A program made the translations under genes and the position numbers. Below are positions 1 to 64,000 of a stretch of 64,000 nt of DNA, piece by piece. The notes under the pieces are model-generated. The model saw only the letters and a program-made list of their open reading frames with translations. It was not told the origin of the DNA and made no database searches. The stretch lies in the NCBI GenBank assembly GCA_963729715.1, contig CAVSPA010000006.1, forward strand, positions 224,001-288,000, in the 5' to 3' direction. Within the stretch, counting starts at the first letter, position 1, and each line of letters begins with the position of its first letter. This stretch comes from an uncultured delta proteobacterium (GTDB lineage: Bacteria > Desulfobacterota > Syntrophia > Syntrophales > UBA2185).

Positions 1-2
1 AA

Positions 3-545
3 GTAACGATAGAGATCAATCTTGATGGTGCGGGGGAAAGGAAGATATCGACAACTGTGGCGTTTATGGATCACATGCTCAACCTCTTTGCCCGGCACGG
101 CCTCATTCATCTCGTCATAAAGGGCCATGGTGATACGCAAGTTGATGATCATCACCTAGTTGAGGACATCGGTATTTGCCTTGGCGATGCCGTGAAAAAA
201 GCCGTTGGTGATAAGAAGGGAATAAGACGTTACGGATCTGCCATTATTCCCATGGATGAGAGTTTGTGCAGCGTAGTCATGGATATTTCCGGAAGACCCT
301 ATCTGATTTATAACGTGGAATTCAAGGGGAAGAAAAGCGACAAGTTCGACTACTCTCTATTAAGGGAATTTTTTAAGTCCTTTTCAGATCATAGCGGAAT
401 AACCTTGCATATCAATCTTCTTTATGGTAGGAATAACCACCATATAGCCGAGGCGATTTTTAAAGCCTTTGCCCTTGCCTTGAGAAAAGCAGTGACCATT
501 CACGGCCGCATAGAAGGCATCTTATCCACTAAAGGAAGTCTGTGA
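3..545 (+). CDS. hisB: Imidazoleglycerol-phosphate dehydratase (5' end outside window)
   Basis: Frame is open from position 3 (VTIEINLDGAGERKISTTVAFMDHML); DDHHLVED and NNHHIAEAIFKA motifs; C-terminal STKGSL. Confidence 0.97.
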   Translation, partial: VTIEINLDGAGERKISTTVAFMDHMLNLFARHGLIHLVIKGHGDTQVDDHHLVEDIGICLGDAVKKAVGDKKGIRRYGSAIIPMDESLCSVVMDISGRPYLIYNVEFKGKKSDKFDYSLLREFFKSFSDHSGITLHINLLYGRNNHHIAEAIFKAFALALRKAVTIHGRIEGILSTKGSL

Positions 546-1282
546 TCAGCAGTCTCCGAAGAGGAGGTGGTAACATCCACAGAGATTCGTTCCGTATTTT
601 AGATCGTTTTGCCCAGTTCCTCCTTTTATTTTTAATTCTTTGCGTAGTTTGCGGCTGCCAGCGAGCGAGCGGCGTATCTACAACCCTCAAAGATGACGGG
701 AAGGTTGTCTTCAAGCGTATCGCTGTCGTCCCATTCCAGGCAATCCGCCAAGAAGATGCAGATGTTAACACAGTGCGATGTCCTGTGTGTGGATTGGTGT
801 TCCGGACGGAGAGCTATGCCAAAGGGTCAGAGACAATTGTCGAAGGCATATTTCTTGATCGCCTCAAAGACGAGAAGATGTTTGCTCTTATCCCGCCGGA
901 CAGAGTGGGAGGCGTTTACGAAGGGGTCACAGGAGGCCTGTTCAAAGCGGATCTCCTCGATGTCTTAAAAAAAGTTGGCACTGAATTGGAAGCGGATGGA
1001 ATTATATTAGCTTACGTGTACCGTTTCCGTGAAAGGAAAGGTTTCTCGCTATCCGTCGAAAAGCCGGCATCCGTGGCCTTTGAAATCCATCTGATCAGGG
1101 TTGCTGACGGCGCCATCGTCTGGAGAGGCATTTTCGATAAGACACAAACCACACTCATGGAGAATCTTCTTCAAATAGCTTCTTTTTTAAAAGAGGGTGG
1201 GAAATGGGTTACCGCCAAAGAGTTGGCTGCCGAGGGCATGGATGATGTCTTAAAGGATTTTCCCGGAGTTCGGCACGAATAA
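542..1282 (+). CDS. Hypothetical lipoprotein (CsgG/TolB-N-like fold possible, CPVCG insert)
   Basis: Hydrophobic segment then VVCGC lipobox-like; RIAVVPF motif; overlaps hisB stop (GTGA). Confidence 0.65.
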   Translation: MISSLRRGGGNIHRDSFRILDRFAQFLLLFLILCVVCGCQRASGVSTTLKDDGKVVFKRIAVVPFQAIRQEDADVNTVRCPVCGLVFRTESYAKGSETIVEGIFLDRLKDEKMFALIPPDRVGGVYEGVTGGLFKADLLDVLKKVGTELEADGIILAYVYRFRERKGFSLSVEKPASVAFEIHLIRVADGAIVWRGIFDKTQTTLMENLLQIASFLKEGGKWVTAKELAAEGMDDVLKDFPGVRHE

Positions 1283-1370
1283 CAGAAACGCATAAACTAT
1301 CACCTGTGGAACCATGCTGCAGCAGTTCGCGCAGCGGGAAGTTTCGTAGACTCGGGATGGGAGTAGACAA

Positions 1371-2096
1371 GTGATCATAATACCGGCGATCGATTTGAAA
1401 GATGGCCGGTGTGTGCGGCTTGCGCAGGGTGATTTCAGGCGTGTGACCGTATATTCAAACGATCCTGTCGGTATAGCCAAGAAATGGCAGGAGAGCGGCG
1501 CAGAGCGTATACATGTGGTTGATCTTGACGGTTCGCTCGCCGGCTCACCAAGGAATGCAGATGTGATCCGGGACATCGTCGCAAAAGTCGGCTTACCAAT
1601 TGAGGTCGGCGGCGGCATAAGGGACATGAAGACCATCGAGGCCTATATAGGAATGGGCGTAAACTGGGTGATCCTGGGCACGATGGCTCTGAAAGACAAG
1701 GATTTCGTCAGGAAGGCGTGTGACGGTCATAAAGGCAAAATCATTCTCGGTATCGATGCGAATGACGGGAAGGCGGCGATCCAGGGGTGGACAGAGAGGA
1801 CTTCAGAATCTGCAGTTGATATAGCAAAAGGTTATGAAGGCTTCGGACTGGCTGCGATTGTCTACACGAACATCAAAAGGGACGGCATGGAAACGGGCGT
1901 CGATATAGAGGCTACCAGAAATCTCGCCCAGTCAGTTGATATACCGGTAATAGCTTCAGGCGGCGTATCAAGTGTTGAAGATATCCGCAGGCTCCGTGAA
2001 ATAGAAAAGTTCGGTGTCGTGGGTGTTATTATCGGTAAAGCACTGTATTCAGGCGCCGTTTCGCTAACAGAGGCCATAGCCCTATCGAAGTATTGA
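1371..2096 (+). CDS. hisA: ProFAR isomerase HisA
   Basis: MIIIPAIDLKDGRCVRL, HVVDLDG, GGGIR, RDGM, ASGGV motifs. Confidence 0.97.
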   Translation: MIIIPAIDLKDGRCVRLAQGDFRRVTVYSNDPVGIAKKWQESGAERIHVVDLDGSLAGSPRNADVIRDIVAKVGLPIEVGGGIRDMKTIEAYIGMGVNWVILGTMALKDKDFVRKACDGHKGKIILGIDANDGKAAIQGWTERTSESAVDIAKGYEGFGLAAIVYTNIKRDGMETGVDIEATRNLAQSVDIPVIASGGVSSVEDIRRLREIEKFGVVGVIIGKALYSGAVSLTEAIALSKY

Positions 2097-2327
2097 TATC
2101 TGTGACAAAGCATTTTTGATGATTCTGCATGATGGCAAGAAAAGTCGGCTCCATTATGAAGAAGGTTGCAATGCTGCCTGACCTCAAGAAGGGGAGGATA
2201 TAGCCCGATGCCCGAAACAGGAATGGATACAGCGGACCTGACGTATTTTGACTTTTTGCCGAATCTTCATTCTTAAAATCCGGCCGTTCAGGCATGGAGG
2301 TTCAATTCAAAGAGAAAGGATGACGTC

Positions 2328-2672
2328 ATGGAAGATTGCATTTTTTGCAAGATAGCGAATGGCACGATACCGAGCAAAAAAGTTTACGAAGACGCGGAGG
2401 TATTGGTCTTTGATGACATCCATCCTATGGCACCTGTTCACGTTGTCATAATTCCTAAAAAGCATATTCCAACCATGCTGGACGTGACGAAAGTGGACAT
2501 GAACTCCGTCGGTTCCATGTTCATTGCCGCCCAAGAAGTGGCACGTATCAAAGGCATAAATGAAAGAGGATTTCGAGTGGTCATAAACTGCAATGAAGAA
2601 GGTGGGCAGGTCATTTTTCACCTGCACATGCATTTATTGGGGGGGAAAAAACTGAAGGACGGGCTGGCCTGA
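2328..2672 (+). CDS. Histidine triad (HIT) nucleotide-binding protein
   Basis: CIFCKI N-terminus and HLHMHLLGG triad. Confidence 0.95.
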   Translation: MEDCIFCKIANGTIPSKKVYEDAEVLVFDDIHPMAPVHVVIIPKKHIPTMLDVTKVDMNSVGSMFIAAQEVARIKGINERGFRVVINCNEEGGQVIFHLHMHLLGGKKLKDGLA

Positions 2673-2683
2673 TTAAAGGCGTC

Positions 2684-2711
2684 TTGACAAACAGCTAATG
2701 TGACATAAATT
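2684..2711 (+). promoter_or_regulatory. Sigma70-type promoter for yqeY-dnaG-rpoD
   Basis: TTGACA (2684-2689), 16 nt spacer, TAAATT. Confidence 0.55.
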
Positions 2712-2741
2712 ATTGACGTTTAAAGTTATATGGGTGGTATA

Positions 2742-3188
2742 ATGAATATTGATGAGAAAGTTAACGGTGAGATGGTCTTGGCCGCGAAGGCAAAGGATCA
2801 GGTAAGGTTGTCTGCCATAAGGATGGTGAAGGCAGCTATGCATAACAGGGAAATAGACCTGAAGAGGAAATTAAACGAAGTGGAATTTCTGCAGCTCTTG
2901 TCATCCATGGTGAAGCAGAGAAAAGACTCGATCGACCAGTTTAGAAAAGGTGGAAGAGAGGATCTGGTGGACAAAGAGGAGGCGGAACTGAAGGTTATAC
3001 AGGCATTTATGCCAGAGCAGATGTCGGAAGAAGATGTCGCTCGCGAAATTGAGACGGCAATCAAAGAAGTCGGCGCGATCAGTATCAAAGATATGGGGAA
3101 AGTAATGAAGGCCCTGATGCCGAGATTAACGGGTAAGACTGATGGGAAGCTGGTCGGCGAGAAGGTTAAGGAAAAATTATCATCTTAA
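2742..3188 (+). CDS. yqeY: GatB/YqeY domain protein
   Basis: KQRKDSIDQFRKGGREDL and KDMGKVMK motifs; usual position before dnaG. Confidence 0.93.
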   Translation: MNIDEKVNGEMVLAAKAKDQVRLSAIRMVKAAMHNREIDLKRKLNEVEFLQLLSSMVKQRKDSIDQFRKGGREDLVDKEEAELKVIQAFMPEQMSEEDVAREIETAIKEVGAISIKDMGKVMKALMPRLTGKTDGKLVGEKVKEKLSS

Positions 3189-3215
3189 TTGCACACATTT
3201 CATCCTGGCGCAAGC

Positions 3216-3252
3216 ATCCCCCCTCCCTCTTCAGTACAGGGGGATAAGGGGC
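3216..3252. repeat. Degenerate C-rich/G-rich palindromic REP-like element
   Basis: ATCCCCCCTCCCTCTT...AGGGGGATAAGGGG; resembles elements at 32573 and 58153. Confidence 0.4.
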
Positions 3253-3482
3253 TGAATTCATATCAGTCATCGAGAAAATTGAAGATAGATGAACTCCCCG
3301 GCAAGGAAGAAATTATTCTGCATTGCGCCCTTTCTCCCGCCATACGGGCAGGCATATTGGAAGCGCTCCCGGCCTATGATTTGCCACTCAGAACTTCTTG
3401 TAAAAAGATTCGATAATCTTAGCTCCTTTTTTGGATTTATCGACGTCTGCGTTTTAGTCCTGAAAGGATAAGGGACGAGGCA

Positions 3483-5264
3483 GTGAAAGGACATATTGCT
3501 CCGGATAAAATAGAAGAGATAAAGAGAAGGGCGGATATCGTTGATCTGATTTCCGAATATGTCACGCTCAAGAAAGGAGGGAAGAACTTTCTCGGACTCT
3601 GCCCCTTTCACAAGGAGAAGACGCCTTCCTTTACGGTGAATCGAGACAAGCAGATATTCTACTGTTTCGGATGCGGTGAGGGAGGCAATGTTCTGACATT
3701 TCTGATGAAGATGAGCGACATGTCTTTCCCGGAAGCGGTAAGGCATCTGGCAGGCAAAACGGGCGTTGTCATTCCTGAGAGAATTTTGACCCACGAGGAG
3801 AAGGAGTCATTTAGCGTCAGGAACGAAATCAGCCGCGTCAACAAGATGGCAGCGGCGTATTTCTCCAAGAACCTATTTTCGCATGCAGGAAAAGAGGCAC
3901 AAGACTACCTGAGAAAAAGGGGGATGCAGGAGAACGTAGTCAAGGAATTCGGCCTTGGATATGCCCTCGACGGATGGAGGCATCTGAGGGATTATTTCGA
4001 AAAGGCTGGTATCTCCTTGACGCTTGTTGAACAGTCAGGACTGGTCATTCCAAAAGCAAACGGGGGCGGGTCTTATTACGACCGGTTCAGGAGGAGATTA
4101 ATTTTCCCCATAGAGGACGTCGGTGGCAGTGTCATTGCCTTCGGCGGCAGGATTATAGGGAGCGGCGAACCGAAGTATCTGAATACTTCCGAATCACCCG
4201 TATACATCAAGGGAAGGAATCTCTATGGTCTCAACCGCACGAAGGAAAACATCCGCCAGAAAGGTTATGCCATCCTCGTAGAAGGATATTTCGACTTGAT
4301 CACCCTGTGGGCTTCCGGCGTCAGGAATGTCATAGCGACACTCGGGACTGCTCTGACACGAGATCACGTCGATCTAATGCGGCGGTATACTTCGCACGTC
4401 GCGGTGGTGTTTGATCCTGATGAAGCCGGGAAGAAGGCACTGACGAGGAGCATAGAATTATTTCTTTCAGGAAATATGCATGCAAAGGGCGTTGTACTTC
4501 CGGATGGCTATGATCCTGATCAATATTTGAGGGCGCATGGAAAAGAATCATTCATGGAAATCATCGATAAAGCCGAGTCCCTGGTAGATTACTATATTGA
4601 GAATGTTATCGGGGGAGTGGCGACTTATGAAGAGAAGAGGGACGCCCTGAAGGAAGCCGTGTCGTTTGTTATCCATATTGATAATACAAGAGAGAGGGAT
4701 TTGTTCATAAAAAGGGTATCGGAGAAAATAGGTCTGGATCAAGAGCTTCTGACAAAAGAGGTCAATCTTGCCCTGAAGGCGCCTGCCGCAAAGGAGGCAG
4801 ATTCCTCAAGAGAACCTGATATAGAAATCGACACGGTGGAGCTGAGTATTATCCATATCATGCTGGAATATCCTTCTGTGGTTCCTGAAATTGCCCAAAA
4901 AAATATCTTTGATTGCTTTATGAGTGCGAATCTGAAATCTCTCGCCGTAAAGCTAACGGACTATTATGCAAAGAAAGGGGTAAAGGGTTTTGATGCGTCG
5001 CAGTTCATACAGACAATTGATAACGAATTCATAAAGAAAAAGCTTCTCAGAATGATGATAGATGAGAATCCTTACAATGAAAAGGTGATTGACCGCGTTA
5101 CCGCAGATGCGATGAAACAGGTTAAACGGAAGTGGTACAAGGAAAGATGCCGCGTCTTGAAGACGAAAATTAAGAAAGCCGAGGAAAACAATAACCAAGA
5201 GCTGTGGGCAAGGCTCTTGCAAGAGTTGCAAGGACTGCAGAGAGAAGAAAAAACGACGTTGTGA
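3483..5264 (+). CDS. dnaG: DNA primase
   Basis: CPFH...CFGC zinc finger, KYLNT, VEGYFD TOPRIM, FDPDEAG, DPD. Confidence 0.98.
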   Translation: MKGHIAPDKIEEIKRRADIVDLISEYVTLKKGGKNFLGLCPFHKEKTPSFTVNRDKQIFYCFGCGEGGNVLTFLMKMSDMSFPEAVRHLAGKTGVVIPERILTHEEKESFSVRNEISRVNKMAAAYFSKNLFSHAGKEAQDYLRKRGMQENVVKEFGLGYALDGWRHLRDYFEKAGISLTLVEQSGLVIPKANGGGSYYDRFRRRLIFPIEDVGGSVIAFGGRIIGSGEPKYLNTSESPVYIKGRNLYGLNRTKENIRQKGYAILVEGYFDLITLWASGVRNVIATLGTALTRDHVDLMRRYTSHVAVVFDPDEAGKKALTRSIELFLSGNMHAKGVVLPDGYDPDQYLRAHGKESFMEIIDKAESLVDYYIENVIGGVATYEEKRDALKEAVSFVIHIDNTRERDLFIKRVSEKIGLDQELLTKEVNLALKAPAAKEADSSREPDIEIDTVELSIIHIMLEYPSVVPEIAQKNIFDCFMSANLKSLAVKLTDYYAKKGVKGFDASQFIQTIDNEFIKKKLLRMMIDENPYNEKVIDRVTADAMKQVKRKWYKERCRVLKTKIKKAEENNNQELWARLLQELQGLQREEKTTL

Positions 5265-5315
5265 AAATAACGTGTTTAAATTTGTTTTTTTAATAAAGCG
5301 CCGGGAGAAACCAAT

Positions 5316-7064
5316 ATGGGAAAAGAAATGGAATCGGAAGAATTTAAGAAGTTAATATCATTGGGCGAGTCGAAAGGCTTCTTGACCTATGACGATGTTA
5401 ACGATTTGCTGCCATCCGACGTCATATCTTCGGACCAGATAGATGATATCATCATGCTCTTTGGTGAGAAAAATATAGACATCATCGATACTGACAAAGG
5501 CGAAAAGCTGGTTGTGAAAAAGGTTGCCGATGAAAGGGCGGAAGTCAAAGAGGAAGACATTCTTGACCTCATGGCTACCGTGGGAAAGACCGGCGATCCT
5601 GTCAAGATGTACCTTCGCGAAATGGGGCTTGTATCCTTACTCTCGAGGGAAGGAGAAGTTGAGATAGCAAAGAAGATCGAAGAGGGAGAGAAGGAGGTCA
5701 TGGACTCCATCTTTGGTGTGACGGCCCTGGTGAAGGATGTCGTGGATATCGGCAAGAAAATCAAGAGCGGTGATATCCGTATAAAGAGCATAGTAGCCAA
5801 TCTTGAGGATGAAGACGGTTTTGTTGAAGAGGACATGCATAAGGAAAGGGTAGTGAAACTGATTGACAGGATAACTGCCTTAGACAGGAAAAATGACACC
5901 CTTAAGCGGAAGCTCAAACTCAAAAGCCTGCGCAAGAAAGAGAGGAGCGCTGCCGAGGAGGAACTTGAAAAAAATATCAGGAACATCATTCGTCTGTGCA
6001 GAAAAGTCAAATTCAGCAAGAGACAGATAGAAAGAATGGCCTCGAAGCTGAAGAGCTATGTCACGGCAGGAGAAAAGGCGGAAAACGACCTCCGCAGATG
6101 CAAGGGAACAACGGGATTGTCCCTCAATGAAATGGAGAAGGCATGGAAACGCGTAAGGAAGTTGCCGGCCGGTCGTGTGATCGATAAAGAAACAAGGGTA
6201 TCAATTCAGAAGTTGAAAGAATGCGAAGCCCTCGTAGGGGAAGCGAAAAAGACAACAGCAGCAATCGCGCAGGAAATAGGGATCTCTCTATCTGCTTTAA
6301 AAAAGATTGTTACTGTCATCGAGAGGGGAGAGAGAAAAGCTGACAGAGCCAAGAGAAAACTGGTGGAAGCGAACCTGCGCCTGGTTGTAAGCATAGCCAA
6401 AAAGTATACAAGCCGAGGATTGCAATTCCTGGACCTTATCCAGGAGGGGAATATCGGTCTGATGAAAGCAGTTGATAAATTTGAATATCAACGAGGATAT
6501 AAATTTTCCACTTATGCTACATGGTGGATCAGGCAGGCGATAACAAGGGCGATTGCCGATCAGGCAAGGACCATAAGAATTCCCGTCCATATGATTGAGA
6601 CGATAAACAAGCTGATTCGCACATCACGTTACCTGGTGCAGGAATTGGGCAGAGAGCCAAATCCTGAGGAAATTGCGAATAAGATGGAGTATCCTTTAGA
6701 AAAGGTGAGAAAAGTTCTGAAGATCGCCAAAGAACCCATATCTCTCGAGACACCCATAGGCGAGGAAGAGGATAGTCACCTTGGTGATTTTATAGTTGAT
6801 AAAAAAATTATGTCGCCTTCAGAAGCTACAATAAGCATGAATCTCGCGGAACAAACAAGAAAGATATTGTCAACATTGACGCCGAGGGAAGAAAAAGTAC
6901 TGAGGATGCGTTTTGGAATCAGCGAGAGGAGCGATTATTCGTCGGAGAGGGAAAAGAGTCACTTGGAGATCAACCGGGAGCGGAACAAACAGTTGGAGGC
7001 AAATACGGTCAGAAAATTGAGGAACCCGTCAAGGAGGAAAGTCTTCCGACCGGCAGCGAAATAA
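5316..7064 (+). CDS. rpoD: RNA polymerase sigma70 factor RpoD with degenerate region 4.2
   Basis: Region 1.1, [69 protein letters not shown] all intact; HTH of 4.2 altered. Confidence 0.96.
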
Positions 7065-7067
7065 AGA

Positions 7068-7095
7068 TTGACAAGCATAAAGCAAGAAGTATAAA
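7068..7095 (+). promoter_or_regulatory. Sigma70-type promoter of tRNA-Ile
   Basis: TTGACA, 16 nt spacer, TATAAA, about 45 nt before the tRNA. Confidence 0.6.
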
Positions 7096-7141
7096 TAAAC
7101 AGTTTACAACCGAGGCAAGATCTTTAGTAAGAAGTAACGAC

Positions 7142-7217
7142 GGGCCCATAGCTCAATTGGAAGAGCCACCGGCTCATAACCGGTAGGTCCCTGGTTCGAA
7201 CCCAGGTGGGCCCACCA
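7142..7217 (+). tRNA. tRNA with CAT anticodon, most likely tRNA-Ile2 (lysidine)
   Basis: GGGCCCA/TGGGCCC acceptor stem, ACCGG-CTCATAA-CCGGT anticodon arm, GGTTCGAA T loop, encoded CCA; paired 1-72 argues against fMet; position after rpoD typical of Ile2. Confidence 0.93.
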
Positions 7218-7377
7218 CAATAATTGAAAAGCCAGGTGTTGCAATTTTATACCGCGTATAAGGCATATCATCATATGCATTGCCGCATCTGTACTGAGAG
7301 TAATGATTATATGTATCCGGGAAAGATATCAGCAGGCATTTCAACAAAGCATCAGGGGAGAAATATCCTGAAGAATC

Positions 7378-7409
7378 AAATGCACCACATGTTGGTGCAT
7401 TTTTTTTTG
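7378..7409 (+). terminator. Rho-independent terminator after tRNA
   Basis: AAATGCACCA-catgt-TGGTGCATTT followed by a T run. Confidence 0.7.
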
Positions 7410-7491
7410 CACCGATGACAGATTTTGACTTCAAGAATGCATTAATGGATACGACGCCCCATTTGATAAATGAAGATGAAAGGGGATTCTT

Positions 7492-8214
7492 TTGAAAGAA
7501 CAGTTATCATACTTAATTGAGCTTCAGAAACTCGACTTGATCGTAGGCAGGATAATCGTGAAAAAAGGCGAACTGCCTGATAAAATTGTGCAGATGGATG
7601 AAGGATTCGCGGCCTCTGCGAAAAGCGTGGAGGAAAGCAAGAAGATGTTTGAGGAATTGAATAAACTGCAGGGTGAGAAGGAAGACAAGTTAAGAAGAGG
7701 CATCGATACCCTGAAGAAGACGAAAGATCGCCTATTGGAGGTAAAGACAAACAAGGAATATCAGGCAATGTTGAAGGAAATTGAAACCATAGAGAACAAG
7801 AACAGCGAGATCGAAGATGAAATCATTTCCGGTTTGGACAGGATCGATCATATGAGAGCCGAGGTGAAGGTAAAAGAGAAAGATTTTGAAACTCGCAGGG
7901 CGCAGTATGAGAAGAATAAGGAAAAGCTGGAGAAAGAGATAAGTCAGCTTGACCAGGATCTTCAGGACGCAGAGAAAAAAACCGATGCGCTCAGAAAACG
8001 GATTCGTGGCGAACTTCTCAAAAGGTATGAAACGATTAAAGGCAGGAGAAATGGGGTGGCCGTGGCATTGGTGTGGAAGGAAGTCTGCGGCGGCTGCCAT
8101 ATGAACATACCCCCTCAAATGTATAACGAGCTGCAAACGTCTGCGGATCTCTTAACCTGTCCGAACTGTAACCGCATCATCTACTGGCATAGTCAGGGTG
8201 AAAATAATGGATAG
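7492..8214 (+). CDS. Coiled-coil C4-type zinc-ribbon protein (DUF164/CT398-like)
   Basis: Long coiled coil, KEYQAMLKEIE, CGGCHMNIPPQ...CPNCNRI. Confidence 0.92.
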   Translation: MKEQLSYLIELQKLDLIVGRIIVKKGELPDKIVQMDEGFAASAKSVEESKKMFEELNKLQGEKEDKLRRGIDTLKKTKDRLLEVKTNKEYQAMLKEIETIENKNSEIEDEIISGLDRIDHMRAEVKVKEKDFETRRAQYEKNKEKLEKEISQLDQDLQDAEKKTDALRKRIRGELLKRYETIKGRRNGVAVALVWKEVCGGCHMNIPPQMYNELQTSADLLTCPNCNRIIYWHSQGENNG

Positions 8215-8617
8215 CCCGGTTATAAATCTTTACACCGATGGGGCATGCCGGGGAAATCCCGGGCAGGGCGGCGCAGGAGCCGTCCTGGTGAATGAGACGG
8301 GAGAAATCATAGCGACAGTGAGGCATTCATTGGGATACTGCACGAATAATATCGCAGAGTACAAGGCTCTCATTTTCGGTTTAGAAGAAGCCTTAAAGAA
8401 GCGATGTAGGCAGTTGAACATATTTCTCGATTCAGAGCTCTTGGTCAATCAGATAAAAGGCTCATATAAAGTGAAAAATGAAAATCTGAAAACCCTGATG
8501 TCCGAAGTGAGAAAATTGCTGTTGCGTTTTGACGGTTATAAAGTAGAGCATATCGATAGAAGCCTGAATCAGATGGCCGACAAATTGGCCAATGAAGCCA
8601 TAGATGAAGCGCCCTGA
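8207..8617 (+). CDS. rnhA: Ribonuclease HI family protein
   Basis: YTDGACRGNPG, TNNIAEY, DSELLVNQ, NQMADKLAN. Confidence 0.92.
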   Translation: MDSPVINLYTDGACRGNPGQGGAGAVLVNETGEIIATVRHSLGYCTNNIAEYKALIFGLEEALKKRCRQLNIFLDSELLVNQIKGSYKVKNENLKTLMSEVRKLLLRFDGYKVEHIDRSLNQMADKLANEAIDEAP

Positions 8618-8860
8618 TCCATCGTTCCCATCTGAAATCTCAATTTCTAAATTGAAGCTCTCCGCAGCAAGCCTCGGGGAATGCTTGCCGACGAATTCCA
8701 AGTTACTCCCCGACGCTTCCGGCATATCTTTCATGGCGCGCCGTCACGGGCATTCCGGGGGCTCTTTGCATCCTGAAATTGCGCGCAGACTCCCGGAAGA
8801 AGATATTCATATTATAACTTCTCTTTCGCATTGGAATTGACTATAATGAAGAAGAGTAAA

Positions 8861-9241
8861 GGTGTTGGAGCAGATCAGATGATCGCTGGCCCGGTCTTCC
8901 GGGCTGGAGGAAAGTCCGAGCTCCGCAGGGCAGGATGGTCGCTAACGGCGACTGGGGGTGACCCTAAGGAAAGTGCCACAGAAAATATACCGCCTGTCAT
9001 TGGCAGGTAAGGGTGAAAAGGCGAGGTAAGAGCTCACCAGTTTCCCGGGTGACCGGGAAAGCTTGGTAAACCCCATCCGGAGCAAGACCAAATAGGAGAA
9101 CAATAAAAGTGGCCCGCTTGTCGTTCTCGGGTAGTGTCGCTTGAGGCAGCAGGCAACTGCTGTCCCAGATGAATGATCATCACCGCCTTTCTGGTGACGG
9201 AAAAGCGGGACAGAACTCGGCTTATGATCTGGTCTGACACC
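8861..9241 (+). ncRNA. rnpB: RNase P RNA (type A)
   Basis: GAGGAAAGTCCGAGCTC, GGAAAGTGCCACAGAAAA, GGGTGAAA, ACAGAACTCGGCTTA conserved blocks; termini pair (GGTGTTGGAGCAGATC / GATCTGGTCTGACACC); TATAAT at 8842. Confidence 0.97.
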
Positions 9242-9269
9242 GATTAAATCCCATTCGCCACTTAATCAC

Positions 9270-10799
9270 ATGATATATTATATCCTGCTTATCATTGTTG
9301 TCCTGGGCGGAGCTGGTCCGAGTTTCGCCTATAATACCAAACAGGCCATGGAAGATGCGGATGCGTATCTGAGAAACGGGCAGTACCTTGAGGCGGTCGG
9401 GGCCTATCAGGATATCTCAGACATCTCGCCTGATCCCAATATGAAGGCGAAGGCAACACTCAGGATAGGTGATATTTACAGTTACTTTCTTAACAATAAT
9501 GAGAGGGCGCTGGAAAAATATAGTGTCGTCATAAAAAAATACGAAAGCAGCGTGCATGCGGCCAACGCCCATTTCAACTCCGGGATGATCCTGTATGAAA
9601 GAAACAGGTACAAAGAGGCGCTCTATGAATTCAAGACATATCTGAAGAGATACCCCCACGGCGACAGGAGAGATACGGCAGAGTTCATGATAGAAACTTG
9701 TCAAAGACCACCCCCGGCCGTACAAGAAAAAAAGCCATCCTTTAAGAAGGCGAAAGAAGAGAATGTCAGGGTTCTCGTGGTGACCAGTCTTCATGCCATC
9801 CGCGTGGATTCGAACTCCATATTTGAAGTACGGGATGGCTTTGGAAAAGACATTTCTGGCAAGGTCCGCAGCGCCACCTTGAGTGTTTCAGGAGGCGATA
9901 TAAGGATCGACGGCAAAAACATCTCCCATGATAGACTCGTAATTGCGCCGTTGGAGGGCCAATGGTTGAATCTGAACGGCGTGCCATACAGGGGTGAACT
10001 GAGGATAGCGAAAAGCGCCAAGGGCGATATGGATGTGATTAATATTCTGGATGTGGAGGCCTATCTCTATGGTGTCGTCCCGAAGGAGATGTCCCCCCAA
10101 TGGCCGCTCGAGGCGCTCAAGGCCCAGGCGATTGCCGCAAGAACGTATGCCCTGTACCAGAAGGAAAAAAGCAAGGACAGAGAATACGATGTAATTGCTA
10201 CAACTGCATCCCAGGTTTATGGCGGAGCAGCTGCAGAGTCAGCCAGGTCCAATCAGGCGGTGGATGATACAAAGGGTACGGTGCTTCTCTATAACGGTCA
10301 ACTGGCCCTTACGTATTTTCATGCAAATAGCGGCGGCATGACGGAAGAGGCAAGGCGCGTGTGGAGCGCCGACGTTCCCTATCTGAAGGCGGTTCGTGAC
10401 GATTACAGCGCCAAAGCCCCCGGCTGTGCGTGGAAGCTCTCCCTGAATATCGATAAGATCAGGACAGCCCTCAACAGGAATGGCCTTGATATCGGTCGGA
10501 TCGAGAAAGTAATGCCTGTTGATATAAGCCCCTCCGGCCGCGTAACAAAGATCAAGATAATCCAAGGCGGCAGGGAAAGCGTACTGACCGGCAACGATTT
10601 CAGGTTGAAGACCGATCCCACCCAGGTCAAGAGCACCCTTTTTACGATGGCCAATGAAGGGGATGAGATACATCTTGAAGGGAAGGGAAGCGGGCACGGT
10701 GTAGGTATGAGCCAGTGGGGCGCTTACATCATGGCTCGCGAAGGATTTTCATACGGCGATATCCTGAAACACTACTATTACGGCATAGATCTCAGGTAG
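9270..10799 (+). CDS. TPR + SpoIID/LytB domain protein (peptidoglycan lytic transglycosylase family)
   Basis: Signal peptide, TPR repeats, YLYGVVPKEM, EALKAQAIAARTYA, GHGVGMSQWGA. Confidence 0.93.
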   Translation: MIYYILLIIVVLGGAGPSFAYNTKQAMEDADAYLRNGQYLEAVGAYQDISDISPDPNMKAKATLRIGDIYSYFLNNNERALEKYSVVIKKYESSVHAANAHFNSGMILYERNRYKEALYEFKTYLKRYPHGDRRDTAEFMIETCQRPPPAVQEKKPSFKKAKEENVRVLVVTSLHAIRVDSNSIFEVRDGFGKDISGKVRSATLSVSGGDIRIDGKNISHDRLVIAPLEGQWLNLNGVPYRGELRIAKSAKGDMDVINILDVEAYLYGVVPKEMSPQWPLEALKAQAIAARTYALYQKEKSKDREYDVIATTASQVYGGAAAESARSNQAVDDTKGTVLLYNGQLALTYFHANSGGMTEEARRVWSADVPYLKAVRDDYSAKAPGCAWKLSLNIDKIRTALNRNGLDIGRIEKVMPVDISPSGRVTKIKIIQGGRESVLTGNDFRLKTDPTQVKSTLFTMANEGDEIHLEGKGSGHGVGMSQWGAYIMAREGFSYGDILKHYYYGIDLR

Positions 10800-10839
10800 C
10801 CGGTTATTCCTGCCGAATCAGCATCCACATTTGTGAATA

Positions 10840-11523
10840 CTACTGGCTGATTTCTGCATATATTTTTTCTATGGCTTCTATGATATTGCCTGATTGAGTA
10901 ATTGGTCTCCCAATAGCGATGAAATCCGTTTCCATCCTGACTGCTTCCTTTAAGGAAGAGATTTTGACCTGATCGTGCCTGTCCCGATACCATGGGGGCC
11001 TTATTCCCGAGCAAATCTTCTTCAACGGGTTGTCCGGGATATAGTTGATGTCCTTGACGGAGCAAAAGATATATTCGTAATTGTTCATCAGGGCTATATT
11101 TGAGAATGCTTTCACAATATCGTCCGCCGTTCTTTCGTAAATCCATTTCACTTCCAAATCCGTGAAAGAAGTGAGTATCGTCACACCGGCGATGTACTTC
11201 AAGAGTCCCGCATTTTTGGGCCTGAAGTTCGACGAGCAATGGATGGTGACGATATCCGCCCCTGCGTCAACCAACTTACTGATGCAGTTCTCCATGGTGG
11301 AGGGAATGTCATGCAGCTTGACGTCGGCCATGACATTCAGTTTATATTCATTTATCAGATGTGAGACGATCTTCGCGACGTCATCGCTGTACAACATATC
11401 GCTGACCTTAATCCCCCATATTATGCCTTTCGCCATGGCTTCTGAAAGGCTGCTGAATACCCCTTTTTCCTCGGCATCATGGAAACTCATTCCATCTACC
11501 GCCACGATCAGTTTTGGAACCAT
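10840..11523 (-). CDS. pyrF: Orotidine-5'-phosphate decarboxylase (divergent)
   Basis: LIVAVD, DVKLHDIPST, GIRP, IGRPIT motifs. Confidence 0.85.
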   Translation of the reverse strand: MVPKLIVAVDGMSFHDAEEKGVFSSLSEAMAKGIIWGIKVSDMLYSDDVAKIVSHLINEYKLNVMADVKLHDIPSTMENCISKLVDAGADIVTIHCSSNFRPKNAGLLKYIAGVTILTSFTDLEVKWIYERTADDIVKAFSNIALMNNYEYIFCSVKDINYIPDNPLKKICSGIRPPWYRDRHDQVKISSLKEAVRMETDFIAIGRPITQSGNIIEAIEKIYAEISQ

Positions 11524-11593
11524 GCTTTCCTCCCAGTAGGGTCTAAATATATATACAGTATATATCGGTACCTTTGATTATTATCTTTAGTTC

Positions 11594-12604
11594 TTAGACC
11601 TTGTAATACTCCTTGTACCATTCAATGAAGCGCCTGATACCGTCTTCTGCAGATGTTGCCGGTTTGAAGGAGACGTCTTTCATGAGATCGTTGATATCTG
11701 CATATGTACTGGGCACATCCCCCGGCTGCATGGGAAGCAGATTCATTCTTGCCTTCTTGCCCAAAACTTTCTCAATTATATTTATGAACTCGAGGAGCTC
11801 CACGGGCCTGTTATTGCCGATGTTATAGATCTTGTATGGTGCAAAGCTGGTAGCGGGATCCGGTTTGTCGCCCCGCCATTTGGCGTCCGGCTCCGGAATC
11901 TTTTCCGTCACTCTAAAGACGCCTTCTGCGATGTCATCAATATAGGTAAAGTCTCTCTGCATTCTACCCGCGTTATAAACATCAATCGGCCTATCTTCCA
12001 GGATGGCTCTTGTAAAGAGAAACAGGGCCATGTCCGGTCTTCCCCAAGGGCCGTAAACGGTAAAGAACCGGAGCCCCGTGCAGGGAAGTTTGTAGAGACT
12101 CGCATACGCATGCGCCATCAGTTCATTGGCCTTTTTTGTGGCCGCATAAAGGCTTACGGGGTGATCCACATTGTGATGCACGGAAAACGGCATCTCCGTG
12201 TTAGCCCCATAAACCGAGCTTGACGAGGCAAAGACCAAATGTTCGCATGCCTGATGCCTGCACCCTTCCAGTATATTCAAAAAACCGGCAAGATTACTCT
12301 CCAGATAAGCATGGGGGTTTACCAGGGAGTATCTGACTCCCGCCTGCGCCGCCATATGGACAACAATTGCCGGCGCCTCTTTCTTGAAAAGAGATGACAC
12401 ATTCTCTGTCTCGGAAATATCCATTCTAATAAAATGGAAGGCATCGTTGTCATGAAGGAGCTTGAGACGCGCCTTCTTAAGATTAACATCATAGTAGTCA
12501 TTCAAATTGTCCACGCCGATTACGGAATGGCCGGCAATCAGGAATCGTCTCGATAGATGGAATCCGATAAAACCGGCGGCGCCGGTAACAAGAATTTTTT
12601 TCAT
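11594..12604 (-). CDS. NAD-dependent epimerase (UDP-glucuronate 4-epimerase-like)
   Basis: GAAGFIG, HMAAQAGVRYS, YAATKKANE, FFTVYGPWGRPDMA. Confidence 0.95.
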   Translation of the reverse strand: MKKILVTGAAGFIGFHLSRRFLIAGHSVIGVDNLNDYYDVNLKKARLKLLHDNDAFHFIRMDISETENVSSLFKKEAPAIVVHMAAQAGVRYSLVNPHAYLESNLAGFLNILEGCRHQACEHLVFASSSSVYGANTEMPFSVHHNVDHPVSLYAATKKANELMAHAYASLYKLPCTGLRFFTVYGPWGRPDMALFLFTRAILEDRPIDVYNAGRMQRDFTYIDDIAEGVFRVTEKIPEPDAKWRGDKPDPATSFAPYKIYNIGNNRPVELLEFINIIEKVLGKKARMNLLPMQPGDVPSTYADINDLMKDVSFKPATSAEDGIRRFIEWYKEYYKV

Positions 12605-12661
12605 TTTTATAGCCTTTGGATTTTCAATTTCTCCTGCACCTCTTTGATGATGATTCTTCTG

Positions 12662-13960
12662 TCATGATCTCTTTGCAAGGCTTCTAAGTGTCTTTTCACA
12701 GGCACGGATCGTCTTATCTATGTCTTCATCACCGTGGGCGCAAGAGAGGAAAGCAGCCTCAAACTGCGAAGGCGCAAAGTAGATCTTATTTGATAACATC
12801 GCTCTGAAATAACGGGCATAGAGCGATGTGTCGCTTCCTGCCGCTGACGCGAAATCGAAAATATCCTTACTGGCAAAAAATGATGTGAACATGGAACCGC
12901 ACCGGTTGATCCGGACGGGGATTTTCTTATGATCGAATAACCTCTGCAATTCCCCGCACAGGAGTCCCGTCCGGCGGTCCAGTTTTATGTAAGACTCAGC
13001 GTTCTTTCTTAGAATATTAAGTGTGGCCAGTCCCGCCGACATGGCGAGTGGATTGCCCGAAAGGGTGCCTGCCTGATAGACCGGACCTGATGGGGCCAGT
13101 TCTTCCATCACCGCCTTCCTGCCCCCGAAGGCCCCCACGGGAAGGCCGCCGCCGATGATCTTCCCCAGACACGTCAGATCCGGTTCTATACCGGCGATGT
13201 TCTGGAAGCCGCCATAGGTCAACCTGAAGCCTGTAATGACCTCATCAAAGATGAGGAGTATCTTATGCCTCCGGGTAATATTTCTGAGGGTCTCCAGAAA
13301 TCCTTTACGAGGCAATACAACGCCCATATTGCCCGCCACGGGTTCGACGATGACGCAGGCGAGATCGTCTTTATAGCGATCAACTGCGGAGACGGCGGCC
13401 TCGATATCATTGTAGGGGAGGGTGATAGTAAGTTTGGCAAGCCTTCTCGGAACACCGGGGCTCCCCGGGATGCCGAGGGTCGCCACGCCGGAGCCGGCCT
13501 TTACCAGTAGTGAGTCGGCATGGCCGTGATAACATCCCTCAAATTTGATCATTTTTTCCCGTCCCGTATACCCACGGGCAAGCCTGATGGCGGTCATGGC
13601 GGCTTCCGTTCCGGAACTTACCATCCTCACCATGTCAATAGACGGAAAGGCATCAACGATCAGTTTTGCCATTTCCGTTTCCAGTTCTGTAGGGGCGCCA
13701 TAGCTGGTCCCTTTTTCCGCCGCTTTTTGAATGGCGCGAACGACGTCAGGATGGCTGTGCCCCAGGATCATGGGCCCCCAGGAAGATACGTAATCTATAT
13801 ATTCCCTTCCTTCGACGTCATAGATCCTGGAACCGGAAGCCCTCCGTATAAAGATTGGTGTTGCATCAACAGATCTGAATGCCCTGACAGGGCTGTTCAC
13901 CCCCCCGGGTATGTATTTGCTGGCCTTTCTAAAGAGAGACTTGGAAGATTTATTAGTCAT
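12662..13960 (-). CDS. hemL: Glutamate-1-semialdehyde 2,1-aminomutase
   Basis: PGGVNSPVRAF, GCYHGHAD, FDEVITGFR, GKIIGGGLPVGAFGG, QAGTLSGNP; start moved to MTNKSS overlapping the ahbB stop. Confidence 0.97.
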   Translation of the reverse strand: MTNKSSKSLFRKASKYIPGGVNSPVRAFRSVDATPIFIRRASGSRIYDVEGREYIDYVSSWGPMILGHSHPDVVRAIQKAAEKGTSYGAPTELETEMAKLIVDAFPSIDMVRMVSSGTEAAMTAIRLARGYTGREKMIKFEGCYHGHADSLLVKAGSGVATLGIPGSPGVPRRLAKLTITLPYNDIEAAVSAVDRYKDDLACVIVEPVAGNMGVVLPRKGFLETLRNITRRHKILLIFDEVITGFRLTYGGFQNIAGIEPDLTCLGKIIGGGLPVGAFGGRKAVMEELAPSGPVYQAGTLSGNPLAMSAGLATLNILRKNAESYIKLDRRTGLLCGELQRLFDHKKIPVRINRCGSMFTSFFASKDIFDFASAAGSDTSLYARYFRAMLSNKIYFAPSQFEAAFLSCAHGDEDIDKTIRACEKTLRSLAKRS

Positions 13961-14423
13961 CTGTGAAATACTCCATACTGCTTTTCTTATACTCTTCCTC
14001 ACTGATGAGGACTTTAAAGTCTTTGATTCCCGTTTCCTGCGAGAACTTCTGAATTACACTTTCCTGATTCCCTCTTCCGAAATGAACCATCGTGAAGACG
14101 TTGTATTTTCCCGCAAAGGGTGGGGTCCTTTCGTAGCAGTGCGTTACCTCCTTGAAGGACGCCAGGGTCTGGCCGGTAGATTCGATTCTTTCCTTTGGCA
14201 CGGCCCAGATGACCATGGCGTTATGTGAAAAGCCCGCTTTCTGATGTCTCAGGATGGCTCCAAACTTCCGTATCACGCCCTTTGTCATGAGGCCGCGTAC
14301 GGTTGCAAGAACTTCTTCTTCGGTAATCTCTGACTTTTCTGCGATGTCTTTGAAGGGTCTCTTTTCGAGGTCGATGTCTCGCTGGATGAGCCGCGAAATT
14401 TTCTTTTCCGTTTCCGTTAACAT
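13953..14423 (-). CDS. ahbB: Siroheme decarboxylase beta subunit (AhbB/NirH, Lrp/AsnC-like)
   Basis: RKFGAILRHQKAGF, NAMVIW, VTHCYER, YNVFTMVH, EYKKSSMEYF; coupled to hemL. Confidence 0.9.
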   Translation of the reverse strand: MLTETEKKISRLIQRDIDLEKRPFKDIAEKSEITEEEVLATVRGLMTKGVIRKFGAILRHQKAGFSHNAMVIWAVPKERIESTGQTLASFKEVTHCYERTPPFAGKYNVFTMVHFGRGNQESVIQKFSQETGIKDFKVLISEEEYKKSSMEYFTDD

Positions 14424-14453
14424 GGCTTTCGTTTTGTACCAGTTGTCAGCACT

Positions 14454-14873
14454 TTATTCTAGAGGCAAGGAAGCCTTCGACCTGAGAGACTTTTTTTCCG
14501 CCTGCATATGTTTGAGCTTCAGCGTCTTTTCCTTGGCCCGCCTTGAGCGGCGGCGTTTCTGCCGTCTTATCTTTTCGGCTTGCTGTCTTTCCGCCTGTAC
14601 CGCGCCCTGCTTAATTCTCTCGATCCTGTCGAGAAGTAATCGTCTTGCCGTAAAGCGGTTCATCGCCTGGGATCGCGACTGCTGGCATTTAACGGACAGC
14701 CCGGATGGCATATGCACGAGCTGGACGCAGGAGGATACTTTGTTAACCTTCTGCCCGCCGGGGCCTGACGACCGGACAAATGTTTCCTTTAAATCGTCTT
14801 CGGAAACGCCGAGACGCTCCATGCGCTCGCTTAAGCCCTTTTCCTTTTCCGGGGAGACATTAAAAAGGCTCAT
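14454..14873 (-). CDS. Minimal class-I release-factor-like peptidyl-tRNA hydrolase (ArfB/C12orf65-like)
   Basis: RSSGPGGQKVNK, RSQAMNR and a highly basic C-terminal tail; no codon-recognition domains. Confidence 0.9.
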   Translation of the reverse strand: MSLFNVSPEKEKGLSERMERLGVSEDDLKETFVRSSGPGGQKVNKVSSCVQLVHMPSGLSVKCQQSRSQAMNRFTARRLLLDRIERIKQGAVQAERQQAEKIRRQKRRRSRRAKEKTLKLKHMQAEKKSLRSKASLPLE

Positions 14874-14881
14874 AGGCTATA

Positions 14882-15868
14882 TCATATGCATAATTCGACC
14901 ACATCACCGTCTTGGAGGACGTAGTCACGCTGCACCATCTGGCCATCACGGACCGATTTGCCCCAGGCCCTCGCGTATTTTAATTTATAAACGAAATCAT
15001 TGTGAACTTTGCCTGCCAATTCCGCCAGTGTGCTCCCTATGGGGACTACAAACGGGGATTTTTTATCCGCCTCCTTGCCGGGAGGTTTGGTGTACACCCG
15101 GATAATACCGGAGAAGTAATAAAGCTTATCTAGGAAGACCAGGATGTTCTTGCACGTGCGGGTCGAAATGCCGATGCAGGGTAATTTGATTCCCGAGAGT
15201 TCCAGGAAGATGTCGAGTGTCTCTTTATCTTCCGGCCTGTCCATCTTGTTCACGGCGACGAGCATCTTCTTTATCCTAGGCGGTTTTCTTAAATCCGCAG
15301 GAAGTGCGCATGCCTCAGAGTAAATGCGAAATGAGTGGAGGATATGGAGGGTTTCCTCCAACTGCTCCACCGGGTCCGCGGTGAGGTCGAGCAGAATGAC
15401 CACTATGTCGGCCCGGCGGATCAGATCGATCAGGCCAGGCTCTGTATAGTCTTTTGTGAGGGGCGGGGTATCTATAAGCTGGAACTGGATGTTTTCATAC
15501 TGGGCCATTCCCGGTGTCGGTTTTTGCGTAGTGTGGGGAAAGTCGGCTACTTCCGGGGAGGCATTCGTTATTAATTTAACAAGAGAGGACTTGCCTGTGT
15601 TCGGAGGTCCGATAATTACGGTCTGGGCCGGCCCTTCCTTCTCAATGTCATAGGCCGTTTTCTGTCTCGAAACACTTTTTTTCTTCAGGGCCTGGTCTTT
15701 TAATTTTGAGATACGTTCGCGCAGCATTGCCTTGAGCTTGTCCGTGCCCTTGTGTTTCGGCATAATGGCAAGCATCTCTTCCAATGCCTCGATCTTATCT
15801 TCCGGCGTCTTAGCTTGTCGGAATCTCTGTTCCGCTTCGAAATAATGCGGGGGCAGATTGGCTGGCAT
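14882..15868 (-). CDS. DRG/OBG-family GTPase with C-terminal TGS domain
   Basis: MPANLPP, PKHKGTDKL, GPPNTGKSS, NKMD, IRVYTKPPG, YARAWG, LQDGDVVE; AAGGAG SD before ATG 15868. Confidence 0.9.
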   Translation of the reverse strand: MPANLPPHYFEAEQRFRQAKTPEDKIEALEEMLAIMPKHKGTDKLKAMLRERISKLKDQALKKKSVSRQKTAYDIEKEGPAQTVIIGPPNTGKSSLVKLITNASPEVADFPHTTQKPTPGMAQYENIQFQLIDTPPLTKDYTEPGLIDLIRRADIVVILLDLTADPVEQLEETLHILHSFRIYSEACALPADLRKPPRIKKMLVAVNKMDRPEDKETLDIFLELSGIKLPCIGISTRTCKNILVFLDKLYYFSGIIRVYTKPPGKEADKKSPFVVPIGSTLAELAGKVHNDFVYKLKYARAWGKSVRDGQMVQRDYVLQDGDVVELCI

Positions 15869-16058
15869 GAACTTTATCTCCTTGGAATCCGCTGCAACTG
15901 TAAACAAGTATTTTCGTACTCAACTACGAAAGTCAAGTTGAATTTATTGAAAATCATGATATTCTAAACGTGTTCGATTTGATGTAGCATTATAGCTCAA
16001 ATGGCTGTTGATATGAAGAGGCATTATCGTGTTACCTTCTCTCAAGCGGAAATGATAT

Positions 16059-17066
16059 ATGTTCAGCGCCCATCTGATCAATGATCCCTTCGGCGACCCC
16101 GGGGTATATATAGAATTCAAGTATAGGCGTTCCGCCATTCTTTTTGATCTCGGTGATCTTCACAATCTGAGTCCGAGAAAACTGCTTAAGATCAATCATA
16201 TCTTCGTTTCTCACACGCATATGGATCACTTCATAGGATTCGATTATCTGCTCCGGGTATGTTTGGGCCGCGACTGCCATATCTCCATGTTCGGCCCTCC
16301 CGGCTTCCACCGTCAGATAGAAAACAAGATCAACGGCTATACTTGGAATCTTGTCGAAAACTACACCAATGATTTTGCCCTCCATGTTACGGAAGTGCAT
16401 CCGGAGCATAAGCTGCTGAGAACGTACCGCTGCCGGAAGGCCTTTGAACCGGAAATCGAGGATGCAGGTGAAAAATTCACCGGCACCCTCGTCGAGAACA
16501 GCTCTTTTGCCGTCAAAGGCGAATTCCTCGATCACAAAATTCCCTGTCTGGCGTACAGATTTGAAGAAAAGAACCGCGTCAACATAAAGAAAAATACCTT
16601 GCTCGAAATGGGGCTGCCTGTCGGGGCCTGGCTGATGGACTTGAAAGACAGGATTCTTCGCGGTGACCATGATGATACGCCTGTACGCGTGTGGTGGAAA
16701 GAAGGCAGACAGGAAGGGGGAGAAAAGTTTATTCCTTTGGGCGAATTGAAGGAGACAATCGTGAAAATGACGCCGGGCCAGAAGATCGCCTACATCACTG
16801 ACGCCGTCTATAACGAAGATAATGCCCGAAGGATTGTCGAATTGGCTTATGGCTCCGACTTGATGTTCATAGAAGCGACTTTCCTTGACGAAGATGCGGA
16901 TAAAGCAGCTGAGAAGCATCACTTGACAGCACGCCAGGCTGGTGTACTGGCGCGCAGAGCGGGGGCGAAAAGAATCGCGCTCTTCCATTTTTCGCCGAAA
17001 TACAAAGGGGCCGGGGATGTTCTCATCGAGGAAGCAATGGCGGCATTTAATGGTCGGGAGTCATAA
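16059..17066 (+). CDS. Ribonuclease Z-like metallo-beta-lactamase
   Basis: SHTHMDH, DHKIPC, IEATF, HLTA, HFSPKY. Confidence 0.88.
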   Translation: MFSAHLINDPFGDPGVYIEFKYRRSAILFDLGDLHNLSPRKLLKINHIFVSHTHMDHFIGFDYLLRVCLGRDCHISMFGPPGFHRQIENKINGYTWNLVENYTNDFALHVTEVHPEHKLLRTYRCRKAFEPEIEDAGEKFTGTLVENSSFAVKGEFLDHKIPCLAYRFEEKNRVNIKKNTLLEMGLPVGAWLMDLKDRILRGDHDDTPVRVWWKEGRQEGGEKFIPLGELKETIVKMTPGQKIAYITDAVYNEDNARRIVELAYGSDLMFIEATFLDEDADKAAEKHHLTARQAGVLARRAGAKRIALFHFSPKYKGAGDVLIEEAMAAFNGRES

Positions 17067-17163
17067 TGATTGTCTTTGGCAATTCTGAGGCCCGCTCTTA
17101 TGCGGTGACAGCAATTGAGCGTGGAAGAGAGTTTCCCTGCCGGTCCAGGAAAATGACCAAGTC

Positions 17164-17667
17164 TTAGATCTTTTTTATCTGGAAGCCCTCGAGCTTTATG
17201 GCTACCGAACGCTGGAGAAGCTCGATGGATATGACGAAGAGTTCTTTGCTATAGTCTGTGCTGACAACTACGCCTTCAATACCGGTGAAAGGCCCATCAG
17301 TGATCAGGGCCGGTTCTCCGATCTTTGGGTACTGGATCTGCTGCACTTCCACTTTTGACTGGATTATGCGCTGGATGGCTTCTATCTTGGCGTTGGGAAC
17401 CGGTATCGGCTCGGCCCCCTTCGGGTTTCCGAGTATCCGGACAACACCGAAGGTTTTGAGAACATTCAGCTTCGTTTCGCTATCCAGGGAGAATAGTTCC
17501 ACGAAGAGGTACCCCGGGAACATGGGGATTTCGATCTTCTTCCGCCTGTCCTTGCGCCGGCTCCACATCTCTATCTTAGGCAGAAAGGCGTGGATCGATT
17601 TCTGGACGAGGCCGATATATACGCGGTCTTCATGACGGCTGCGTGTGTGAACTGCGTACCAGGGCAT
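17164..17667 (-). CDS. NusG-paralogue transcription antiterminator (UpxY/RfaH/LoaP-like)
   Basis: WYAVHTRSRHE, PMFPGYLFV, KOW motif ITDGPFTGIEG. Confidence 0.92.
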   Translation of the reverse strand: MPWYAVHTRSRHEDRVYIGLVQKSIHAFLPKIEMWSRRKDRRKKIEIPMFPGYLFVELFSLDSETKLNVLKTFGVVRILGNPKGAEPIPVPNAKIEAIQRIIQSKVEVQQIQYPKIGEPALITDGPFTGIEGVVVSTDYSKELFVISIELLQRSVAIKLEGFQIKKI

Positions 17668-17760
17668 GACGGATTCCTTAATTAGTCTCTTTCTTCAGGG
17701 TATTCCGGTTGGGGGTTTTTTCATTTACACTAATCACAATGTTTTTTCAACGGTGAAATC

Positions 17761-19347
17761 GTGCGGAAACTGAGAATCACAGGTATCGTACTTTCCCTTG
17801 GCGAAGAGGAAGATGTATTGAGGGGAAAAGTTGGAACCATTCTCCGTATCCCGGATGCAGATGTTTCGTCTCTGACTGTGGTCAGGAAATCGATCGATGC
17901 AAGGAGAAGAAAGCCGCCTCGCTTCATTTATTCTGTGGAGTGTGCAGTTCCGGATGGCGTCGACTTGACCGGTAAAACAGGTGTAAAGATAGAAGTGCTT
18001 GGGGAGGACAAGAAATCGTTCCTTTCGCCGGTAAAGACAAGAACAGGCAAAAGACCCGTAATCGTCGGATGCGGCCCCGCCGGTATCTTCGCGGCCCTGG
18101 CCTTGGCGGAGAGGGGAATTCCCGTACTTCTCCTCGAAAGGGGGAAAAGCGTACCGGAGCGGATAGCGGATGTCCAGGCCTTCTGGGAGAAGGGGATCAT
18201 GAATACGGAGAGTCATGCCCATTTCGGGGAAGGAGGAGCAGGCACATTCTCCGACGGGAAGCTGACGAGCCGTCTTACGAACCCATTTGCGGCATGGATC
18301 AAGACAAGGCTTGTCGATGCAGGCGCTCCATCCGAAATTCTTACTGATGCGAAGCCCCACGTAGGGACTGACAGGCTGCGGGAAGTGGTGATTAATCTCA
18401 GAAAGAGACTCATAGAACTGGGTTGTGAAGTGCGCTTCGAGGCCAAGGTCACAGATTTTTTAATTCACCGCCGGAGTCTGGAAGGGGTTGTTGTCAGAGG
18501 CAACGAAGAGATAAGAACGGATCACCTGATTCTTGCCGCCGGTCAGAGTGCGGAAGACACGTACTTCAGGCTGCATGAACTCGGTGTGCATCTGGAGCCG
18601 AAGCCCTTTGCCATCGGCTTCCGGGTGGAGCATCCCCAGGAATTGATCGACGCGATCCAGTACCGCAAGTGGCGCGGGCATCCAGACCTGCCGCCTGCGG
18701 ACTATTTTCTCACGGCCAAGCTTCCTCAGATGAGCCGCTCCGTCTATACGTTTTGCATGTGCCCCGGGGGATCGGTTATCGGGTGCAGTTCGGAGGAGAG
18801 GACAATTGTCACCAATGGCATGAGCCGCTTCCGAAGGGGAAGTCCATATGCCAACAGCGCCGTCGTGGTTGCCGTCCGGTGTGAGGATTTTGAGGACACG
18901 GCACCCCATCCCCTCTGCGGCCTCACATTTCGGCGACAATGGGAGGAGAAGGCCTTTGTCCTGGGTGGAGAAAATTATCACGCGCCCGCGCAAGGCTTGG
19001 TGGATTTTATGACAGACTCAGAAGGGAAAACTGTCAACAGGACGAGCTTTGTTCCCGGAGTGAAGCATGCAATGTTGCGTGAGGTCCTGCCGCTTTTTGC
19101 AGTCGAGGCATTAAGACAGGGGATCAGGGAGTTTGACAGGAAGATGCGGGGATTCATCACACAGGAGGCAACGCTGATGGGCGTGGAGACCAGGACATCG
19201 TCACCGGTCCGGATATTGAGAGGCCCGGACTGCCAGAGTGTCAATGTAACCGGTCTCTATCCCTGCGGCGAAGGCGCCGGGTATGCAGGCGGCATCATCA
19301 GTTCCGCGCTGGATGGGATCAGGGCTGCAGATAAGATTGCTTCTTGA
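17761..19347 (+). CDS. Uncharacterised FAD-dependent oxidoreductase
   Basis: GCGPAGIF, FGEGGAGTFSDGKL, YTFCMCPGG, GVETRTSSPVR, GEGAGYAGGI. Confidence 0.9.
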   Translation: MRKLRITGIVLSLGEEEDVLRGKVGTILRIPDADVSSLTVVRKSIDARRRKPPRFIYSVECAVPDGVDLTGKTGVKIEVLGEDKKSFLSPVKTRTGKRPVIVGCGPAGIFAALALAERGIPVLLLERGKSVPERIADVQAFWEKGIMNTESHAHFGEGGAGTFSDGKLTSRLTNPFAAWIKTRLVDAGAPSEILTDAKPHVGTDRLREVVINLRKRLIELGCEVRFEAKVTDFLIHRRSLEGVVVRGNEEIRTDHLILAAGQSAEDTYFRLHELGVHLEPKPFAIGFRVEHPQELIDAIQYRKWRGHPDLPPADYFLTAKLPQMSRSVYTFCMCPGGSVIGCSSEERTIVTNGMSRFRRGSPYANSAVVVAVRCEDFEDTAPHPLCGLTFRRQWEEKAFVLGGENYHAPAQGLVDFMTDSEGKTVNRTSFVPGVKHAMLREVLPLFAVEALRQGIREFDRKMRGFITQEATLMGVETRTSSPVRILRGPDCQSVNVTGLYPCGEGAGYAGGIISSALDGIRAADKIAS

Positions 19348-19464
19348 AAAGAACGGATCATAATAGGATATTTGCATTCATAAACTCTCTGTGATAATTT
19401 CCTCTAAAGACTGCCCTGTATACATTTTTTTTCAGAGCAGATATTTGACCCGAGGAAGTTGATT

Positions 19465-20217
19465 ATGAAAAGGATATTTCGTTTTTTTGTCATGATAGCC
19501 ATGTTGATAGCTGCCTCGTCCTTTGTCATTGATGCAACAGCAGAGGATAAGGGTTTCACCAGTACCACGCTGGGAGCGGAATTTGTATTGATTCCGGGAG
19601 GGACCTTCATGATGGGGGCTGCTGTAAAACACCAGGTCGTCATCAGCAAACCTTACTATATGCAGGCGACGGAGGTGACTCAGGGACAATGGCGGAAAGT
19701 CATGGGGAGCAATCCCTCATTGTTCAACACCTGCGGTGACGACTGCCCGGTGGAGAATATTTCCTGGGTTGATGTTCAGGAATTTATCAGACGCCTCAAC
19801 CAGAAAGAAGGGGTAAAAAAATATCGCCTGCCCACGGAGGCCGAGTGGGAGTTTGCCTGCCAGACGGGCTCCGCAGTTAAAGACGCGCTTGACGCGAAAG
19901 AAGATAAATTCGGAGACTATGCCTGGTATGATGCTAATTCGGAGAGAAAGACGCATCCTGTAGCTACGAAAAAACCCAATGCTTGGGGTCTTTATGATAT
20001 GCACGGCAATGTTCTGGAGTGGTGCCAGGACTGGTATGACGATTATCCGAAGGGTAAGGTGATAGACCCGAAGGGCGCGTCATCCGCGCAGCACAAGGTC
20101 TTGCGGGGCGGTGCATGGCTCGGCAGCCCCACGACCCTGCAGTGTACCTTTCGCAGTGAGGACTATGCGGTCGTGCAGTCCAATGACATAGGGTTTCGCC
20201 TTGTCAGGGATTTTTGA
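19465..20217 (+). CDS. Secreted formylglycine-generating-enzyme (FGE-sulfatase) fold protein
   Basis: Signal peptide, RLPTEAEWEFAC, PNAWGLYDMHGNVLEWC, RGGAW, GFRL. Confidence 0.9.
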   Translation: MKRIFRFFVMIAMLIAASSFVIDATAEDKGFTSTTLGAEFVLIPGGTFMMGAAVKHQVVISKPYYMQATEVTQGQWRKVMGSNPSLFNTCGDDCPVENISWVDVQEFIRRLNQKEGVKKYRLPTEAEWEFACQTGSAVKDALDAKEDKFGDYAWYDANSERKTHPVATKKPNAWGLYDMHGNVLEWCQDWYDDYPKGKVIDPKGASSAQHKVLRGGAWLGSPTTLQCTFRSEDYAVVQSNDIGFRLVRDF

Positions 20218-20269
20218 TCCCTCATTCCCTCTCTCTCAGTGCGGTCCCTTGAGATCGTATCGGTTTCCT

Positions 20270-20578
20270 TCAGGGTTTCAACTCGTTTTTCTTGAACATC
20301 GTCTTATCGGCGCCGCAAATCGGGCATCTCCAGCTGTCGGGTAGCTTCTCAAAGGGTGTTCCGGCTGGAATGCCCTCTGACGGGTCTCCCTTTTCTGGGT
20401 CATAAATATAACCGCAGATCTCGCAGATATACTTGGACATGCCGGGAGCGTCCCTTTCTGACTGCGCTCTTGCTTTTTCGGGAATACCCGAAAGTATGAA
20501 AGACAGGAGTCCGAAAAAGATCAAGGCTGTTGATTTTATGAATTGACGGCGATTCAGGGGCAGCAATTTATTTCTCAT
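20270..20578 (-). CDS. Rubredoxin with twin-arginine signal peptide
   Basis: NRRQFIK, hydrophobic stretch and ARA site; [10 protein letters not shown]...WRCPICG. Confidence 0.88.
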
Positions 20579-20679
20579 AGCGTCTCCTTCATTGATCTCA
20601 CACGGATAAAAGAATGCTTGTCGTCACGCCAGTGCGCGCTCCACGTAGAAATTTTAGCGCTTCCATGTTGTACAGAATA

Positions 20680-21867
20680 TCACTGTCGTCGTAAACGATG
20701 AATGTTGGCAAGCGCAAGAGCGACGAATAGAAACATGATGAGCGCCATGGCACTGTAAGAAGAGACGCCCTGGGCTTGCAGGAAGCCGACGGCAAGGCTG
20801 CTCAGAGCTGATCCGCCGAGCTGGAAAAATCCGATCAGTGCTGCTGCCGCTCCCGCTTGGGCTACATAACAACCGAGAGCCTCTTTCGTGGCTATCGGAA
20901 AAATTATGCCAAAACCAACTGTGAACAGAAAGGTCATTCCCAAGACCGTTGCCGCCGTGACCATCTCCCTCGGCATGCAAAACATCCCGAGAGTCCCTAC
21001 CAGCAGAATGACTTCCCCCGCATAGAATATTCGCTGTGACGGTCTATTGCGAACGATATATCCCGCACCAAGGTTGCCCATGATAAAGCCCATCGCAGCT
21101 ATCAACGTGATCAGGCCGTAGGATGAAGGGCTCAGGCCGAAACCACTGATGAAGATGAAGGGCGATGCCGTATAGTAAGCCCCGAGACCACCGAAGCATG
21201 CACCGAGAAGGAGAACATAGCCCATGTAAATCCGGTTTCCGAGGAAATCCCGATAGGTCTTGAAAACGGAGATGACCGGTATGCGGCGGCAGGAAGGAGA
21301 GGGAAGGGTTTCCTTAAGCAGGGAGAAATTAAGCAGCCAGACGACTGCATTAAAGATCAGCAGGGACCAAAATGTCCACTGCCATCTTAAATGTTCAGTT
21401 ATAATGCCGCCGAGGAAAGGAGTGACCGCCGGGGTTATCGATATGGCAGCCCCCAGCCACCCCATGAGCATCACAATGCGATCCTCGGAAGACGAGTCCT
21501 GGATCATGGCCTTGCCTACCACTGGGGCCACTCCCGCGCCTAAGGCCTGGAGGGCTCTTCCCGCCAAGAGCATGGTGATGTCGGTAGCCGTGGCGCAGAG
21601 CAGCGTGCCCAGGCCATACACTTCCAATCCGCGGAGAATCATGAAACGCCTTCCCAGGGCATCTGAGAACGGGCCTGAGAAGAGGTTGAAAAAGGCAAAT
21701 CCGGCGAAATAAACGGTGAGGGTCAAGGACATCCAGGAAGAAGAGATTCTGAGGTCGGCGCCGATCCCCGGTATTGCTGGCAGGTAGAGACTTACACCTA
21801 ATTGCCCTACTGCTATGGAGGCGGCTATGAGAAAGACGAAGGCGCCGGTGCTTCTGGAAGGAGACAT
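20680..21867 (-). CDS. Bcr/CflA-family MFS efflux transporter
   Basis: LYLPAIP, GPFSDALGRR, GRALQALG, about 12 hydrophobic segments. Confidence 0.92.
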   Translation of the reverse strand: MSPSRSTGAFVFLIAASIAVGQLGVSLYLPAIPGIGADLRISSSWMSLTLTVYFAGFAFFNLFSGPFSDALGRRFMILRGLEVYGLGTLLCATATDITMLLAGRALQALGAGVAPVVGKAMIQDSSSEDRIVMLMGWLGAAISITPAVTPFLGGIITEHLRWQWTFWSLLIFNAVVWLLNFSLLKETLPSPSCRRIPVISVFKTYRDFLGNRIYMGYVLLLGACFGGLGAYYTASPFIFISGFGLSPSSYGLITLIAAMGFIMGNLGAGYIVRNRPSQRIFYAGEVILLVGTLGMFCMPREMVTAATVLGMTFLFTVGFGIIFPIATKEALGCYVAQAGAAAALIGFFQLGGSALSSLAVGFLQAQGVSSYSAMALIMFLFVALALANIHRLRRQ

Positions 21868-21992
21868 ATTCTACGGCGACCTCGTGACGGATAACAAACA
21901 TTGTCTGATCTCATATGGCACCGGCCCTGCTGAAATCCTCGGCGCATATACGCCATGTCTCACGTAGGTTGATGGCTTTGCTCTCATTGGGG

Positions 21993-22910
21993 TCACTGTT
22001 CCGCCTGATGCCATCTTATCCTGCCGGTAAGCCAGTTCGGTATCCCGATCTGCTCCTTCGCCGCATCGTAATAGTAGGCACTCCCCTTGAAGGGGTCGAA
22101 CACCTGTATGATGGGGAACTCTATTACCTTCGTATTCTCGAGTGTCATGCCGTTCATCACCGCCGTATTCTTCACGATCTCCCAGCAGGCCGCCGCATTC
22201 ACCATGGAAACGAATATCTTGCAGTTCCTGGGCGGTATCTCCCGGTTCTGCACCCTCTTTAGAGTCTCCGGATAGAGCTTTTCAGTCCTCCCCGGAAACA
22301 TGTAAATCTTCATGTAGTTGGGCAGGAGGGCCTGGTAATCGACATCCCGGACGTTAAGATGCGCTACGCCGAACTTTCCCACGCCCTCGATTGAGATATC
22401 ACCTTGGTGAGTTACGGTGCTGACAACCCAGCAATTGGAGGTGCCGGGGCCGATGACCATACGCTTCCGGAGCCGGTGGCACACCCGCGCGATCACAAGG
22501 TTCGCCTCGGGATCTGAGGTCCCGAGGGCCACAATGTCTGTGCCGGCTACAATTTCTTCCACCCACTTCTCGTCATTCCGCGTTACTTTCCGGCTATAGG
22601 CCATGACACTGCATTCCGGGTTGACTTTCTCCAGATATTCTTTCCATGCCTCCGGCTTGACCCTGCCTATATATTCCTGCGTGAAGGGAAGGCGGTTCAG
22701 ATTCGTGGCATCAACCACATCGAAATCTACAATGGCAAAGTGCTGGTAGCCTACACGCAGGAGGAAGTCGATGACCGCACCGTTTCCCCCCGCTCCCATC
22801 ACAAGGACGCGCGTCCTTCCTATTGCGGAGATCAGCTCTTCCGTGAAATTAACGATTCCCTGTTCTCGATTGACGATATCCTTCCAAGTCATAACTACCT
22901 TCTCACACAA
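21993..22910 (-). CDS. ThiF/E1-like adenylyltransferase
   Basis: VMGAGGNG, VDFDVVDATNLNR, GRVK. Confidence 0.88.
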   Translation of the reverse strand: MCEKVVMTWKDIVNREQGIVNFTEELISAIGRTRVLVMGAGGNGAVIDFLLRVGYQHFAIVDFDVVDATNLNRLPFTQEYIGRVKPEAWKEYLEKVNPECSVMAYSRKVTRNDEKWVEEIVAGTDIVALGTSDPEANLVIARVCHRLRKRMVIGPGTSNCWVVSTVTHQGDISIEGVGKFGVAHLNVRDVDYQALLPNYMKIYMFPGRTEKLYPETLKRVQNREIPPRNCKIFVSMVNAAACWEIVKNTAVMNGMTLENTKVIEFPIIQVFDPFKGSAYYYDAAKEQIGIPNWLTGRIRWHQAEQ

Positions 22911-22941
22911 AATTCATGTTGTCTTTTCTTTCGGCGCATGT

Positions 22942-23802
22942 CTAATACGCGCGCCGTTTCGGGTCTCTCTCGGCCTCCCGGCAGTATTCCATAAGGATGG
23001 CAACAGCACCGGAACCGGCTTCGGAGAGGACATGGGACTTTTCCACCCCGAAATAATTCAATTCGCCGGCAGTTATAGGCCGCCTGTTCCTGAGAATCCA
23101 GTCAACCATGGCCTGCTCCTCCTCATTTCGGAAGAACCAGCGGTGGAGATTCCTCTTGCCCTTCAACCTGCCGTATCTACCCGCATACCGGCTTTCCATC
23201 GTTTCCAGGTTCGTCCGTGTAAAGCTCACCTGCTCACCGGTCTTCGGGCTCTGTCGAGAATCCGTGGAGACTTCTTCAAACAAGAGAAAGTTGGAGTAGA
23301 AGGCGGCATGATGGGCCATGACCGATGCGACGAGGTCGGTGTTATGGAGCACGCGGGTGGCAGCAAGATAGACGAGCCTGTACAGGTGCATCGTAAGATC
23401 GACGGCGCTGTGTGCGATCCCCTCATCAACGCCGAGCGAAAATACCTCACTGAGACTCCGCCCCGCCTTTCTTAAGACCGCAAGCCGCTCAGGGAAGATG
23501 ATATCCGCAGGCAGCCCCAGCCGGGAATCGGGAACAATGCTCACGGTTCCCGCCGCCTGCCCGGCTTTCAGAGCGAGAAAGGTCATTGCCTGGGGATGCA
23601 GGTGGTGGAGCGTGCACCACAACTCGCTTTCCAGGTTCGCCCCTAAAACATATCCCTTGCCGAGGTAGATGTCATGGACGAGCTTAAATGCCGTCTCACG
23701 CAACTTTTGCGTGCTTGCGACAACGATGGTCCAGTCATTCTTCGGTCCGAACCGGTATTCGTTCCCTTCAAGTAATCTGCCGGCCAAGGCTTTCCCCTTC
23801 AA
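22942..23802 (-). CDS. FeeM-like N-acyl amino acid synthase / GNAT-fold acyltransferase
   Basis: AFKLVHDIYLGKGY, GTVSIVPDSRLGLPAD, SEVFSL, HHAAFY resemble the FeeM catalytic core. Confidence 0.7.
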   Translation of the reverse strand: MKGKALAGRLLEGNEYRFGPKNDWTIVVASTQKLRETAFKLVHDIYLGKGYVLGANLESELWCTLHHLHPQAMTFLALKAGQAAGTVSIVPDSRLGLPADIIFPERLAVLRKAGRSLSEVFSLGVDEGIAHSAVDLTMHLYRLVYLAATRVLHNTDLVASVMAHHAAFYSNFLLFEEVSTDSRQSPKTGEQVSFTRTNLETMESRYAGRYGRLKGKRNLHRWFFRNEEEQAMVDWILRNRRPITAGELNYFGVEKSHVLSEAGSGAVAILMEYCREAERDPKRRAY

Positions 23803-23890
23803 GACAAGGCTTCTCTTATAATAATAGCCTATAAGAAAGAGGTTTGCATGTCAATATTGGTGTCACGAAAAACACTGTGCAGGATTTTTA

Positions 23891-23918
23891 TTGACAGACA
23901 GGAACCTGTTGGTATACT
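23891..23918 (+). promoter_or_regulatory. Sigma70-type promoter with extended -10
   Basis: TTGACA, 16 nt spacer, TGGTATACT; AAGGAGG SD downstream. Confidence 0.65.
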
Positions 23919-23963
23919 CGGTCCAACCAGTAAAACGGAATTCTCAATTAAGAAGGAGGAAAT

Positions 23964-24446
23964 ATGCGTATACTAAAAGTCATAACTGTCATTTCTGTGG
24001 TATTGTTTATTTTTTCCGGTGTGGCCCTGGCCCAGCAGATGCCCAATCTCTACGGGCCGAATATAAGCTTGGCAACTGCTAAGAAGGTGGCTGCCGCAGC
24101 TGCGGGGGAGGCAATGAAGATTAAGATAAATGTCGTAATTACCGTCGTGGATACAGGCGGCAATCTCGTCTATCTCGAACGGTTCGACGTCGTCCAGTAC
24201 GGCAGCCTTGACGTGGCGCTCCACAAGGCCAAGTGTTCTGTTGCTTTCAAGAGACCGACAAAGGCCTTCGAGGATACGATCGGGAGCGGAAAGACGGCAT
24301 ATCTGACCCTGGACGGCATAAGTGCAATTGAAGGCGGTGTGCCGATTATCCAGGATGGCAAGATCATAGGCGCCATAGGCGTGTCGGGCGGTTCATCTGC
24401 ACAGGATGGCCATGTCGCAACGGCCGGAGCCAAAGTGATAAAATAA
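23964..24446 (+). CDS. Exported GlcG/HbpS-family heme-binding protein
   Basis: Signal peptide; VVDTGGNL, ALHKA, GGVPI, GAIGVSGGSSAQD. Confidence 0.9.
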   Translation: MRILKVITVISVVLFIFSGVALAQQMPNLYGPNISLATAKKVAAAAAGEAMKIKINVVITVVDTGGNLVYLERFDVVQYGSLDVALHKAKCSVAFKRPTKAFEDTIGSGKTAYLTLDGISAIEGGVPIIQDGKIIGAIGVSGGSSAQDGHVATAGAKVIK

Positions 24447-24472
24447 CTCGCAACGTTTTGTCTGACAGGTAG

Positions 24473-24508
24473 AAGGGGAGGTCCATACGAAGGTCCTCCC
24501 CTTTTTTT
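24473..24508 (+). terminator. Rho-independent terminator
   Basis: AAGGGGAGG...CCTCCCCTT followed by a T run, between convergent genes. Confidence 0.8.
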
Positions 24509-24559
24509 ATTTCTTGTAATCGCAACCGGGATCCGGCGACATATCTTTCTTGACGTAAA

Positions 24560-24889
24560 TCAAGAATGTTTCAATGGCAGTTTGTCGTTGGCTTTGTTAA
24601 GAAGGCGTGCAATATCGCGTTCAAGTTGATCGAAACAATTCATGAGTTCCTTGGCTTCAGAAGTCAGATGCATGCCGTGTTTAACGCTGTCCATCTCCAC
24701 AAGCTTCATCCCCAGCCTTTCTTCGGATGCCTTTATCCTCCCCCATGCAGCCCTGTAAGACATTTTCAATTTCTTAGCCGCCGCGTTCAGACTGCGGCAT
24801 TCTTCAACGGCTTTTAGCAGTCCTTCCCGACCGGGCCCAAATATTACACGGCCATCACGCTCGAGCCATAATTTGTGTTTGATTTCCAA
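24560..24889 (-). CDS. ModE-type winged-helix regulator (N-terminal domain only)
   Basis: KLWLE, FGPGREGLL, SLNAAAKKLKMSYRAAWGRI; no molybdate-binding TOBE domains. Confidence 0.88.
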   Translation of the reverse strand: MEIKHKLWLERDGRVIFGPGREGLLKAVEECRSLNAAAKKLKMSYRAAWGRIKASEERLGMKLVEMDSVKHGMHLTSEAKELMNCFDQLERDIARLLNKANDKLPLKHS

Positions 24890-24980
24890 CGCCGTATCTC
24901 CATTATGTGAAAAGAAACAGAATAGATATACTAAAAAATTACCACGATAGAATCGTCCATAGCAAGTTATTTAAGTTTTG

Positions 24981-25000
24981 ATATGTCATTAATGACATAT
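24981..25000. promoter_or_regulatory. Perfect 20-bp palindrome, candidate operator
   Basis: ATATGTCATT|AATGACATAT, 36 nt upstream of a TTGACA box at 25037. Confidence 0.65.
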
Positions 25001-25186
25001 ACATTTGAAATCATTACCCTATTACAAAAAAAATGATTGACAACAGTACATGAATGGATTAAAAAAAAGTACCAGAAAAGTAGTTTATATGAACGTATTA
25101 AAAACAGCAATGTCCTCATTTCCGCAGATAAGCATATCTCGCGGTTTTATTCTGTATCAAACCAACCAAAATGCGGAGGATAGTTT

Positions 25187-25687
25187 ATGAAGAAAACGGT
25201 TTTTTTGATTTCACTTATTATTGCCTTGAGCCTTATTCTTTCCGGTATGCTCCTTGCCCAGGCCAGAAAGGGCGGCGCCGTCGCTGCGGCAGGCGCTTCG
25301 GTATGGGATTATTTGAAGAAGGAAGGATTTGCAAAGAACTGGAAGATGTGGCCGGGAACGACAGCCATGTATGAGGGACCGGAACCCCACGGTGCATTTC
25401 TGACAACCCATGTCAATGACGTCGCCTTGAAGTCCATCAGCGCCAAGAAGGGCAAGTTTGCTGATGGGTCGATGATTGCTCAGGAAAATTATTCGAAAGA
25501 CAAGAAACTGAAATTCATTGCCGTCATGTACAAGGTCAAGGGATACAACCCCCAAAGTGGAGACTGGTTCTGGGCGCAGTACAAGCCTGATGGAAGGATT
25601 GAAGCGGAAGGAAAGATTGATGAGTGCATAAAATGCCATGTCGCCCAGAAGGGAAATGATTACGTTTACACAGGCAAACTAAAATGA
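25187..25687 (+). CDS. Cytochrome P460/c'-beta family monoheme cytochrome
   Basis: Sec signal; VMYKVKGYNP..GDWFW; C-terminal CIKCH; NDYVY. Confidence 0.85.
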   Translation: MKKTVFLISLIIALSLILSGMLLAQARKGGAVAAAGASVWDYLKKEGFAKNWKMWPGTTAMYEGPEPHGAFLTTHVNDVALKSISAKKGKFADGSMIAQENYSKDKKLKFIAVMYKVKGYNPQSGDWFWAQYKPDGRIEAEGKIDECIKCHVAQKGNDYVYTGKLK

Positions 25688-25778
25688 ACCGACGGCAAAT
25701 GAATAAGAGGCGCCGAGAGTTTGTTTAAGTATAGTGTGAAGACTCTAAATTATGAATGACCAGAATGGAGGTTATGTT

Positions 25779-26528
25779 ATGGAAGGGAAGGAAAAAAAAT
25801 TAACTGATCTGTTCCCGAAGGAAACTACGCGACGTGGTTTTTTGAGAGGGACGGCGGTGGCAGCGGGTAGCGCCGTCGCCATGGCTACGGTCGGAGGCTT
25901 GGCTGCGAAGGCCGCCCATGCTCAGGCCGCGGCGCCTGCGCCGAAGAAAGACGTGATGAAGTATTTATTTGCGGAGAGGGAAAATTGTACGGGCTGCAGG
26001 GGGTGTGAATATGCGTGCTCCGTTTATCATACAGGTATAGTGAGGCCCTCCGTGGCAAGGATCCACGTAATGAAGTACAAGGATTCCATAGATGTCCCGG
26101 TCTTGTGTTGGCACTGTAACGACGCGCCGTGCGTTGCGGCCTGTCCCACGACTCCCAAGTCGATAATACCGGACCCAAATCACAACGGCATCATCTTGAA
26201 TGAAAAAACCTGTCTCGGCAGAAAATGCCTGAAATGCCAGGAGGCTTGTCCGGCGCAGTTTGTCTGGGCACATCCTGACACGGGTAAGCCCCTCATGTGC
26301 GACATGTGCGGCGGTGATCCCGCCTGCGTGAAGGCCTGTGCCGCGCAGTCGGGCAATCCGCAGGGGCCCTGCCTTATGGCAAACAAACTTGGTTTTGGCG
26401 TCAATCTGGCTTTCAGGAATGTGACGCCCAACCAGGCGGGCAAGGATTTACTGGATCTCACGTTCTATCCCAGTGTCGATGGGAAGAGACTCACCCCTGC
26501 TAAGACCAAAAAGACGAGGAGGGCATAA
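25779..26528 (+). CDS. Tat-exported 4x[4Fe-4S] electron-transfer subunit (AorA/YdhY-like)
   Basis: TRRGFLR, h-region and AHA site; CTGCRGCEYAC, CWHC..APCVAACP, C..CQEACP, CDMCGGDPACVKAC; GGAGG SD. Confidence 0.9.
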   Translation: MEGKEKKLTDLFPKETTRRGFLRGTAVAAGSAVAMATVGGLAAKAAHAQAAAPAPKKDVMKYLFAERENCTGCRGCEYACSVYHTGIVRPSVARIHVMKYKDSIDVPVLCWHCNDAPCVAACPTTPKSIIPDPNHNGIILNEKTCLGRKCLKCQEACPAQFVWAHPDTGKPLMCDMCGGDPACVKACAAQSGNPQGPCLMANKLGFGVNLAFRNVTPNQAGKDLLDLTFYPSVDGKRLTPAKTKKTRRA

Positions 26529-26530
26529 CC

Positions 26531-28354
26531 ATGACTGCACCAAAAGGCGGATGTTTCGGAAAAGTTCTCGAGATTGATTTAAGCAAACATACATATAAGG
26601 TCCGCGAAGTCCCCGATGAGGTCTATCAGAAGGCCATCGGCGGAAACGGGCTCGGCGCATATTTTATGACCACTGAGTACAAGGCTCATAAAGATCCCCT
26701 GGCAGAGGATGCGTTCATCTATGTCGGCCCGGGACCTCTTAATGGGACGTTCTGTGTTTCCACGCGCACAAGCTTTGCCAATATGAGTCCCTACACAGGC
26801 CTGATCTCCCACGCGGAGGCTGGAGCCCATTTTGGGAACGAAATCAAATGGGCCGGCTGGGACGGCATCTACATTACGGGAAGGTCAAAGAAGCCTGTCT
26901 GGCTCTCCATCGTGGACGACAAGGTGGAATTCAAGGATGCCACAAAGATATGGGGTAAGGATACGGAAGAGACACATGAAACAATCATCAAGGAGATGAA
27001 GGAGCCCTACGCCCGGACGGCGGTCATAGGCCAGGCCGGGGAGAACCAGGTTCCCTTCGCCTGCGTGATTGTGGAGCGCTTCCGCGCCGCCGCGAGAAGC
27101 GGAACGGGCATGGTGATGGGAAACAAGAAGTTGAAAGGCATTGCCGTGAGAGGTAGTAAGGGCGTGCCTGTTGCCGACAACGTGAAATTCATGGAAATGG
27201 CGACCTATGCCAAGCAGGTTGCCATAGATAAGGAAGCCTGGCAAGGCATCAAGAGGTGGGGAACCGCAGGTCTCATGGAGCAGAATAATTTTTTCACCGG
27301 GTCTCTCGTCACGAAGAACTACCAGACGACCTGGTATCCTGACGTTGTAAAAATTGGCGCGGAAGAGGCGAACCGGACGTTCTGGAAGCGGCACGTGGCG
27401 TGCAATCACTGTCCCATCCACTGCCTGAAGCTGGGCGTGATCCGTGACGGAAAATACAGGGGCATGATTGCCGAAGGTCCGGAATACGAATCCGGAGGAC
27501 TTTTGGGAAGCAATCTCGGAATGACTGACTTCAACTCTATGATCGTCCTCATCGAGGCCTGCGATGCGTATGGCATCGATAACATCTCCACGGGCGGTGT
27601 CCTCGGATTTACAACGGAACTTATGGAGAGGGGTATCCTCAAACCTGCCGACCTCGACGGTCTCAAGCCAAAATGGGGCGATGGGGACACCTATCTGGAG
27701 CTCATCCGCAGGATTGCTTACAAGGAAGGTAAGGCGGGCAAGCTTCTCTCCAAAGGCGTGAAGAAGATGTCCGCGGAGATCGGCAAGGGGTCCGAAGCAT
27801 ACGCCATGCACGTGAAGGGCAAGGAACTTGCAGCCCATGACCCGCGGGGCGACAAGGCCAGGGCATATAGCTACACTTTGGGTTCCTGCGGGGGGGATCA
27901 CCATGAGGGCGCTTCCACGCGGGCGCTTGTCATTTTTGCGATGATCAATTCCCTCTGCACTTGCTCTTTTGCAAGCGCCCTCATCTGGGGCGGTGAAAAC
28001 GCGAAGATAACAGTGGGAATGCTGAATCCGCTCTGCGGCTGGAATATGACGGAAGACGACTACTGGACAACGGGGAAACGCATCCTCACGATGGAGCGCG
28101 TCTTCAACGTGAGGGAAGGCATCAGCCGTAAGGATGATATTTTGCCGAAGCGCATGAGGACGGAAAAGCTTCCGGCCGGACCGAAGAAGGGCGCCATTTT
28201 CACTGAAGAAGATACCAAGAAGATGCAGGATGAATTCTACAGCTTCCTTGGCTGGGATGCAAAGGGCATCCCGACGGAAGCGACATTGAAGGCTTACGGT
28301 CTCGAATACTCTATCGATGATGTGGCGCGGGCCCGTAAGGAGTACAATTTGTAG
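26531..28354 (+). CDS. Aldehyde:ferredoxin oxidoreductase family tungstopterin enzyme
   Basis: GKVLEIDLS, AGWDGI, GQAGEN, MGNKKLKGI, CNHCPIHC, GPEYE, CDAYGID, HDPRG, ERVFNVREG, GWDAKGIPT. Confidence 0.95.
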   Translation: MTAPKGGCFGKVLEIDLSKHTYKVREVPDEVYQKAIGGNGLGAYFMTTEYKAHKDPLAEDAFIYVGPGPLNGTFCVSTRTSFANMSPYTGLISHAEAGAHFGNEIKWAGWDGIYITGRSKKPVWLSIVDDKVEFKDATKIWGKDTEETHETIIKEMKEPYARTAVIGQAGENQVPFACVIVERFRAAARSGTGMVMGNKKLKGIAVRGSKGVPVADNVKFMEMATYAKQVAIDKEAWQGIKRWGTAGLMEQNNFFTGSLVTKNYQTTWYPDVVKIGAEEANRTFWKRHVACNHCPIHCLKLGVIRDGKYRGMIAEGPEYESGGLLGSNLGMTDFNSMIVLIEACDAYGIDNISTGGVLGFTTELMERGILKPADLDGLKPKWGDGDTYLELIRRIAYKEGKAGKLLSKGVKKMSAEIGKGSEAYAMHVKGKELAAHDPRGDKARAYSYTLGSCGGDHHEGASTRALVIFAMINSLCTCSFASALIWGGENAKITVGMLNPLCGWNMTEDDYWTTGKRILTMERVFNVREGISRKDDILPKRMRTEKLPAGPKKGAIFTEEDTKKMQDEFYSFLGWDAKGIPTEATLKAYGLEYSIDDVARARKEYNL

Positions 28355-28366
28355 AAGAGCGGTTTG

Positions 28367-28410
28367 AAGCAAACGGGGGCGGGTGGGAGTTTCACCCGCC
28401 CTTGCTTTTT
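28367..28410 (+). terminator. Hairpin/terminator between the AOR and NapG-like genes
   Basis: GGGCGGGTG-ggagttt-CACCCGCCC followed by TTGCTTTTT. Confidence 0.6.
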
Positions 28411-28504
28411 GGGGCTGTCTGCTATATGTTTTAGATGTGTGGTTCATCTTTGGGCTATCGGGATGAATTGCTATTTTTAGGAGTAATATAGGTAATCGTT
28501 TGTC

Positions 28505-29203
28505 ATGAGTTTTTCAAGAAGGGATGCGCTCCATATTCTCGTTAGCGGCGCAGTTTCCACCCTTATTTTTACATCTTTTAAAGTCAGTGGTGCCAAAGCA
28601 TTACCCCGCCCGCCAGGTGCGCTCATCGAACCGGAATTTCTCAAGTACTGCACACGGTGCTACCAGTGCATCGATGTTTGTCCTGCCGACGCCCTTCATC
28701 CAGCAGGCATTTCCGGCGGCATTCCCAATATTGGAACACCGGTCCTGGACTGGAAGAAGTGCATCTTCTGCATGAACTGTATCAGGACGTGTCCTACGGG
28801 GGCCATAAAGAGGATCTCCCGGGACGATATCGATATCGGGAACGCCGTAATCAATCCGAGTACGTGCCTTACATGGTCGGGCAAGAGCAAGTGTGACATC
28901 TGCTACAACGCCTGCCGCTACGACGCGATCAAATTGGAGAATAAGATTTACCCCGTGGTTCTCGAAGATCCCTGCACTGGCTGCGGGGCGTGCGAGAGAA
29001 AGTGCCCGACGAATCCGAAATCCATCGTCGTCTATTACGAAAAGGTAAAAAGATTCCTGCCACCCGAAAAAGGTATATCATTGCGCCTTCCCGATGAAGC
29101 AGGCAAGAAACACGGCGAAGAGGATTTCAAGGACTGGTTTGTAGAAAGGATCAAGAAGCTCGGCAAATCATACGGCATCATTAAGGAAGAGGAAGATGAA
29201 TAA
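28505..29203 (+). CDS. NapG/MauM-family polyferredoxin with Tat-like signal
   Basis: SRRDAL, RPPGA, CTRCYQCIDVCP, four Fe-S motifs, G.AVI...TCL.W. Confidence 0.88.
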   Translation: MSFSRRDALHILVSGAVSTLIFTSFKVSGAKALPRPPGALIEPEFLKYCTRCYQCIDVCPADALHPAGISGGIPNIGTPVLDWKKCIFCMNCIRTCPTGAIKRISRDDIDIGNAVINPSTCLTWSGKSKCDICYNACRYDAIKLENKIYPVVLEDPCTGCGACERKCPTNPKSIVVYYEKVKRFLPPEKGISLRLPDEAGKKHGEEDFKDWFVERIKKLGKSYGIIKEEEDE

Positions 29204-30433
29204 ATGAACAGAACGAATGCATCTCCTGTTCTTGTCATTGGCGGCGGTGTCGCCGGCATTGGCGCGGCTCTCGACATGGCGGACTGCGGCCATGCCGTCC
29301 ATCTCGTGGAGAAGAGACACATCCTCGGTGGCCAGGTTGCCAGGCTCGATAAACTCTATCCTACGGATCACTGCGCCTTTTGTCCGCTCTGGACGGATAT
29401 CAAGAAACTGAGGGACAATCCCCTGATTACCGTCCACACATCCACGGAAGTGAAAGAACTCAAGAGAGAGGGCGGCCGCGTCCACGCGGTCGTGGTCAGA
29501 AAACCTCCGGTCATCGATGGAAGCAACTGCGTCTTCTGCGGGAAGTGCGCAGGAGTTTGCACCGAAGCTGCCATTAAGACCCTGGGTGACCATGTTTATC
29601 CGCCCACTTACCTGGTTAGAGAGGAAATCTGCAACAGGTGCGAAAAGTGCGTGAAGGAATGCCCCGCGGGAGCCATCGATTTTCAGAGGAGAGAAGAGAC
29701 ATCTGAACTCGTGTTCGACGATGTCATATGGGCCTCCGGATTTACGGAAGTCGATCTGTCGCCGCTTCCGGAATTCGGACTGGGAAAACATCCGGACATC
29801 ATGACGGCAATGCAGTTTGAGAACTGGACGGCAGAGGCAGGGCTTAACAAAGGGGCGATTACAAAAAAATCAAATTCCACAGTTCCCCGCAACATCGCCT
29901 TCATACAGTGTGCAGGGGCAAGGGATCAGAGGCTGCTCTCATACTGTTCCGCCGTCTGCTGCATGCATGCCATGAAGCAGGCCCAATGGGCGATGAAGAG
30001 AAATCCGGAGATTCAGTGCGTCGTCTTCTATACCGATCTACGTACGGTGGGGCGCGACTATTACGAGTACTCCCTGCGGGACATAGGCGGAAGCCACGTG
30101 CGACTCATAAGGGGGAGACCGTCTCTGATCTATCCGCTCCCCGGGCGGGACGGCATCGCAGTAAAGTTTGAAAACACCATGACTCAGAAAAGGGAGATAT
30201 GGAAATTCGATATGGTTGTCCTCAACGGCAATATCGGGTCTTCCCTGAAAAAGAAAGATCAGGGAGAACATTTTTCACCTGCTCTTTCCGGCGATGGATT
30301 TGTGAATTCGGCGTCCGATGATATTTCCCGCTTTTCCTGCGGCTTCAGCGCGGAGCCTGTGGATGTGGCGGAGTCGGTCATCCAGGCATCATCCGCCGCA
30401 ATAAGAGCCATTCTGGCAAAAAGGAATAAATAA
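29204..30433 (+). CDS. HdrA-like (QmoA-sized) flavoprotein with ferredoxin insert
   Basis: GGGVAG, LDKLYPTDHCAFC, two CxxCxxCxxxC motifs, IQCAGARD..YCSAVCC. Confidence 0.88.
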   Translation: MNRTNASPVLVIGGGVAGIGAALDMADCGHAVHLVEKRHILGGQVARLDKLYPTDHCAFCPLWTDIKKLRDNPLITVHTSTEVKELKREGGRVHAVVVRKPPVIDGSNCVFCGKCAGVCTEAAIKTLGDHVYPPTYLVREEICNRCEKCVKECPAGAIDFQRREETSELVFDDVIWASGFTEVDLSPLPEFGLGKHPDIMTAMQFENWTAEAGLNKGAITKKSNSTVPRNIAFIQCAGARDQRLLSYCSAVCCMHAMKQAQWAMKRNPEIQCVVFYTDLRTVGRDYYEYSLRDIGGSHVRLIRGRPSLIYPLPGRDGIAVKFENTMTQKREIWKFDMVVLNGNIGSSLKKKDQGEHFSPALSGDGFVNSASDDISRFSCGFSAEPVDVAESVIQASSAAIRAILAKRNK

Positions 30434-30436
30434 GAA

Positions 30437-32149
30437 ATGTCGGGAATCGCAGTTTTTCTTTGCAGATGTTTCGGAGAAGTCAATCGCGTGATTGATCTCG
30501 ATTCACTGCAAAAAAGATCGGAGAAAAATGACGCAGTCGTTTTTTCCTCCGTTTGCGAATCCCTCTGTTTCACGGATGATATTGAAAAGGCAGCCCTGCG
30601 CATCGGGGAGTCCGGTGCGGACAAGATTGTGATCGGCGGATGCTCGCATCTGGCAAGAGGCGGTGCGATTATCGACGGTCTCGTGAAGGGGGGAATAAAG
30701 CGCGCCGCTATTGGCTTGGTTGACCTGAGGGAGGCGTGTGCATGGATTCACGAGGATGATCCGGAAAAGGCAACGGAGAAGGCATGGGACCTGATCCGCA
30801 TGGAAATGTCCTCCCTTCATCACCGGCGGGAATCGAATGATGTCACGGTGAGTGTGTGTCCGGAAGCGATGGTTGTCGGCGCTGGTCCGGCGGGGCTTTC
30901 CGCCGCGCAGACGCTCGCGCGATTGGGTTTCAAGGTGCATCTTGTGGAGAGGGGATCAAAACCCGGGGGCATGCTCAACCTGATCTCCCACGTGTATCCA
31001 TCAGATGAAAAGGCGTCCGAAAAAATAAAGGTGTTCGTTGATGAGATGGAAAAGAATCATCTTATCCATTTCTATCCGAAGACGAAGATACATGCCATTA
31101 CGGGCTTTGCCGGCAACTTCAAAGTGCAGTTATCTTCCTCGGCAGGCGAACAGAGGCTCCGGGTAGGGGCCGTCATCCTTGCCTCGGGCGCGCGGGTATG
31201 GCTTCCCCATGGCCTTTACAGATATGGCAAGCTCAGGAACGTGATCACCCAGATGGAGCTGGAGAGGCAATTCATCAAAGGTCCGCGCGAGATCAAGACG
31301 GCTGTCTTTATTCAGTGCGTGGGCGCCAGGAATAGTGAGCGGCCTTATTGCGCGACCATGTGTTGTCCCTCAAGCCTGAAAAACGCTGTAAGAATCAAGG
31401 AAGAAAATCCCGATGCACGGGTGTTCATCCTCCATCGCGATATCATGACGCCCGGAAGCGTCTTGGAGGCGTATTACAGAAGTGCCCTCGCCAAAGGGGT
31501 GCAGTTTATCCGCTTCGAAGAGAAGCACCCTCCTGAAATGATCGGTGATGAACATGTAGAGAGTGTGGAGGTTTTCGACAGCATCAGCGGGATGAAGAGG
31601 AAGCTCGATTGCGATCTCGTCGTTTTGAGTACGCCTCTTGTGCCCAATGACGATAACGTAAAGCTCGCCCACATGCTCGGTCTGCAAGTTGACCGCTACA
31701 GCTTCTTGTCGGAAATCTATCCCCTCCATCCCCTGGAAACAAGGATGGACGGTGTTTTCATCTGCGGCTCTGCCAGGTGGCCAGTGTCATCGGATAACGC
31801 AATGGTGCAAGGGGAAGGAGCAGCCGCCAAGGCCGCGGCGCTCTTAGGGAGGGAAGCCGTTTCGGCCTTGTCTTTAAGCCGGGTTCCCGGAGAAAAACTC
31901 GGCCATGCCTCAGTCAGTGCCGAGAAGTGCACTGGGTGCGGCAATTGTGTAGCTGTCTGCCCCTTTGCTGCGTGCCGTCTTCAGAAGATGGGAAGGAAAT
32001 GGATCAGCAGGGTCAACAAGCTCCGGTGCAAGGCCTGCGGCAACTGCGTATCCGTCTGCCCCAATGGAACGGTACAATTGCCGGAGCACGATTACCGGGC
32101 TGTGGGAGCTATGATCAAACAGGCTTTCGGCGAAGAGGGCGCTTTATGA
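30437..32149 (+). CDS. HdrA-like (QmoB-like) flavoprotein
   Basis: AVFLCRC, GGCS, LREACAWIH, GAGPAG, IQCVGARN..YCATMCC, two C-terminal ferredoxin motifs. Confidence 0.9.
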   Translation: MSGIAVFLCRCFGEVNRVIDLDSLQKRSEKNDAVVFSSVCESLCFTDDIEKAALRIGESGADKIVIGGCSHLARGGAIIDGLVKGGIKRAAIGLVDLREACAWIHEDDPEKATEKAWDLIRMEMSSLHHRRESNDVTVSVCPEAMVVGAGPAGLSAAQTLARLGFKVHLVERGSKPGGMLNLISHVYPSDEKASEKIKVFVDEMEKNHLIHFYPKTKIHAITGFAGNFKVQLSSSAGEQRLRVGAVILASGARVWLPHGLYRYGKLRNVITQMELERQFIKGPREIKTAVFIQCVGARNSERPYCATMCCPSSLKNAVRIKEENPDARVFILHRDIMTPGSVLEAYYRSALAKGVQFIRFEEKHPPEMIGDEHVESVEVFDSISGMKRKLDCDLVVLSTPLVPNDDNVKLAHMLGLQVDRYSFLSEIYPLHPLETRMDGVFICGSARWPVSSDNAMVQGEGAAAKAAALLGREAVSALSLSRVPGEKLGHASVSAEKCTGCGNCVAVCPFAACRLQKMGRKWISRVNKLRCKACGNCVSVCPNGTVQLPEHDYRAVGAMIKQAFGEEGAL

Positions 32150-32553
32150 AGATCCTGATTTTTGCATGCAAGTGGTGCGGCCTCATCGGTGCCGCCGGAG
32201 CGGGGAAAAAGAGAATACAGCTTCCCTCGCAGTTCCGGGTGATTACGGTCGAATGCGCGGCGCTCGTCGAGCCCGATGCCGTTATCCGCGCGTTTGCATC
32301 CGGAATGACGGGTGTGGCTGTGTTAGGCTGCCATCTGGGAGGGTGCCGGTTTAACCACGCGAACCACGCAGCCATCAAAAGGCTGGAGCTCCTGAGGATA
32401 CTGCTGGACGCAACCGGGATCGATGGCAGGAGACTGTTGATCAGTTTCGGGACGGCCCATGAGGATTACCAGTACGTGGAGGTCGTCAAGACATTCTTTG
32501 CAGAATTAGGGGAGATGCCTTCCACAGCCTCATGGACGGCGCCGCTTGTGTAG
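32146..32553 (+). CDS. mvhD: MvhD/FlpD [2Fe-2S] subunit
   Basis: Real start ATGA-coupled at 32146: MKILIFACKWC, ITVEC, LGCHLGGCRF. Confidence 0.9.
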   Translation: MKILIFACKWCGLIGAAGAGKKRIQLPSQFRVITVECAALVEPDAVIRAFASGMTGVAVLGCHLGGCRFNHANHAAIKRLELLRILLDATGIDGRRLLISFGTAHEDYQYVEVVKTFFAELGEMPSTASWTAPLV

Positions 32554-32572
32554 GAATGACATTACACCACTA

Positions 32573-32631
32573 TCCCCCTTTATGAAAGGGGGACAAAGAG
32601 GAACGAAGGCGGACCTGAAGGTCTGCACTCC
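32573..32631. repeat. Two adjacent REP-like palindromes
   Basis: TCCCCCTTT-atg-AAAGGGGGA and GCGGACCT-ga-AGGTCTGC. Confidence 0.6.
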
Positions 32632-32642
32632 ATAATAAAAGT

Positions 32643-33494
32643 ATGCTAAAAAAACTAAAAGACATAGTGAGGACCATTCTCTTGGAAAAGCAGGCAGACG
32701 GAGTCCTCGGTCTGATAAAGGGCCAGTGGGATATCGTCCAACCTCACATCTTCGAAAATCCGGAAAAGGTGGATGCCATTGTCACAGAACCCAAATGGCT
32801 GCTCGCAAAAATGGCGATGACCGTCTTGCGGTCTTCAAGGGAAGGCTACAGGCTGGCAGTCGTTGTGCGCGGCTGCGATGAAAGGGCCCTCACTGAACTT
32901 GTGAAGAGAAACCAGATTGAAAAAGAGCATCTCCTCACGATCGGCATTGCCTGCTCTGGAGAGCAGGCGCGGGCGTGCATTTGCGACCGACCGTACCCGC
33001 AAAAGCTCGATTGCGGCGATGCTGTAGCCGGTGTCAATCCGTTCTCGGTTGAGAGCGTAAAGGAACTGCTTGCCGGCGACGGCCCGGCGAGAATGGAAAA
33101 GTGGGCGAACATACTTAAGAGATGCATCAAGTGTTACGGATGCCGGAATTCGTGCCCCATCTGTGTTTGTGTACCTTGCAAACTGGAGGACCAGGTCTGG
33201 GTCGACAAGGGCGTCATACCTGCGGAGATGCTCTCCTATCACCTGATCCGTGCGTTCCATCTGTCGGACACGTGTGTGGCCTGTGGGGCATGCCAGGAGG
33301 CCTGCCCGGCAAATATTCCACTTATGGCCCTGCAGCTATCCATGCGGGCGATGCTTCGTGAGACCTATGGATACGAGGCCGGACTCGACCCGGAAAGGAA
33401 ATCTCCGATCCTGTTCGATCTGTGTAAGGAGCCTGCAGCGGGGCAGGTGCTGCCGGACTGGGTAAACAGCTTGAGAAAAGACGATGAGTCCTGA
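32643..33494 (+). CDS. FdhB/FrhB C-terminal-like 4Fe-4S protein
   Basis: VRGCDERAL, CIKCYGCRNSCPICVC..C, HL..RAFH...CVACGACQEACPANIP. Confidence 0.8.
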   Translation: MLKKLKDIVRTILLEKQADGVLGLIKGQWDIVQPHIFENPEKVDAIVTEPKWLLAKMAMTVLRSSREGYRLAVVVRGCDERALTELVKRNQIEKEHLLTIGIACSGEQARACICDRPYPQKLDCGDAVAGVNPFSVESVKELLAGDGPARMEKWANILKRCIKCYGCRNSCPICVCVPCKLEDQVWVDKGVIPAEMLSYHLIRAFHLSDTCVACGACQEACPANIPLMALQLSMRAMLRETYGYEAGLDPERKSPILFDLCKEPAAGQVLPDWVNSLRKDDES

Positions 33495-35535
33495 CTTTAT
33501 AAAAACTATCTGTCCCTATTGCGGAGTCGGCTGCGGTCTGATCCTGAAGGTCGAGGACGGCAAAGTCGTCGGCACGTACCCGGACAGGGAACACCCTGTC
33601 AGCCGTGGCACCCTCTGCATCAAGGGCTGGTCTGCGCATCAATTCGTTCATCACCCGGAGCGCTTGAAAACGCCTCTCGTAAGAAATGGAGACACGTTTG
33701 AGGAAATCTCCTGGAATGATGCGATAGCCCTCGCGGTGGAGAAACTGAAGGCCGCAGCCGATAAATACGGAGGAGATGCTGTCGGCGGGCTGTCTTCCGC
33801 GAAGTGCACCAATGAGGAGAATTACCTTTTTGAGAAGATGATCCGCATGGCCTTCAAGACGAATAACGTGGACCACTGCGCGCGCCTGTGCCATGCCCCC
33901 ACGGCCGTGGGTATGGGCCAGACGACGGGGAGCGGCGCCATGACAAACTCCATCTCCGATCTCGCGGGGGCGGAGTGTATCCTGATCATCGGCTCCAACG
34001 CGGCGGAGAGCCATCCCATCATCATGGGAGAAATATACAAAGCTGTAGACCGCGGGGCGACGGTGATCGTTGTAGACCCCCGGAAGACGGCAGTTGCGGA
34101 AAACGCGCGGATCCATCTGAGGATAAATCCGGGAACAGATATTCCCCTTCTCGCCGGCATGATGAGGCACATTATCGATGCGGGCCTTCATAACGAGAAA
34201 TTCATCGAGGACCGGATGGAGGGTTTCGATGAATTAAAAAAATTCCTCCAGTCCTGGCCGGTGGAACGGGCCGCGAAAGAATGCGGCATCGATGAAAAAG
34301 AGATTATAGAAGTCGCGGAGATGTATGCAAAGGCGAAGGATGCCGCGGCTATTTACTGCATGGGAATCACGCAGCACGCGTGCGGCACGGCAAACGTCCA
34401 CGCCGTCTGCGACCTTGCGATGCTCTGCGGCCAGATCGGCAAGGCATTTTCTGGCGTCTATCCGCTCCGCGGGCAGAACAATGTCCAGGGCGCGTGTGAC
34501 ATGGGAGCCCTGCCGAATGTATATCCGGGATATCAGAGCGTCAGCGTTCCGGCCGTCAAAGAAAAATTTGAGAAGGCCTGGGGAAGGGAGCTTTCCGCGA
34601 AACCCGGACTGACCGTAACGGAGATGATCGGCTCTGCCGGGAAAGAGATCCGTGCGCTTTACATCATGGCGGAAAACCCCGCTCTCAGCGATCCCGACGT
34701 GAACCACGTACTGGAATCTCTCACGAAGTTGGACTTCCTGATCGTCCAGGATATTTTTCTTACGGAGACGGCGAAATTCGCTGATCTGGTTTTGCCGGCA
34801 GTCTGCTTTGCCGAAAAGACGGGGACCTACACGAACACGGAAAGAAGATTTCAACTGTTGAGAAAATCGGTTAAACCTCCCGGCGAGGCAAAGGGAGACT
34901 TCGAGATAATCTGTCTTCTTGCCAATGCCCTGGGACTCAACTTTTCTTACAAGCATCCGGGTGAGGTTATGGAAGAAATCGCGGAGCTTGTTCCAGAATA
35001 CGGTGGCATTCGTTTTGACAGGCTGGAGAAGGCGGGCCTGCAGTGGCCGTGTCCGGACCTGAAACATGAAGGAACAAGATTTCTTCACGAAGCCCGATTC
35101 ACACGGGGCAAGGGACTCTTCATCGTACCCGCATACACACCGCCCTTTGAAAAGCCGGACGAAGAATATCCGTACTGGCTAAGTACAGGAAGGATGTTTG
35201 CTCACTATCACACGGGCACGATGACGCGCCGGTCCGCGTTTCTCAGCAGGGAGATGGAAGGACCTTATGCGGAGATGCACCCGGAAGACGCAATGAAAGC
35301 GGGGATCGGAGAGGGCGACAGGATTAGGATAACCAGCAGGCGGGGCAGTATCGTCACTGCGGCTAGAATTACGAAGAAGGTTGCAAGAGGTTCTGTTTTT
35401 GCACCATTCCACTTTACAGAAGCGCGTGCCAATATCCTGACTAACCCCGTTCTCGATCCGGTCTCCAAGATACCGGAGTTCAAGGCATGTGCCGCGAAGA
35501 TAGAAAAGGAACCTAATGAAAAACAGAAAGGATAA
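33484..35535 (+). CDS. fdhF: Formate dehydrogenase alpha subunit (cytoplasmic, Cys-type)
   Basis: CPYCGVGC, LCIKG, DHCARLCH, LRGQNNVQGACDMG, TNTERR, HYHTGTMTRR, KIPEFK; no Tat signal. Confidence 0.95.
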   Translation: MSPDFIKTICPYCGVGCGLILKVEDGKVVGTYPDREHPVSRGTLCIKGWSAHQFVHHPERLKTPLVRNGDTFEEISWNDAIALAVEKLKAAADKYGGDAVGGLSSAKCTNEENYLFEKMIRMAFKTNNVDHCARLCHAPTAVGMGQTTGSGAMTNSISDLAGAECILIIGSNAAESHPIIMGEIYKAVDRGATVIVVDPRKTAVAENARIHLRINPGTDIPLLAGMMRHIIDAGLHNEKFIEDRMEGFDELKKFLQSWPVERAAKECGIDEKEIIEVAEMYAKAKDAAAIYCMGITQHACGTANVHAVCDLAMLCGQIGKAFSGVYPLRGQNNVQGACDMGALPNVYPGYQSVSVPAVKEKFEKAWGRELSAKPGLTVTEMIGSAGKEIRALYIMAENPALSDPDVNHVLESLTKLDFLIVQDIFLTETAKFADLVLPAVCFAEKTGTYTNTERRFQLLRKSVKPPGEAKGDFEIICLLANALGLNFSYKHPGEVMEEIAELVPEYGGIRFDRLEKAGLQWPCPDLKHEGTRFLHEARFTRGKGLFIVPAYTPPFEKPDEEYPYWLSTGRMFAHYHTGTMTRRSAFLSREMEGPYAEMHPEDAMKAGIGEGDRIRITSRRGSIVTAARITKKVARGSVFAPFHFTEARANILTNPVLDPVSKIPEFKACAAKIEKEPNEKQKG

Positions 35536-35977
35536 GATCACCGAGGCGAAGCGCTTATCCGGCGCCGATTCCTGCGTAGAGTGCGGGCGCTGCGTTGCCG
35601 CCTGTCCCATGGGGGAAATGTATGCGAACTTCTCCATTGAGATGTCGCCGCGGGGCATCATAAAAAAGACGCTCGTGGGTGAACCCGTAGTTGAGGACAA
35701 GAACATCTGGTATTGCACGGAATGCAACGCCGGTACGGATACATGCCCGCAGAAAGTTAGCTGCAGGGATCTGATCAGAAAACTCAGGGAGGCGGCAGTA
35801 GATGAGAACCTCCTCGAAAATGCGAAGACCTGCAAATGCTGCGGCAGGGCCTTTGTGGCCATTCCCGTGGAGGACTTCGTTTTCGCCAGGTTAAAGGATG
35901 AACCCCCGAATGTGTTCGGGGTGCTCGATATTTGTCCGCCATGCCGGCGGGAGATTTATCTTCTGAGAAATGCGTAA
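35516..35977 (+). CDS. HdrC-like 4Fe-4S protein
   Basis: CVECGRCVAACP, SPRGII, IWYCTECNAGTDTCP, C-terminal CKCC/CPPC. Confidence 0.8.
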   Translation: MKNRKDKITEAKRLSGADSCVECGRCVAACPMGEMYANFSIEMSPRGIIKKTLVGEPVVEDKNIWYCTECNAGTDTCPQKVSCRDLIRKLREAAVDENLLENAKTCKCCGRAFVAIPVEDFVFARLKDEPPNVFGVLDICPPCRREIYLLRNA

Positions 35978-37303
35978 ATGACGAAACAAGAAACTACAGA
36001 GAAGCAAGTAACGGAGCAGGATTTTTCCCTCAACCTTGAGGACCTGCGTCCCCGCCCCGCGGAGAAGAAGCATCTTTCCGAGTACTTCATGCCGCGGCGC
36101 TATTCGTTTATAATTTTTCATCCCGACAGGTGCACGGGCTGCGGCACCTGCGAGATGATCTGCTCCACGCGTAACATAGAAAAAGTCGCTCCCGTATCTG
36201 CGAGCGTAAAGGTTGTGAGAGATGAAAAGGAGGGCAAGAACTTCTCTATACTCTGCCAGCATTGCCGCAAGCCTCTTTGCCTTCCCGCCTGTCCCACAAG
36301 GGCCATTGAAAAAGGCGAGGATGGCATAGTGCGCATAGACAAACTCTTCTGCACCGAATGCGGACTCTGTACCATGGCCTGTCCCGCGGCGGCTCCTATC
36401 AAAGACCCGGGCAGTCAGGAAATACACAAATGCGACCTCTGCGAAGGCGACCCTCTCTGCGTTGAGCACTGTCCCGAGAATGCGCTCACTTTTACGCGGG
36501 GAAAGACTGTCCGCTGGATAAAGGGGCTGCGCTGGACTTCTCAGCTTATGTCTTTTCTCCTCCTGGTCATGGTCTTTGTCGGTACGTTCTGCTACTTCAG
36601 GACGGGAAGCGTCAGTTTCGCCTGTCCCACGGGGACTCTGCAGAATATCGCATCGTCGGGGACTATTGTGCTTGTCGGCGTTTCATCGGCCCTGGCACTT
36701 CTCATTCTCACCGTTCTTGCGGGAAGGCTCTTCTGCGGATGGGCCTGTCCGTTTGGCCTTGTCCTCGATGTGGTCGATAAGATAACTCCCAAGAAAATTG
36801 GCTGGCCGTCGTTTCTCAAGAGCCGGATGACAAAGTACGGAGTATTGGCAGGCGCCGTCGGGGGAAGCTACGCCTTCGGTTTCCAGGTTTTCTGCACAGT
36901 CTGTCCCATCGGTACGCTCTGTCGTTCATACGGCGTGCAGTCTTTCTTCAGGAGCGTCGAACTCGCTATCGTCCCCGTCCTGGCAAGCCTTGAGATCGGT
37001 GAGAGAAGATCATGGTGCAGATATTTTTGCCCTGTGGGAGCGGTACTGGGGATTACGGCGCTGCTGCGTATGATAAAAATAGTGATCGGTGCAAAGAGGT
37101 GCAAGAAATTCTCCTGCATTCAGTGTGCGGAAGTCTGTCCCGTGGGTATTATCGACGCGGACAAATTGCGGGAAGGGTTATCGCCGAAAATTCCCATGAC
37201 GGAATGTATCATGTGCATGAGGTGCATCGATCGCTGCCCCTATGATGCGGCGAAGATCCGCTTTCGCTGGCAGAAGGCGACACCGGGAGAAGGCCGGATA
37301 TGA
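35978..37303 (+). CDS. Fusion of AorA-like 4x[4Fe-4S] domain and NapH/MauN-like membrane domain
   Basis: CTGCGTCEMIC, CQHC..PLCLPACP, CDLCEGDPLCVEHCP; then TM helices with GRLFCGWACPFG, WCRYFCPVGA and two C-terminal ferredoxin motifs. Confidence 0.87.
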   Translation: MTKQETTEKQVTEQDFSLNLEDLRPRPAEKKHLSEYFMPRRYSFIIFHPDRCTGCGTCEMICSTRNIEKVAPVSASVKVVRDEKEGKNFSILCQHCRKPLCLPACPTRAIEKGEDGIVRIDKLFCTECGLCTMACPAAAPIKDPGSQEIHKCDLCEGDPLCVEHCPENALTFTRGKTVRWIKGLRWTSQLMSFLLLVMVFVGTFCYFRTGSVSFACPTGTLQNIASSGTIVLVGVSSALALLILTVLAGRLFCGWACPFGLVLDVVDKITPKKIGWPSFLKSRMTKYGVLAGAVGGSYAFGFQVFCTVCPIGTLCRSYGVQSFFRSVELAIVPVLASLEIGERRSWCRYFCPVGAVLGITALLRMIKIVIGAKRCKKFSCIQCAEVCPVGIIDADKLREGLSPKIPMTECIMCMRCIDRCPYDAAKIRFRWQKATPGEGRI

Positions 37304-38595
37304 ATCCCCTCCAGCCGTTTTATAATATGAAGATAGGCGTTGTCGATCTCTCCGCCTCAAAGGCTGATGTCGTTCCTCTCGAGGAGGAGCAGGTGGGCAG
37401 GCATCTTGGCGGGGTCGCCATGAACAACGCCATCCTTGCTGGATTTCAGGATGATGCACTGGTCTTCGGTACCGGCCCTTTGACGGGAAGTTTCGCCCCC
37501 GCCTCGCCTCTCATGATCGCAACGTTTGCGTCTCCCATTTTCAACAGTACCTGCCACGTCCCCTTAATGTTCCGCACCGGACCGGACATGAAATTTTCCG
37601 GCGCTGATTATCTCGTGGTGAAAGGCACTGCGCCGGAACCATCCGTCCTCCATGTAAATCACGGAGTGGTCCGGATACTCCCCGCGGGGAATCTTCTGAA
37701 TCTACCTGTTCCCGAAGCGATCAGGGAATTGAAGAAAACATCGCCTGCCTTTCAGTCTTTAATTATAACAGGACCTGCGGCTGACCGCGGTATTTCCTAT
37801 GCGTCCCTCTCGATCGGTACAAATGGCAGCCTTGACAAAGCGCGTCTCGCAACGCTCATGGCCGCGAAGAACCTCAAGGGGATAATGTTGGGCGGCGGCG
37901 GAGGTCTTCCCTTCAACAGGGACAATCCTCTTCAGGGGAAGGAACTTGAAAAATTAATCTCGACGGATAAAAACTTCAAACGCAGGGGATTCTCATCCGT
38001 CCTGAAAAATGTGGAAGGCGGAAAAGACGCGGGAAGATTTCTTAAGGCGGATAGGAAAAAGGACATGGCCTGCTATCATTGCCCTTCGCCCTGCATGACC
38101 CATGTGAGATATGCAGGGCATGATCCGGGGAACAAGGAAATGCAAGAGTCAGAGGAGGGCTTGCTGCTTCTAGATCATACGGGGTGCATAGCTCTCGCCA
38201 AAAAGGTGTGTAAGAATATCCTGCCGATGCTGCGGGCCTGCCTGCACAATGGCCTTGATCCAACCGCCGTCGCAGAAATGCTCCCTCAGGGCCAGACGCT
38301 GCCGGATTACCTCAATGCCATGGACAAGATCATGTCTGACAACTCTCCTCGTACGCGAGACATTTCCCCAAAGCAATATCTTTTTGGAGGAGGCGTCCTT
38401 CCCATCCTGACGGGCGATTTATTTGAAAAGAGGGTTGGCCTCGCGATGATCATGGGTGTCTGTCCCATATTTCTCCTGCGGTTTCCGCAGATCACCGATG
38501 CCGCTCTCCTCTCCTTCATCTCTACAAGGGAAGAAGACTTAAAAACTTTGCAAGAGCATCTTTCCTCCGCAATAGCATCTCTCTTATCTGCATAA
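37300..38595 (+). CDS. Degenerate AOR-family paralogue (N-terminal domain recognisable)
   Basis: VVDLS, LGG, GTGPLTGS, SGADYLVVKG, MAAKNLKGI, CYHCPSPC; no EYE/HDPR; 431 aa versus 607 aa. Confidence 0.8.
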   Translation: MNPLQPFYNMKIGVVDLSASKADVVPLEEEQVGRHLGGVAMNNAILAGFQDDALVFGTGPLTGSFAPASPLMIATFASPIFNSTCHVPLMFRTGPDMKFSGADYLVVKGTAPEPSVLHVNHGVVRILPAGNLLNLPVPEAIRELKKTSPAFQSLIITGPAADRGISYASLSIGTNGSLDKARLATLMAAKNLKGIMLGGGGGLPFNRDNPLQGKELEKLISTDKNFKRRGFSSVLKNVEGGKDAGRFLKADRKKDMACYHCPSPCMTHVRYAGHDPGNKEMQESEEGLLLLDHTGCIALAKKVCKNILPMLRACLHNGLDPTAVAEMLPQGQTLPDYLNAMDKIMSDNSPRTRDISPKQYLFGGGVLPILTGDLFEKRVGLAMIMGVCPIFLLRFPQITDAALLSFISTREEDLKTLQEHLSSAIASLLSA

Positions 38596-38673
38596 TTTTC
38601 TAAACGGATGCAAACCTGCCCGCAAATCACGCTTCACCGCAGGTTCAATGACATGCATTCAACCCTGAAGCGG

Positions 38674-39768
38674 TTAACTTGCTGTTAAGGTCATGCGATA
38701 AACACTTAACGTCTTCTCCATCATGGTATCGATGCCGAACGCCGAATGGGCGGCTGCATAAGCTTTCTCTTTTACGGCCCCGTTGTGATTGTCCAATACA
38801 CTGAGGATTGTCTCAGAGAGACTTCTGGCATCTTCGGAACGGAATAAAAAGCCGGTTTCACCCTCCGATATGCTTTCCACATTGCCACCCTTGTTGCTTG
38901 CCACAACGAGCGTCTTCATTGCAAAGGCCTGGTAGATGACCTGGGACTGCGGTTCCAAGGGAGAGGAATTTACGATCAGATCGCTTGCCGCGATCACTTT
39001 TTCAACGTCTTTCCGAAAACCGGTCAGAATTACCTTATCCGGGTGACGAAGGGCTGCAAATTCTTCTTTGATCTCCTCGAAAAATTCCGGTTTCGTTGCA
39101 GAACCCACAATAAGAAAACGAACGTCCGGCCGGACGTCGGCAACGGAATCGACAGCGCGGATCAAATACTTCTGTCCTTTATCCGGACGGATCATGGCGA
39201 TTTCGCTGATCACCTTGGTGCTCTCCGGTATGTCGAGTTCCCTGCGAACACAGCTTCCGTCTATATCCGGCCTGAACCTGTTCAGGTCTATTCCCGTCGG
39301 TATCACGGAAATCTTATCCCGGTCTGCGACGCCGAAGCGGACGAGTTTATCGGCTATGCCCACGGAGACCACAATGACGCGATCGACCCCACAGCGCCAT
39401 AAATATTTATGAATGAGGTCCATCTTAAAGCTGTGCACATGCAGCGTGCGTAAAATGGGTATCCCGAGCATCATAACCCCGATAGCCGTGCTTATGGCAG
39501 TGGAGCTATGGCAGTCGAGGAGATGGATTTTTTCGCGCTTGATAAAACTCAGCAACTCAGAAACGGCACGCGGATTTACCGAACCTCTGAACGGGATAGG
39601 ATGTATAGGGAGACCGCGTTGAGTCGCTTCCTCATAGATTGCGGAATTCTCACGGGCGAGAAGCCACGCCGAATGGCCTTTACTCAGCAACCACTGGATC
39701 TGATCCAGGATGCGAAGCTCCTGACCCCCCATATTGTTAGAAGTTTCCAAGTGTGCAATCCGCAGCAT
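38674..39768 (-). CDS. Glycosyltransferase family 4
   Basis: GGQE, PTGID, KGQKYL, VVASNKGG, GETGFL. Confidence 0.9.
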   Translation of the reverse strand: MLRIAHLETSNNMGGQELRILDQIQWLLSKGHSAWLLARENSAIYEEATQRGLPIHPIPFRGSVNPRAVSELLSFIKREKIHLLDCHSSTAISTAIGVMMLGIPILRTLHVHSFKMDLIHKYLWRCGVDRVIVVSVGIADKLVRFGVADRDKISVIPTGIDLNRFRPDIDGSCVRRELDIPESTKVISEIAMIRPDKGQKYLIRAVDSVADVRPDVRFLIVGSATKPEFFEEIKEEFAALRHPDKVILTGFRKDVEKVIAASDLIVNSSPLEPQSQVIYQAFAMKTLVVASNKGGNVESISEGETGFLFRSEDARSLSETILSVLDNHNGAVKEKAYAAAHSAFGIDTMMEKTLSVYRMTLTAS

Positions 39769-39781
39769 ACAAACCTCTTTC

Positions 39782-40591
39782 TTATTGCATATTCGAGCTT
39801 AGGTTAGTCCACGATCCTGACCGCACCCCTCTGCCGGATCGTTTCCCTTTCTCCTTGTTGTCTGAGCCTTTTTCCTGCTCGCGTTTCTCCTCGGTTACGG
39901 CCACTTTATTGATTTTAAAAGTGCAAACATATTCATTTTTGAGATCGCCGATTTGCAGGGCGAGTATCACCTGAAAGGTTTTACCCAGGAAGGGTTCAGC
40001 CTTCGCTCTCAATTCTTCTGCGGTTCCCTTGATCTGAGCGGGCAGGAACGGCGCCCTCTTCCAGTAACCTTGTTCTTTGTTTGAACTTCCGCCGTAGCCC
40101 TCTTCCCGCTTGAAATAATCTGCCGGATGCACGAAATCGTCAAGAGCGCCTCTTGGAGCAACAGCCGTGGGAGGATGTGAATTGTTTCTATCTTCATAGC
40201 CGGCGCCGGAATGTATCAATCTGTGGCTCGCACCCTTTTCATCGATGAATCTCGCTTCATTCCACACGATTCTCAGTGGCCCATTCGTTTCATTATTGAG
40301 CTTAAAAATAATGTCATAAGCCGACGGAAGCCATTGAATTCTCACCTTCTCATCCTCAAAAGAAAATTTTGAAATTCCCTGCTCGACCGCTGCTTCAATT
40401 CTTAGCTCTCCCATCTTTTTGTCCCCGGTGGATTTTTCCACGGAGATCAGAGAAATATCGTAAGTTGCATTGGCGACTGTGTACATCTTCGGGGATGAAT
40501 CGGCCGAAGGTTTCGTTCGATACGAAGGCCCACAGCTTATTAAGGTCAAAAGAGTTAAAAGGGGAAGTAGATAATATAGATTTTTTCTCAT
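39782..40591 (-). CDS. Hypothetical lipoprotein
   Basis: MRKNLYYLLPLLTLLTLISC lipobox; start chosen at the second Met. Confidence 0.7.
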   Translation of the reverse strand: MRKNLYYLLPLLTLLTLISCGPSYRTKPSADSSPKMYTVANATYDISLISVEKSTGDKKMGELRIEAAVEQGISKFSFEDEKVRIQWLPSAYDIIFKLNNETNGPLRIVWNEARFIDEKGASHRLIHSGAGYEDRNNSHPPTAVAPRGALDDFVHPADYFKREEGYGGSSNKEQGYWKRAPFLPAQIKGTAEELRAKAEPFLGKTFQVILALQIGDLKNEYVCTFKINKVAVTEEKREQEKGSDNKEKGKRSGRGVRSGSWTNLSSNMQ

Positions 40592-40632
40592 AATGCCATG
40601 TCGATTTAGTACGAATTTTTTTTTGTCAATCA

Positions 40633-42327
40633 CTATTGAGTTTTCTCTTGCTTGCTCATCTTATAGGAGACAATAACACTTCTATCGGAAACAGACCCGC
40701 CCACCGACAGGACGAGGGCAAGCACTATCTCTTTCTGCCCGTCATTGTCGAGGTCCTTCAACTGGTAGTCGGCTACGTAGCCGCTGATCTTTCTTGTTTT
40801 CCAATTTTCAACAAGACCGAGACCATCCCATTCAAGGTCGTATATCTCACTTGATGTGAAAACCTTTACATTCTTGAGCACTCTTCCGACGGATGACAGG
40901 TTTTTCACGATAATAAGTTCCTTCTTGCCTTCTTTGCCGGTATCAAGAGTCAGAATTCTCGAATTAATGAAGGTAATTTTGTTTTCATTATCCGGCGAAA
41001 GATCATCATTTACTATCGCGGTGTTGCTTCCCCCGTAGTTGTCATCGCTTTTGTAGATTCGTTCAGGGCTTCCCCCTAGGCGCTGAAGACTCATGAGGGG
41101 TTTGTCCGTTGGTTCGTATATGGAAAGATAGTCATAATTATCAAGAGCTATTATCTTTTCACCTCCGCCGGTTCCGAGATTATCCATTGCGAGACCGTAG
41201 ACGGAAAGTCCCACGGGGATTTTCATCGTCTTTCCCTCTTTGTATTTTCCCTCCTCCCATATTATCTCATGTATGGGGTTGCTGAAGGGCGTCTCCATTC
41301 CCCTGGTCTGACCCAGCAGGATAGGCCCCGCAGGAGCGTCAATGACCCTCATGTACCAGGGCAGCTTTGAGGCGATCTCTACGAACTTTCCGTCCCTGTA
41401 TTCAAGGACAAAGGAATCAACCATATTTCGCGTCATGCTGGTGACGATGATTTCTTTAACGCCGTTTCTATTGATGTCAGCCACGTCGACGGCAAGAAAA
41501 TTTTGGGATGATTTCCCCGGTATCTTTTGAAGCAGGACAAAATCTTTGTCTTTCTTTTGGTATATCATGACGTTATGCGTATCGATAATGACGACTTTAT
41601 TCAGACCGTCACCCGTGACATCACCAATATCCATGCCCCTGAATTCGGTAGGAAATTTTTGACTCATCCAGAAACCTTTTCTATCGAGAGGCCTGGCAGA
41701 GGTTATGAAGTCAGGGTTGATGACAGAGGTGAAGGTGCCTTTCTTGCTCTTCTTCATCCCTCCGATGATCTCCGATTCACGGGAATCCTGCGGCGTCTGC
41801 TGCTGCTGCGGCGCCGGCGCTGACGCCTGCGGCGTGGCGAAGGACGGTGGGACAGTGCCGAGGATATTGTTGTCTATGTTACGGGCAAAGTCATTGATCT
41901 TCGCTATGACCTCGTCCATGCCCTGGCTCTGAGTAAAGAGACTTACCGTCGACTTGTTCGCAGCGATATCTACAAGCTTCCCGTCTATGCTTATACTATT
42001 GCCAAACTTTGTAATGCTTCCGTATACGACAAAATCGGCATTCATTTTTTTCCCGAGGCCGTAAATATCTTGAACGGCCAGATCCTTCCCTTCCTTTCCT
42101 TTCATCGCCTGCAGGACGGAATCCTTGCTGATGACCTCTATCTTGTCAGTGACGGCGATCCGGGAAGAGAGCATGTCCCAGATACCCTGTTTGACATAGT
42201 CAATGCTTTCTGCGCTGTGTACGGAAAATGGCAGCACAGCCACTGTTTTTTCACCTTTTGCCGCGAGCGCGCCGAATGCCGTAAACAAAAGAAGTAAACA
42301 TATCATCAGTTTTATAATGGTTTTCAT
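40633..42327 (-). CDS. Exported FG-GAP/VCBS-repeat protein with TolB-N-like domain
   Basis: Signal peptide; VAVLPF; GDVTGDG, ADINRNG, DLDNDG repeats. Confidence 0.85.
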   Translation of the reverse strand: MKTIIKLMICLLLLFTAFGALAAKGEKTVAVLPFSVHSAESIDYVKQGIWDMLSSRIAVTDKIEVISKDSVLQAMKGKEGKDLAVQDIYGLGKKMNADFVVYGSITKFGNSISIDGKLVDIAANKSTVSLFTQSQGMDEVIAKINDFARNIDNNILGTVPPSFATPQASAPAPQQQQTPQDSRESEIIGGMKKSKKGTFTSVINPDFITSARPLDRKGFWMSQKFPTEFRGMDIGDVTGDGLNKVVIIDTHNVMIYQKKDKDFVLLQKIPGKSSQNFLAVDVADINRNGVKEIIVTSMTRNMVDSFVLEYRDGKFVEIASKLPWYMRVIDAPAGPILLGQTRGMETPFSNPIHEIIWEEGKYKEGKTMKIPVGLSVYGLAMDNLGTGGGEKIIALDNYDYLSIYEPTDKPLMSLQRLGGSPERIYKSDDNYGGSNTAIVNDDLSPDNENKITFINSRILTLDTGKEGKKELIIVKNLSSVGRVLKNVKVFTSSEIYDLEWDGLGLVENWKTRKISGYVADYQLKDLDNDGQKEIVLALVLSVGGSVSDRSVIVSYKMSKQEKTQ

Positions 42328-42707
42328 AATTTCGCCTTCTGAGAGTCCTTCTTTATTGTTTTTTTGTTAACAACCAGCGTAACGTTCACTGCAATGTATT
42401 TACCTTCCTTCTTGATGAAGCTGACTTTTACTTTATCCCCGACCTCTATTTTCTCCGTTGGTTTATCGAGAATAAACTCTATCAATTCCACTTCTCCCTT
42501 AAGGGCACGCTCAACCACGATTGTCGTATCAGAGAGTCCTTTGACTACCCCGACAAAAGTCACCCTGGTCCTTTTCGCTGTTCTGACAACGGGTGCTTCG
42601 GACGAACCAACTTTGGCAGGAACTGTAGAAGATATTTTAGTGGCGAAGATGGAAATCAATAAAACAGCGATCGCTCCTGCTGTAGAAACCATCGTCAGAT
42701 GCTTCAT
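42324..42707 (-). CDS. Hypothetical exported OB-fold-like protein; 5' end cut by IS200
   Basis: MKHLTM...hydrophobic segment; IEVGDKVKV; its ATG is the IS target tetranucleotide. Confidence 0.65.
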   Translation of the reverse strand: MKHLTMVSTAGAIAVLLISIFATKISSTVPAKVGSSEAPVVRTAKRTRVTFVGVVKGLSDTTIVVERALKGEVELIEFILDKPTEKIEVGDKVKVSFIKKEGKYIAVNVTLVVNKKTIKKDSQKAKL

Positions 42708-43255
42708 GAAGAACAAACCCTGGATACCCCGTGCGGAAGCACGGGGAGGAAAGGGTTTCCTTTCTTTAAGAATTGAGTATAATACGTTGCATGACTCTCA
42801 AACGAATGAGCCATGCGGTTTATGATACGAGATACCATCTTGTATGGGCACCGAAGTATCGCGAGTGGATATTGAGGGAAAAGGTACGCGAAGCGGTAAA
42901 GGAATTGTTTCAAGAGATACTGGCAGCACGAGACTGTGAGATAGTGGAGATGGAGATAGCGGAGGATCATGTTCACATATTTACGAGTATACCACCCAGA
43001 TATTCTGTTGGAGAGATAGTGAGGATTCTGAAGAGCGTGAGTGCACGAGAAATCTTTGTGAGATATCCGGAGGTAAAGAGAGAGCTGTGGGGTGGAGAAT
43101 TTTGGGAAGATGGCTATTTTGTTAGGACAGTTGGAGACAAAGTAACCAGTGATACGATAAAGAAGTATATAGAATATCATAGGCATGAAGAAAAGGCTCC
43201 TAAGCAGTTGGATTTTGAGTTTTAATGCCCCGTGCGGAAGCACGGGGTTCTTTAC
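42708..43255 (+). mobile_element. IS200-group insertion sequence (tnpA only, 548 bp)
   Basis: Identical subterminal hairpins CCCCGTGCGGAAGCACGGGG at 42727-42746 and 43228-43247; guide/cleavage pairs GATA/TCAT (left) and AATG/TTAC (right). Confidence 0.9.
42791..43225 (+). CDS. tnpA: IS200/IS605 Y1 transposase
   Basis: YHLVWAPKYR, DHVH (HuH), FWEDGYF, KYIE catalytic Tyr. Confidence 0.96.
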   Translation: MTLKRMSHAVYDTRYHLVWAPKYREWILREKVREAVKELFQEILAARDCEIVEMEIAEDHVHIFTSIPPRYSVGEIVRILKSVSAREIFVRYPEVKRELWGGEFWEDGYFVRTVGDKVTSDTIKKYIEYHRHEEKAPKQLDFEF

Positions 43256-43595
43256 TCTCGGCGCCATCTTTTCCGATATTTTAAAAGTGAATTTGGAAAA
43301 ATTTATACGTCATCCCCGGGGCATCTTCAAACAAGGGAATCATTGAGTGAACAGCAAGAAATGTACCGGGCGGAATGCTGTATGCTAAGCGTCGAATATA
43401 GCTGAATATTATCTCATAGACGCCGGGACGTCTCAAGCGACAGTGGATAAAATGTATCCGATTTAAGTATCCAGTTGATTAAAAAATATCCAGTCCAATT
43501 GCCTGATTAATATTTTGCTCTTAAGCTACTGGAGATCAATCAGATGATCCATTTTCCGACGTGGTTCAAGTCAGCATGAAAGCGAGATTGTTTGT

Positions 43596-43622
43596 TAAAG
43601 TTTTTTTTAAAATCGCCGATAC
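43596..43622 (+). promoter_or_regulatory. Sigma28 (FliA)-type promoter
   Basis: TAAA-N15-GCCGATAC, 24 nt before ATG 43647. Confidence 0.75.
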
Positions 43623-43646
43623 AATTAAAAAAGGGTATGACAACAC

Positions 43647-44195
43647 ATGTCAAGCATCTCCGGATTAAATACCAGCAATATATATAATCTATTATCTTCC
43701 TCGCAAAGCAGTTCCCAGACATCGAACTCAACAGCTTCCAAGTCTGCGACTGTTTCACAACCTGCGTCTTCATCTTCAAACAATTTAAAGGACATGGTTA
43801 ATCTGATTCTTACGCAAAGCAGCGAATCATTAATTCAGTCCTTGTTTGAGCCAAAGTCGTCTCAGGATTTTACGAGCCTTCTGGAAACTTCTGAAACATT
43901 GAATGCAGTGACAAAGACCAATTTACTTGCGTCCAATTCCCAACTTGCAGAAGCTCTACTCGGTGAGACATTATCATCCACTCCCCTTGAAACTACTGCC
44001 GCGTCTCCTGATTCCACTTCGCAGTCCACGGCGTCTTCAGACATTGCATTGAATCTCTTGGATGCCATAGAGCAGACAAATTCTTCTCAGACGAATACTG
44101 ATCAGACACAAACCCTTCTCCAAATGTTGCAGTCCAACAACACAGATGCAACATCATCCAACTCCCTCGGCTCAATACTGGATTTGATTGCCTGA
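43647..44195 (+). CDS. Ser/Thr-rich low-complexity hypothetical protein
   Basis: MSSISG start, no Sec signal, C-terminal LGSILDLIA. Confidence 0.7.
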   Translation: MSSISGLNTSNIYNLLSSSQSSSQTSNSTASKSATVSQPASSSSNNLKDMVNLILTQSSESLIQSLFEPKSSQDFTSLLETSETLNAVTKTNLLASNSQLAEALLGETLSSTPLETTAASPDSTSQSTASSDIALNLLDAIEQTNSSQTNTDQTQTLLQMLQSNNTDATSSNSLGSILDLIA

Positions 44196-44445
44196 ACACA
44201 GCCAAACATTTCCCGTGCCCTCACGTCGTATCACACCTTATTCCGACGACAACGGTTGCTCGACCGTCCGATTATATTCCTTTCAAGAAATCCTGATTGG
44301 CCTTTAGGAAAATTTTACCGGCTGCAGACTCTGGGTTAACATTTATTTCCCGATGGTCCTCGGGAGCGCAATTCATCACCACAAAGGTATTCCGTAAACC
44401 ACCGTGGAATCAAGATGTTGGCAGCATCATTTGGCCTGCCTGCTC

Positions 44446-44461
44446 TGGCATAGGGCTTGCT
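44446..44461 (+). promoter_or_regulatory. Sigma54 -24/-12 promoter
   Basis: TGGCAT-AGGGC-TTGCT. Confidence 0.75.
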
Positions 44462-44529
44462 ACCAGCAAGCGTGACGAAGACCGTAGCAGGAGAAAGGAA
44501 ACGGCATATTTAGATTAAGGAGGACTATC

Positions 44530-45000
44530 ATGACAGTATCAGGAATATCCACAGGCACCGATCTTAACCAGACTAGCAGCGCACAAACGAAATTCAAGCA
44601 AGTTAAGTATGATTATCAGCTGCTCGGTCAGGCTTTGCAGTCGGGTGACCTGAATGCAGCCCAACAGGCATTCGCGGCGCTCCAGCAATTGATACCCAAT
44701 TTATCGTCCGGCAGTCAGGCGCAGAACGGACAGCAAGGCAGCAGCCAAAATCCGCTTCTCGGTGATCTCAATGCGATCGGTAAGGCGCTCCAATCAGGAG
44801 ATCTGTCAGCAGCAAAGTCTGCTTTTGCAAAACTGCAGCAGGATGTCCAGTCGGTATCTCATAAGGGACATCATCATCGTCATCCTAAAACGGGCGGCGC
44901 TCAGACTGCACTCGCAAGCTTTCTCGACAATTACAACCAGACTAATGGAACCAGCAGCACCTCTCCATCTATTGGCCGGAACATTAATATAACGACGTGA
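44530..45000 (+). CDS. Gln-rich hypothetical protein with two ALQSGDL repeats and a His cluster
   Basis: AAGGAGG SD; LGQALQSGDLNAAQQAF / IGKALQSGDLSAAKSAF; HKGHHHRH; C-terminal IGRNINITT. Confidence 0.82.
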   Translation: MTVSGISTGTDLNQTSSAQTKFKQVKYDYQLLGQALQSGDLNAAQQAFAALQQLIPNLSSGSQAQNGQQGSSQNPLLGDLNAIGKALQSGDLSAAKSAFAKLQQDVQSVSHKGHHHRHPKTGGAQTALASFLDNYNQTNGTSSTSPSIGRNINITT

Positions 45001-45047
45001 AATAAAAAGAGTCTGTGCCAGGGAGCAAAGCATATCGCGTAGATCGG

Positions 45048-46121
45048 CTACTTTGCCATCAGGCGCATCTTGCCGACGATCGCATCAGTGACATCCTTTG
45101 TTTTTGCCGTGCCTCCCAAATCCGGCGTCAGCACACGGCCCTCCGCCGTCACGGCCTTGATCGCGGAATCTATCAACTTTGCCGTTTCCTTGTGGCCTAA
45201 GAAATCGAGCATCATCGCGCCGCACCAAATCATCGCGATCGGGTTCGCGATACCTTTACCCATGATGTCGGGCGCGGAGCCATGCACCGGCTCGAACATC
45301 GATGGATAATCACGTTCAGGATTGATGTTACCGCTGGGCGCAATCCCCAAGCTGCTGCTGATTGCTGCAGCGATGTCGGTGAGAATGTCGCCAAACAAAT
45401 TCGACGCGACAACCACATCGAGCGATTCCGGATGCGAAATGAACCGCGCCGCGAGTGCATCGATCAACACACGCTCGACAGCCACATCCGGAAATTCCCG
45501 GCCCACCTCGGTCACCACTTCGTCCCAGAACGTGAATGAATGCTGCTGTGCATTCGATTTTGTTGCACTCACCAGTTTCTTACGACGGCCCTGTGCAAGC
45601 CTGTATGCGTACCGCGCGACGCGCGAGACGCCGACTCGCGAGAACACGGACGTTTCTACTGCGATCTCGATGGGCAAGCCGCGGTGTGCACGGCCGCCCG
45701 CACCAGTGTACTCGCCTTCGGTGTTTTCACGAATGACGATGAAATCAATGTCGCCGGCTTTTTTGTTTGCGAGCGGCGTCTTCACGCCGGGCAGGAGCTC
45801 GGTCGGGCGATAGCAAACGTACTGTTCGAACCCCTGGCAAATCGGCAGGCGCAGGCCGCGCAGGGAAATGTGGTCGGGCACCGCAGGGGAGCCGACCGCG
45901 CCGAAATAAATCGCGTCGAATTGTTTGAGGAGCTTGAGGCCATCATCCGCCATCATCTTGCCGTGCTTGAGATAATAGTTGCAGCCGTATGGAAAATACT
46001 CGTATTTGAATTTGCACTCTCCGATCAAGTCACCTGCGACATCCAACGCCTTCACCCCCTCGGGAATGACTTCTTCTCCGATCCCATCTGCCGGAATGAC
46101 GGCAATGTTGTGGTCCTTCAT
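45048..46121 (-). CDS. Tartrate dehydrogenase / D-malate dehydrogenase (decarboxylating)
   Basis: [50 protein letters not shown]. Confidence 0.9.
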
Positions 46122-46499
46122 TTTTTGACTTACCTTCAAGATATGGATTTAATCCCGCTAGGATCGAGCCTGCCGTTTGTGATCTTGCGTGTATTGATCA
46201 ACTGTTTTCCGGAATGCGGGTCATTGTCAAGAACAAAATGGGATCGACAATGTTTTCTTTTTCCTTATTGATTGAAGTTCTGAATATCCGTCTTAAACAA
46301 AATGGAAGATTTCAATCGTCATTTGTGATATTTGCGAGGGAGTTAAGAACGATATTCCATAGTCAAAATTACCCTGCAAGCATCGGTAGCATCATGATTA
46401 TGATCACAACCCCCTTTTTCTAGGGTGTGAGAAAAGTTTTTCCACATATAGTAATAGTTTCATCTGCAAGATCCACCTGGTTGAAAAGAGGACGTTGTT

Positions 46500-49400
46500 A
46501 TGAAAGACGAGATGAAGACAAAAAAGCAACTCATCGATGAACTGATAACCATCCGTAAACGAGTGGCGGAAGGTGAAGTATCAAAGGACAAACAAGAGTC
46601 CCATGGTGATTTACTGTTGAAAAGCGGTGAGCCCTTCCGATATTTCGTGGATAATGCTAATGATATCGTCTATTCTCTGACGTCTGACGGCTTCTTCACA
46701 TATGTCTCCCCCAATTGGACGGAAATACTGGGGCATGACATCCACGAAGTTGTAGGCCAGTCGTTCGAGTCCTTTGTGCATCCCGAGGATATTCCTCTCT
46801 GTCGCGCTTTTCTGGAACGGGTCGTAGCAACGGGAAAAAAGCAAGCTGGGGTCGAATATCGGGTGCAACATAAAGCTGGCGCATGGCGGTGGCATACTTC
46901 GAATGCTTCGCCCATGCGCAATTCCAATGATGAAACGCTTTCATATATGGGCATAGCTCGTGACATCACCGACCGCAAGCGGGCAGAGGAAGAACTCAGA
47001 GAGAACGAAGGGAAGTATAGATCCCTCTACCAGGAATTCCGTGGGATTCTCGATGCCATTCCTGATGGTCTAACTCTACTTTCGCCGGATTTGGAGATTG
47101 TTTGGGAGAATGAGCTGGCGAAGTCGGGGAATTTAGAGCATTCGGATGTTATCAGTCAACACTGTTACCATATAAAACATGGGCGATCAGAACCCTGTGA
47201 ATCATGTGTCGCGCCAGAGTGTCTGTCTTCCAGGCAGCCGAAGGTGGGAGAAAGCATAACTCCCGACGGAAGGATCTGGGAATTGCGTTTCTTCCCCTTC
47301 TTTGACGACAAGGGGGACGTAAAAGGAGTGATCGAGGTTGCTCACAATATCACCGAGCGGAAAAAAGCGGAGGACGCGCTGAGGGAATCGGAAAACCGAT
47401 ACCGGGCCATTTTTGAAACTACGGGGACCACAATGATGATCGTTGAGGAAGATATGACTATTTCCCTTGCAAACCATGGATTTGAAAGCCTGACCGGGTA
47501 CAAACGAGAGGAGATAGAAGGTAAGAAAAGGTGGACGGAATTCGTTGAAAAAGGTGATTTAGAAAAGATGTTCACGCAACATCAGTTGCGAAGGGCAGAT
47601 TCGGGTCTTGTGAAGAAAAGTTATGAGTTTCGACTTGTACACATAGACGGCCACCTGAAGAACATATTCTTAACCGTCGATGTGATACCGGGTACAAAGA
47701 GAAGTGTTGCTTCTCTTATGGACATCACTGACCGCAAGCAGGCAGAGGAGGCGCTCTGGGAGAGCGAGGCACGGTACAAACTGATCACTGACAACATGAC
47801 CGACACCGTATGGCTCATGGACATGAACCTTAAGACGACATGGTGCAGTCCATCTGTAGAGCGCAGCCGCGGATACAGTCTCGAGGAAATTAATGCCTTG
47901 CCGATGGAAAAACATGTCACTCCGGAATCAATAGAAATTATTCTCAAAACGTTATCAGAGGAATTGACGCCGGACAGGCTTCAGCAAAAGGATTTAAACA
48001 TATCAAGAGGACTGGAGTTGGAATTTTACAAAAAGGATGGATCCAGCTGTTGGAGTGAAGTCCGGTTTGCACTCCTCAGGGATCCCAAGGGAAGTCCCAT
48101 CGGCTTATTGGGTGTGGGACGTGACATCACAGAGCGCAACCGAATGGAACAGGCGTTACGGGAGAGCGAGGAGAGATACAGGTATCTTGTTAAGTATGCG
48201 CCTACCGGTATCTACGAGGTCGATTTAACAGCGCGAAAGTTCTTGAGCGTAAACGATGCCATGTGTCAGTACACCGGCTATACCAGAGAAGAATTTCTAT
48301 CGATGGACTCCGTGCAATTCCTCACCGAGGAAAGTCAGAGATCCCTTATACAAAGGCATTCCAAAGTCCTTGCGGGTGAGCCGGTCTCGGATAGCATCGA
48401 ATTACAGATAAAGCGCAAGAACGGCAGTGAGTTCTGTGGTATTCTCAATAGTCGCTACTTCCATGAACCGAACGATCGAATCCTTTCGACGGGCATCGTG
48501 CATGACATTACCGACCGGAAGCTGGCGGAGGAAGCCCTTCAGAAGTCGGAAGAAAAATACCGAACCATTCTGGAGAACATTGAGGAGGGCTATCACGAGG
48601 TAAACCTTGCCGGGAGCTTCACCTTTTTCAACGATTCATTCCAGGGGATTATGGGTTACAGCCGGGAAGAATTGATGGGCATGAGTTATAAGCAATATTC
48701 GGCTGATGAGGAAAATAGCCGGAATATTTTTCATGCCTACAACAAGGTCTACAGGACCGGAGGACCCTTAACGCGGTTTGAATGGGACATCATCAGAAAG
48801 GACGACGTGAGAAGAAGTCTTGAGGTATCTGCTTCTCTGATCAAGGACTCCTCGGGGAGGCCTCAGGGTTTTCGGGGGATCGTTACCGACATCACCGACC
48901 GTAAGCGCGCGGATGTTCAGCGCAGAGAAATGGAGGAACGTCTACGGCAAGCCGAGAAGATGGAGATGATAGGAATCCTGGCGGGAGGCGTGGCGCATGA
49001 TTTAAATAATGTTCTGGGCATCGTCATCGGCTACTCTGAGATGCTCCTTATGGATGCTAATCAGTCAGGATCGACGAGACCCAGTCTAGCGAAAATTATG
49101 AACGCGGGACAGAAGGCTGCTGCGATTGTGCAGGATCTGCTGACCCTGGCCAGAAGAGGAGTCCCTGGCAGAGAGGTTCTTAATCTGAATAAGATCATCG
49201 CCGAATGCCAGAAATCACCGGAGTTTGAGAAACTATCTTCTTACCACCCCTCTGTAAAGATCAAGACCGATCTTGATCCGCGTCTCTTGAATGTCTCTGG
49301 CTCTTCCGTGCATCTCGGCAAAACCTTATTCAATCTGGTTTCGAATGCGAGCGAAGCCATGCCGACAGGTGGCATTCTGACCATCAAAACGGCCAATCAG

Positions 49401-50090
49401 TATCTGGAGAAGCCCATTCATGGATATGATGAAGTCCGGGAGGGAGACTATGTCGTTCTTTCCATATCCGACACGGGTGAAGGAATACCGGCGGCTGATC
49501 TGAAACGCATCTTTGAGCCGTTTTACACAAAGAAGGTCATGGGGCGAAGCGGAACGGGATTGGGGTTGGCGGTGGTCTGGGGTACGGTGAAGGATCATTA
49601 CGGATACATTAACGTAGAGAGCGAAGAAGGGAAAGGGAGTACCTTTACCCTTTATTTTCCCGTAACGAGGAAAGACATCTCTGCTGAAGCTGTTGCCATA
49701 TCGATATCCGAATACATGGGGAAAGGCGAATCTATTCTCATTGTGGATGATGTTAAGGATCAGCGTGATCTGGCGGCAGGTATGCTCAGGAAGCTGAATT
49801 ACAATGTGTCGAGTGTTTCCAGTGGTGAGGAATCAATAGCGTACTTAAAGGAACACAAAATTGATCTCATGGTTCTCGACATGATTATGGACCCCGGTAT
49901 TGACGGACTGGACACCTACAGGAGTGTCCTTGAAATCCATCCGAAACAAAAAGCAATAATCGTGAGCGGTTTTTCGGAGACGGAGCGGGTGACTGTAGCC
50001 CAGACCCTCGGTGCGGGCGCCTATGTCAGAAAGCCCTATGTAATAGAAAAACTGGGACTTGCCGTGAGGACAGAGTTGGATAGAAAATAG
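46500..50090 (+). CDS. Multi-PAS hybrid sensor histidine kinase / response regulator
   Basis: Six PAS/PAC repeats (DITxRK), AHDLNN, FEPFYT, GTGLGL, receiver domain LDMIM...KP. Confidence 0.95.
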   Translation: MKDEMKTKKQLIDELITIRKRVAEGEVSKDKQESHGDLLLKSGEPFRYFVDNANDIVYSLTSDGFFTYVSPNWTEILGHDIHEVVGQSFESFVHPEDIPLCRAFLERVVATGKKQAGVEYRVQHKAGAWRWHTSNASPMRNSNDETLSYMGIARDITDRKRAEEELRENEGKYRSLYQEFRGILDAIPDGLTLLSPDLEIVWENELAKSGNLEHSDVISQHCYHIKHGRSEPCESCVAPECLSSRQPKVGESITPDGRIWELRFFPFFDDKGDVKGVIEVAHNITERKKAEDALRESENRYRAIFETTGTTMMIVEEDMTISLANHGFESLTGYKREEIEGKKRWTEFVEKGDLEKMFTQHQLRRADSGLVKKSYEFRLVHIDGHLKNIFLTVDVIPGTKRSVASLMDITDRKQAEEALWESEARYKLITDNMTDTVWLMDMNLKTTWCSPSVERSRGYSLEEINALPMEKHVTPESIEIILKTLSEELTPDRLQQKDLNISRGLELEFYKKDGSSCWSEVRFALLRDPKGSPIGLLGVGRDITERNRMEQALRESEERYRYLVKYAPTGIYEVDLTARKFLSVNDAMCQYTGYTREEFLSMDSVQFLTEESQRSLIQRHSKVLAGEPVSDSIELQIKRKNGSEFCGILNSRYFHEPNDRILSTGIVHDITDRKLAEEALQKSEEKYRTILENIEEGYHEVNLAGSFTFFNDSFQGIMGYSREELMGMSYKQYSADEENSRNIFHAYNKVYRTGGPLTRFEWDIIRKDDVRRSLEVSASLIKDSSGRPQGFRGIVTDITDRKRADVQRREMEERLRQAEKMEMIGILAGGVAHDLNNVLGIVIGYSEMLLMDANQSGSTRPSLAKIMNAGQKAAAIVQDLLTLARRGVPGREVLNLNKIIAECQKSPEFEKLSSYHPSVKIKTDLDPRLLNVSGSSVHLGKTLFNLVSNASEAMPTGGILTIKTANQYLEKPIHGYDEVREGDYVVLSISDTGEGIPAADLKRIFEPFYTKKVMGRSGTGLGLAVVWGTVKDHYGYINVESEEGKGSTFTLYFPVTRKDISAEAVAISISEYMGKGESILIVDDVKDQRDLAAGMLRKLNYNVSSVSSGEESIAYLKEHKIDLMVLDMIMDPGIDGLDTYRSVLEIHPKQKAIIVSGFSETERVTVAQTLGAGAYVRKPYVIEKLGLAVRTELDRK

Positions 50091-50222
50091 ATGGCTGCAT
50101 GAACTGCGCGACGCCCTATTTCATGAAGAAATAAATTTTGCGGAAAATTGGGACTAACTTTCAGGGAAAATGGAGTCGTCACCTTTCCTCTTCCTCTCCA
50201 AATCTCATTCCCCCCCCCACAC

Positions 50223-50249
50223 GTCATTCTCGCGGGGGCGGGAATCCAG
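50223..50249. repeat. GTCATT...GGAATCCAG REP-like palindrome
   Basis: GTCATTCTCGCGGGGGCGGGAATCCAG; same family as the IS1182 target and the element near 60100. Confidence 0.7.
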
Positions 50250-50282
50250 TTAATCTCTTGTCTGAACTTAGCATGGAGGTCA

Positions 50283-50771
50283 TTATAACTTTATCCGATT
50301 AGTACGCCCGTCTTTAGATAAAAAGAGGTCACGGCTGCCAAAGGTCGTTTCAATAGAGGCCTTTCCTTCTATCTTGTAAGGCAGGTCATGACCGGTGATA
50401 ATTGTTTTCAGGCTATCGCCCAGATCTTTAAACTTTGCAACGACAGATACCTGCACCTGCGTTGTTGATAATGAAGGGACGGGAATCTCCTTTTCCAGGT
50501 GGCCTGTTCCGATTTCCTTGTTATCAAGGAAAAGGACGTATTCGAAAGACTTGAGCGTAAGGTCAAAGCGGTTCGGATTTTGAACGTCGAGACCGATGAT
50601 AAGGTTCGCCTCCGTAAGGGAACTGGGGCGGAGGCTGACCGTGATTTCACGGAGGACGAAGGAGGGTTTTTCCATGATCCAGCTCAGACAGGACATGAGA
50701 CACATGGAAAGGGTGAGCAGGAACAATATACCAAGATTCCCCATCCATTTTTTTATATTCAGATGTTTCAT
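50283..50771 (-). CDS. LEA type-2 (WHy) domain lipoprotein
   Basis: LMSC lipobox-like; VQNPNRFDL, LPYKIEG; start uncertain. Confidence 0.82.
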   Translation of the reverse strand: MKHLNIKKWMGNLGILFLLTLSMCLMSCLSWIMEKPSFVLREITVSLRPSSLTEANLIIGLDVQNPNRFDLTLKSFEYVLFLDNKEIGTGHLEKEIPVPSLSTTQVQVSVVAKFKDLGDSLKTIITGHDLPYKIEGKASIETTFGSRDLFLSKDGRTNRIKL

Positions 50772-50805
50772 ACACTTTGAAAAAATATATATATATATGT
50801 TTAGT

Positions 50806-51132
50806 CTATTCGATATTGGCACTAACAACAGATGCCATTTGCATCATATCGATGGTCTGACCTTCCTTTAAATTTGTAAAATCAATTGATTTGCCAGTCT
50901 TGCTGGTAGTCTTAGTGTTGTTAAATATTTTAATTAATTTAGCGTCAGCCACAATATACTTGCCGGCATTTTCTGGTTTACCATTGATTATTTTGGTTTG
51001 TAGTTTGTTTGCTTTGATGTAATCCCACAATTTTTTTGTTATCTCAGTACGAGGAAGTGAGTTAGCACCCAGCAGTGCCGCCAATTCCGCTTTCAATTTT
51101 ACCGGTTTATTCAATCCTTTTTCTTCCGCCAT
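50806..51132 (-). CDS. Stand-alone SWIB/MDM2 domain protein
   Basis: LAALLG..LPRTEITKKLWDYIKANKLQ; TTGACA-18-TATACT promoter at 51221-51192. Confidence 0.88.
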   Translation of the reverse strand: MAEEKGLNKPVKLKAELAALLGANSLPRTEITKKLWDYIKANKLQTKIINGKPENAGKYIVADAKLIKIFNNTKTTSKTGKSIDFTNLKEGQTIDMMQMASVVSANIE

Positions 51133-51273
51133 GTTTCTGCCTCCGTTCTTTAAATTGTCTTAGTATTTTTTTGATCAAATATTGCGGGGGGAGTATAGGA
51201 ACTTTCGGTTCTGCATGTCAAGGCAATACTGACCGTAATATATGTGGTGATGAATGAAAACTGAAGGTATTCT

Positions 51274-52323
<1,050 letters not shown>

Positions 52324-52668
52324 TTACTTTTATTAACTGCCATTAGTCATGTATATCACTTTACCATGAAGAAGAGCAGATCACATTAAATTTTAAAAAC
52401 AAAAGACAGGGTTATATTGGCTACCTTTTTGTTTACCGCAACACAGTATTTAATCGGGACGATGTGGAAGTGCAGCTACTTTTTTTTTGACACATAACGA
52501 ACTCCCGCTTATACTTCAACAACAAAAGAACAAGGTCTTATCAGAAAGATTAAATCAGATGCGGCTTGCTGAGAAAGAACGTTATGGGCGTAATCGATAA
52601 CAGAGAAACAGCAGGGGAAATCCGGCGACCGTTGAAGGAAAATGCACAAGAAAGACAGGACAAGGGAG

Positions 52669-53850
52669 ATGACTGAAAAAAAACGTGTGATAAGGCGTGT
52701 CGCACGTCCGGCCAGTGAACGGAAAATATCAATGAACTGCTTTGCCGCAGTACCGCGAGGAGCCGAAGAGGTCGCCGCAGCCGAGTTACAGGCTCTGGAT
52801 ATTCCAGGGGCAAGCGCAGGACGGGGTGGTGTGTCATTTGTCACCGACCATGCCGGTCTGTATCGTGCCAATCTCTGGTTGCGTACCGCCAGTCGGATAT
52901 TGGTAAATATAGCCACGTTTCCCTGTGCATCGCCTGAGGAACTATACGTCGGTGTGCACGGCATTATCTGGCATGATTTAATAACGCCTTCCATGACGCT
53001 TGCAGTGGACTGTACGTTACGGGATTCGGCTATCACTCATTCCGGATTTGTCGCTCTCAAGACCAAGGATGCTATTGTTGATCGTATTCGCAAGCATTGT
53101 GGTACTCGTCCCAGCGTGAACACATCATCACCGGATGTTCGTATAAATATTCATTTGGCAAGAAATGTCTGTAAGGTATCTTTGGATAGTTCCGGCGATG
53201 CACTTGATCGTCGTGGCTATCGTCTTGAGCGCACTGAGGCTCCCCTGCGGGAAACCTTGGCATCTGCCATTATTGCTCTGACCGGCTGGGACGGCGCAAT
53301 GCCCTTGGCTGATCCCATGTGTGGATCGGGTACCATTCCCATTGAAGCGGGATTTTTTGCAGGACGGGTGGCTCCTGGGCGTCACCGGTCATTTGGTTTC
53401 CAGCGCTGGCTGGATTTTGACGCCGGATTATGGGATCGGATTTTGGCTGATGCTGAAAAAGGTATTCAGAAGCTGCCTGAAGGGCTTATTACGGGATATG
53501 ATAGGGATAGTCGTGCGCTTGCACTGGCACGTCGCAACGTTGATGCAGCAGGGTTTAAAGGGCAGATACACTTCTTTCATTCGGCCTTGGATGAGTTTAA
53601 GCCGGAAGGTGATAAAGGAGTGGTGATAATTAACCCCCCTTACGGCAAGAGGTTGGGTGATGTTGAGAAGCTCAAGGATCTTTATCGCCAGATTGGTGAT
53701 ATAATGAAGCAGCGTTGCCGGGGATGGACAGGGTTTGCATTGACCGGGAATCTGGAACTAGCCAAACACATCGGCCTCAAGGCATCACGTCGGTTTGTGT
53801 TATTCAATGGGCCGATTGAATGCCGTCTCCTCAGGTATGAGCTGTATTAA
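52669..53850 (+). CDS. THUMP-domain RNA methyltransferase (RlmL-like)
   Basis: RANLWLRTASR, LDSSG..L.RRGYR, APLRETLA, DPMCGSGTIPIEA, NPPYG. Confidence 0.92.
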   Translation: MTEKKRVIRRVARPASERKISMNCFAAVPRGAEEVAAAELQALDIPGASAGRGGVSFVTDHAGLYRANLWLRTASRILVNIATFPCASPEELYVGVHGIIWHDLITPSMTLAVDCTLRDSAITHSGFVALKTKDAIVDRIRKHCGTRPSVNTSSPDVRINIHLARNVCKVSLDSSGDALDRRGYRLERTEAPLRETLASAIIALTGWDGAMPLADPMCGSGTIPIEAGFFAGRVAPGRHRSFGFQRWLDFDAGLWDRILADAEKGIQKLPEGLITGYDRDSRALALARRNVDAAGFKGQIHFFHSALDEFKPEGDKGVVIINPPYGKRLGDVEKLKDLYRQIGDIMKQRCRGWTGFALTGNLELAKHIGLKASRRFVLFNGPIECRLLRYELY

Positions 53851-53870
53851 TACAACAAATGGCGCCTGCT

Positions 53871-54128
53871 TCAAGCGGGCAAAGCTGTTGTGCACATCTC
53901 CGCACCGTGATTTCTATCAAGGCTTTCTTTTTGGCTGCTTATCAAGCTGGTGTTGTGACTTTTGTTTGTGTTTTTCGGCGTTCTGTTTCTGAGCTTTTTC
54001 CTTATCTTTCTTGCCGCCCTTGTCTCCCATTCTGTCTCTCCTTTTCCTGCGTCCAAAACATCTTCTCGCAGCGTGGTTTCCGTTGCAACTACAATAGTCC
54101 CATCATTGTTAATTGTAATCTTGCACAT
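53871..54128 (-). CDS. Small hypothetical protein
   Basis: 85-aa ORF filling an intergenic gap; no recognisable motif. Confidence 0.3.
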   Translation of the reverse strand: MCKITINNDGTIVVATETTLREDVLDAGKGETEWETRAARKIRKKLRNRTPKNTNKSHNTSLISSQKESLDRNHGAEMCTTALPA

Positions 54129-54411
54129 TTTTCAAAATCCGTCAATTACCGCTTTCGGGAAGAAATATATTAACCAGTATCTTTAATAGAATATAAAAAA
54201 TGGTACTTTTCTCCACAACCGATATTTTTAATAACCTGTATCGGAGCTATTTCTGCACCGAGGGATACAAAATGGCAGAAATCTAACTTTGAATGTGGTA
54301 CAATTTCCAGGGGCAGGTCATGATGTACACTGAGTGGAAAAGATAAAAGATTATTTGGGAAGAGTCACTCTAAAATTGAAGTGTCAACTTCAAACTATAG
54401 GAAGGTAATCC

Positions 54412-55056
54412 ATGAGGCTCAAAATACCCTACTACGCCCAGAGTTCCGAATTCAGCTGTGGTCCCGCTTGTGTGCTGATGATTTTCAAGTTTTTTAACAC
54501 CCGCCTTAAGCTGAACCGCACCCTGGAGTTTGAGGTATGGCGTCAATGCAACATGATCGGGGTAAAAGGCGCAGACCCTTTCGGGATGAGTGTTCCGCTG
54601 TTAGATGCCGGCTATAATGTCCACCTGTTGACGCAACGCAGGAGTATGATCGACCATGATTTGTGGAGGAGCAGGATTCAGGAACATGGGTTGACCCCGG
54701 AAGACGAGGATTTAGCTGTTTTCGGTATTGCCGAGAACAAGAAGCGCGCTCTGGGTCGTGGCTTGACTGTGGTGTACAGCCGATTGACGGTCGGGCGGGT
54801 CGCTCAGTTCTTCTATGAAGGGTTCATCCCGATAGCATTGGTACACATGGGAGTGGTACACCAGCTGGACATACCTCATTGGGTAGTAGTGACGGATGTC
54901 GGAGATGATCACGTAGCCTTCAATGACCCTTATCCTCCCAAAGGGGGAAAGAACATTTGCGTGAGCCGGGAGGAATTCCAGCAGATGCTTGGTGATGTTG
55001 GAACTGGGTTCGGTCTGAGCCCATCGGTTATCTTTATCAGAAACTGCAACCAGTGA
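54412..55056 (+). CDS. Peptidase C39-like family protein
   Basis: PYYAQSSEFSCGPAC, PHWVVV, NDP catalytic-like triad. Confidence 0.85.
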   Translation: MRLKIPYYAQSSEFSCGPACVLMIFKFFNTRLKLNRTLEFEVWRQCNMIGVKGADPFGMSVPLLDAGYNVHLLTQRRSMIDHDLWRSRIQEHGLTPEDEDLAVFGIAENKKRALGRGLTVVYSRLTVGRVAQFFYEGFIPIALVHMGVVHQLDIPHWVVVTDVGDDHVAFNDPYPPKGGKNICVSREEFQQMLGDVGTGFGLSPSVIFIRNCNQ

Positions 55057-55098
55057 AGGAACCGAACTTTGCAAATACAAAAAGATAAAGCCGAGCCT

Positions 55099-56010
55099 TT
55101 AAGATTTTATCGTAAGGCAGTAAGACTTTAGCATCTCAACGGGATGATAGGATTTCTTCGATTGGGCCAGGGTGGCAAGGCCCATATCGCTCTCTTTGTT
55201 CATAAACATATATCCATGGAAGAGTTCCTTAGCACACTCATTGTCCAGAAACTGGTAAAGACCTTTGATATAGGGATAGGCCTTTTCAAAATTGAGGATG
55301 CCCATATCCTGCGTTAAATGGGACATGATGGCAAAGGCGCAGATCTCACCGTCTATCCGGACGCACAACCCTCGCCAGTCCAGCTCTTCCATGGTATGGA
55401 GAGCCTCAATAACTGCCGCTTTCTCACAGGCCATATTTTCCTTCTGCTCTTTGTCACATTCCTGCAGATCACACCATTTTTCAAGAAAGTCGAGACACGG
55501 GGAAACATCTTTTTCTGTGATCATCCCCGTGGCCACTCGCTTGTCATCAACATATACACGTGTAAACTGGTGAATCAGATTCCGTTTTTTTGCGTATCGA
55601 TTTCCCTTGAGTTCGACAAGATCCTGGGTGAGATAGAGATAGTCCTCATACTCTTTCTGCTCAGTGATATTGAAATAAGGATCGAAGGCGCTGTCTCCCA
55701 CCTCTTGCAAATAATCCTCAGGAACGAAACATATCCGCGCACATCCCATCGTCATGACGAGTTCTTTCAGGGCAACGGGTGTAGGCCGACCATGCCCACC
55801 GACGGGCAGAATCATGTATCCTTTGTCGTCATTGTCCCTGATTTTCTTGGTCACGACGACCACCTCGCCATGGACAATCTCGTAATAAGATTCGAAGCAG
55901 TAGCCGTTCCAGGCAATGATCGAAGGCAGGGAATAGGTGCTGAGGCGGTGCGGCTGACGTTCAAAGAAGCTCTTCAACAACGGATAGTCTTTTTTGGATA
56001 GTGGCTTCAT
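55099..56010 (-). CDS. DUF2156 / aminoacyl-phosphatidylglycerol synthase C-terminal-like protein
   Basis: DYLY...DL.ELKG..Y.KKRN, FEKA, GLYQF, NKESDMG..L..SK.SYHP. Confidence 0.88.
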   Translation of the reverse strand: MKPLSKKDYPLLKSFFERQPHRLSTYSLPSIIAWNGYCFESYYEIVHGEVVVVTKKIRDNDDKGYMILPVGGHGRPTPVALKELVMTMGCARICFVPEDYLQEVGDSAFDPYFNITEQKEYEDYLYLTQDLVELKGNRYAKKRNLIHQFTRVYVDDKRVATGMITEKDVSPCLDFLEKWCDLQECDKEQKENMACEKAAVIEALHTMEELDWRGLCVRIDGEICAFAIMSHLTQDMGILNFEKAYPYIKGLYQFLDNECAKELFHGYMFMNKESDMGLATLAQSKKSYHPVEMLKSYCLTIKS

Positions 56011-56441
56011 CGCTTAGAATCAATCTTTAGCAGCATCGGCAGAGAAAAGGGCATTTCCTCAAATCCAATTTTTCGGTAGAAGGAATGGGTGCGATTTTGA
56101 GCGATCAAACCGATCCACCGCATGTTGTCATTAGAGAGACGGCCCACGATTTTTTCGACAATCTTTGTTCCGATCCCCTGATGTCGAAGTCGGGGAAAAA
56201 CGGTCACATCGTGAATATAGGCGTCATTCACACGATCGCTGATTGCCCGACCCATCCCCACAATCTCGTTTCCGTCTCTGACGGTCAGAAAGCAGTGACT
56301 CCCCGAAACGATGCGACGGATCAGTTCGTGATCTCCGTTATCCCGCTCATCCCACCAGCCCGCTTCCCGGTATAAGACCGTGATCTGCTCGATTTCCCCA
56401 GGATTGGGGTCGGTTATGAACTGATATTTATGCGTTATCAT
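56007..56441 (-). CDS. GNAT N-acetyltransferase
   Basis: VGMGRAISD, YIHDVTV, RHQGIG, FYRKIGF; overlaps the DUF2156 start. Confidence 0.9.
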   Translation of the reverse strand: MITHKYQFITDPNPGEIEQITVLYREAGWWDERDNGDHELIRRIVSGSHCFLTVRDGNEIVGMGRAISDRVNDAYIHDVTVFPRLRHQGIGTKIVEKIVGRLSNDNMRWIGLIAQNRTHSFYRKIGFEEMPFSLPMLLKIDSKR

Positions 56442-56664
56442 GTTGATAATGGTCGATGTACATCTTCCAGACGGCAAATAGCAGAGAGGTGATAACCGGA
56501 CATAGGACGATATGTGGCTACCATGGCAAAGCGCCATGACGACTAAGCATTAATCCGTCTGCCTTTTATAAAAAACTATCAAACATGAATAAATAAATCA
56601 AGGTTAACGTTAAGGTCACCGAGACCATCTTCATCGTGGACCTCCCCATGTCATTCCCGACGTG

Positions 56665-58000
56665 GAGACTGTGTCGTAATTAGGTAAATGCATAATCAAG
56701 CTCTTTGACAAAAAGATATCAGGTTTAGGAGAAAAAGCTGTAACACAAGCCACATTGATATGATAGAGTTTTTCCGAAAGGAGAAACAGCATGGCATATC
56801 GAAGTGGCGATCGTCAGCAGATGAGTTTACTTCCCCAGAGCATTGAAGAATATGTGGCTGAGGATGATCCTGTCAGGGCCTATGACGCCTTTGTTGAAGC
56901 TGTTGATTTCCATGAACCGGGAATCAATATCAATCCGTACAAGGTAGGCCATGCCGAATACGATCCCCGGTCAATGCTCAAGCTGCTTGTATATGGCTAT
57001 TCGTACGGCGTGAAGAGTTCCCGTAAGCTGGAGAGGGAGTGTTACCATAACATAGCCTTTATCTGGCTCATGGGCGGTTTGAAACCTGACCATAAGACGA
57101 TAGCGGAGTTCCGGCGCCGGAACAAGAAAGCGTTGAAAAAGGTTTTACGACACTGTGCCCAGGTATGCATCAAACTGGAACTGATCGCCGGCAATGTTCT
57201 GTTTGTTGACGGCACGAAGATTAGGGCAAATGCCGGACGTAATCGCACTTATGACCGAACCTATTATGAAAAGCTTCTGGCTAACCTTGACAGCCGTATT
57301 GAGCAGTTGCTCGCCGATTGTGAGACTACCGACAAGTCAGAGGAAGGCACATCCTCTGAGGTTGCGATGGACAAAGAGTTGGCTAAGAATCAGAATTTGA
57401 AAGAGCGGATCAAGGAGGCCCTTAAATCTTTTGCATCAAGCGATAGGAAGCAAGTCAATCAGACTGATCCTGATTGCGCCATGATGCACAGTGTTCAGGG
57501 CAGTCATGCCGGTTATAATGTCCAGAGCGTAGTGGATGATGAACACGGCCTTATCGTTCAGGCAGAAGCGGTAAGCGACGCCAACGATGTACGGCAGTTT
57601 GCCCGGCAGATCGATCAGGCCAATGAACTGTTGGAGGCGCCCTGCAAAGTGGCGTGCGCCGATGCCGGATATAGGGATACCGTTGAATTGGAGAAGATTG
57701 ATCAACAGGAGATAAAGGTTATTGTTCCATCACAGCGGCAAGCATTACACGAGGCAGAAAGTCCATTCAGCAAGAGCCATTTTACCTATGATAAAGAGAT
57801 GGATTGCTATATATGCCCGGAAGGACACAGATTGCTTTATAGTTTTACCAATAAGAGAAAAGGCAAGCGGCAATATCGGACGGATATGAGTTGACAGCGC
57901 CTGAAATCTTTTCATGTTACAGCGCGTGACGATTTCCTAATATTTTTTTGTCAAAGAGCGCTTATGTTACAAAGGGCCTAATCTATTATGACACAGTCTC
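56665..58000 (+). mobile_element. IS1182-family element, internally deleted (1336 bp)
   Basis: 16-bp terminal IRs GAGACTGTGTCGTAAT / ATTATGACACAGTCTC (15/16 match) and subterminal IRs 56700-56723 / 57936-57959 (22/24 match). Confidence 0.9.
56791..57894 (+). pseudogene. C-terminally truncated IS1182 transposase
   Basis: YDP..MLKLLVYGY, SSRKLE, PDHKTIAEFR, VDGTKI, TDPD, YNVQ, ADAGY, CPEG; stops before the last DDE segment. Confidence 0.85.
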
Positions 58001-58026
58001 TTGATCGGGAATCCAGTCCACCTGTT

Positions 58027-58183
58027 GTCATTTCGACTCCCTCGCTTCACTCGGGATAAACTCCGGGAGAAATCCTTGTCCCGACCGAAGAGAGAGATCT
58101 TCTATATTCCTCACATTAGTTCAGAGTTACCAGATTCCAATTTTTATGTCCGCCCCCTTTGTCAAAGGGGGCAATGGGTGATT
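58027..58183. repeat. Cluster of REP-like palindromes
   Basis: GTCATTTCGAC...GGGAGAAATC, CGACCGAAGAGAGAGATCT and CCCCCTTTG-T-CAAAGGGGG. Confidence 0.55.
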
Positions 58184-58298
58184 TCCCTCTGCATACCAAA
58201 AATAACTTGATTTTTTATTGGCCATCGTTATTGTTGATGAACAGATATATGGATAAGAACTAATTGCAAATATTAATTGTCAAAGCCCTCATATACAA

Positions 58299-58703
58299 AT
58301 GATAGAGTCGGTCAGTCACATTACATTCATAGTCAAGGATGTTGAAAAGATGGCCCATTTCCTTAGCACGATTTTTGAGGCAGAGGAGGTTTATGACAGT
58401 GCCGGTAAGACCTTTTCAATCTCCTATGAAAAGTTCTTCATCATCGGGGGCACTTGGATAGCAATTATGGAAGGTGAGCCACTATCAGAACGTTCTTATA
58501 ACCGTGTTGCATTTAAGGTGTCTGACTCTGAATTTGATGAATACGTATCAAGGATAAAGCAACTTGGCCTGGAAGTGAAATCCGGGCGTGATCGTGTTGA
58601 AGGTGAGTCTCGGTCTATATACTTTTATGACTACGATAACCATCTCTTTGAGTTGCACACCGGAACACTTCAAAATAGATTGTTGAGATATTCCCAAGGG
58701 TAA
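58299..58703 (+). CDS. fosX: FosX-family fosfomycin hydrolase (VOC fold), His69 replaced by Arg
   Basis: SHITFIV, VYDS...FS...EKFF, WIAIMEG, SIYFYDYDNHLFELHTGTL. Confidence 0.88.
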   Translation: MIESVSHITFIVKDVEKMAHFLSTIFEAEEVYDSAGKTFSISYEKFFIIGGTWIAIMEGEPLSERSYNRVAFKVSDSEFDEYVSRIKQLGLEVKSGRDRVEGESRSIYFYDYDNHLFELHTGTLQNRLLRYSQG

Positions 58704-58792
58704 AGCTCTAAGCAGCTAATCCGCCGGTGATCAACGCGTTAGAGCCACTCAACAAACAGTAATTTTGTTCATCGCTCTTCAGAAGGGAGAAT

Positions 58793-59215
58793 ATGGAGAT
58801 CTTCAATAAAAGCAAGTCGCGAAATACCGGCAAATTAGAAATCCTCACTTCGCATATGCTAATTAGCCCGCAGAACTCATCAACCAAGAATCTGTCTATC
58901 CAAATTTCCACGATACCCAAAGGATCTGAGCAGCCAATTCATGCGCATGATCCGGAGCAGTGTTACTATATAATCAAGGGAAGAGGTCTCATGATTATTG
59001 AAGACGACACCGGGGAAGTGACGTCAGGAGATGCAATTTATATCCCCTCAAATAAAAAGCATGGGATCAAAAACACCGGAGATATGGCTTTAGAGTATTT
59101 AACAGCAAACTCACCGGTCTTCAGCAAAGATTACGAAGACTCTCTTTGGCCGGCAGATAGTTGTACGAGTTGGAAATTTAAAGCACAACACAAATCGAAC
59201 CCGAAGATTCTATGA
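58793..59215 (+). CDS. Cupin domain protein
   Basis: HAHDPEQCYYI..G.G, GDAIYIP...HGIKN. Confidence 0.88.
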   Translation: MEIFNKSKSRNTGKLEILTSHMLISPQNSSTKNLSIQISTIPKGSEQPIHAHDPEQCYYIIKGRGLMIIEDDTGEVTSGDAIYIPSNKKHGIKNTGDMALEYLTANSPVFSKDYEDSLWPADSCTSWKFKAQHKSNPKIL

Positions 59216-60051
59216 TCGAGAATCATTCCACAGGTAAATTCATCTCCATAGACAACCTGCAGCTACATTATCTTGAGTGGGGGAATAGGCACGCTCAGAC
59301 CATGGTTCTACTTCACGGTATCGGCGACAATGCCCACATCTGGGACCACTTTGCACGGAATGCCGCTCATCACCTGAGAATTATTGCCCTGGATCAGAGA
59401 GGCCACGGTCTCAGCGACTGGGCTGTTCCACCGGCATATCGCTGTGAGGATTACGTAGCCGATTTGGACAAAGTAATCCAAGGTCTTCAGCTAACAGGGA
59501 TAATCCTGATGGGGCACTCGATGGGAGCCTTGCATGCAACCCGCTACGCTTCCTTGCGACCCGAAAACGTGTCCGCTCTCATTCATGCCGATATTGAACC
59601 ATGTCCGCCCGAGTGGAATAAGAAATATCTTCTCAACCTCTATGAAGAACAACCTGCCTTTTACGAAACGGTTGATCAATATGTCAGCGAGATCCGGAAG
59701 AACAGCCCCTATGCCGAACAGAAAATGCTTTACGATATTGCCTCACATGCTCTTGTGCAGGGAAAAGACGGCAAGTTCCGTTGCCGGTTTGATCGAGAGG
59801 CCCTCTCTCATTTTGATAATTATGATTTGCGACCCTACCTCCGGGATATACAATGCTCCTCTCTTGTCATCCGCGGTAAAGAAAGCCGGGTGATGAGCGC
59901 GCAGATTGCGAGAGAAATAAGTCATACGATCCGCCAGTGTACTTTTGCAGAAATAGAGAAAGCTGCCCACCCTGTCCTCACCGATAATCCAACTGAATTA
60001 TTGCGGGTAATAACCAATTTTTTAGGTGAACGGTTCATTCGAGATCAATAA
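59212..60051 (+). CDS. Alpha/beta hydrolase
   Basis: LLHG, DQRGHGLS, GHSMG nucleophile elbow, AAHP. Confidence 0.92.
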   Translation: MIENHSTGKFISIDNLQLHYLEWGNRHAQTMVLLHGIGDNAHIWDHFARNAAHHLRIIALDQRGHGLSDWAVPPAYRCEDYVADLDKVIQGLQLTGIILMGHSMGALHATRYASLRPENVSALIHADIEPCPPEWNKKYLLNLYEEQPAFYETVDQYVSEIRKNSPYAEQKMLYDIASHALVQGKDGKFRCRFDREALSHFDNYDLRPYLRDIQCSSLVIRGKESRVMSAQIAREISHTIRQCTFAEIEKAAHPVLTDNPTELLRVITNFLGERFIRDQ

Positions 60052-60097
60052 TTACGACGCGCTTAGTTCTTCCCGTAGGTCACAATCCGGCAAACCC

Positions 60098-60150
60098 CCA
60101 TGTCTCGCCCGATAAGAACATTCGGGGACAGGCTCCGGCAGGAATCCAGT
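60098..60150. repeat. Composite REP/MITE-like element
   Basis: CCCGA-taagaacat-TCGGG hairpin followed by GGCAGGAATCCAG. Confidence 0.55.
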
Positions 60151-60290
60151 ATACTCCCGGGCTTTCAGTTTTCGGTTTGGTCGGCTGAGTCGTAGAAGAG
60201 CCGTCCGTCTCGACTGCAACGCTTTTGTTTTCATGACGCTCTTGTGATGAAAAGATGACGGTTATATTTTTGTTTAAGGATGTATGCCCG

Positions 60291-61067
60291 TCAGATGCCG
60301 GCATACCACTCGTATCCATGATCTTCCCAGTAACCCCCTTTTCCCCCGGCTATCCTGGAAAGATCTTCGACGATTTCGAGGCGCATGACATACTTCGCCA
60401 TTTTGTAGCCGAGCTGCCGCTCCAATCGCAAGCGCAGCGGTGCGCCGTTCTGGATTGGCAACGGTCTGCCATTCAGTTCATAAGCGAGTAGCGTCTGCGG
60501 GTGAAAAGCGTCTTCCATGTCGATGCTCTCGTAATAGGGGGAGTTGCCGTCTTCTTCCATCGGGTCTGCGCAGTAGAAGACGACATAACGAGCATTGGGC
60601 TTCAGATGTACTGATTCGAGCAGCGCACTGAGGCGTGCCCCTTTCCACATGCCTATCGCGCTCCACCCCTCAACGCAATCATGGCGCGTTATCTGGGTGC
60701 GACTGGGAAGCTTTCGCAGGTCGGCAAGCGAAAAAGTCATGGGCCGTTCAACTAGACCGCCTACCGAGAGGCGATAGTCCTTAAATCCTCTGTCCGCCAT
60801 GGCCGCGTATGCTGGATTATCCGGTATCGATGTCCCGTTGCTGCGGAATTGCGGTGACAGATCGGCTTCTGTGAATTCCTGCGCCATCGCTTTGCGCGGC
60901 AGGATCATCCTTTGAACTCTATATGTAGCCTTTTCGCCGAGACCCAACACCTTGGGGAACCAGGTGGTTTCCGAAAGTTTTTCGCAGCCGCTAAGCGCTA
61001 TGAGGCTTGCGCCGGCAAGAAGGCGCGTCATGAGACTGCGCCGTGTGAGCTTGTTATCATTACTCAT
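60291..61067 (-). CDS. Tat-exported sulfite-oxidase-family molybdoenzyme (MsrP/YedY-like)
   Basis: TRRSL, LSGC, RHDCVEGWS, HPQTLLAY.LNG..L...NGAPLRL, GYKMAK, GYWED.GY. Confidence 0.9.
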   Translation of the reverse strand: MSNDNKLTRRSLMTRLLAGASLIALSGCEKLSETTWFPKVLGLGEKATYRVQRMILPRKAMAQEFTEADLSPQFRSNGTSIPDNPAYAAMADRGFKDYRLSVGGLVERPMTFSLADLRKLPSRTQITRHDCVEGWSAIGMWKGARLSALLESVHLKPNARYVVFYCADPMEEDGNSPYYESIDMEDAFHPQTLLAYELNGRPLPIQNGAPLRLRLERQLGYKMAKYVMRLEIVEDLSRIAGGKGGYWEDHGYEWYAGI

Positions 61068-62085
61068 GATCCGCCTCCGATTTGACCATGTAGTATCCCG
61101 TAATCATCGAGCGGACATTATTCCAGAAGCCAGTGATGATTACCATAAACACGTGAATGAACAAGAACAGCACCAGCGCCCAGGCGACAATGAAATGGAT
61201 CGTCCTTATGGATTGCCGGCCGGAAAAGATATCAACCCAGCCGGAGGATAATGCGTTCATTGCCGGCGACATGCCGAGCCCCATCATGATCATCAGGGGG
61301 AGAAGAAAAAAGATCACCGCCAAATAGGCGCATTTCTGCAGCACGTTGTAGTTCTTGGCCGCCTCGCCTCTCGGATGTCGAAAGAGAAGGTGATCGATAA
61401 GCGTTCTGCCTATCGAACGCCAATCCTGCCTCGTGGGAACAAGGTCACGGTGCAAATGCCTGCTCACAATGGAGTAAGTCAGAAAGGCGATGCCGTTTAT
61501 CACGAACAGCCAGGCGATAGAAAAGTGCCAGCGCCGTGCCATGGAAAGCCAGCGATTATCGGGTATGGTAAGCCAGGAGGGAAAGCTGCGCTCGGTCAAT
61601 TCTCCCTCCGAGTTCCTGGAGGCGCCGAGGAATCCGGTCGTATTGAATTCATGGCCTAAGATGCGGGTGACGCCGCGGGAGATGTCTCCTTCATCGTCTT
61701 CTACGCCCCGCAGCTCCAATACGGGGGGAGCGCCGTTGTAAGACTGCTTGCCCCAGTAGAGGGCAGGATGCGCGTCGAAAATATTGAGACCGCTCATCAG
61801 GAGTGCGGCAAGCAAGACGACATTGCTCCAGTGCATAATGCGGACAGGCAACGAATGCCTGTAATACGGATATCCACTCGAAATGGCGCGGCACAAGTTT
61901 TTCCATAATGTCCTTAGCCAACCACTCACGAGGTGTGCGGCGCGCAACACGGCATTGTGCAAGTGTATGATGAGCACGGACAACGAACGCCGGCAATACG
62001 AAAATCCACTCGAAGCAGTGCGACTAACTTTTTCAATTATTTTTCTCAGCCGGCCGTATACTGTTTCGTTTATTCGTCCCGCCAT
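61060..62085 (-). CDS. Cytochrome b/b6 (Ni_hydr_CYTB-like) membrane partner with duplicated N-terminus
   Basis: RIMHWSN, RRWHF, YNVLQK, RTIHF..W...HVFM. Confidence 0.88.
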   Translation of the reverse strand: MAGRINETVYGRLRKIIEKVSRTASSGFSYCRRSLSVLIIHLHNAVLRAAHLVSGWLRTLWKNLCRAISSGYPYYRHSLPVRIMHWSNVVLLAALLMSGLNIFDAHPALYWGKQSYNGAPPVLELRGVEDDEGDISRGVTRILGHEFNTTGFLGASRNSEGELTERSFPSWLTIPDNRWLSMARRWHFSIAWLFVINGIAFLTYSIVSRHLHRDLVPTRQDWRSIGRTLIDHLLFRHPRGEAAKNYNVLQKCAYLAVIFFLLPLMIMMGLGMSPAMNALSSGWVDIFSGRQSIRTIHFIVAWALVLFLFIHVFMVIITGFWNNVRSMITGYYMVKSEADHE

Positions 62086-62418
62086 GGTGTATCGCTTTCA
62101 GGATCCCGTAGGAGATTCTTATACGATATTTCTTATTGACGATCTAATTTTAAGACAAGAGTATCTGTTTTGCCAGAACTTTGTGGCCCGTCAAAGAAAG
62201 TCTTATTTTTGTTGCGTATAGCACCTACTATGCTTCTACCCTCATCGAAGAAATAGGAGGATTACGAATCAAGTTAAATAATCTGACACTACCTTACCGA
62301 TTATGAGTTAAAATGCAGAGCATTTGCCAAGAATAGCAATTTGTGGAGGAAGGACTCTCGCCAATCCACTATTCACTGATTACCTAGTTAAGGCATAAAC
62401 GAAGGGGGAGAATATATT

Positions 62419-62446
62419 TTGACAATCAGCGGATGGTCGTTAAATT
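62419..62446 (+). promoter_or_regulatory. Sigma70-type promoter of msrAB
   Basis: TTGACA, 16 nt spacer, TAAATT; AAGGAGG SD before ATG 62480. Confidence 0.55.
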
Positions 62447-62479
62447 AAGTGCATATTATTCAGATTTAAGGAGGATAAA

Positions 62480-63571
62480 ATGAAGAATCTCCTTTTAAGT
62501 TTGATATCACTTATATTTGTAATGGGATGTCAGAGTTCAGACGGAGACCGACGGGAGGCAAAAAGCCAAATGAAAGAAATGAGTGCGACAAAGCAAATAG
62601 CCACATTCGCCGGCGGCTGTTTCTGGTGTGTAGAGTCTGATTTCGAAAAAGTTCCTGGTGTTGAGAAGGTAATATCCGGCTATACAGACGGAACCGGGGA
62701 GAATCCGACCTATGAAACATATAGCAGGAAGGGATATGTAGAAGCTGTCCAGGTTTATTTCGAGCCCTCGAAAGTGACCTATGAACAACTGCTCGATTAC
62801 TTCTGGAAACATATCGATCCCACGGACCCGGGAGGACAATTTGTCGACCGTGGTCCTCAATACAGAAGCGCGATATTCTATCACGACGAAGAGCAAAAGC
62901 GGCTGGCGGAAAAATCAAAGGCGGAATTAGGTAAATCTGGGCGGTTTTCCAAGCCGATCGTGACGGAAATCATCAAATCCAACAAATTTTTTGATGCGGA
63001 GGAATATCATCAGGATTACTACAAGAAAAATCCTCTAAGATATAAATACTACAGACAAGGATCGGGACGTGATCAGTTTCTGAAGAAAGTGTGGGGAGAA
63101 GAAAATGCCGGCATCAAACCCGCCGGAGCTCAAGAATACAAAAAACCTGATGACATAACATTGAAGAAGCTATTGACCCCCATGCAATACAAAGTAACGC
63201 AGCACAAAGGCACAGAACCAGCCTTCTACAATGAATACTGGGACAATAAAAGAGAGGGCATCTATGTGGATGTAGTTTCAGGTGAACCCCTTTTCAGCTC
63301 GCTCGACAAATTTAATTCTGGAACAGGCTGGCCGAGCTTCACAAAGCCCCTCGAACCGGGAGACGTTGTCGAACTGGGAAGGCCCACTTACGCTGGTACG
63401 GAGGTACGGAGTAGGTACGCCGACTCACACCTCGGGCATGTCTTCCTCGATGGGCCGGAGCCGACCGGACTTAGATATTGCATGAACTCGGCCGCTATGA
63501 GATTCATCCCCAAGGAGGACTTGGAAAAAGAAGGTTATGGCAAGTATTTAAAATTATTTAGCCAGAAGTAA
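62480..63571 (+). CDS. msrAB: Lipoprotein peptide-methionine sulfoxide reductase MsrA/MsrB fusion
   Basis: VMGC lipobox; [35 protein letters not shown]. Confidence 0.95.
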
Positions 63572-63718
63572 TATCAAATCGTGAGTGGTTAACCGCGATG
63601 GTCAACCCCTCATTTTTGGAGGCTGATTTGCAGAAGCCAACAAGAAGGACAAGAAGCAAGAATGAGAACATTGATAAATGAGAATTTGACTCCGCATCAA
63701 GAATACGGATGCTTTTAA

Positions 63719-64000
63719 CTATTGAACTGTTCCTATGTAAGTACCGGCCTTCTTTAAGGCAATTTCCATTTCTTGAATTGTAATTATTGCCGGATCATAA
63801 TAAACAGTGGTTATCTCCTTAAAGTAGCGAAAGCCTTTTTCAACTCTCTTCACTCCCTTCAGCCCTTCCAGGGCCTCCTTGCCAACGTCAAATCATTTAA
63901 CATAAAAGGTCGCCTCGGATGTTACAGCATCTTTTGCGAGAGAACCCCCATAACCTGAAAAGAGAAACATCATGAAAACAAAAAGAGTCAAAGACTGAGT
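63719..64000 (-). CDS. Putative exported HMA/ferredoxin-like-fold selenoprotein (5' end outside window; in-frame TGA at 63895-63893)
   Basis: Manual translation: TQSLTLFVFMMFLFSGYGGSLAKDAVTSEATFYVK-U-FDVGKEALEGLKGVKRVEKGFRYFKEITTVYYDPAIITIQEMEIALKKAGTYIGTVQ*; SECIS-like hairpin downstream. Confidence 0.75.
63861..63875 (-). promoter_or_regulatory. Candidate bacterial SECIS element
   Basis: GGCCCU-GGA-AGGGCU hairpin whose G-starting loop lies 23 nt after the UGA. Confidence 0.6.

Follow-up and report, generated by a model that had tools for sequence, protein, structure and literature searches.

How might uncultured syntrophic bacteria connect an exported, presumably aldehyde-oxidising enzyme with a formate dehydrogenase and a flavin-based electron-splitting module inside the cell? 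The question is raised by a 12-gene cluster in the window, by which we mean the whole 64,000-nt stretch of DNA that was analysed. The arrangement is apparently uncharacterised. Full-text literature searches found no paper that describes this gene combination, in line with the initial annotation, which had not recognised it as a described system; an uncharacterised "U-type" WOR that is mentioned in passing in the available text of one paper may be the same system. We give an even chance to the reading that the cluster encodes one modular membrane-spanning redox machine, which would run from periplasmic aldehyde oxidation to cytoplasmic CO2/formate.

Gene content of the cluster

The ORF list and the Pfam and NCBIfam scans gave 12 co-directional genes and a divergent ModE-like regulator, and they bore out the gene content and domain calls of the initial annotation, including an AorA-NapH fusion, an FdhB-like protein and a degenerate AOR. 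The features of the locus were the following:

24560..24889, minus strand: ModE-like HTH regulator, divergent, 109 aa, N-terminal domain only (HTH_1, 44.1 bits)
25187..25687, plus strand: cytochrome P460-family protein, periplasmic, accessory (PF16694, 55.1 bits, cut-off 27)
25752..26528, plus strand: Tat-exported WorS/AorA-type Fe-S subunit, 16 Cys, four 4-Cys motifs (domain scans)
26531..28354, plus strand: AOR/WOR-family large subunit, WorL (AFOR_N 225.7 bits, AFOR_C 340.2 bits)
28374..28404, plus strand: GC-rich hairpin, then a T-rich tail (14-bp stem, 9 GC pairs)
28505..29203, plus strand: Tat NapG-like periplasmic ferredoxin, four Fe-S motifs (NapG PRK09476, 95 bits, cut-off 269)
29204..30433, plus strand: HdrA-like flavoprotein, 409 aa (HdrA2, 282 bits, cut-off 1100)
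30437..32149, plus strand: HdrA-like flavoprotein, 570 aa (partial alignment to HdrA)
32146..32553, plus strand: MvhD, [2Fe-2S] adaptor (FlpD/PF02662, 106.4 bits)
32643..33494, plus strand: truncated FdhB (FdhB'), Fe-S protein, 283 aa (match to 7bkb_E)
33484..35535, plus strand: cytoplasmic formate dehydrogenase alpha subunit (FdhA), Cys type (TIGR01591, 832.7 bits, cut-off 666.25)
35516..35977, plus strand: HdrC-like two-cluster protein, extra C-terminal four-Cys motif (TIGR03290, 54.5 bits, cut-off 160)
35978..37303, plus strand: WorS/AorA-NapH fusion (NapH, 102.3 bits, cut-off 234)
37300..38595, plus strand: slimmed AOR-fold protein, WorL' (AFOR_N only)

Neighbouring genes overlapped or were separated by 0-4 nt, and only three junctions were wider (65, 150 and 90 nt). 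The start of MvhD was corrected: the listed ORF (31927) overlaps the gene of the 570-aa HdrA, and the orthologues begin at Met 32146, which overlaps the stop codon of that gene by ATGA. Two orthologues of the Tat Fe-S subunit contained in-frame stops in the upstream part of the reading frame, so this protein probably starts at Met 25779. The Hdr, NapG and NapH subunits all scored far under the NCBIfam equivalog cut-offs, and the regulator scored 51.6 bits with ModE_repress, below the cut-off of 98.5. Profile scans found no CCG (HdrB/HdrD) domain in the scanned ORFs of the window, which agrees with the earlier claim that the cluster has no HdrB. Nine CCG matches were located outside the cluster in the same genome, and the proteins encoded there could act in trans on the cluster's system.

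Export signals and domain architecture

A twin-arginine motif, [ST]RRxFL[KR]G, with a hydrophobic stretch after it was present in the Tat Fe-S subunit of all 31 orthologues, and the NapG-like protein, with 35% identity to E. coli NapG, had an RR motif in 35 out of 35. WorL had an N-terminal signal in none of 33 orthologues. Its best solved relative was 1aor (335.8 bits; 171.7 bits for BamB), and a comparison with 1aor showed that EGPEYES, CxxCxxxC, DxxGxD, GGxH and the distal Cys were kept, with an Asn instead of an Asp in the second pterin motif. The P460-family protein had a hydrophobic N-terminal Sec-type signal and a CIKCH motif.

The fusion protein consisted of a WorS/AorA-type four-cluster domain (about residues 45-175), a NapH-like membrane domain and a C-terminal two-cluster domain. 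The N-terminal domain, with AorA (8c0z_C, 83 bits) and WorS (9mqx_E) as best solved relatives, is cytoplasmic under the topology of E. coli NapH, which we take to hold for the fusion as well; a hydropathy scan was ambiguous, with 3-4 clear segments. Residues 180-434 were 28% identical to E. coli NapH, and both CX3CP motifs were common to the two. Five further invariant cysteines (205, 216, 306, 309 and 315) were without a counterpart in E. coli NapH and fell in two predicted outer (periplasmic-side) loops. No cofactor is known to carry electrons across the four-helix domain of NapH-type proteins.

The HdrC-like protein had invariant cysteines at positions 20, 23, 26, 30, 67, 70, 77, 106, 109, 140 and 143. 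Complex prediction had been suggested in the initial annotation for the interfaces of the system, and the fusion together with HdrC scored 0.72, compared to 0.00 for the best of three controls. In the calibration, 116 of 157 solved complexes attained this mark, as did 2 of 215 mismatched pairs, counts that apply only roughly to predictions made, as here, with self-made alignments. The runs agreed in at least 93% of the contacts, with a partner pLDDT of at least 81, and the predicted contacts involved fusion residues 49-148 and 373-401 and the cluster motifs and C-terminus of HdrC. The model supports the docking of HdrC on the NapH fusion. WorL' had an invariant CxxCxxxC motif and an invariant Cys388. 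The EGPEYES segment was gone, and the tract that holds an Arg in AOR and 1aor had none. The AF2 model had a pLDDT of 89.5 and its nine best Foldseek matches were all AOR-family chains (TMq 0.59-0.78); WorL' is probably a slimmed, cofactor-less AOR fold that has kept its Fe-S cysteines.

The 409-aa HdrA contained a thioredoxin-reductase-like FAD domain with an inserted ferredoxin domain and aligned to residues 154-570 of methanogen HdrA (8rvu_a, 213 bits). The 570-aa HdrA contained the HdrA N-terminal domain, a FAD domain that lacks the inserted ferredoxin domain, and a C-terminal ferredoxin domain, and it aligned to HdrA residues 14-243 and 323-655 with 244-322 skipped. Judged by these alignments, the two genes encode partial HdrAs that are complementary in domain content, and in the loci L069-L072 the homologues of both were fused into single ORFs of 939-1034 aa. 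FdhB' matched residues 33-133 and 277-381 of 7bkb_E (112 bits) with nothing in between, and its Cys motifs were invariant across 8 orthologues. The alignment identifies it as an FdhB without the middle flavin/F420 part, in which the N- and C-terminal Fe-S parts of the F420-dependent formate dehydrogenase beta subunit are kept. FdhA had Cys and not Sec in HCARLCHAP, opened with the Fe4S4 motif CPYCG.GCG and had a Tat signal in none of 46 orthologues.

Co-occurrence of the genes and alternative readings

With an FdhB' profile, 54 related loci were gathered, mostly from Syntrophales MAGs. All 11 core genes were found in the same order in 26 loci and a further 21 were cut only by contig ends; L050, with a partial NapG, and L061, which starts inside FdhB', were also incomplete. 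The 11-gene order recurred at amino-acid identities down to 34-66%, depending on the gene, and this recurrence is far beyond chance. Of the 26 complete loci, 10 had the ModE-like gene beside the cluster. Among 41 relatives, an orthologue of the NapH fusion was present in 19, FdhB' in 18 and the slimmed AOR in 18, and both marker misses among the 19 carriers were at contig ends. The remaining 22 genomes had none of the three markers, an all-or-none pattern. The initial annotation had considered that the two halves might occur independently in related genomes, but in the orthologous group they were always together, with one half alone in 0 of 49 loci where the contig allowed the check.

The hairpin in the window was located 20 nt past the AOR stop codon. 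Each of the 32 orthologous loci examined had a hairpin (-19.6 to -32.6 kcal/mol) 0-26 nt past this stop, with stem sequences that differed between clades. The hairpin is terminator-like and may serve as a terminator, an attenuator or an mRNA stabiliser. Since it is conserved, the genes for the periplasmic enzyme may be transcribed partly on their own, and it is doubtful that all 12 genes are co-transcribed.

The hairpin would also fit two separate systems that travel together, namely a periplasmic aldehyde oxidoreductase (P460, WorS and WorL) with its own redox partner and an independent NapG/Hdr/Fdh/NapH complex. P460 could be the acceptor for the AOR, and an HdrA/MvhD/FdhB'/FdhA module does stand alone in L069-L072, which hold only distant homologues (25-38% identity). 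However, P460 is not the obligatory partner, since its gene was absent from 10 of the 26 complete loci; it was present in 15, and L044 had part of it at the edge of a contig. If the AOR is taken away, no enzyme in the periplasm is left for the exported NapG. Together with the unsplit loci and the all-or-none markers, this makes two systems unlikely. Another arrangement, which we consider unlikely, is a Qmo-like complex coupled to quinone, where NapH would be a menaquinol dehydrogenase or reductase as in NapGH, and the periplasmic AOR would trade electrons only with the quinone pool, via NapG. The HdrA pair would then confurcate menaquinol and reduced ferredoxin to make formate from CO2, or bifurcate formate electrons to menaquinone and ferredoxin. 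The parallel with QmoABC consists of two HdrA-like flavoproteins, an MvhD module and an HdrC-like protein beside a membrane subunit, and the accessible part of the Qmo description (Ramos et al. 2012, PMC3333476) proposes formate dehydrogenase or ferredoxin as a third partner. As far as its available text goes, Meheust et al. (2021, PMC8238504) cites the general view of NapH as a quinol-oxidising subunit. In the genome of the window, two UbiA/MenA-like genes fell slightly short of the MenA cut-off (98.4 and 90 bits compared to 102.15), and given these genes a quinone made from a scavenged precursor is possible. MenB, MenD, MqnA/D and MqnE were nevertheless all under cut-off in this genome. Neither MenD nor MqnA/D was found in 17 of the 19 carrier genomes, with MenD in one and MqnA/D in one, and both were missing from the complete single-contig genome G005. 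Carriers are not special in this respect, as quinone markers were scarce throughout the order (7 of 41 genomes). The qmoC model gave 26.7 bits against a cut-off of 300, the haem-b membrane domain was absent and no AprAB gene was present among the scanned ORFs of the window. A link of NapGH to a quinone pool is doubtful.

The electrons could also flow outwards, as in a Bam-like scheme to which we likewise assign a low probability. The HdrA flavin would split electrons from ferredoxin (or formate), one of them going downhill, for example to CO2/formate, and the other leaving at very low potential through HdrC, NapH and NapG to the periplasmic AOR-family enzyme, which would perform a difficult reduction of a carboxylic acid to an aldehyde or of another substrate. 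According to the available text of PMC13328260, class II benzoyl-CoA reductase reaches a very low potential by teaming HdrA- and MvhD-like subunits with a W enzyme of the AOR family, and the periplasmic WORs of class V have so far shown no oxidation of aldehydes and have no known function. An exported WOR could thus conceivably act on something other than aldehydes. Outward electron movement would be expected to profit from the inside-negative membrane potential. In contrast, the AOR of the cluster was much nearer to the aldehyde-oxidising PfAOR than to BamB, with EGPEYES and GGxH kept, and NuoEFG/BamGHI-like subunits were absent from the Pfam and NCBIfam scans. Electron export with proton consumption outside would also run down the proton-motive force, with nothing evident for the cell to gain. 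Furthermore, HdrC belongs to the high-potential branch in methanogen Hdr.

Proposed electron path and known systems

In the single membrane-spanning machine that we favour, the Tat-exported WorS-type Fe-S subunit would carry the signal-less WorL, presumably with W or Mo as its metal, into the periplasm, where the two would meet the NapG-like ferredoxin and in some lineages also the P460-type cytochrome. The NapH-like protein would reside in the membrane with its N-terminus fused to a second, cytoplasmic WorS-type domain, which is probably capped by the slimmed AOR-fold protein with its Fe-S cluster only. HdrC, on the cytoplasmic Fe-S domains of the fusion, would link them to the HdrA heterodimer, and the path would continue through MvhD and the flavin-less FdhB to the cytoplasmic Cys-type formate dehydrogenase. 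The lack of menaquinone markers in most carriers and the five extra cysteines of the fusion suggest that protein-bound Fe-S centres, and not the quinone pool, take electrons across the membrane. In the available text of Meheust et al. (2021, PMC8238504), NapH-like proteins are proposed to serve extracytosolic oxidoreductases as modular units of transmembrane electron transfer. The likeliest direction would be oxidation of an aldehyde outside, with protons released there, and reduction of CO2 to formate and/or of ferredoxin inside. A downhill flow from aldehyde to CO2 needs no bifurcating flavoprotein, so the HdrA genes imply that a third partner exists. The HdrA flavin would be the point where the periplasmic route meets the one to CO2/formate and, probably, a third to ferredoxin. 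If true, the system would be a charge-separating redox loop that also supplies formate to partner organisms.

The initial annotation had compared the cluster with Bam, but its closest analogues are QmoABC and the Fdh-MvhD-HdrA wiring of methanogens. MvhD, FdhB' and FdhA would be wired as in the methanogen system, the 409-aa HdrA is close to QmoA in size and layout, and the layout of the HdrA pair resembles that of QmoA and QmoB.

Gene content and conservation of the cluster

The gene content claimed in the initial annotation, namely 12 co-directional genes and a divergent ModE-like gene, was confirmed by the ORF list and by Pfam and NCBIfam scans. The 12 genes read in one direction from 25187 to 38595 in the ORF list and come from a genome of 3.76 Mb with a completeness of 100% and a contamination of 6.5%.

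Features of the cluster, in window positions
24560-24889: ModE-like HTH gene, divergent from the 12-gene cluster
First of the 12 genes: P460-family cytochrome (Pfam, 55.1 bits) with a hydrophobic signal
Likely start 25779: Tat-signal Fe-S protein of the WorS type, with four 4-Cys motifs
26531-28354: AOR/WOR large subunit (AFOR_N 225.7 bits, cut-off 29.8; AFOR_C 340.2 bits, cut-off 27)
28374-28404, + strand: terminator-like hairpin, 14-bp GC-rich stem and T-rich tail, 20 nt after the AOR stop
After AOR: NapG-like ferredoxin with a Tat signal
Two consecutive genes: HdrA-like flavoproteins of 409 and 570 aa (HdrA409, HdrA570)
Start 32146: MvhD (PF02662 106.4 bits, cut-off 22.3)
After MvhD: Fe-S protein of 283 aa (FdhB')
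FdhA, cytoplasmic (TIGR01591 832.7 bits, cut-off 666.25), with Cys, not Sec
35516-35977: HdrC-like protein (Pfam/NCBIfam scan)
Ferredoxin-NapH fusion, 441 aa (Pfam/NCBIfam scan)
Last gene: slimmed AOR, 431 aa, with the AFOR_N domain alone

The start of MvhD was corrected to 32146, where it overlaps the HdrA570 stop in an ATGA. The Tat Fe-S gene probably starts at 25779 because in-frame stops lie upstream of that Met in two orthologues. The absence of HdrB held up as well, with no CCG domain (PF02754) in any scanned ORF of the window; nine CCG matches were found elsewhere in the source genome. Other genes that could explain the function of the cluster were sought in the rest of the window, and only housekeeping and unrelated genes were seen. 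Upstream of the cluster (20680-24446) lie genes for an MFS transporter, a ThiF/MoeB-like protein, a FeeM-like N-acyl amino acid synthase and an HbpS-like protein, which are also found upstream of the cluster in same-genus genomes and in part in same-family genomes. At 60291-62085 (- strand) a molybdopterin-binding oxidoreductase domain protein and a cytochrome b561-type membrane protein form an adjacent, MsrPQ/YedYZ-like pair, and an ORF with a DUF772 transposase domain lies at 56791-57894 (+ strand).

A profile search with FdhB' in species-representative genomes retrieved 54 loci. The arrangement was borne out by this synteny comparison, which had been proposed as a check: 26 of the 54 loci carried the full set of 11 core genes (Tat Fe-S gene through slimmed AOR) in identical order, and 21 were cut by contig ends alone, with every gene expected on the available DNA found. 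Two further loci had a partial NapG (L050) or began inside FdhB' (L061), and five were distant variants. Of the 26 complete loci, 15 had P460, with a further partial copy seen at a contig edge, and 10 had ModE; both genes are therefore accessory. In one locus the FdhA match came in three pieces (L040:10842-12685), and in L050 (~4209-4800) the NapG match covered only 63% of the query; both defects probably reflect frameshifts or faulty assembly of the MAGs concerned. With few exceptions, the related records were uncultured Syntrophales/Syntrophaceae MAGs, sampled from peat, fens, lakes, groundwater and digesters.

Of the 41 nearest genomes, 19 had the NapH-fusion orthologue (71% identity or more), 18 had FdhB' and 18 had the slimmed AOR, counts that come from related genomes and not from independent samples. 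The two marker misses (G010 and G018) were at contig ends, and the remaining 22 genomes had none of the three markers. The three markers were all-or-none in these 41 genomes save for contig ends. Distant variants show that the HdrA/MvhD/FdhB'/FdhA module also occurs by itself. Four of these variants (L069-L072, with FdhB' 25-38% identical) had a double HdrA, MvhD and FdhB' and no AOR, NapG or NapH. Their double HdrA was fused into one protein of 939-1034 aa (L069:4917-8000, L070:6661-9480, L071:6255-9332 and L072:2030-5134), followed by MvhD and the FdhB' homologue, and L069 and L071 added further MvhD (two in L071) and FdhA. In the variant L067, whose contig begins inside the first HdrA gene, the Hdr genes, HdrC, NapH fusion and FdhA stood in a different order. 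FdhA was split by an in-frame stop in L071 and L067, which is probably selenocysteine. Loci of the type HdrA/HdrL-MvhD-FdhB-FdhA are reported for Desulfobacterium autotrophicum by Strittmatter et al. 2009 (PMC2702500).

Predicted properties and location of the proteins

The best solved relative of the AOR was P. furiosus AOR (1aor, 335.8 bits), followed by A. mobile WorL, WOR5, C. autoethanogenum AOR and A. aromaticum AorB; 9g7j was also among the solved AOR-family chains matched, and BamB was the weakest of nine AOR-family structure matches (171.7 bits). By match score, the closest solved relatives were clade-87 enzymes (1aor, 9mqx_D and 8c0z_A), and the YdhV equivalog PRK09849 reached 211.7 bits against a cut-off of 868. 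Compared to 1aor, EGPEYES was identical, CNHCPIHC aligned with CYACPIGC and GGDH with GGCH, and the distal Cys was kept. The first DxxGxD pterin motif was also kept, and in the second motif Asp was replaced by Asn. EGPEYES and the GGDH stretch correspond to the catalytic Glu and His segments of P. furiosus AOR. Tungsten and molybdenum in the cofactor are not distinguishable from sequence. Two tandem genes for TupA/PBP_like_2-type anion-binding proteins lie about 35 kb before the window (G000:C6:187908-189541, on the contig of the cluster), and their products were 36-42% identical to that of the binding-protein gene adjoining the ModE-like gene in L067. This pair is possibly a tungstate or molybdate uptake system, and as a pointer to a tungsten cofactor in AOR it is only suggestive.

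The Fe-S subunit directly before AOR carried a twin-arginine motif (RRxFL) and a hydrophobic region in 31/31 orthologues, and none of 33 AOR orthologues had an N-terminal signal. AOR may thus be exported by hitch-hiking on its Tat Fe-S partner, the logic by which export of Class V WORs is explained in a recent classification (PMC13328260). One clade has a second AOR paralogue directly upstream of P460 (L039:1-~1400, L041:19-~1840, L045:14-~1840 and L049:17-~1840), 66-68% identical to the cluster AOR and with no Fe-S subunit gene of its own between paralogue and P460.

The NapG-like protein was 35% identical to E. coli NapG, with an RR motif in 35/35 orthologues. Scores for the NapG equivalog and subfamily models were 95 bits (cut-off 269) and 84 bits (cut-off 178.85), and for the corresponding NapH models 102.3 bits (cut-off 234) and 100.8 bits (cut-off 213.05). 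The architecture was that of NapGH: a Tat NapG with four Fe-S motifs, and a NapH that carries two CX3CP motifs and ends in a two-cluster domain. NapA, NapB and NapC were absent from the cluster and from the scanned ORFs of the window, and FdhA was the sole molybdopterin enzyme of the cluster. In the NapH fusion, residues ~45-175 best matched AorA (8c0z_C, 83 bits) and WorS (9mqx_E), and residues 180-434 were 28% identical to E. coli NapH, with both CX3CP motifs common to the two proteins. The membrane part had nine invariant cysteines, four of them (253, 257, 347 and 351) in the two CX3CP motifs; at the positions of the other five (205, 216, 306, 309 and 315) E. coli NapH has no cysteine. The topology of E. 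coli NapH, if it holds for the fusion, would put these five in two periplasm-facing loops. A hydropathy scan gave 3-4 clear transmembrane segments and one weak one, which is not decisive for topology. The five extra cysteines could hold a further cluster at the outer face, as a quinone-free conduit would need.

The initial annotation had suggested complex prediction of the interfaces, and one such prediction, for HdrC with the NapH fusion, gave 0.72 (median of three runs) against 0.00 for the best of three controls. In calibration, 116 of 157 solved complexes scored as high, as did 2 of 215 mismatched pairs, counts that apply only roughly since the prediction used its own paired alignments. 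The runs shared at least 93% of contacts, with a partner pLDDT of at least 81. In the model, HdrC touches the two Fe-S domains that the fusion has in the cytoplasm (residues 49-148 and 373-401), and the fusion touches the cluster motifs and the C-terminal region of HdrC. The prediction supports binding of HdrC to the NapH fusion. Residues 106-143 of the HdrC-like protein held an invariant extra four-Cys motif (CxxC ... CPxC) that forms part of the predicted interface; such a C-terminal motif is not known from methanogen HdrC.

The slimmed AOR was predicted with AF2 at a pLDDT of 89.5 and a pTM of 0.91, and its nine best Foldseek matches in the PDB were all AOR-family large-subunit chains (TMq 0.59-0.78, 14-20% identity). 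An invariant CxxCxxxC and a fourth Cys were kept, and EGPEYES and ~180 residues of the C-terminal domains were missing. These features point to a slimmed WorL fold in which an Fe-S cluster would probably be the sole cofactor. A candidate fusion of NapH with the slimmed AOR in the relative G025 was rejected, because its 975-aa open frame proved to be no more than a run without stops in a frame other than that of the genes. The genes share an ATGA but are read out of frame with each other, which rules out a Rosetta-stone fusion.

HdrA409 aligned with residues 154-570 of methanogen HdrA, and HdrA570 with residues 14-243 and 323-655, skipping 244-322. The skipped stretch corresponds to the inserted ferredoxin domain of the HdrA structure; each accessory domain would then occur once in the HdrA pair. 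The two proteins scored 153-239 bits to solved HdrA chains and 282 and 329.9 bits to the full-length HdrA equivalog (cut-off 1100), being partial and complementary. An MvhD/FlpD domain adjoins HdrA. FdhB' matched 7bkb_E (112 bits), the beta subunit of F420-dependent formate dehydrogenase in the M. hungatei Fdh-Hdr-Fmd complex. The match covered residues 33-133 and 277-381 but no residue between them, and FdhB' is therefore an FdhB that lacks the flavin/F420 part. In FdhA the Fe4S4, molybdopterin and dinucleotide-binding domains were all found by Pfam, the TIGR01591 cut-off was passed, and the motif read HCARLCHAP, which holds the active-site Cys followed by His. None of 46 FdhA orthologues had an N-terminal signal, and FdhA, the Hdr proteins, FdhB' and the slimmed AOR are located in the cytoplasm.

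Proposed electron path and its alternatives

Electrons would pass from AOR (pterin site and one cluster) to the exported WorS (four clusters), NapG (four clusters) and the NapH fusion, and onward through HdrC, the HdrA pair (FAD), MvhD and FdhB' to FdhA. The HdrA ferredoxin domains would form a third exit, probably to ferredoxin, and the slimmed AOR would cap the cytoplasmic WorS domain. The acid/aldehyde couple lies at about -580 mV. Electrons from aldehyde oxidation outside could then reach CO2/formate inside even against the membrane potential, and energy would be conserved as a redox loop because protons would be released outside and consumed inside. Published potentials for the other couples are -430 mV for formate (PMC3333476) and about -500 mV for ferredoxin (PMC12318220); the former also quotes -75 mV for menaquinone, relevant only to a quinone-coupled system. 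We prefer the direction from aldehyde outside to CO2/formate inside, on inferred grounds. This direction leaves the retained bifurcation-type flavoprotein pair unexplained, so that a three-way reaction is likely, for example aldehyde and formate together reducing ferredoxin, or ferredoxin driving both branches.

A quinone-coupled, Qmo-like complex would instead deliver or draw electrons at the quinone pool, and the likeness to QmoABC described below speaks for it, as might two MenA/UbiA-like genes in the source genome that scored just under the cut-off (98.4 and 90 bits, cut-off 102.15). The source genome had no MqnA/D and no MqnE (best 23.4 bits), and MenB and MenD were below cut-off (best 164.5 against 342.7 bits, and 77.2 against 244.2). 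MqnA/D was found in five of the 41 relatives and MenD in two; among the 19 carriers of the NapH fusion a marker was seen only in G012 (Mqn) and G018 (MenD). The other 17 carriers lacked MenD and MqnA/D, including G005, which is assembled as a single contig. A quinol-dehydrogenase role of the NapH part is therefore doubtful, a judgement that rests on the absence of markers that are rare across the whole order. The qmoC model NF038018 gave 26.7 bits (cut-off 300). Reverse flow as in Bam, in which the Hdr side would drive the AOR-family enzyme, draws on the shared pairing of such an enzyme with HdrA- and MvhD-like proteins; against it stand the closer match of AOR to P. furiosus AOR than to BamB and the lack of NuoEFG/BamGHI-like subunits.

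That the cluster holds two separate systems would fit the distant variants, in which the Hdr/Fdh module stands alone, and the hairpin. Besides the window, 32/32 orthologous loci examined (among L020-L068) had a hairpin of -19.6 to -32.6 kcal/mol that begins 0-26 nt past the AOR stop, and its stem sequences differ between clades, so that the conserved feature is the structure. The P460, WorS and AOR genes may thus form a partly separate or attenuated transcript, and co-transcription of the full cluster is doubtful. It could be speculated that the hairpin serves a higher copy number of WorSL; the A. mobile WorABCSL complex has a WorABC to WorSL stoichiometry of 1:3 (PMC12318220). A single trans-membrane unit is, on the other side, supported by the strict conservation of the gene set and by one docking prediction.

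Returning to the path from outside aldehyde to inside formate, we consider it possible, if rather doubtful, that these largely quinone-less syntrophs gain a new kind of energy-conserving redox loop from a quinone-free wire of protein-bound Fe-S clusters only, with one Cys-ligated cluster at each face of a NapH-type four-helix domain, NapG outside and WorS/HdrC inside. Periplasmic aldehyde oxidation by a tungsten enzyme would then feed the HdrA junction and, from there, reduction of CO2 to formate and/or of ferredoxin. If true, this would amount to 'aldehyde respiration with CO2' and would also feed interspecies formate transfer. The syntrophic Desulfobacterota of peat, fens, sediments and digesters live near the thermodynamic limit, and how syntrophs move low-potential electrons and supply formate to methanogen partners is a long-standing question. 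If real, the system would be the first in which an AOR-type W or Mo enzyme active in the periplasm has its electron route defined, in which an HdrA (flavin-based bifurcation) module is wired to an extracytoplasmic enzyme, and in which a NapH-type protein serves as a quinone-independent conduit across the membrane. It would also give a first role to the cytoplasmic Fe-S clusters of NapH-family proteins, which have been a puzzle, and a testable physiological context to the uncharacterised exported WORs (Class V, 'U type'). Since 49 or more species-level genomes have kept the gene set, it probably has a bearing on how carbon flows in methane-producing wetlands.

Comparison with known systems

The initial annotation did not recognise the gene combination as a described system, and a full-text literature search likewise found no paper describing it; a paper on Smithella mentions only Hdr/Flox clusters (PMC5606693). 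The wiring order of FdhA, FdhB-type Fe-S subunit, MvhD, HdrA and HdrC is that of the methanogen Fdh-MvhD-HdrABC (e.g. Methanospirillum hungatei, 7bkb). In contrast to that complex, the cluster has no HdrB/CCG subunit, HdrA is split in two complementary parts, and FdhB lacks the flavin/F420 part. HdrC here is predicted to connect with a membrane protein, not with a heterodisulfide site, the host is bacterial, and part of the system is exported.

QmoABC resembles the cluster in having two HdrA-like flavoproteins of similar sizes with the MvhD module attached to the second, and in an HdrC-like Fe-S module joined to a membrane subunit. However, the membrane part here is NapH-like and Fe-S based, not haem-b HdrE-like; there is no AprAB; FdhA and an exported AOR lie in the same cluster; and menaquinone markers are lacking in 17/19 carriers. 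The function of QmoB is described as unresolved in Ramos et al. 2012, where formate dehydrogenase or ferredoxin is proposed as third Qmo partner (PMC3333476).

With NapGH, NosR and PceC modules the cluster shares a Tat NapG-type ferredoxin and a membrane protein of the NapH type, in which two CX3CP motifs are followed by a two-cluster domain at the C-terminus, and modular use of NapH-like modules with extracytosolic oxidoreductases is proposed by Meheust et al. 2021 (PMC8238504). The cluster differs from that family in the lack of NapA/NapB/NapC and of an FMN-binding domain, in scores far under the NapG/NapH cut-offs, in the N-terminal WorS/AorA fusion, in five extra invariant Cys in predicted outer loops, and in having an Hdr module as cytoplasmic partner.

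Like Bam (BamBCDEFGHI; PMC13328260), the cluster encodes HdrA- and MvhD-like proteins alongside an AOR-family enzyme and a WorS-type subunit. Bam, however, is a soluble complex of the cytoplasm with NuoEFG-like BamGHI and an HdrB/C-like BamD, none of which is present here, whereas the formate dehydrogenase, NapGH and export signals of the cluster are all absent from Bam. Membership in Bam was rejected, given the AOR scores of 335.8 bits to P. furiosus AOR and 171.7 bits to BamB and the lack of NuoE/F/G-type domains in the cluster.

The pair of WorL and a four-cluster WorS is that of the WorSL enzymes, and the Tat signal on WorS is as in Class V. In the 2026 classification (PMC13328260), exported Class V WORs are defined by Tat-WorS, are given as occurring only in clade 41 (YdhV type) and have no function reported. 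The Tat signal or transmembrane domain on WorS that marks Class V was seen in 31/31 orthologues, and the large subunit was not of clade 41, as judged by the PRK09849 score and by clade-87 relatives being closest. Compared to Class V and other WorSL enzymes, the cluster also has a second, cytoplasmic WorS domain with a WorL-fold partner that is probably cofactor-less. The uncharacterised 'U type' WOR of clade 87 mentioned by Feng et al. 2025 (PMC12318220) may be this cluster. We regard the gene set as one built from known modules and new as a variant, and rate it of high interest to anaerobic bioenergetics.

Follow-up and report, generated by a model that had tools for sequence, protein, structure and literature searches.

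An apparently uncatalogued family of small, predicted exported selenoproteins with an MsrA-like core, encoded beside methionine sulfoxide reductase genes

Our comparative analyses indicate that a small minus-strand gene at the end of the window, by which we mean the whole stretch of 64,000 nucleotides studied here (G000:C6:224001-288000), very likely encodes an exported selenocysteine (Sec) protein of an uncatalogued family. The mature part is predicted to be a stripped-down core of methionine sulfoxide reductase A (MsrA), 71 residues long, and its genomic context points with high probability to the defence of the periplasm against methionine oxidation. More tentatively, and with somewhat less than an even chance of being right, sequence comparisons lead us to propose that this exported selenol domain resolves oxidised periplasmic Msr enzymes in trans. 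The argument draws on the following features:

63719..64000, minus strand: codons 6-98 and TAG stop of the small Sec gene, whose product has 98 residues
G000:C6:288001-288015, directly outside the window, minus strand: codons 1-5 of the same gene
63935..64000, minus strand: predicted Sec-pathway signal peptide, residues 6-27, with a hydrophobic core and an SLA end (from sequence and a hydropathy heuristic)
63893..63895, minus strand: in-frame TGA, codon 41, read as Sec and aligned to the MsrA catalytic Cys and to the second Cys of the HMA CxxC
63861..63875, minus strand: SECIS-like apical hairpin with a 6-bp stem and a GGA loop, 23 nt after the UGA
63815..63817, minus strand: nearly invariant Glu67, aligned to MsrA's general-acid Glu (Glu94 as numbered in E. 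coli/Neisseria)
62480..63571, plus strand: msrAB fusion gene, convergent with the small Sec gene, with an N-terminus that looks lipoprotein-like from its sequence and the MsrB motif GTGWPSF
61060..62085, minus strand: b-type cytochrome, which is the membrane partner for the MsrP-like gene (weak match to TIGR02125)
60291..61067, minus strand: MsrP-like molybdopterin oxidoreductase (NF003767 at 103.8 bits, short of the cut-off of 207), a recurring neighbour of the family

The minus-strand frame from 64000 to 63719 reads as an earlier note on this DNA had described it, from a hydrophobic stretch through ATFYVK to the TGA (63895-63893), then FDVGKEALEGLKGVKRV and later TVYYDPAIITIQEMEIALKKAG. The TAG stop of that description also stands (63721-63719), but seven codons, TYIGTVQ, which follow ALKKAG and precede the stop, had been missed. 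Extension of the contig places the ATG at G000:C6:288015, 15 nt past the end of the window, and the complete protein of 98 residues, in which U41 is the sole TGA-encoded one, contains no Cys, as had been remarked of its visible part. The existing annotation splits this gene in two at the internal TGA. Its nearest named relatives come from Syntrophales, Nitrospirota and other deltaproteobacterial-type MAGs. Of the 57 family members tested by the hydropathy heuristic, 47 combine a basic N-terminus with a hydrophobic core, and we infer that the family proteins carry a signal peptide, that is, that they are predicted to be exported. Only a weak purine tract could serve as ribosome-binding site in the 40 nt before the ATG, which makes the expression of this copy less than certain; a scan for promoters and terminators yielded no promoter scoring above shuffled sequences, and the minus strand ahead of the gene gave none. 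A gene for a 79-aa protein with a DUF6566 / CV_2116 domain (L001:5062-5301, minus strand) lies 46 nt upstream of the small-gene start, outside the window, and the DNA at its position differs in relatives. Elsewhere in the window, a 367-aa open reading frame at 56791-57894, which we take to be transposase-like, seems to end early.

The TGA at codon 41 is a conserved trait of the family. This codon was anchored in 100 loci, one contributing search having supplied the best 80 of 265 confirmed stretches, and among the matches listed the 73 distinct anchors comprise 65 TGA, conserved down to ~49% identity, four TGC/TGT, two CGA and two mis-anchored cases, with no TGG; the earlier note had proposed to look for homologues with Cys or TGA at this column. 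Conservation also extends to both sides of the TGA, with the excess of third-position substitutions found downstream (1283 vs 401 and 376) and absent in the 10 codons upstream (184 vs 167 and 252). In protein databases, the Sec column of 117 matches shows 23 Cys, 39 Trp, one Arg, one Gly and 53 without any residue, nearly all of the latter being fragments that begin right after the TGA. A profile search retrieved 283 representatives at E <= 0.001; in the 95 of at least 75 residues, taken from the 150 listed of these 283, the column contains 48 Cys, 27 Trp, 11 gaps and nine others. Since one of the Trp forms, P0029, is the product of locus L041, whose DNA has TGA, we take Trp here to reflect translation of TGA under code 4, and the simple nonsense mutation of a Trp codon, which the earlier note had named as a possible objection, finds no TGG among the 73 distinct anchors to support it. 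A sample of 400 genomes from the phylum, with 12 candidates scored per genome, gave at least 14 strong matches, namely 11 TGA, one Cys, one Ser and one fragment; 11 more-distant TGA genomes, partly overlapping the earlier sets, stand at 46-63% identity. The genome studied here possesses the full Sec machinery that the earlier note had proposed to look for, with selA, selB, selC and selD all above cut-off, selC being a tRNA-SeC with a TCA anticodon and selD carrying its own TGA. The presence of selA was tried as a control for TGA forms and rejected because it does not discriminate them: it occurs in 18 of 18 carriers, those of Cys, Ser and Arg included (selB is above cut-off in 15 of the 18).

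The hairpin, GGCCCU-GGA-AGGGCU at 63875-63861 (6 bp, a 3-nt GGA loop, 23 nt, -8.3 to -8.4 kcal/mol), has the location and the loop distance given in the earlier note, and it fits the bacterial SECIS model, as this is set out in the Fig. 2 legend of PMC13188914. Its folding energy is not significantly different from that of shuffled sequences in four windows (z = 0.45, -0.88, -0.65 and -0.06) and, being no better than theirs, is not used as stand-alone evidence. What places the hairpin above chance is the fixation of synonymous sites across homologues together with the conserved TGA. In 66 distinct TGA genes, Leu49 is CTG (65/65), Gly51 is GGG (66/66) and Ala48 is GCC or GCT, against a use of the commonest codon of 39-85% at other Gly, Ala, Val, Leu, Pro and Thr sites; as the relatives are not independent, this comparison within genes is the fairer control. 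In 65 of the 66 TGA genes, the loop G and all four inner pairs are preserved, for a codon-resampling null of 2.5 (maximum 7), and none of four Cys genes has intact inner pairs; likewise, the hairpin core is kept in all 11 more-distant TGA genes and lost in Cys and Ser genes. Changes in the hairpin are one-sided, with no two-sided compensatory change seen. We presume that SelB bound to this hairpin directs the reading of the UGA as Sec.

Some copies look different. In two CGA alleles (L032, L069), Sec becomes Arg and the conserved Asp that comes next is replaced by Gly, a pattern suggestive of decay. A second copy is frameshifted (L056 near 645), another is interrupted by ~2.9 kb just past the TGA (L105, 320 and 3230), and a degenerate TGA copy lies upstream of msrA/msrB in L204. 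Such decaying relatives (two CGA, one frameshifted second copy, one interrupted copy), together with the weak ribosome-binding site of the present copy and a hairpin that alone is no more stable than shuffles, would fit a TGA that is a true stop, leaving a pseudogene or two short open reading frames. We regard this as highly improbable in view of the same TGA in 65 distinct anchors among the matches listed, their Cys counterparts, the third-position substitutions favoured downstream and the hairpin sites fixed synonymously in TGA forms only. The exported single-Sec protein suggested by the earlier note is supported by the SECIS element, the Cys homologues, the Sec machinery and the signal-peptide heuristic.

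The earlier note had also assigned the protein to the HMA fold of copper and mercury carriers, and here the picture is more nuanced. A Pfam scan of the protein (P0001) gave no family match, PF01625 and PF00403 included, and its best scores in NCBIfam (June 2026) are far below cut-off: 26.1 bits against 95 for NF041115, with one Sec and no UxxU motif, and 29.8 bits against 275 for NF041383, in a match limited to profile positions 140-202. NF041383 is the best NCBIfam match in 62 of 63 members at E <= 0.1, while TIGR00401 matches four of 63 (best E 0.0047), PMSR one of 48 (E 0.035) and HMA (PF00403) two of 48 (best E 0.017). AlphaFold2, with the TGA entered as Cys, predicts for residues 28-98 a beta-alpha-beta-beta-alpha-beta domain (pLDDT 93.6), whose top Foldseek match is MerP (TM 0.79, E 2.6e-4), with MsrA lower (TM 0.68-0.71). 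VIA-align gives HMA domains Z values up to 9.8 at 1.8-2.8 A rmsd and MsrA cores Z values of 6.5-8.3 at 1.4-1.7 A over 66-69 residues, the tightest superposition being that of the MsrA cores 4lwj, 5fa9 and 3bqe (1.4 A over 66-67 of 71 residues). As both kinds of core superpose, the fold does not choose between them; the sequence does. Profile comparison with hhalign, built on 43 Cys-read members, ~22 MsrA and 36 HMA domains from the fetched loci, both reference sets being narrow, favours MsrA (97.3%, E 2e-11, score 62.6) over HMA (68.7%, E 4.5e-5, score 26.9), HMA and MsrA matching each other at 0.8%. The preference persists when the Sec site is removed (49.7 vs 28.4), and column-shuffled profiles score at most 16 vs 62.6.

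In a BLAST match to the neighbouring MsrA (E 0.004), U41 falls on the catalytic Cys and Glu67, present in 91 of the 95 listed representatives, on the MsrA Glu. Among PDB sequence matches, HMA domains mostly start at or after the Sec site, and two MsrA matches span residues 35-85. The GMxCxxC loop, which we take to be the metal-binding motif of HMA domains and which this genome's CopZ also has, is absent, there being one Sec/Cys column and no second ligand column. The HMA-like topology claimed by the earlier note is retained, whereas an HMA-type metal binder is not supported, given the missing CxxC, the profile preference for MsrA and the Msr neighbours; similarly, U41 does align with the second Cys of a CxxC although the loop itself is lacking, and of the motifs taken as an HMA signature the C-terminal helix with its AG is HMA-like, while VxYDP aligns with MsrA. 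The domain is not a complete MsrA either. The family motif is V-x-[U/C]-[YF]-D-V-G, whose aromatic residue is not followed by Trp, so that GCFWG / GUFWG, described as the MsrA active-site motif in PMC6316033, is not matched. Trp53 is replaced by Asp, the 15-residue Tyr82 (NPTY) loop is a gap in the alignments and the C-terminal half of MsrA is absent; the loss of Trp53 and of the Tyr82 loop argues against a classical methionine sulfoxide (Met-O) pocket. The roles of Glu94 as general acid and of Tyr82 and Tyr134 in MsrA are those given in a figure legend of PMC6210582. Thr92 and Tyr93 are conserved in 80 and 72 of 92 listed representatives, and the last strand of the domain falls, by aligned structural ranges only, on the MsrA strand after Tyr134; sequence profiles do not place this TY on the MsrA QY. 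Apparently, the family is derived from the MsrA core or is its sister. For the natural Cys homologue P0046, feature matches in the ESM Atlas are all <0.9, and structure matches comprise unnamed clusters, HMA and clusters with PMSR (13%) or with Thioredoxin_7 plus PMSR, which we treat as leads only. Pentatricopeptide matches were rejected as summed repeats.

The convergent msrAB gene, confirmed at 62480-63571 and mentioned only in passing in the earlier note, has become the main functional clue. An msrA or msrB gene lies within 4 kb in 39 of 70 distinct loci, many on short contigs, and in 24 of the 32 loci having at least 2 kb on either side; with MsrP-like or sulfite-oxidase-family genes counted as well, the figure rises to 29 of these 32, against one of 32 for a P-type ATPase. 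Such a molybdoenzyme is the sole Msr-type neighbour within 4 kb in five of the 32. In the taxonomic family of G244, 20 of 70 genomes carry the family gene, at 21 places, 20 of which have msrA or msrB within 1.5 kb. The msr genes stand upstream, downstream or convergent to the family gene, in varying order and strand. The MsrP-like gene and the b-type cytochrome (60291-62085), which lie upstream of msrAB as a pair, are found again next to family genes in about 9-10 loci. The 3.76 Mb of this genome contain two msr loci; the second is an exported msrB + msrA pair (G000:C5:482640-483686), and the small gene is absent from the locus fetched. Among related genomes, msrA was found in 21 of 26 and the small gene in five of 61, which implies that Msr enzymes do not need it. 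In four of these relatives (G022:C38, G001:C3, G027:C1 and G005:C1), MsrA has one in-frame TGA and corresponds to the known selenoprotein MsrA type.

The neighbouring enzymes themselves were compared by their motifs. MsrBs with GTGWPSF lack a Cys that is the resolving residue in other MsrBs, and this motif is found in 40 of 40 distinct neighbouring MsrBs. It is equally found in 17 of 17 control MsrBs from loci without the small gene, and the missing resolving Cys was accordingly rejected as a specific link to the latter. Neighbouring MsrAs have CFWC in 38 of 53 cases, that is, a second Cys close by. No thioredoxin, DsbD or CcdA family occurs among the recurring neighbours scanned (37 with Pfam, 16 with NCBIfam). 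An OmpR-type regulator is present in 26 of 99 loci, and a histidine kinase likewise in 26 of 99. Other neighbouring (seleno)protein families are YHS, ArsS, OsmC-like and Sec-MsrA. Genes split at a conserved in-frame TGA (ATAA-U-MMGT), which are presumably OsmC-like, adjoin the family gene at L033:2616, L034:3648, L038:2882, L041:1691, L047:2790 and L099:440. Exported proteins with 14-31% Met lie beside it in 15 of 131 loci (among them L029, L031, L036, L037, L056, L057, L062, L067, L068, L085, L086, L092 and L109) and recall MrpX, a scavenger of HOCl according to PMC4436054.

Fusions strengthen the tie to Msr enzymes. Protein searches, in which longer forms gave at least two matches among 8000 scored, are blind to fusions split at a TGA, and these were found in genome DNA instead. 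Five genomes of a single genus (L188, L220, L227, L229, L234) carry the domain as an N-terminal in-frame fusion to a Sec-containing MsrA, probably through one event; in L188 (G244:C4:181832-185104, minus strand 820-1812), this gives a double selenoprotein of 331 residues, domain plus Sec-MsrA, with predicted export. A gene with an in-frame TGA in GVW-U-PYC (L188, minus strand ~1900-2540) sits just upstream of this fusion; we assume it to be AhpC/TSA-like and probably a known peroxiredoxin-like selenoprotein. In two genomes of two other genera (L223:874-1731, L224:886-1737), the domain is found in a C-terminal fusion to MsrB with a twin-arginine-like leader, and in L224 the fusion gene is followed by a separate one for Sec-MsrA. 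The closest match of the fused MsrA is the C. oremlandii MsrA (E 5e-53), a 1-Cys/Sec type; according to PMC4479559, Grx or the catalytic Cys of a second MsrA resolves its sulfenic acid in trans.

We tentatively favour a role as resolving partner because the substrate pocket is lost, the nucleophile is kept and two unrelated enzymes, Sec-MsrA and MsrB, occur as fusion partners of the domain, as would fit a shared service. An MsrB or Sec-MsrA without a resolving Cys of its own would reduce Met-O and be left with a catalytic sulfenic or selenenic acid; Sec41 would attack this acid, Glu67 perhaps protonating the leaving oxygen, and the resulting mixed Se-S or Se-Se bond might then be reduced by another copy of the domain, by a small thiol or by a thioredoxin-like donor that is unlinked. 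Several observations weigh against this proposal. The GTGWPSF motif is shared by all 17 control MsrBs, most neighbouring MsrAs have their CFWC, and the small gene is much rarer than msrA (5/61 vs 21/26 genomes). The five loci of 32 whose only Msr-type neighbour is a molybdoenzyme also fit poorly, as MsrP-like and sulfite-oxidase-family molybdoenzymes are not known to use thiol recycling. No recurring electron-donor family was met among the neighbours scanned, the five MsrA fusions from one genus probably count as one event, the best structural matches by Z and E-value are HMA domains, and the ribosome-binding site of this copy is weak.

Nearly as likely as the resolving role is that the domain acts by itself as a minimal sulfoxide reductase or oxidant scavenger in the periplasm, Sec41 and Glu67 acting in the manner of MsrA on exposed Met-O, small sulfoxides, HOCl or peroxide, side by side with the full-size Msr enzymes. 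The retention of the nucleophile, of the next aromatic residue and of the general-acid Glu (the role of Glu94 in PMC6210582) speaks for it, as do the conserved Thr92/Tyr93 and the last strand placed, again by aligned ranges only, on the MsrA strand after Tyr134. The MsrB fusions resemble MsrBA, the same compact domain with its CFW intact follows a thioredoxin-like domain in VPGUxxT type 2 proteins, an arrangement like that of MsrA in PilB, and MsrP-like genes and the Met-rich exported proteins of 15 of 131 loci, reminiscent of MrpX (PMC4436054), adjoin the family. Yet Trp53, the Tyr82 loop and the entire C-terminal half of MsrA are missing, the TY is not on the MsrA QY by sequence profiles, and such a reductase would be redundant in tandem with a complete Sec-MsrA. 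Some other function within the same periplasmic oxidative-stress system, as redox sensor or ligand for the linked two-component system, substrate-presenting adaptor or Se/S carrier serving the selenoproteins nearby, seems improbable to us: OmpR-type regulators and histidine kinases (each in 26/99 loci) and the YHS, ArsS, OsmC-like and Sec-MsrA families nearby would suit it, whereas the domain is fused to MsrA and MsrB, not to the kinase, and conserves the general-acid Glu of MsrA. Still less probable is a periplasmic binder of metals or metalloids of the HMA type, like CopZ or MerP, with one selenol ligand. The size and topology, the first rank of MerP in Foldseek (TM 0.79) and of HMA domains in VIA (Z up to 9.8), the HMA-like C-terminal helix and AG motif, U41 on the second Cys of CxxC and the weak matches to the NF041115, CopZ and MerP models all point that way; against it stand a single chalcogen ligand without a GMxCxxC loop, HMA matches in the PDB that mostly start at or after the Sec site, when two MsrA matches span 35-85, a P-type ATPase in one of 32 loci vs msrA/msrB in 24, and fusion partners that are Msr enzymes.

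The selenoprotein family is real and has apparently so far escaped cataloguing. None of the 119 reviewed selenoprotein families in Table 1 of PMC13188914, in the accessible portion of that article, is matched by name, motif or model, and most NF/TIGR models of this table should be in the NCBIfam release scanned. Nor is the family described in the available parts of the deep-Sep (PMC12013277), BSepDB (PMC13326102), SelCysML (PMC13745706) or Olavius (PMC1976440) papers; a full-text literature search found no paper on it, and supplementary tables may still bear on it. In databases its members appear fragmented or with a Trp in place of the Sec, often under the name CopZ. It would add one family to the bacterial selenoproteome, covered by no NCBIfam (June 2026) or Pfam model. 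Little is understood of the recharging of MsrB and Sec-MsrA enzymes that lack a resolving Cys, particularly for the periplasm of anaerobes, and natural Cys forms that are easy to express, along with natural fusions to both enzymes, make this question directly testable. The domain is also the smallest MsrA-like core seen in this analysis and, as it matches both MsrA and HMA profiles, which miss each other, it bears on the origin of the MsrA fold. The most far-reaching version of our proposal, which we consider rather unlikely as a whole, is that this uncatalogued and widespread family is a dedicated trans resolving module for periplasmic MsrA/MsrB, made of a bare MsrA core instead of a thioredoxin fold, and at the same time a sequence bridge between MsrA and HMA domains, in which the catalytic Cys of MsrA corresponds to the second one in the HMA CxxC, a sign of shared ancestry.

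Among known systems, the resemblance to MsrA (PF01625, TIGR00401; the C. oremlandii 1-Cys/Sec MsrA, PDB 4LWJ) includes a core superposing at 1.4 A over 66 of 71 residues and the alignment of the FxxxC/U spacing, the next aromatic residue, GV, G[FWY], the general-acid Glu and VxYDP. Unlike MsrA, the domain has 71 instead of ~150-200 residues and U-[YF]-D-V-G instead of GCFWG, lacks the Tyr82 (NPTY) loop, the C-terminal half and a resolving Cys, and stays below the Pfam and TIGR cut-offs. Among catalogued domains, the nearest to it is the compact C-terminal one of the VPGUxxT thioredoxin-like (seleno)protein type 2 (NF041383), with which it shares an ungapped alignment of 62 columns (97% probability) and the same short beta2-beta3 hairpin; however, that domain keeps CFW behind a thioredoxin-like domain bearing the Sec (VPGU), whereas ours occurs solo or fused to Msr enzymes and bears the Sec itself. 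With HMA domains (MerP, CopZ, CopA/ATP7, PF00403; UxxU NF041115), it has in common size, topology, C-terminal helix, AG motif, the top Foldseek and VIA matches and a Sec at the second-Cys position, but it has neither GMxCxxC or UxxU nor metal-transport neighbours, and it possesses an invariant Glu and G[FW], both absent from HMA domains. Finally, as a proposed exported partner linked or fused to Msr enzymes, it may be likened to PilB's N-ter domain (PMC6210582), the C. oremlandii Grx (PMC4479559) and MrpX (PMC4436054); by contrast with N-ter and Grx, which have a thioredoxin fold, and with MrpX, a Met-rich peptide, the family domain combines a predicted MsrA/HMA-type fold with one Sec.
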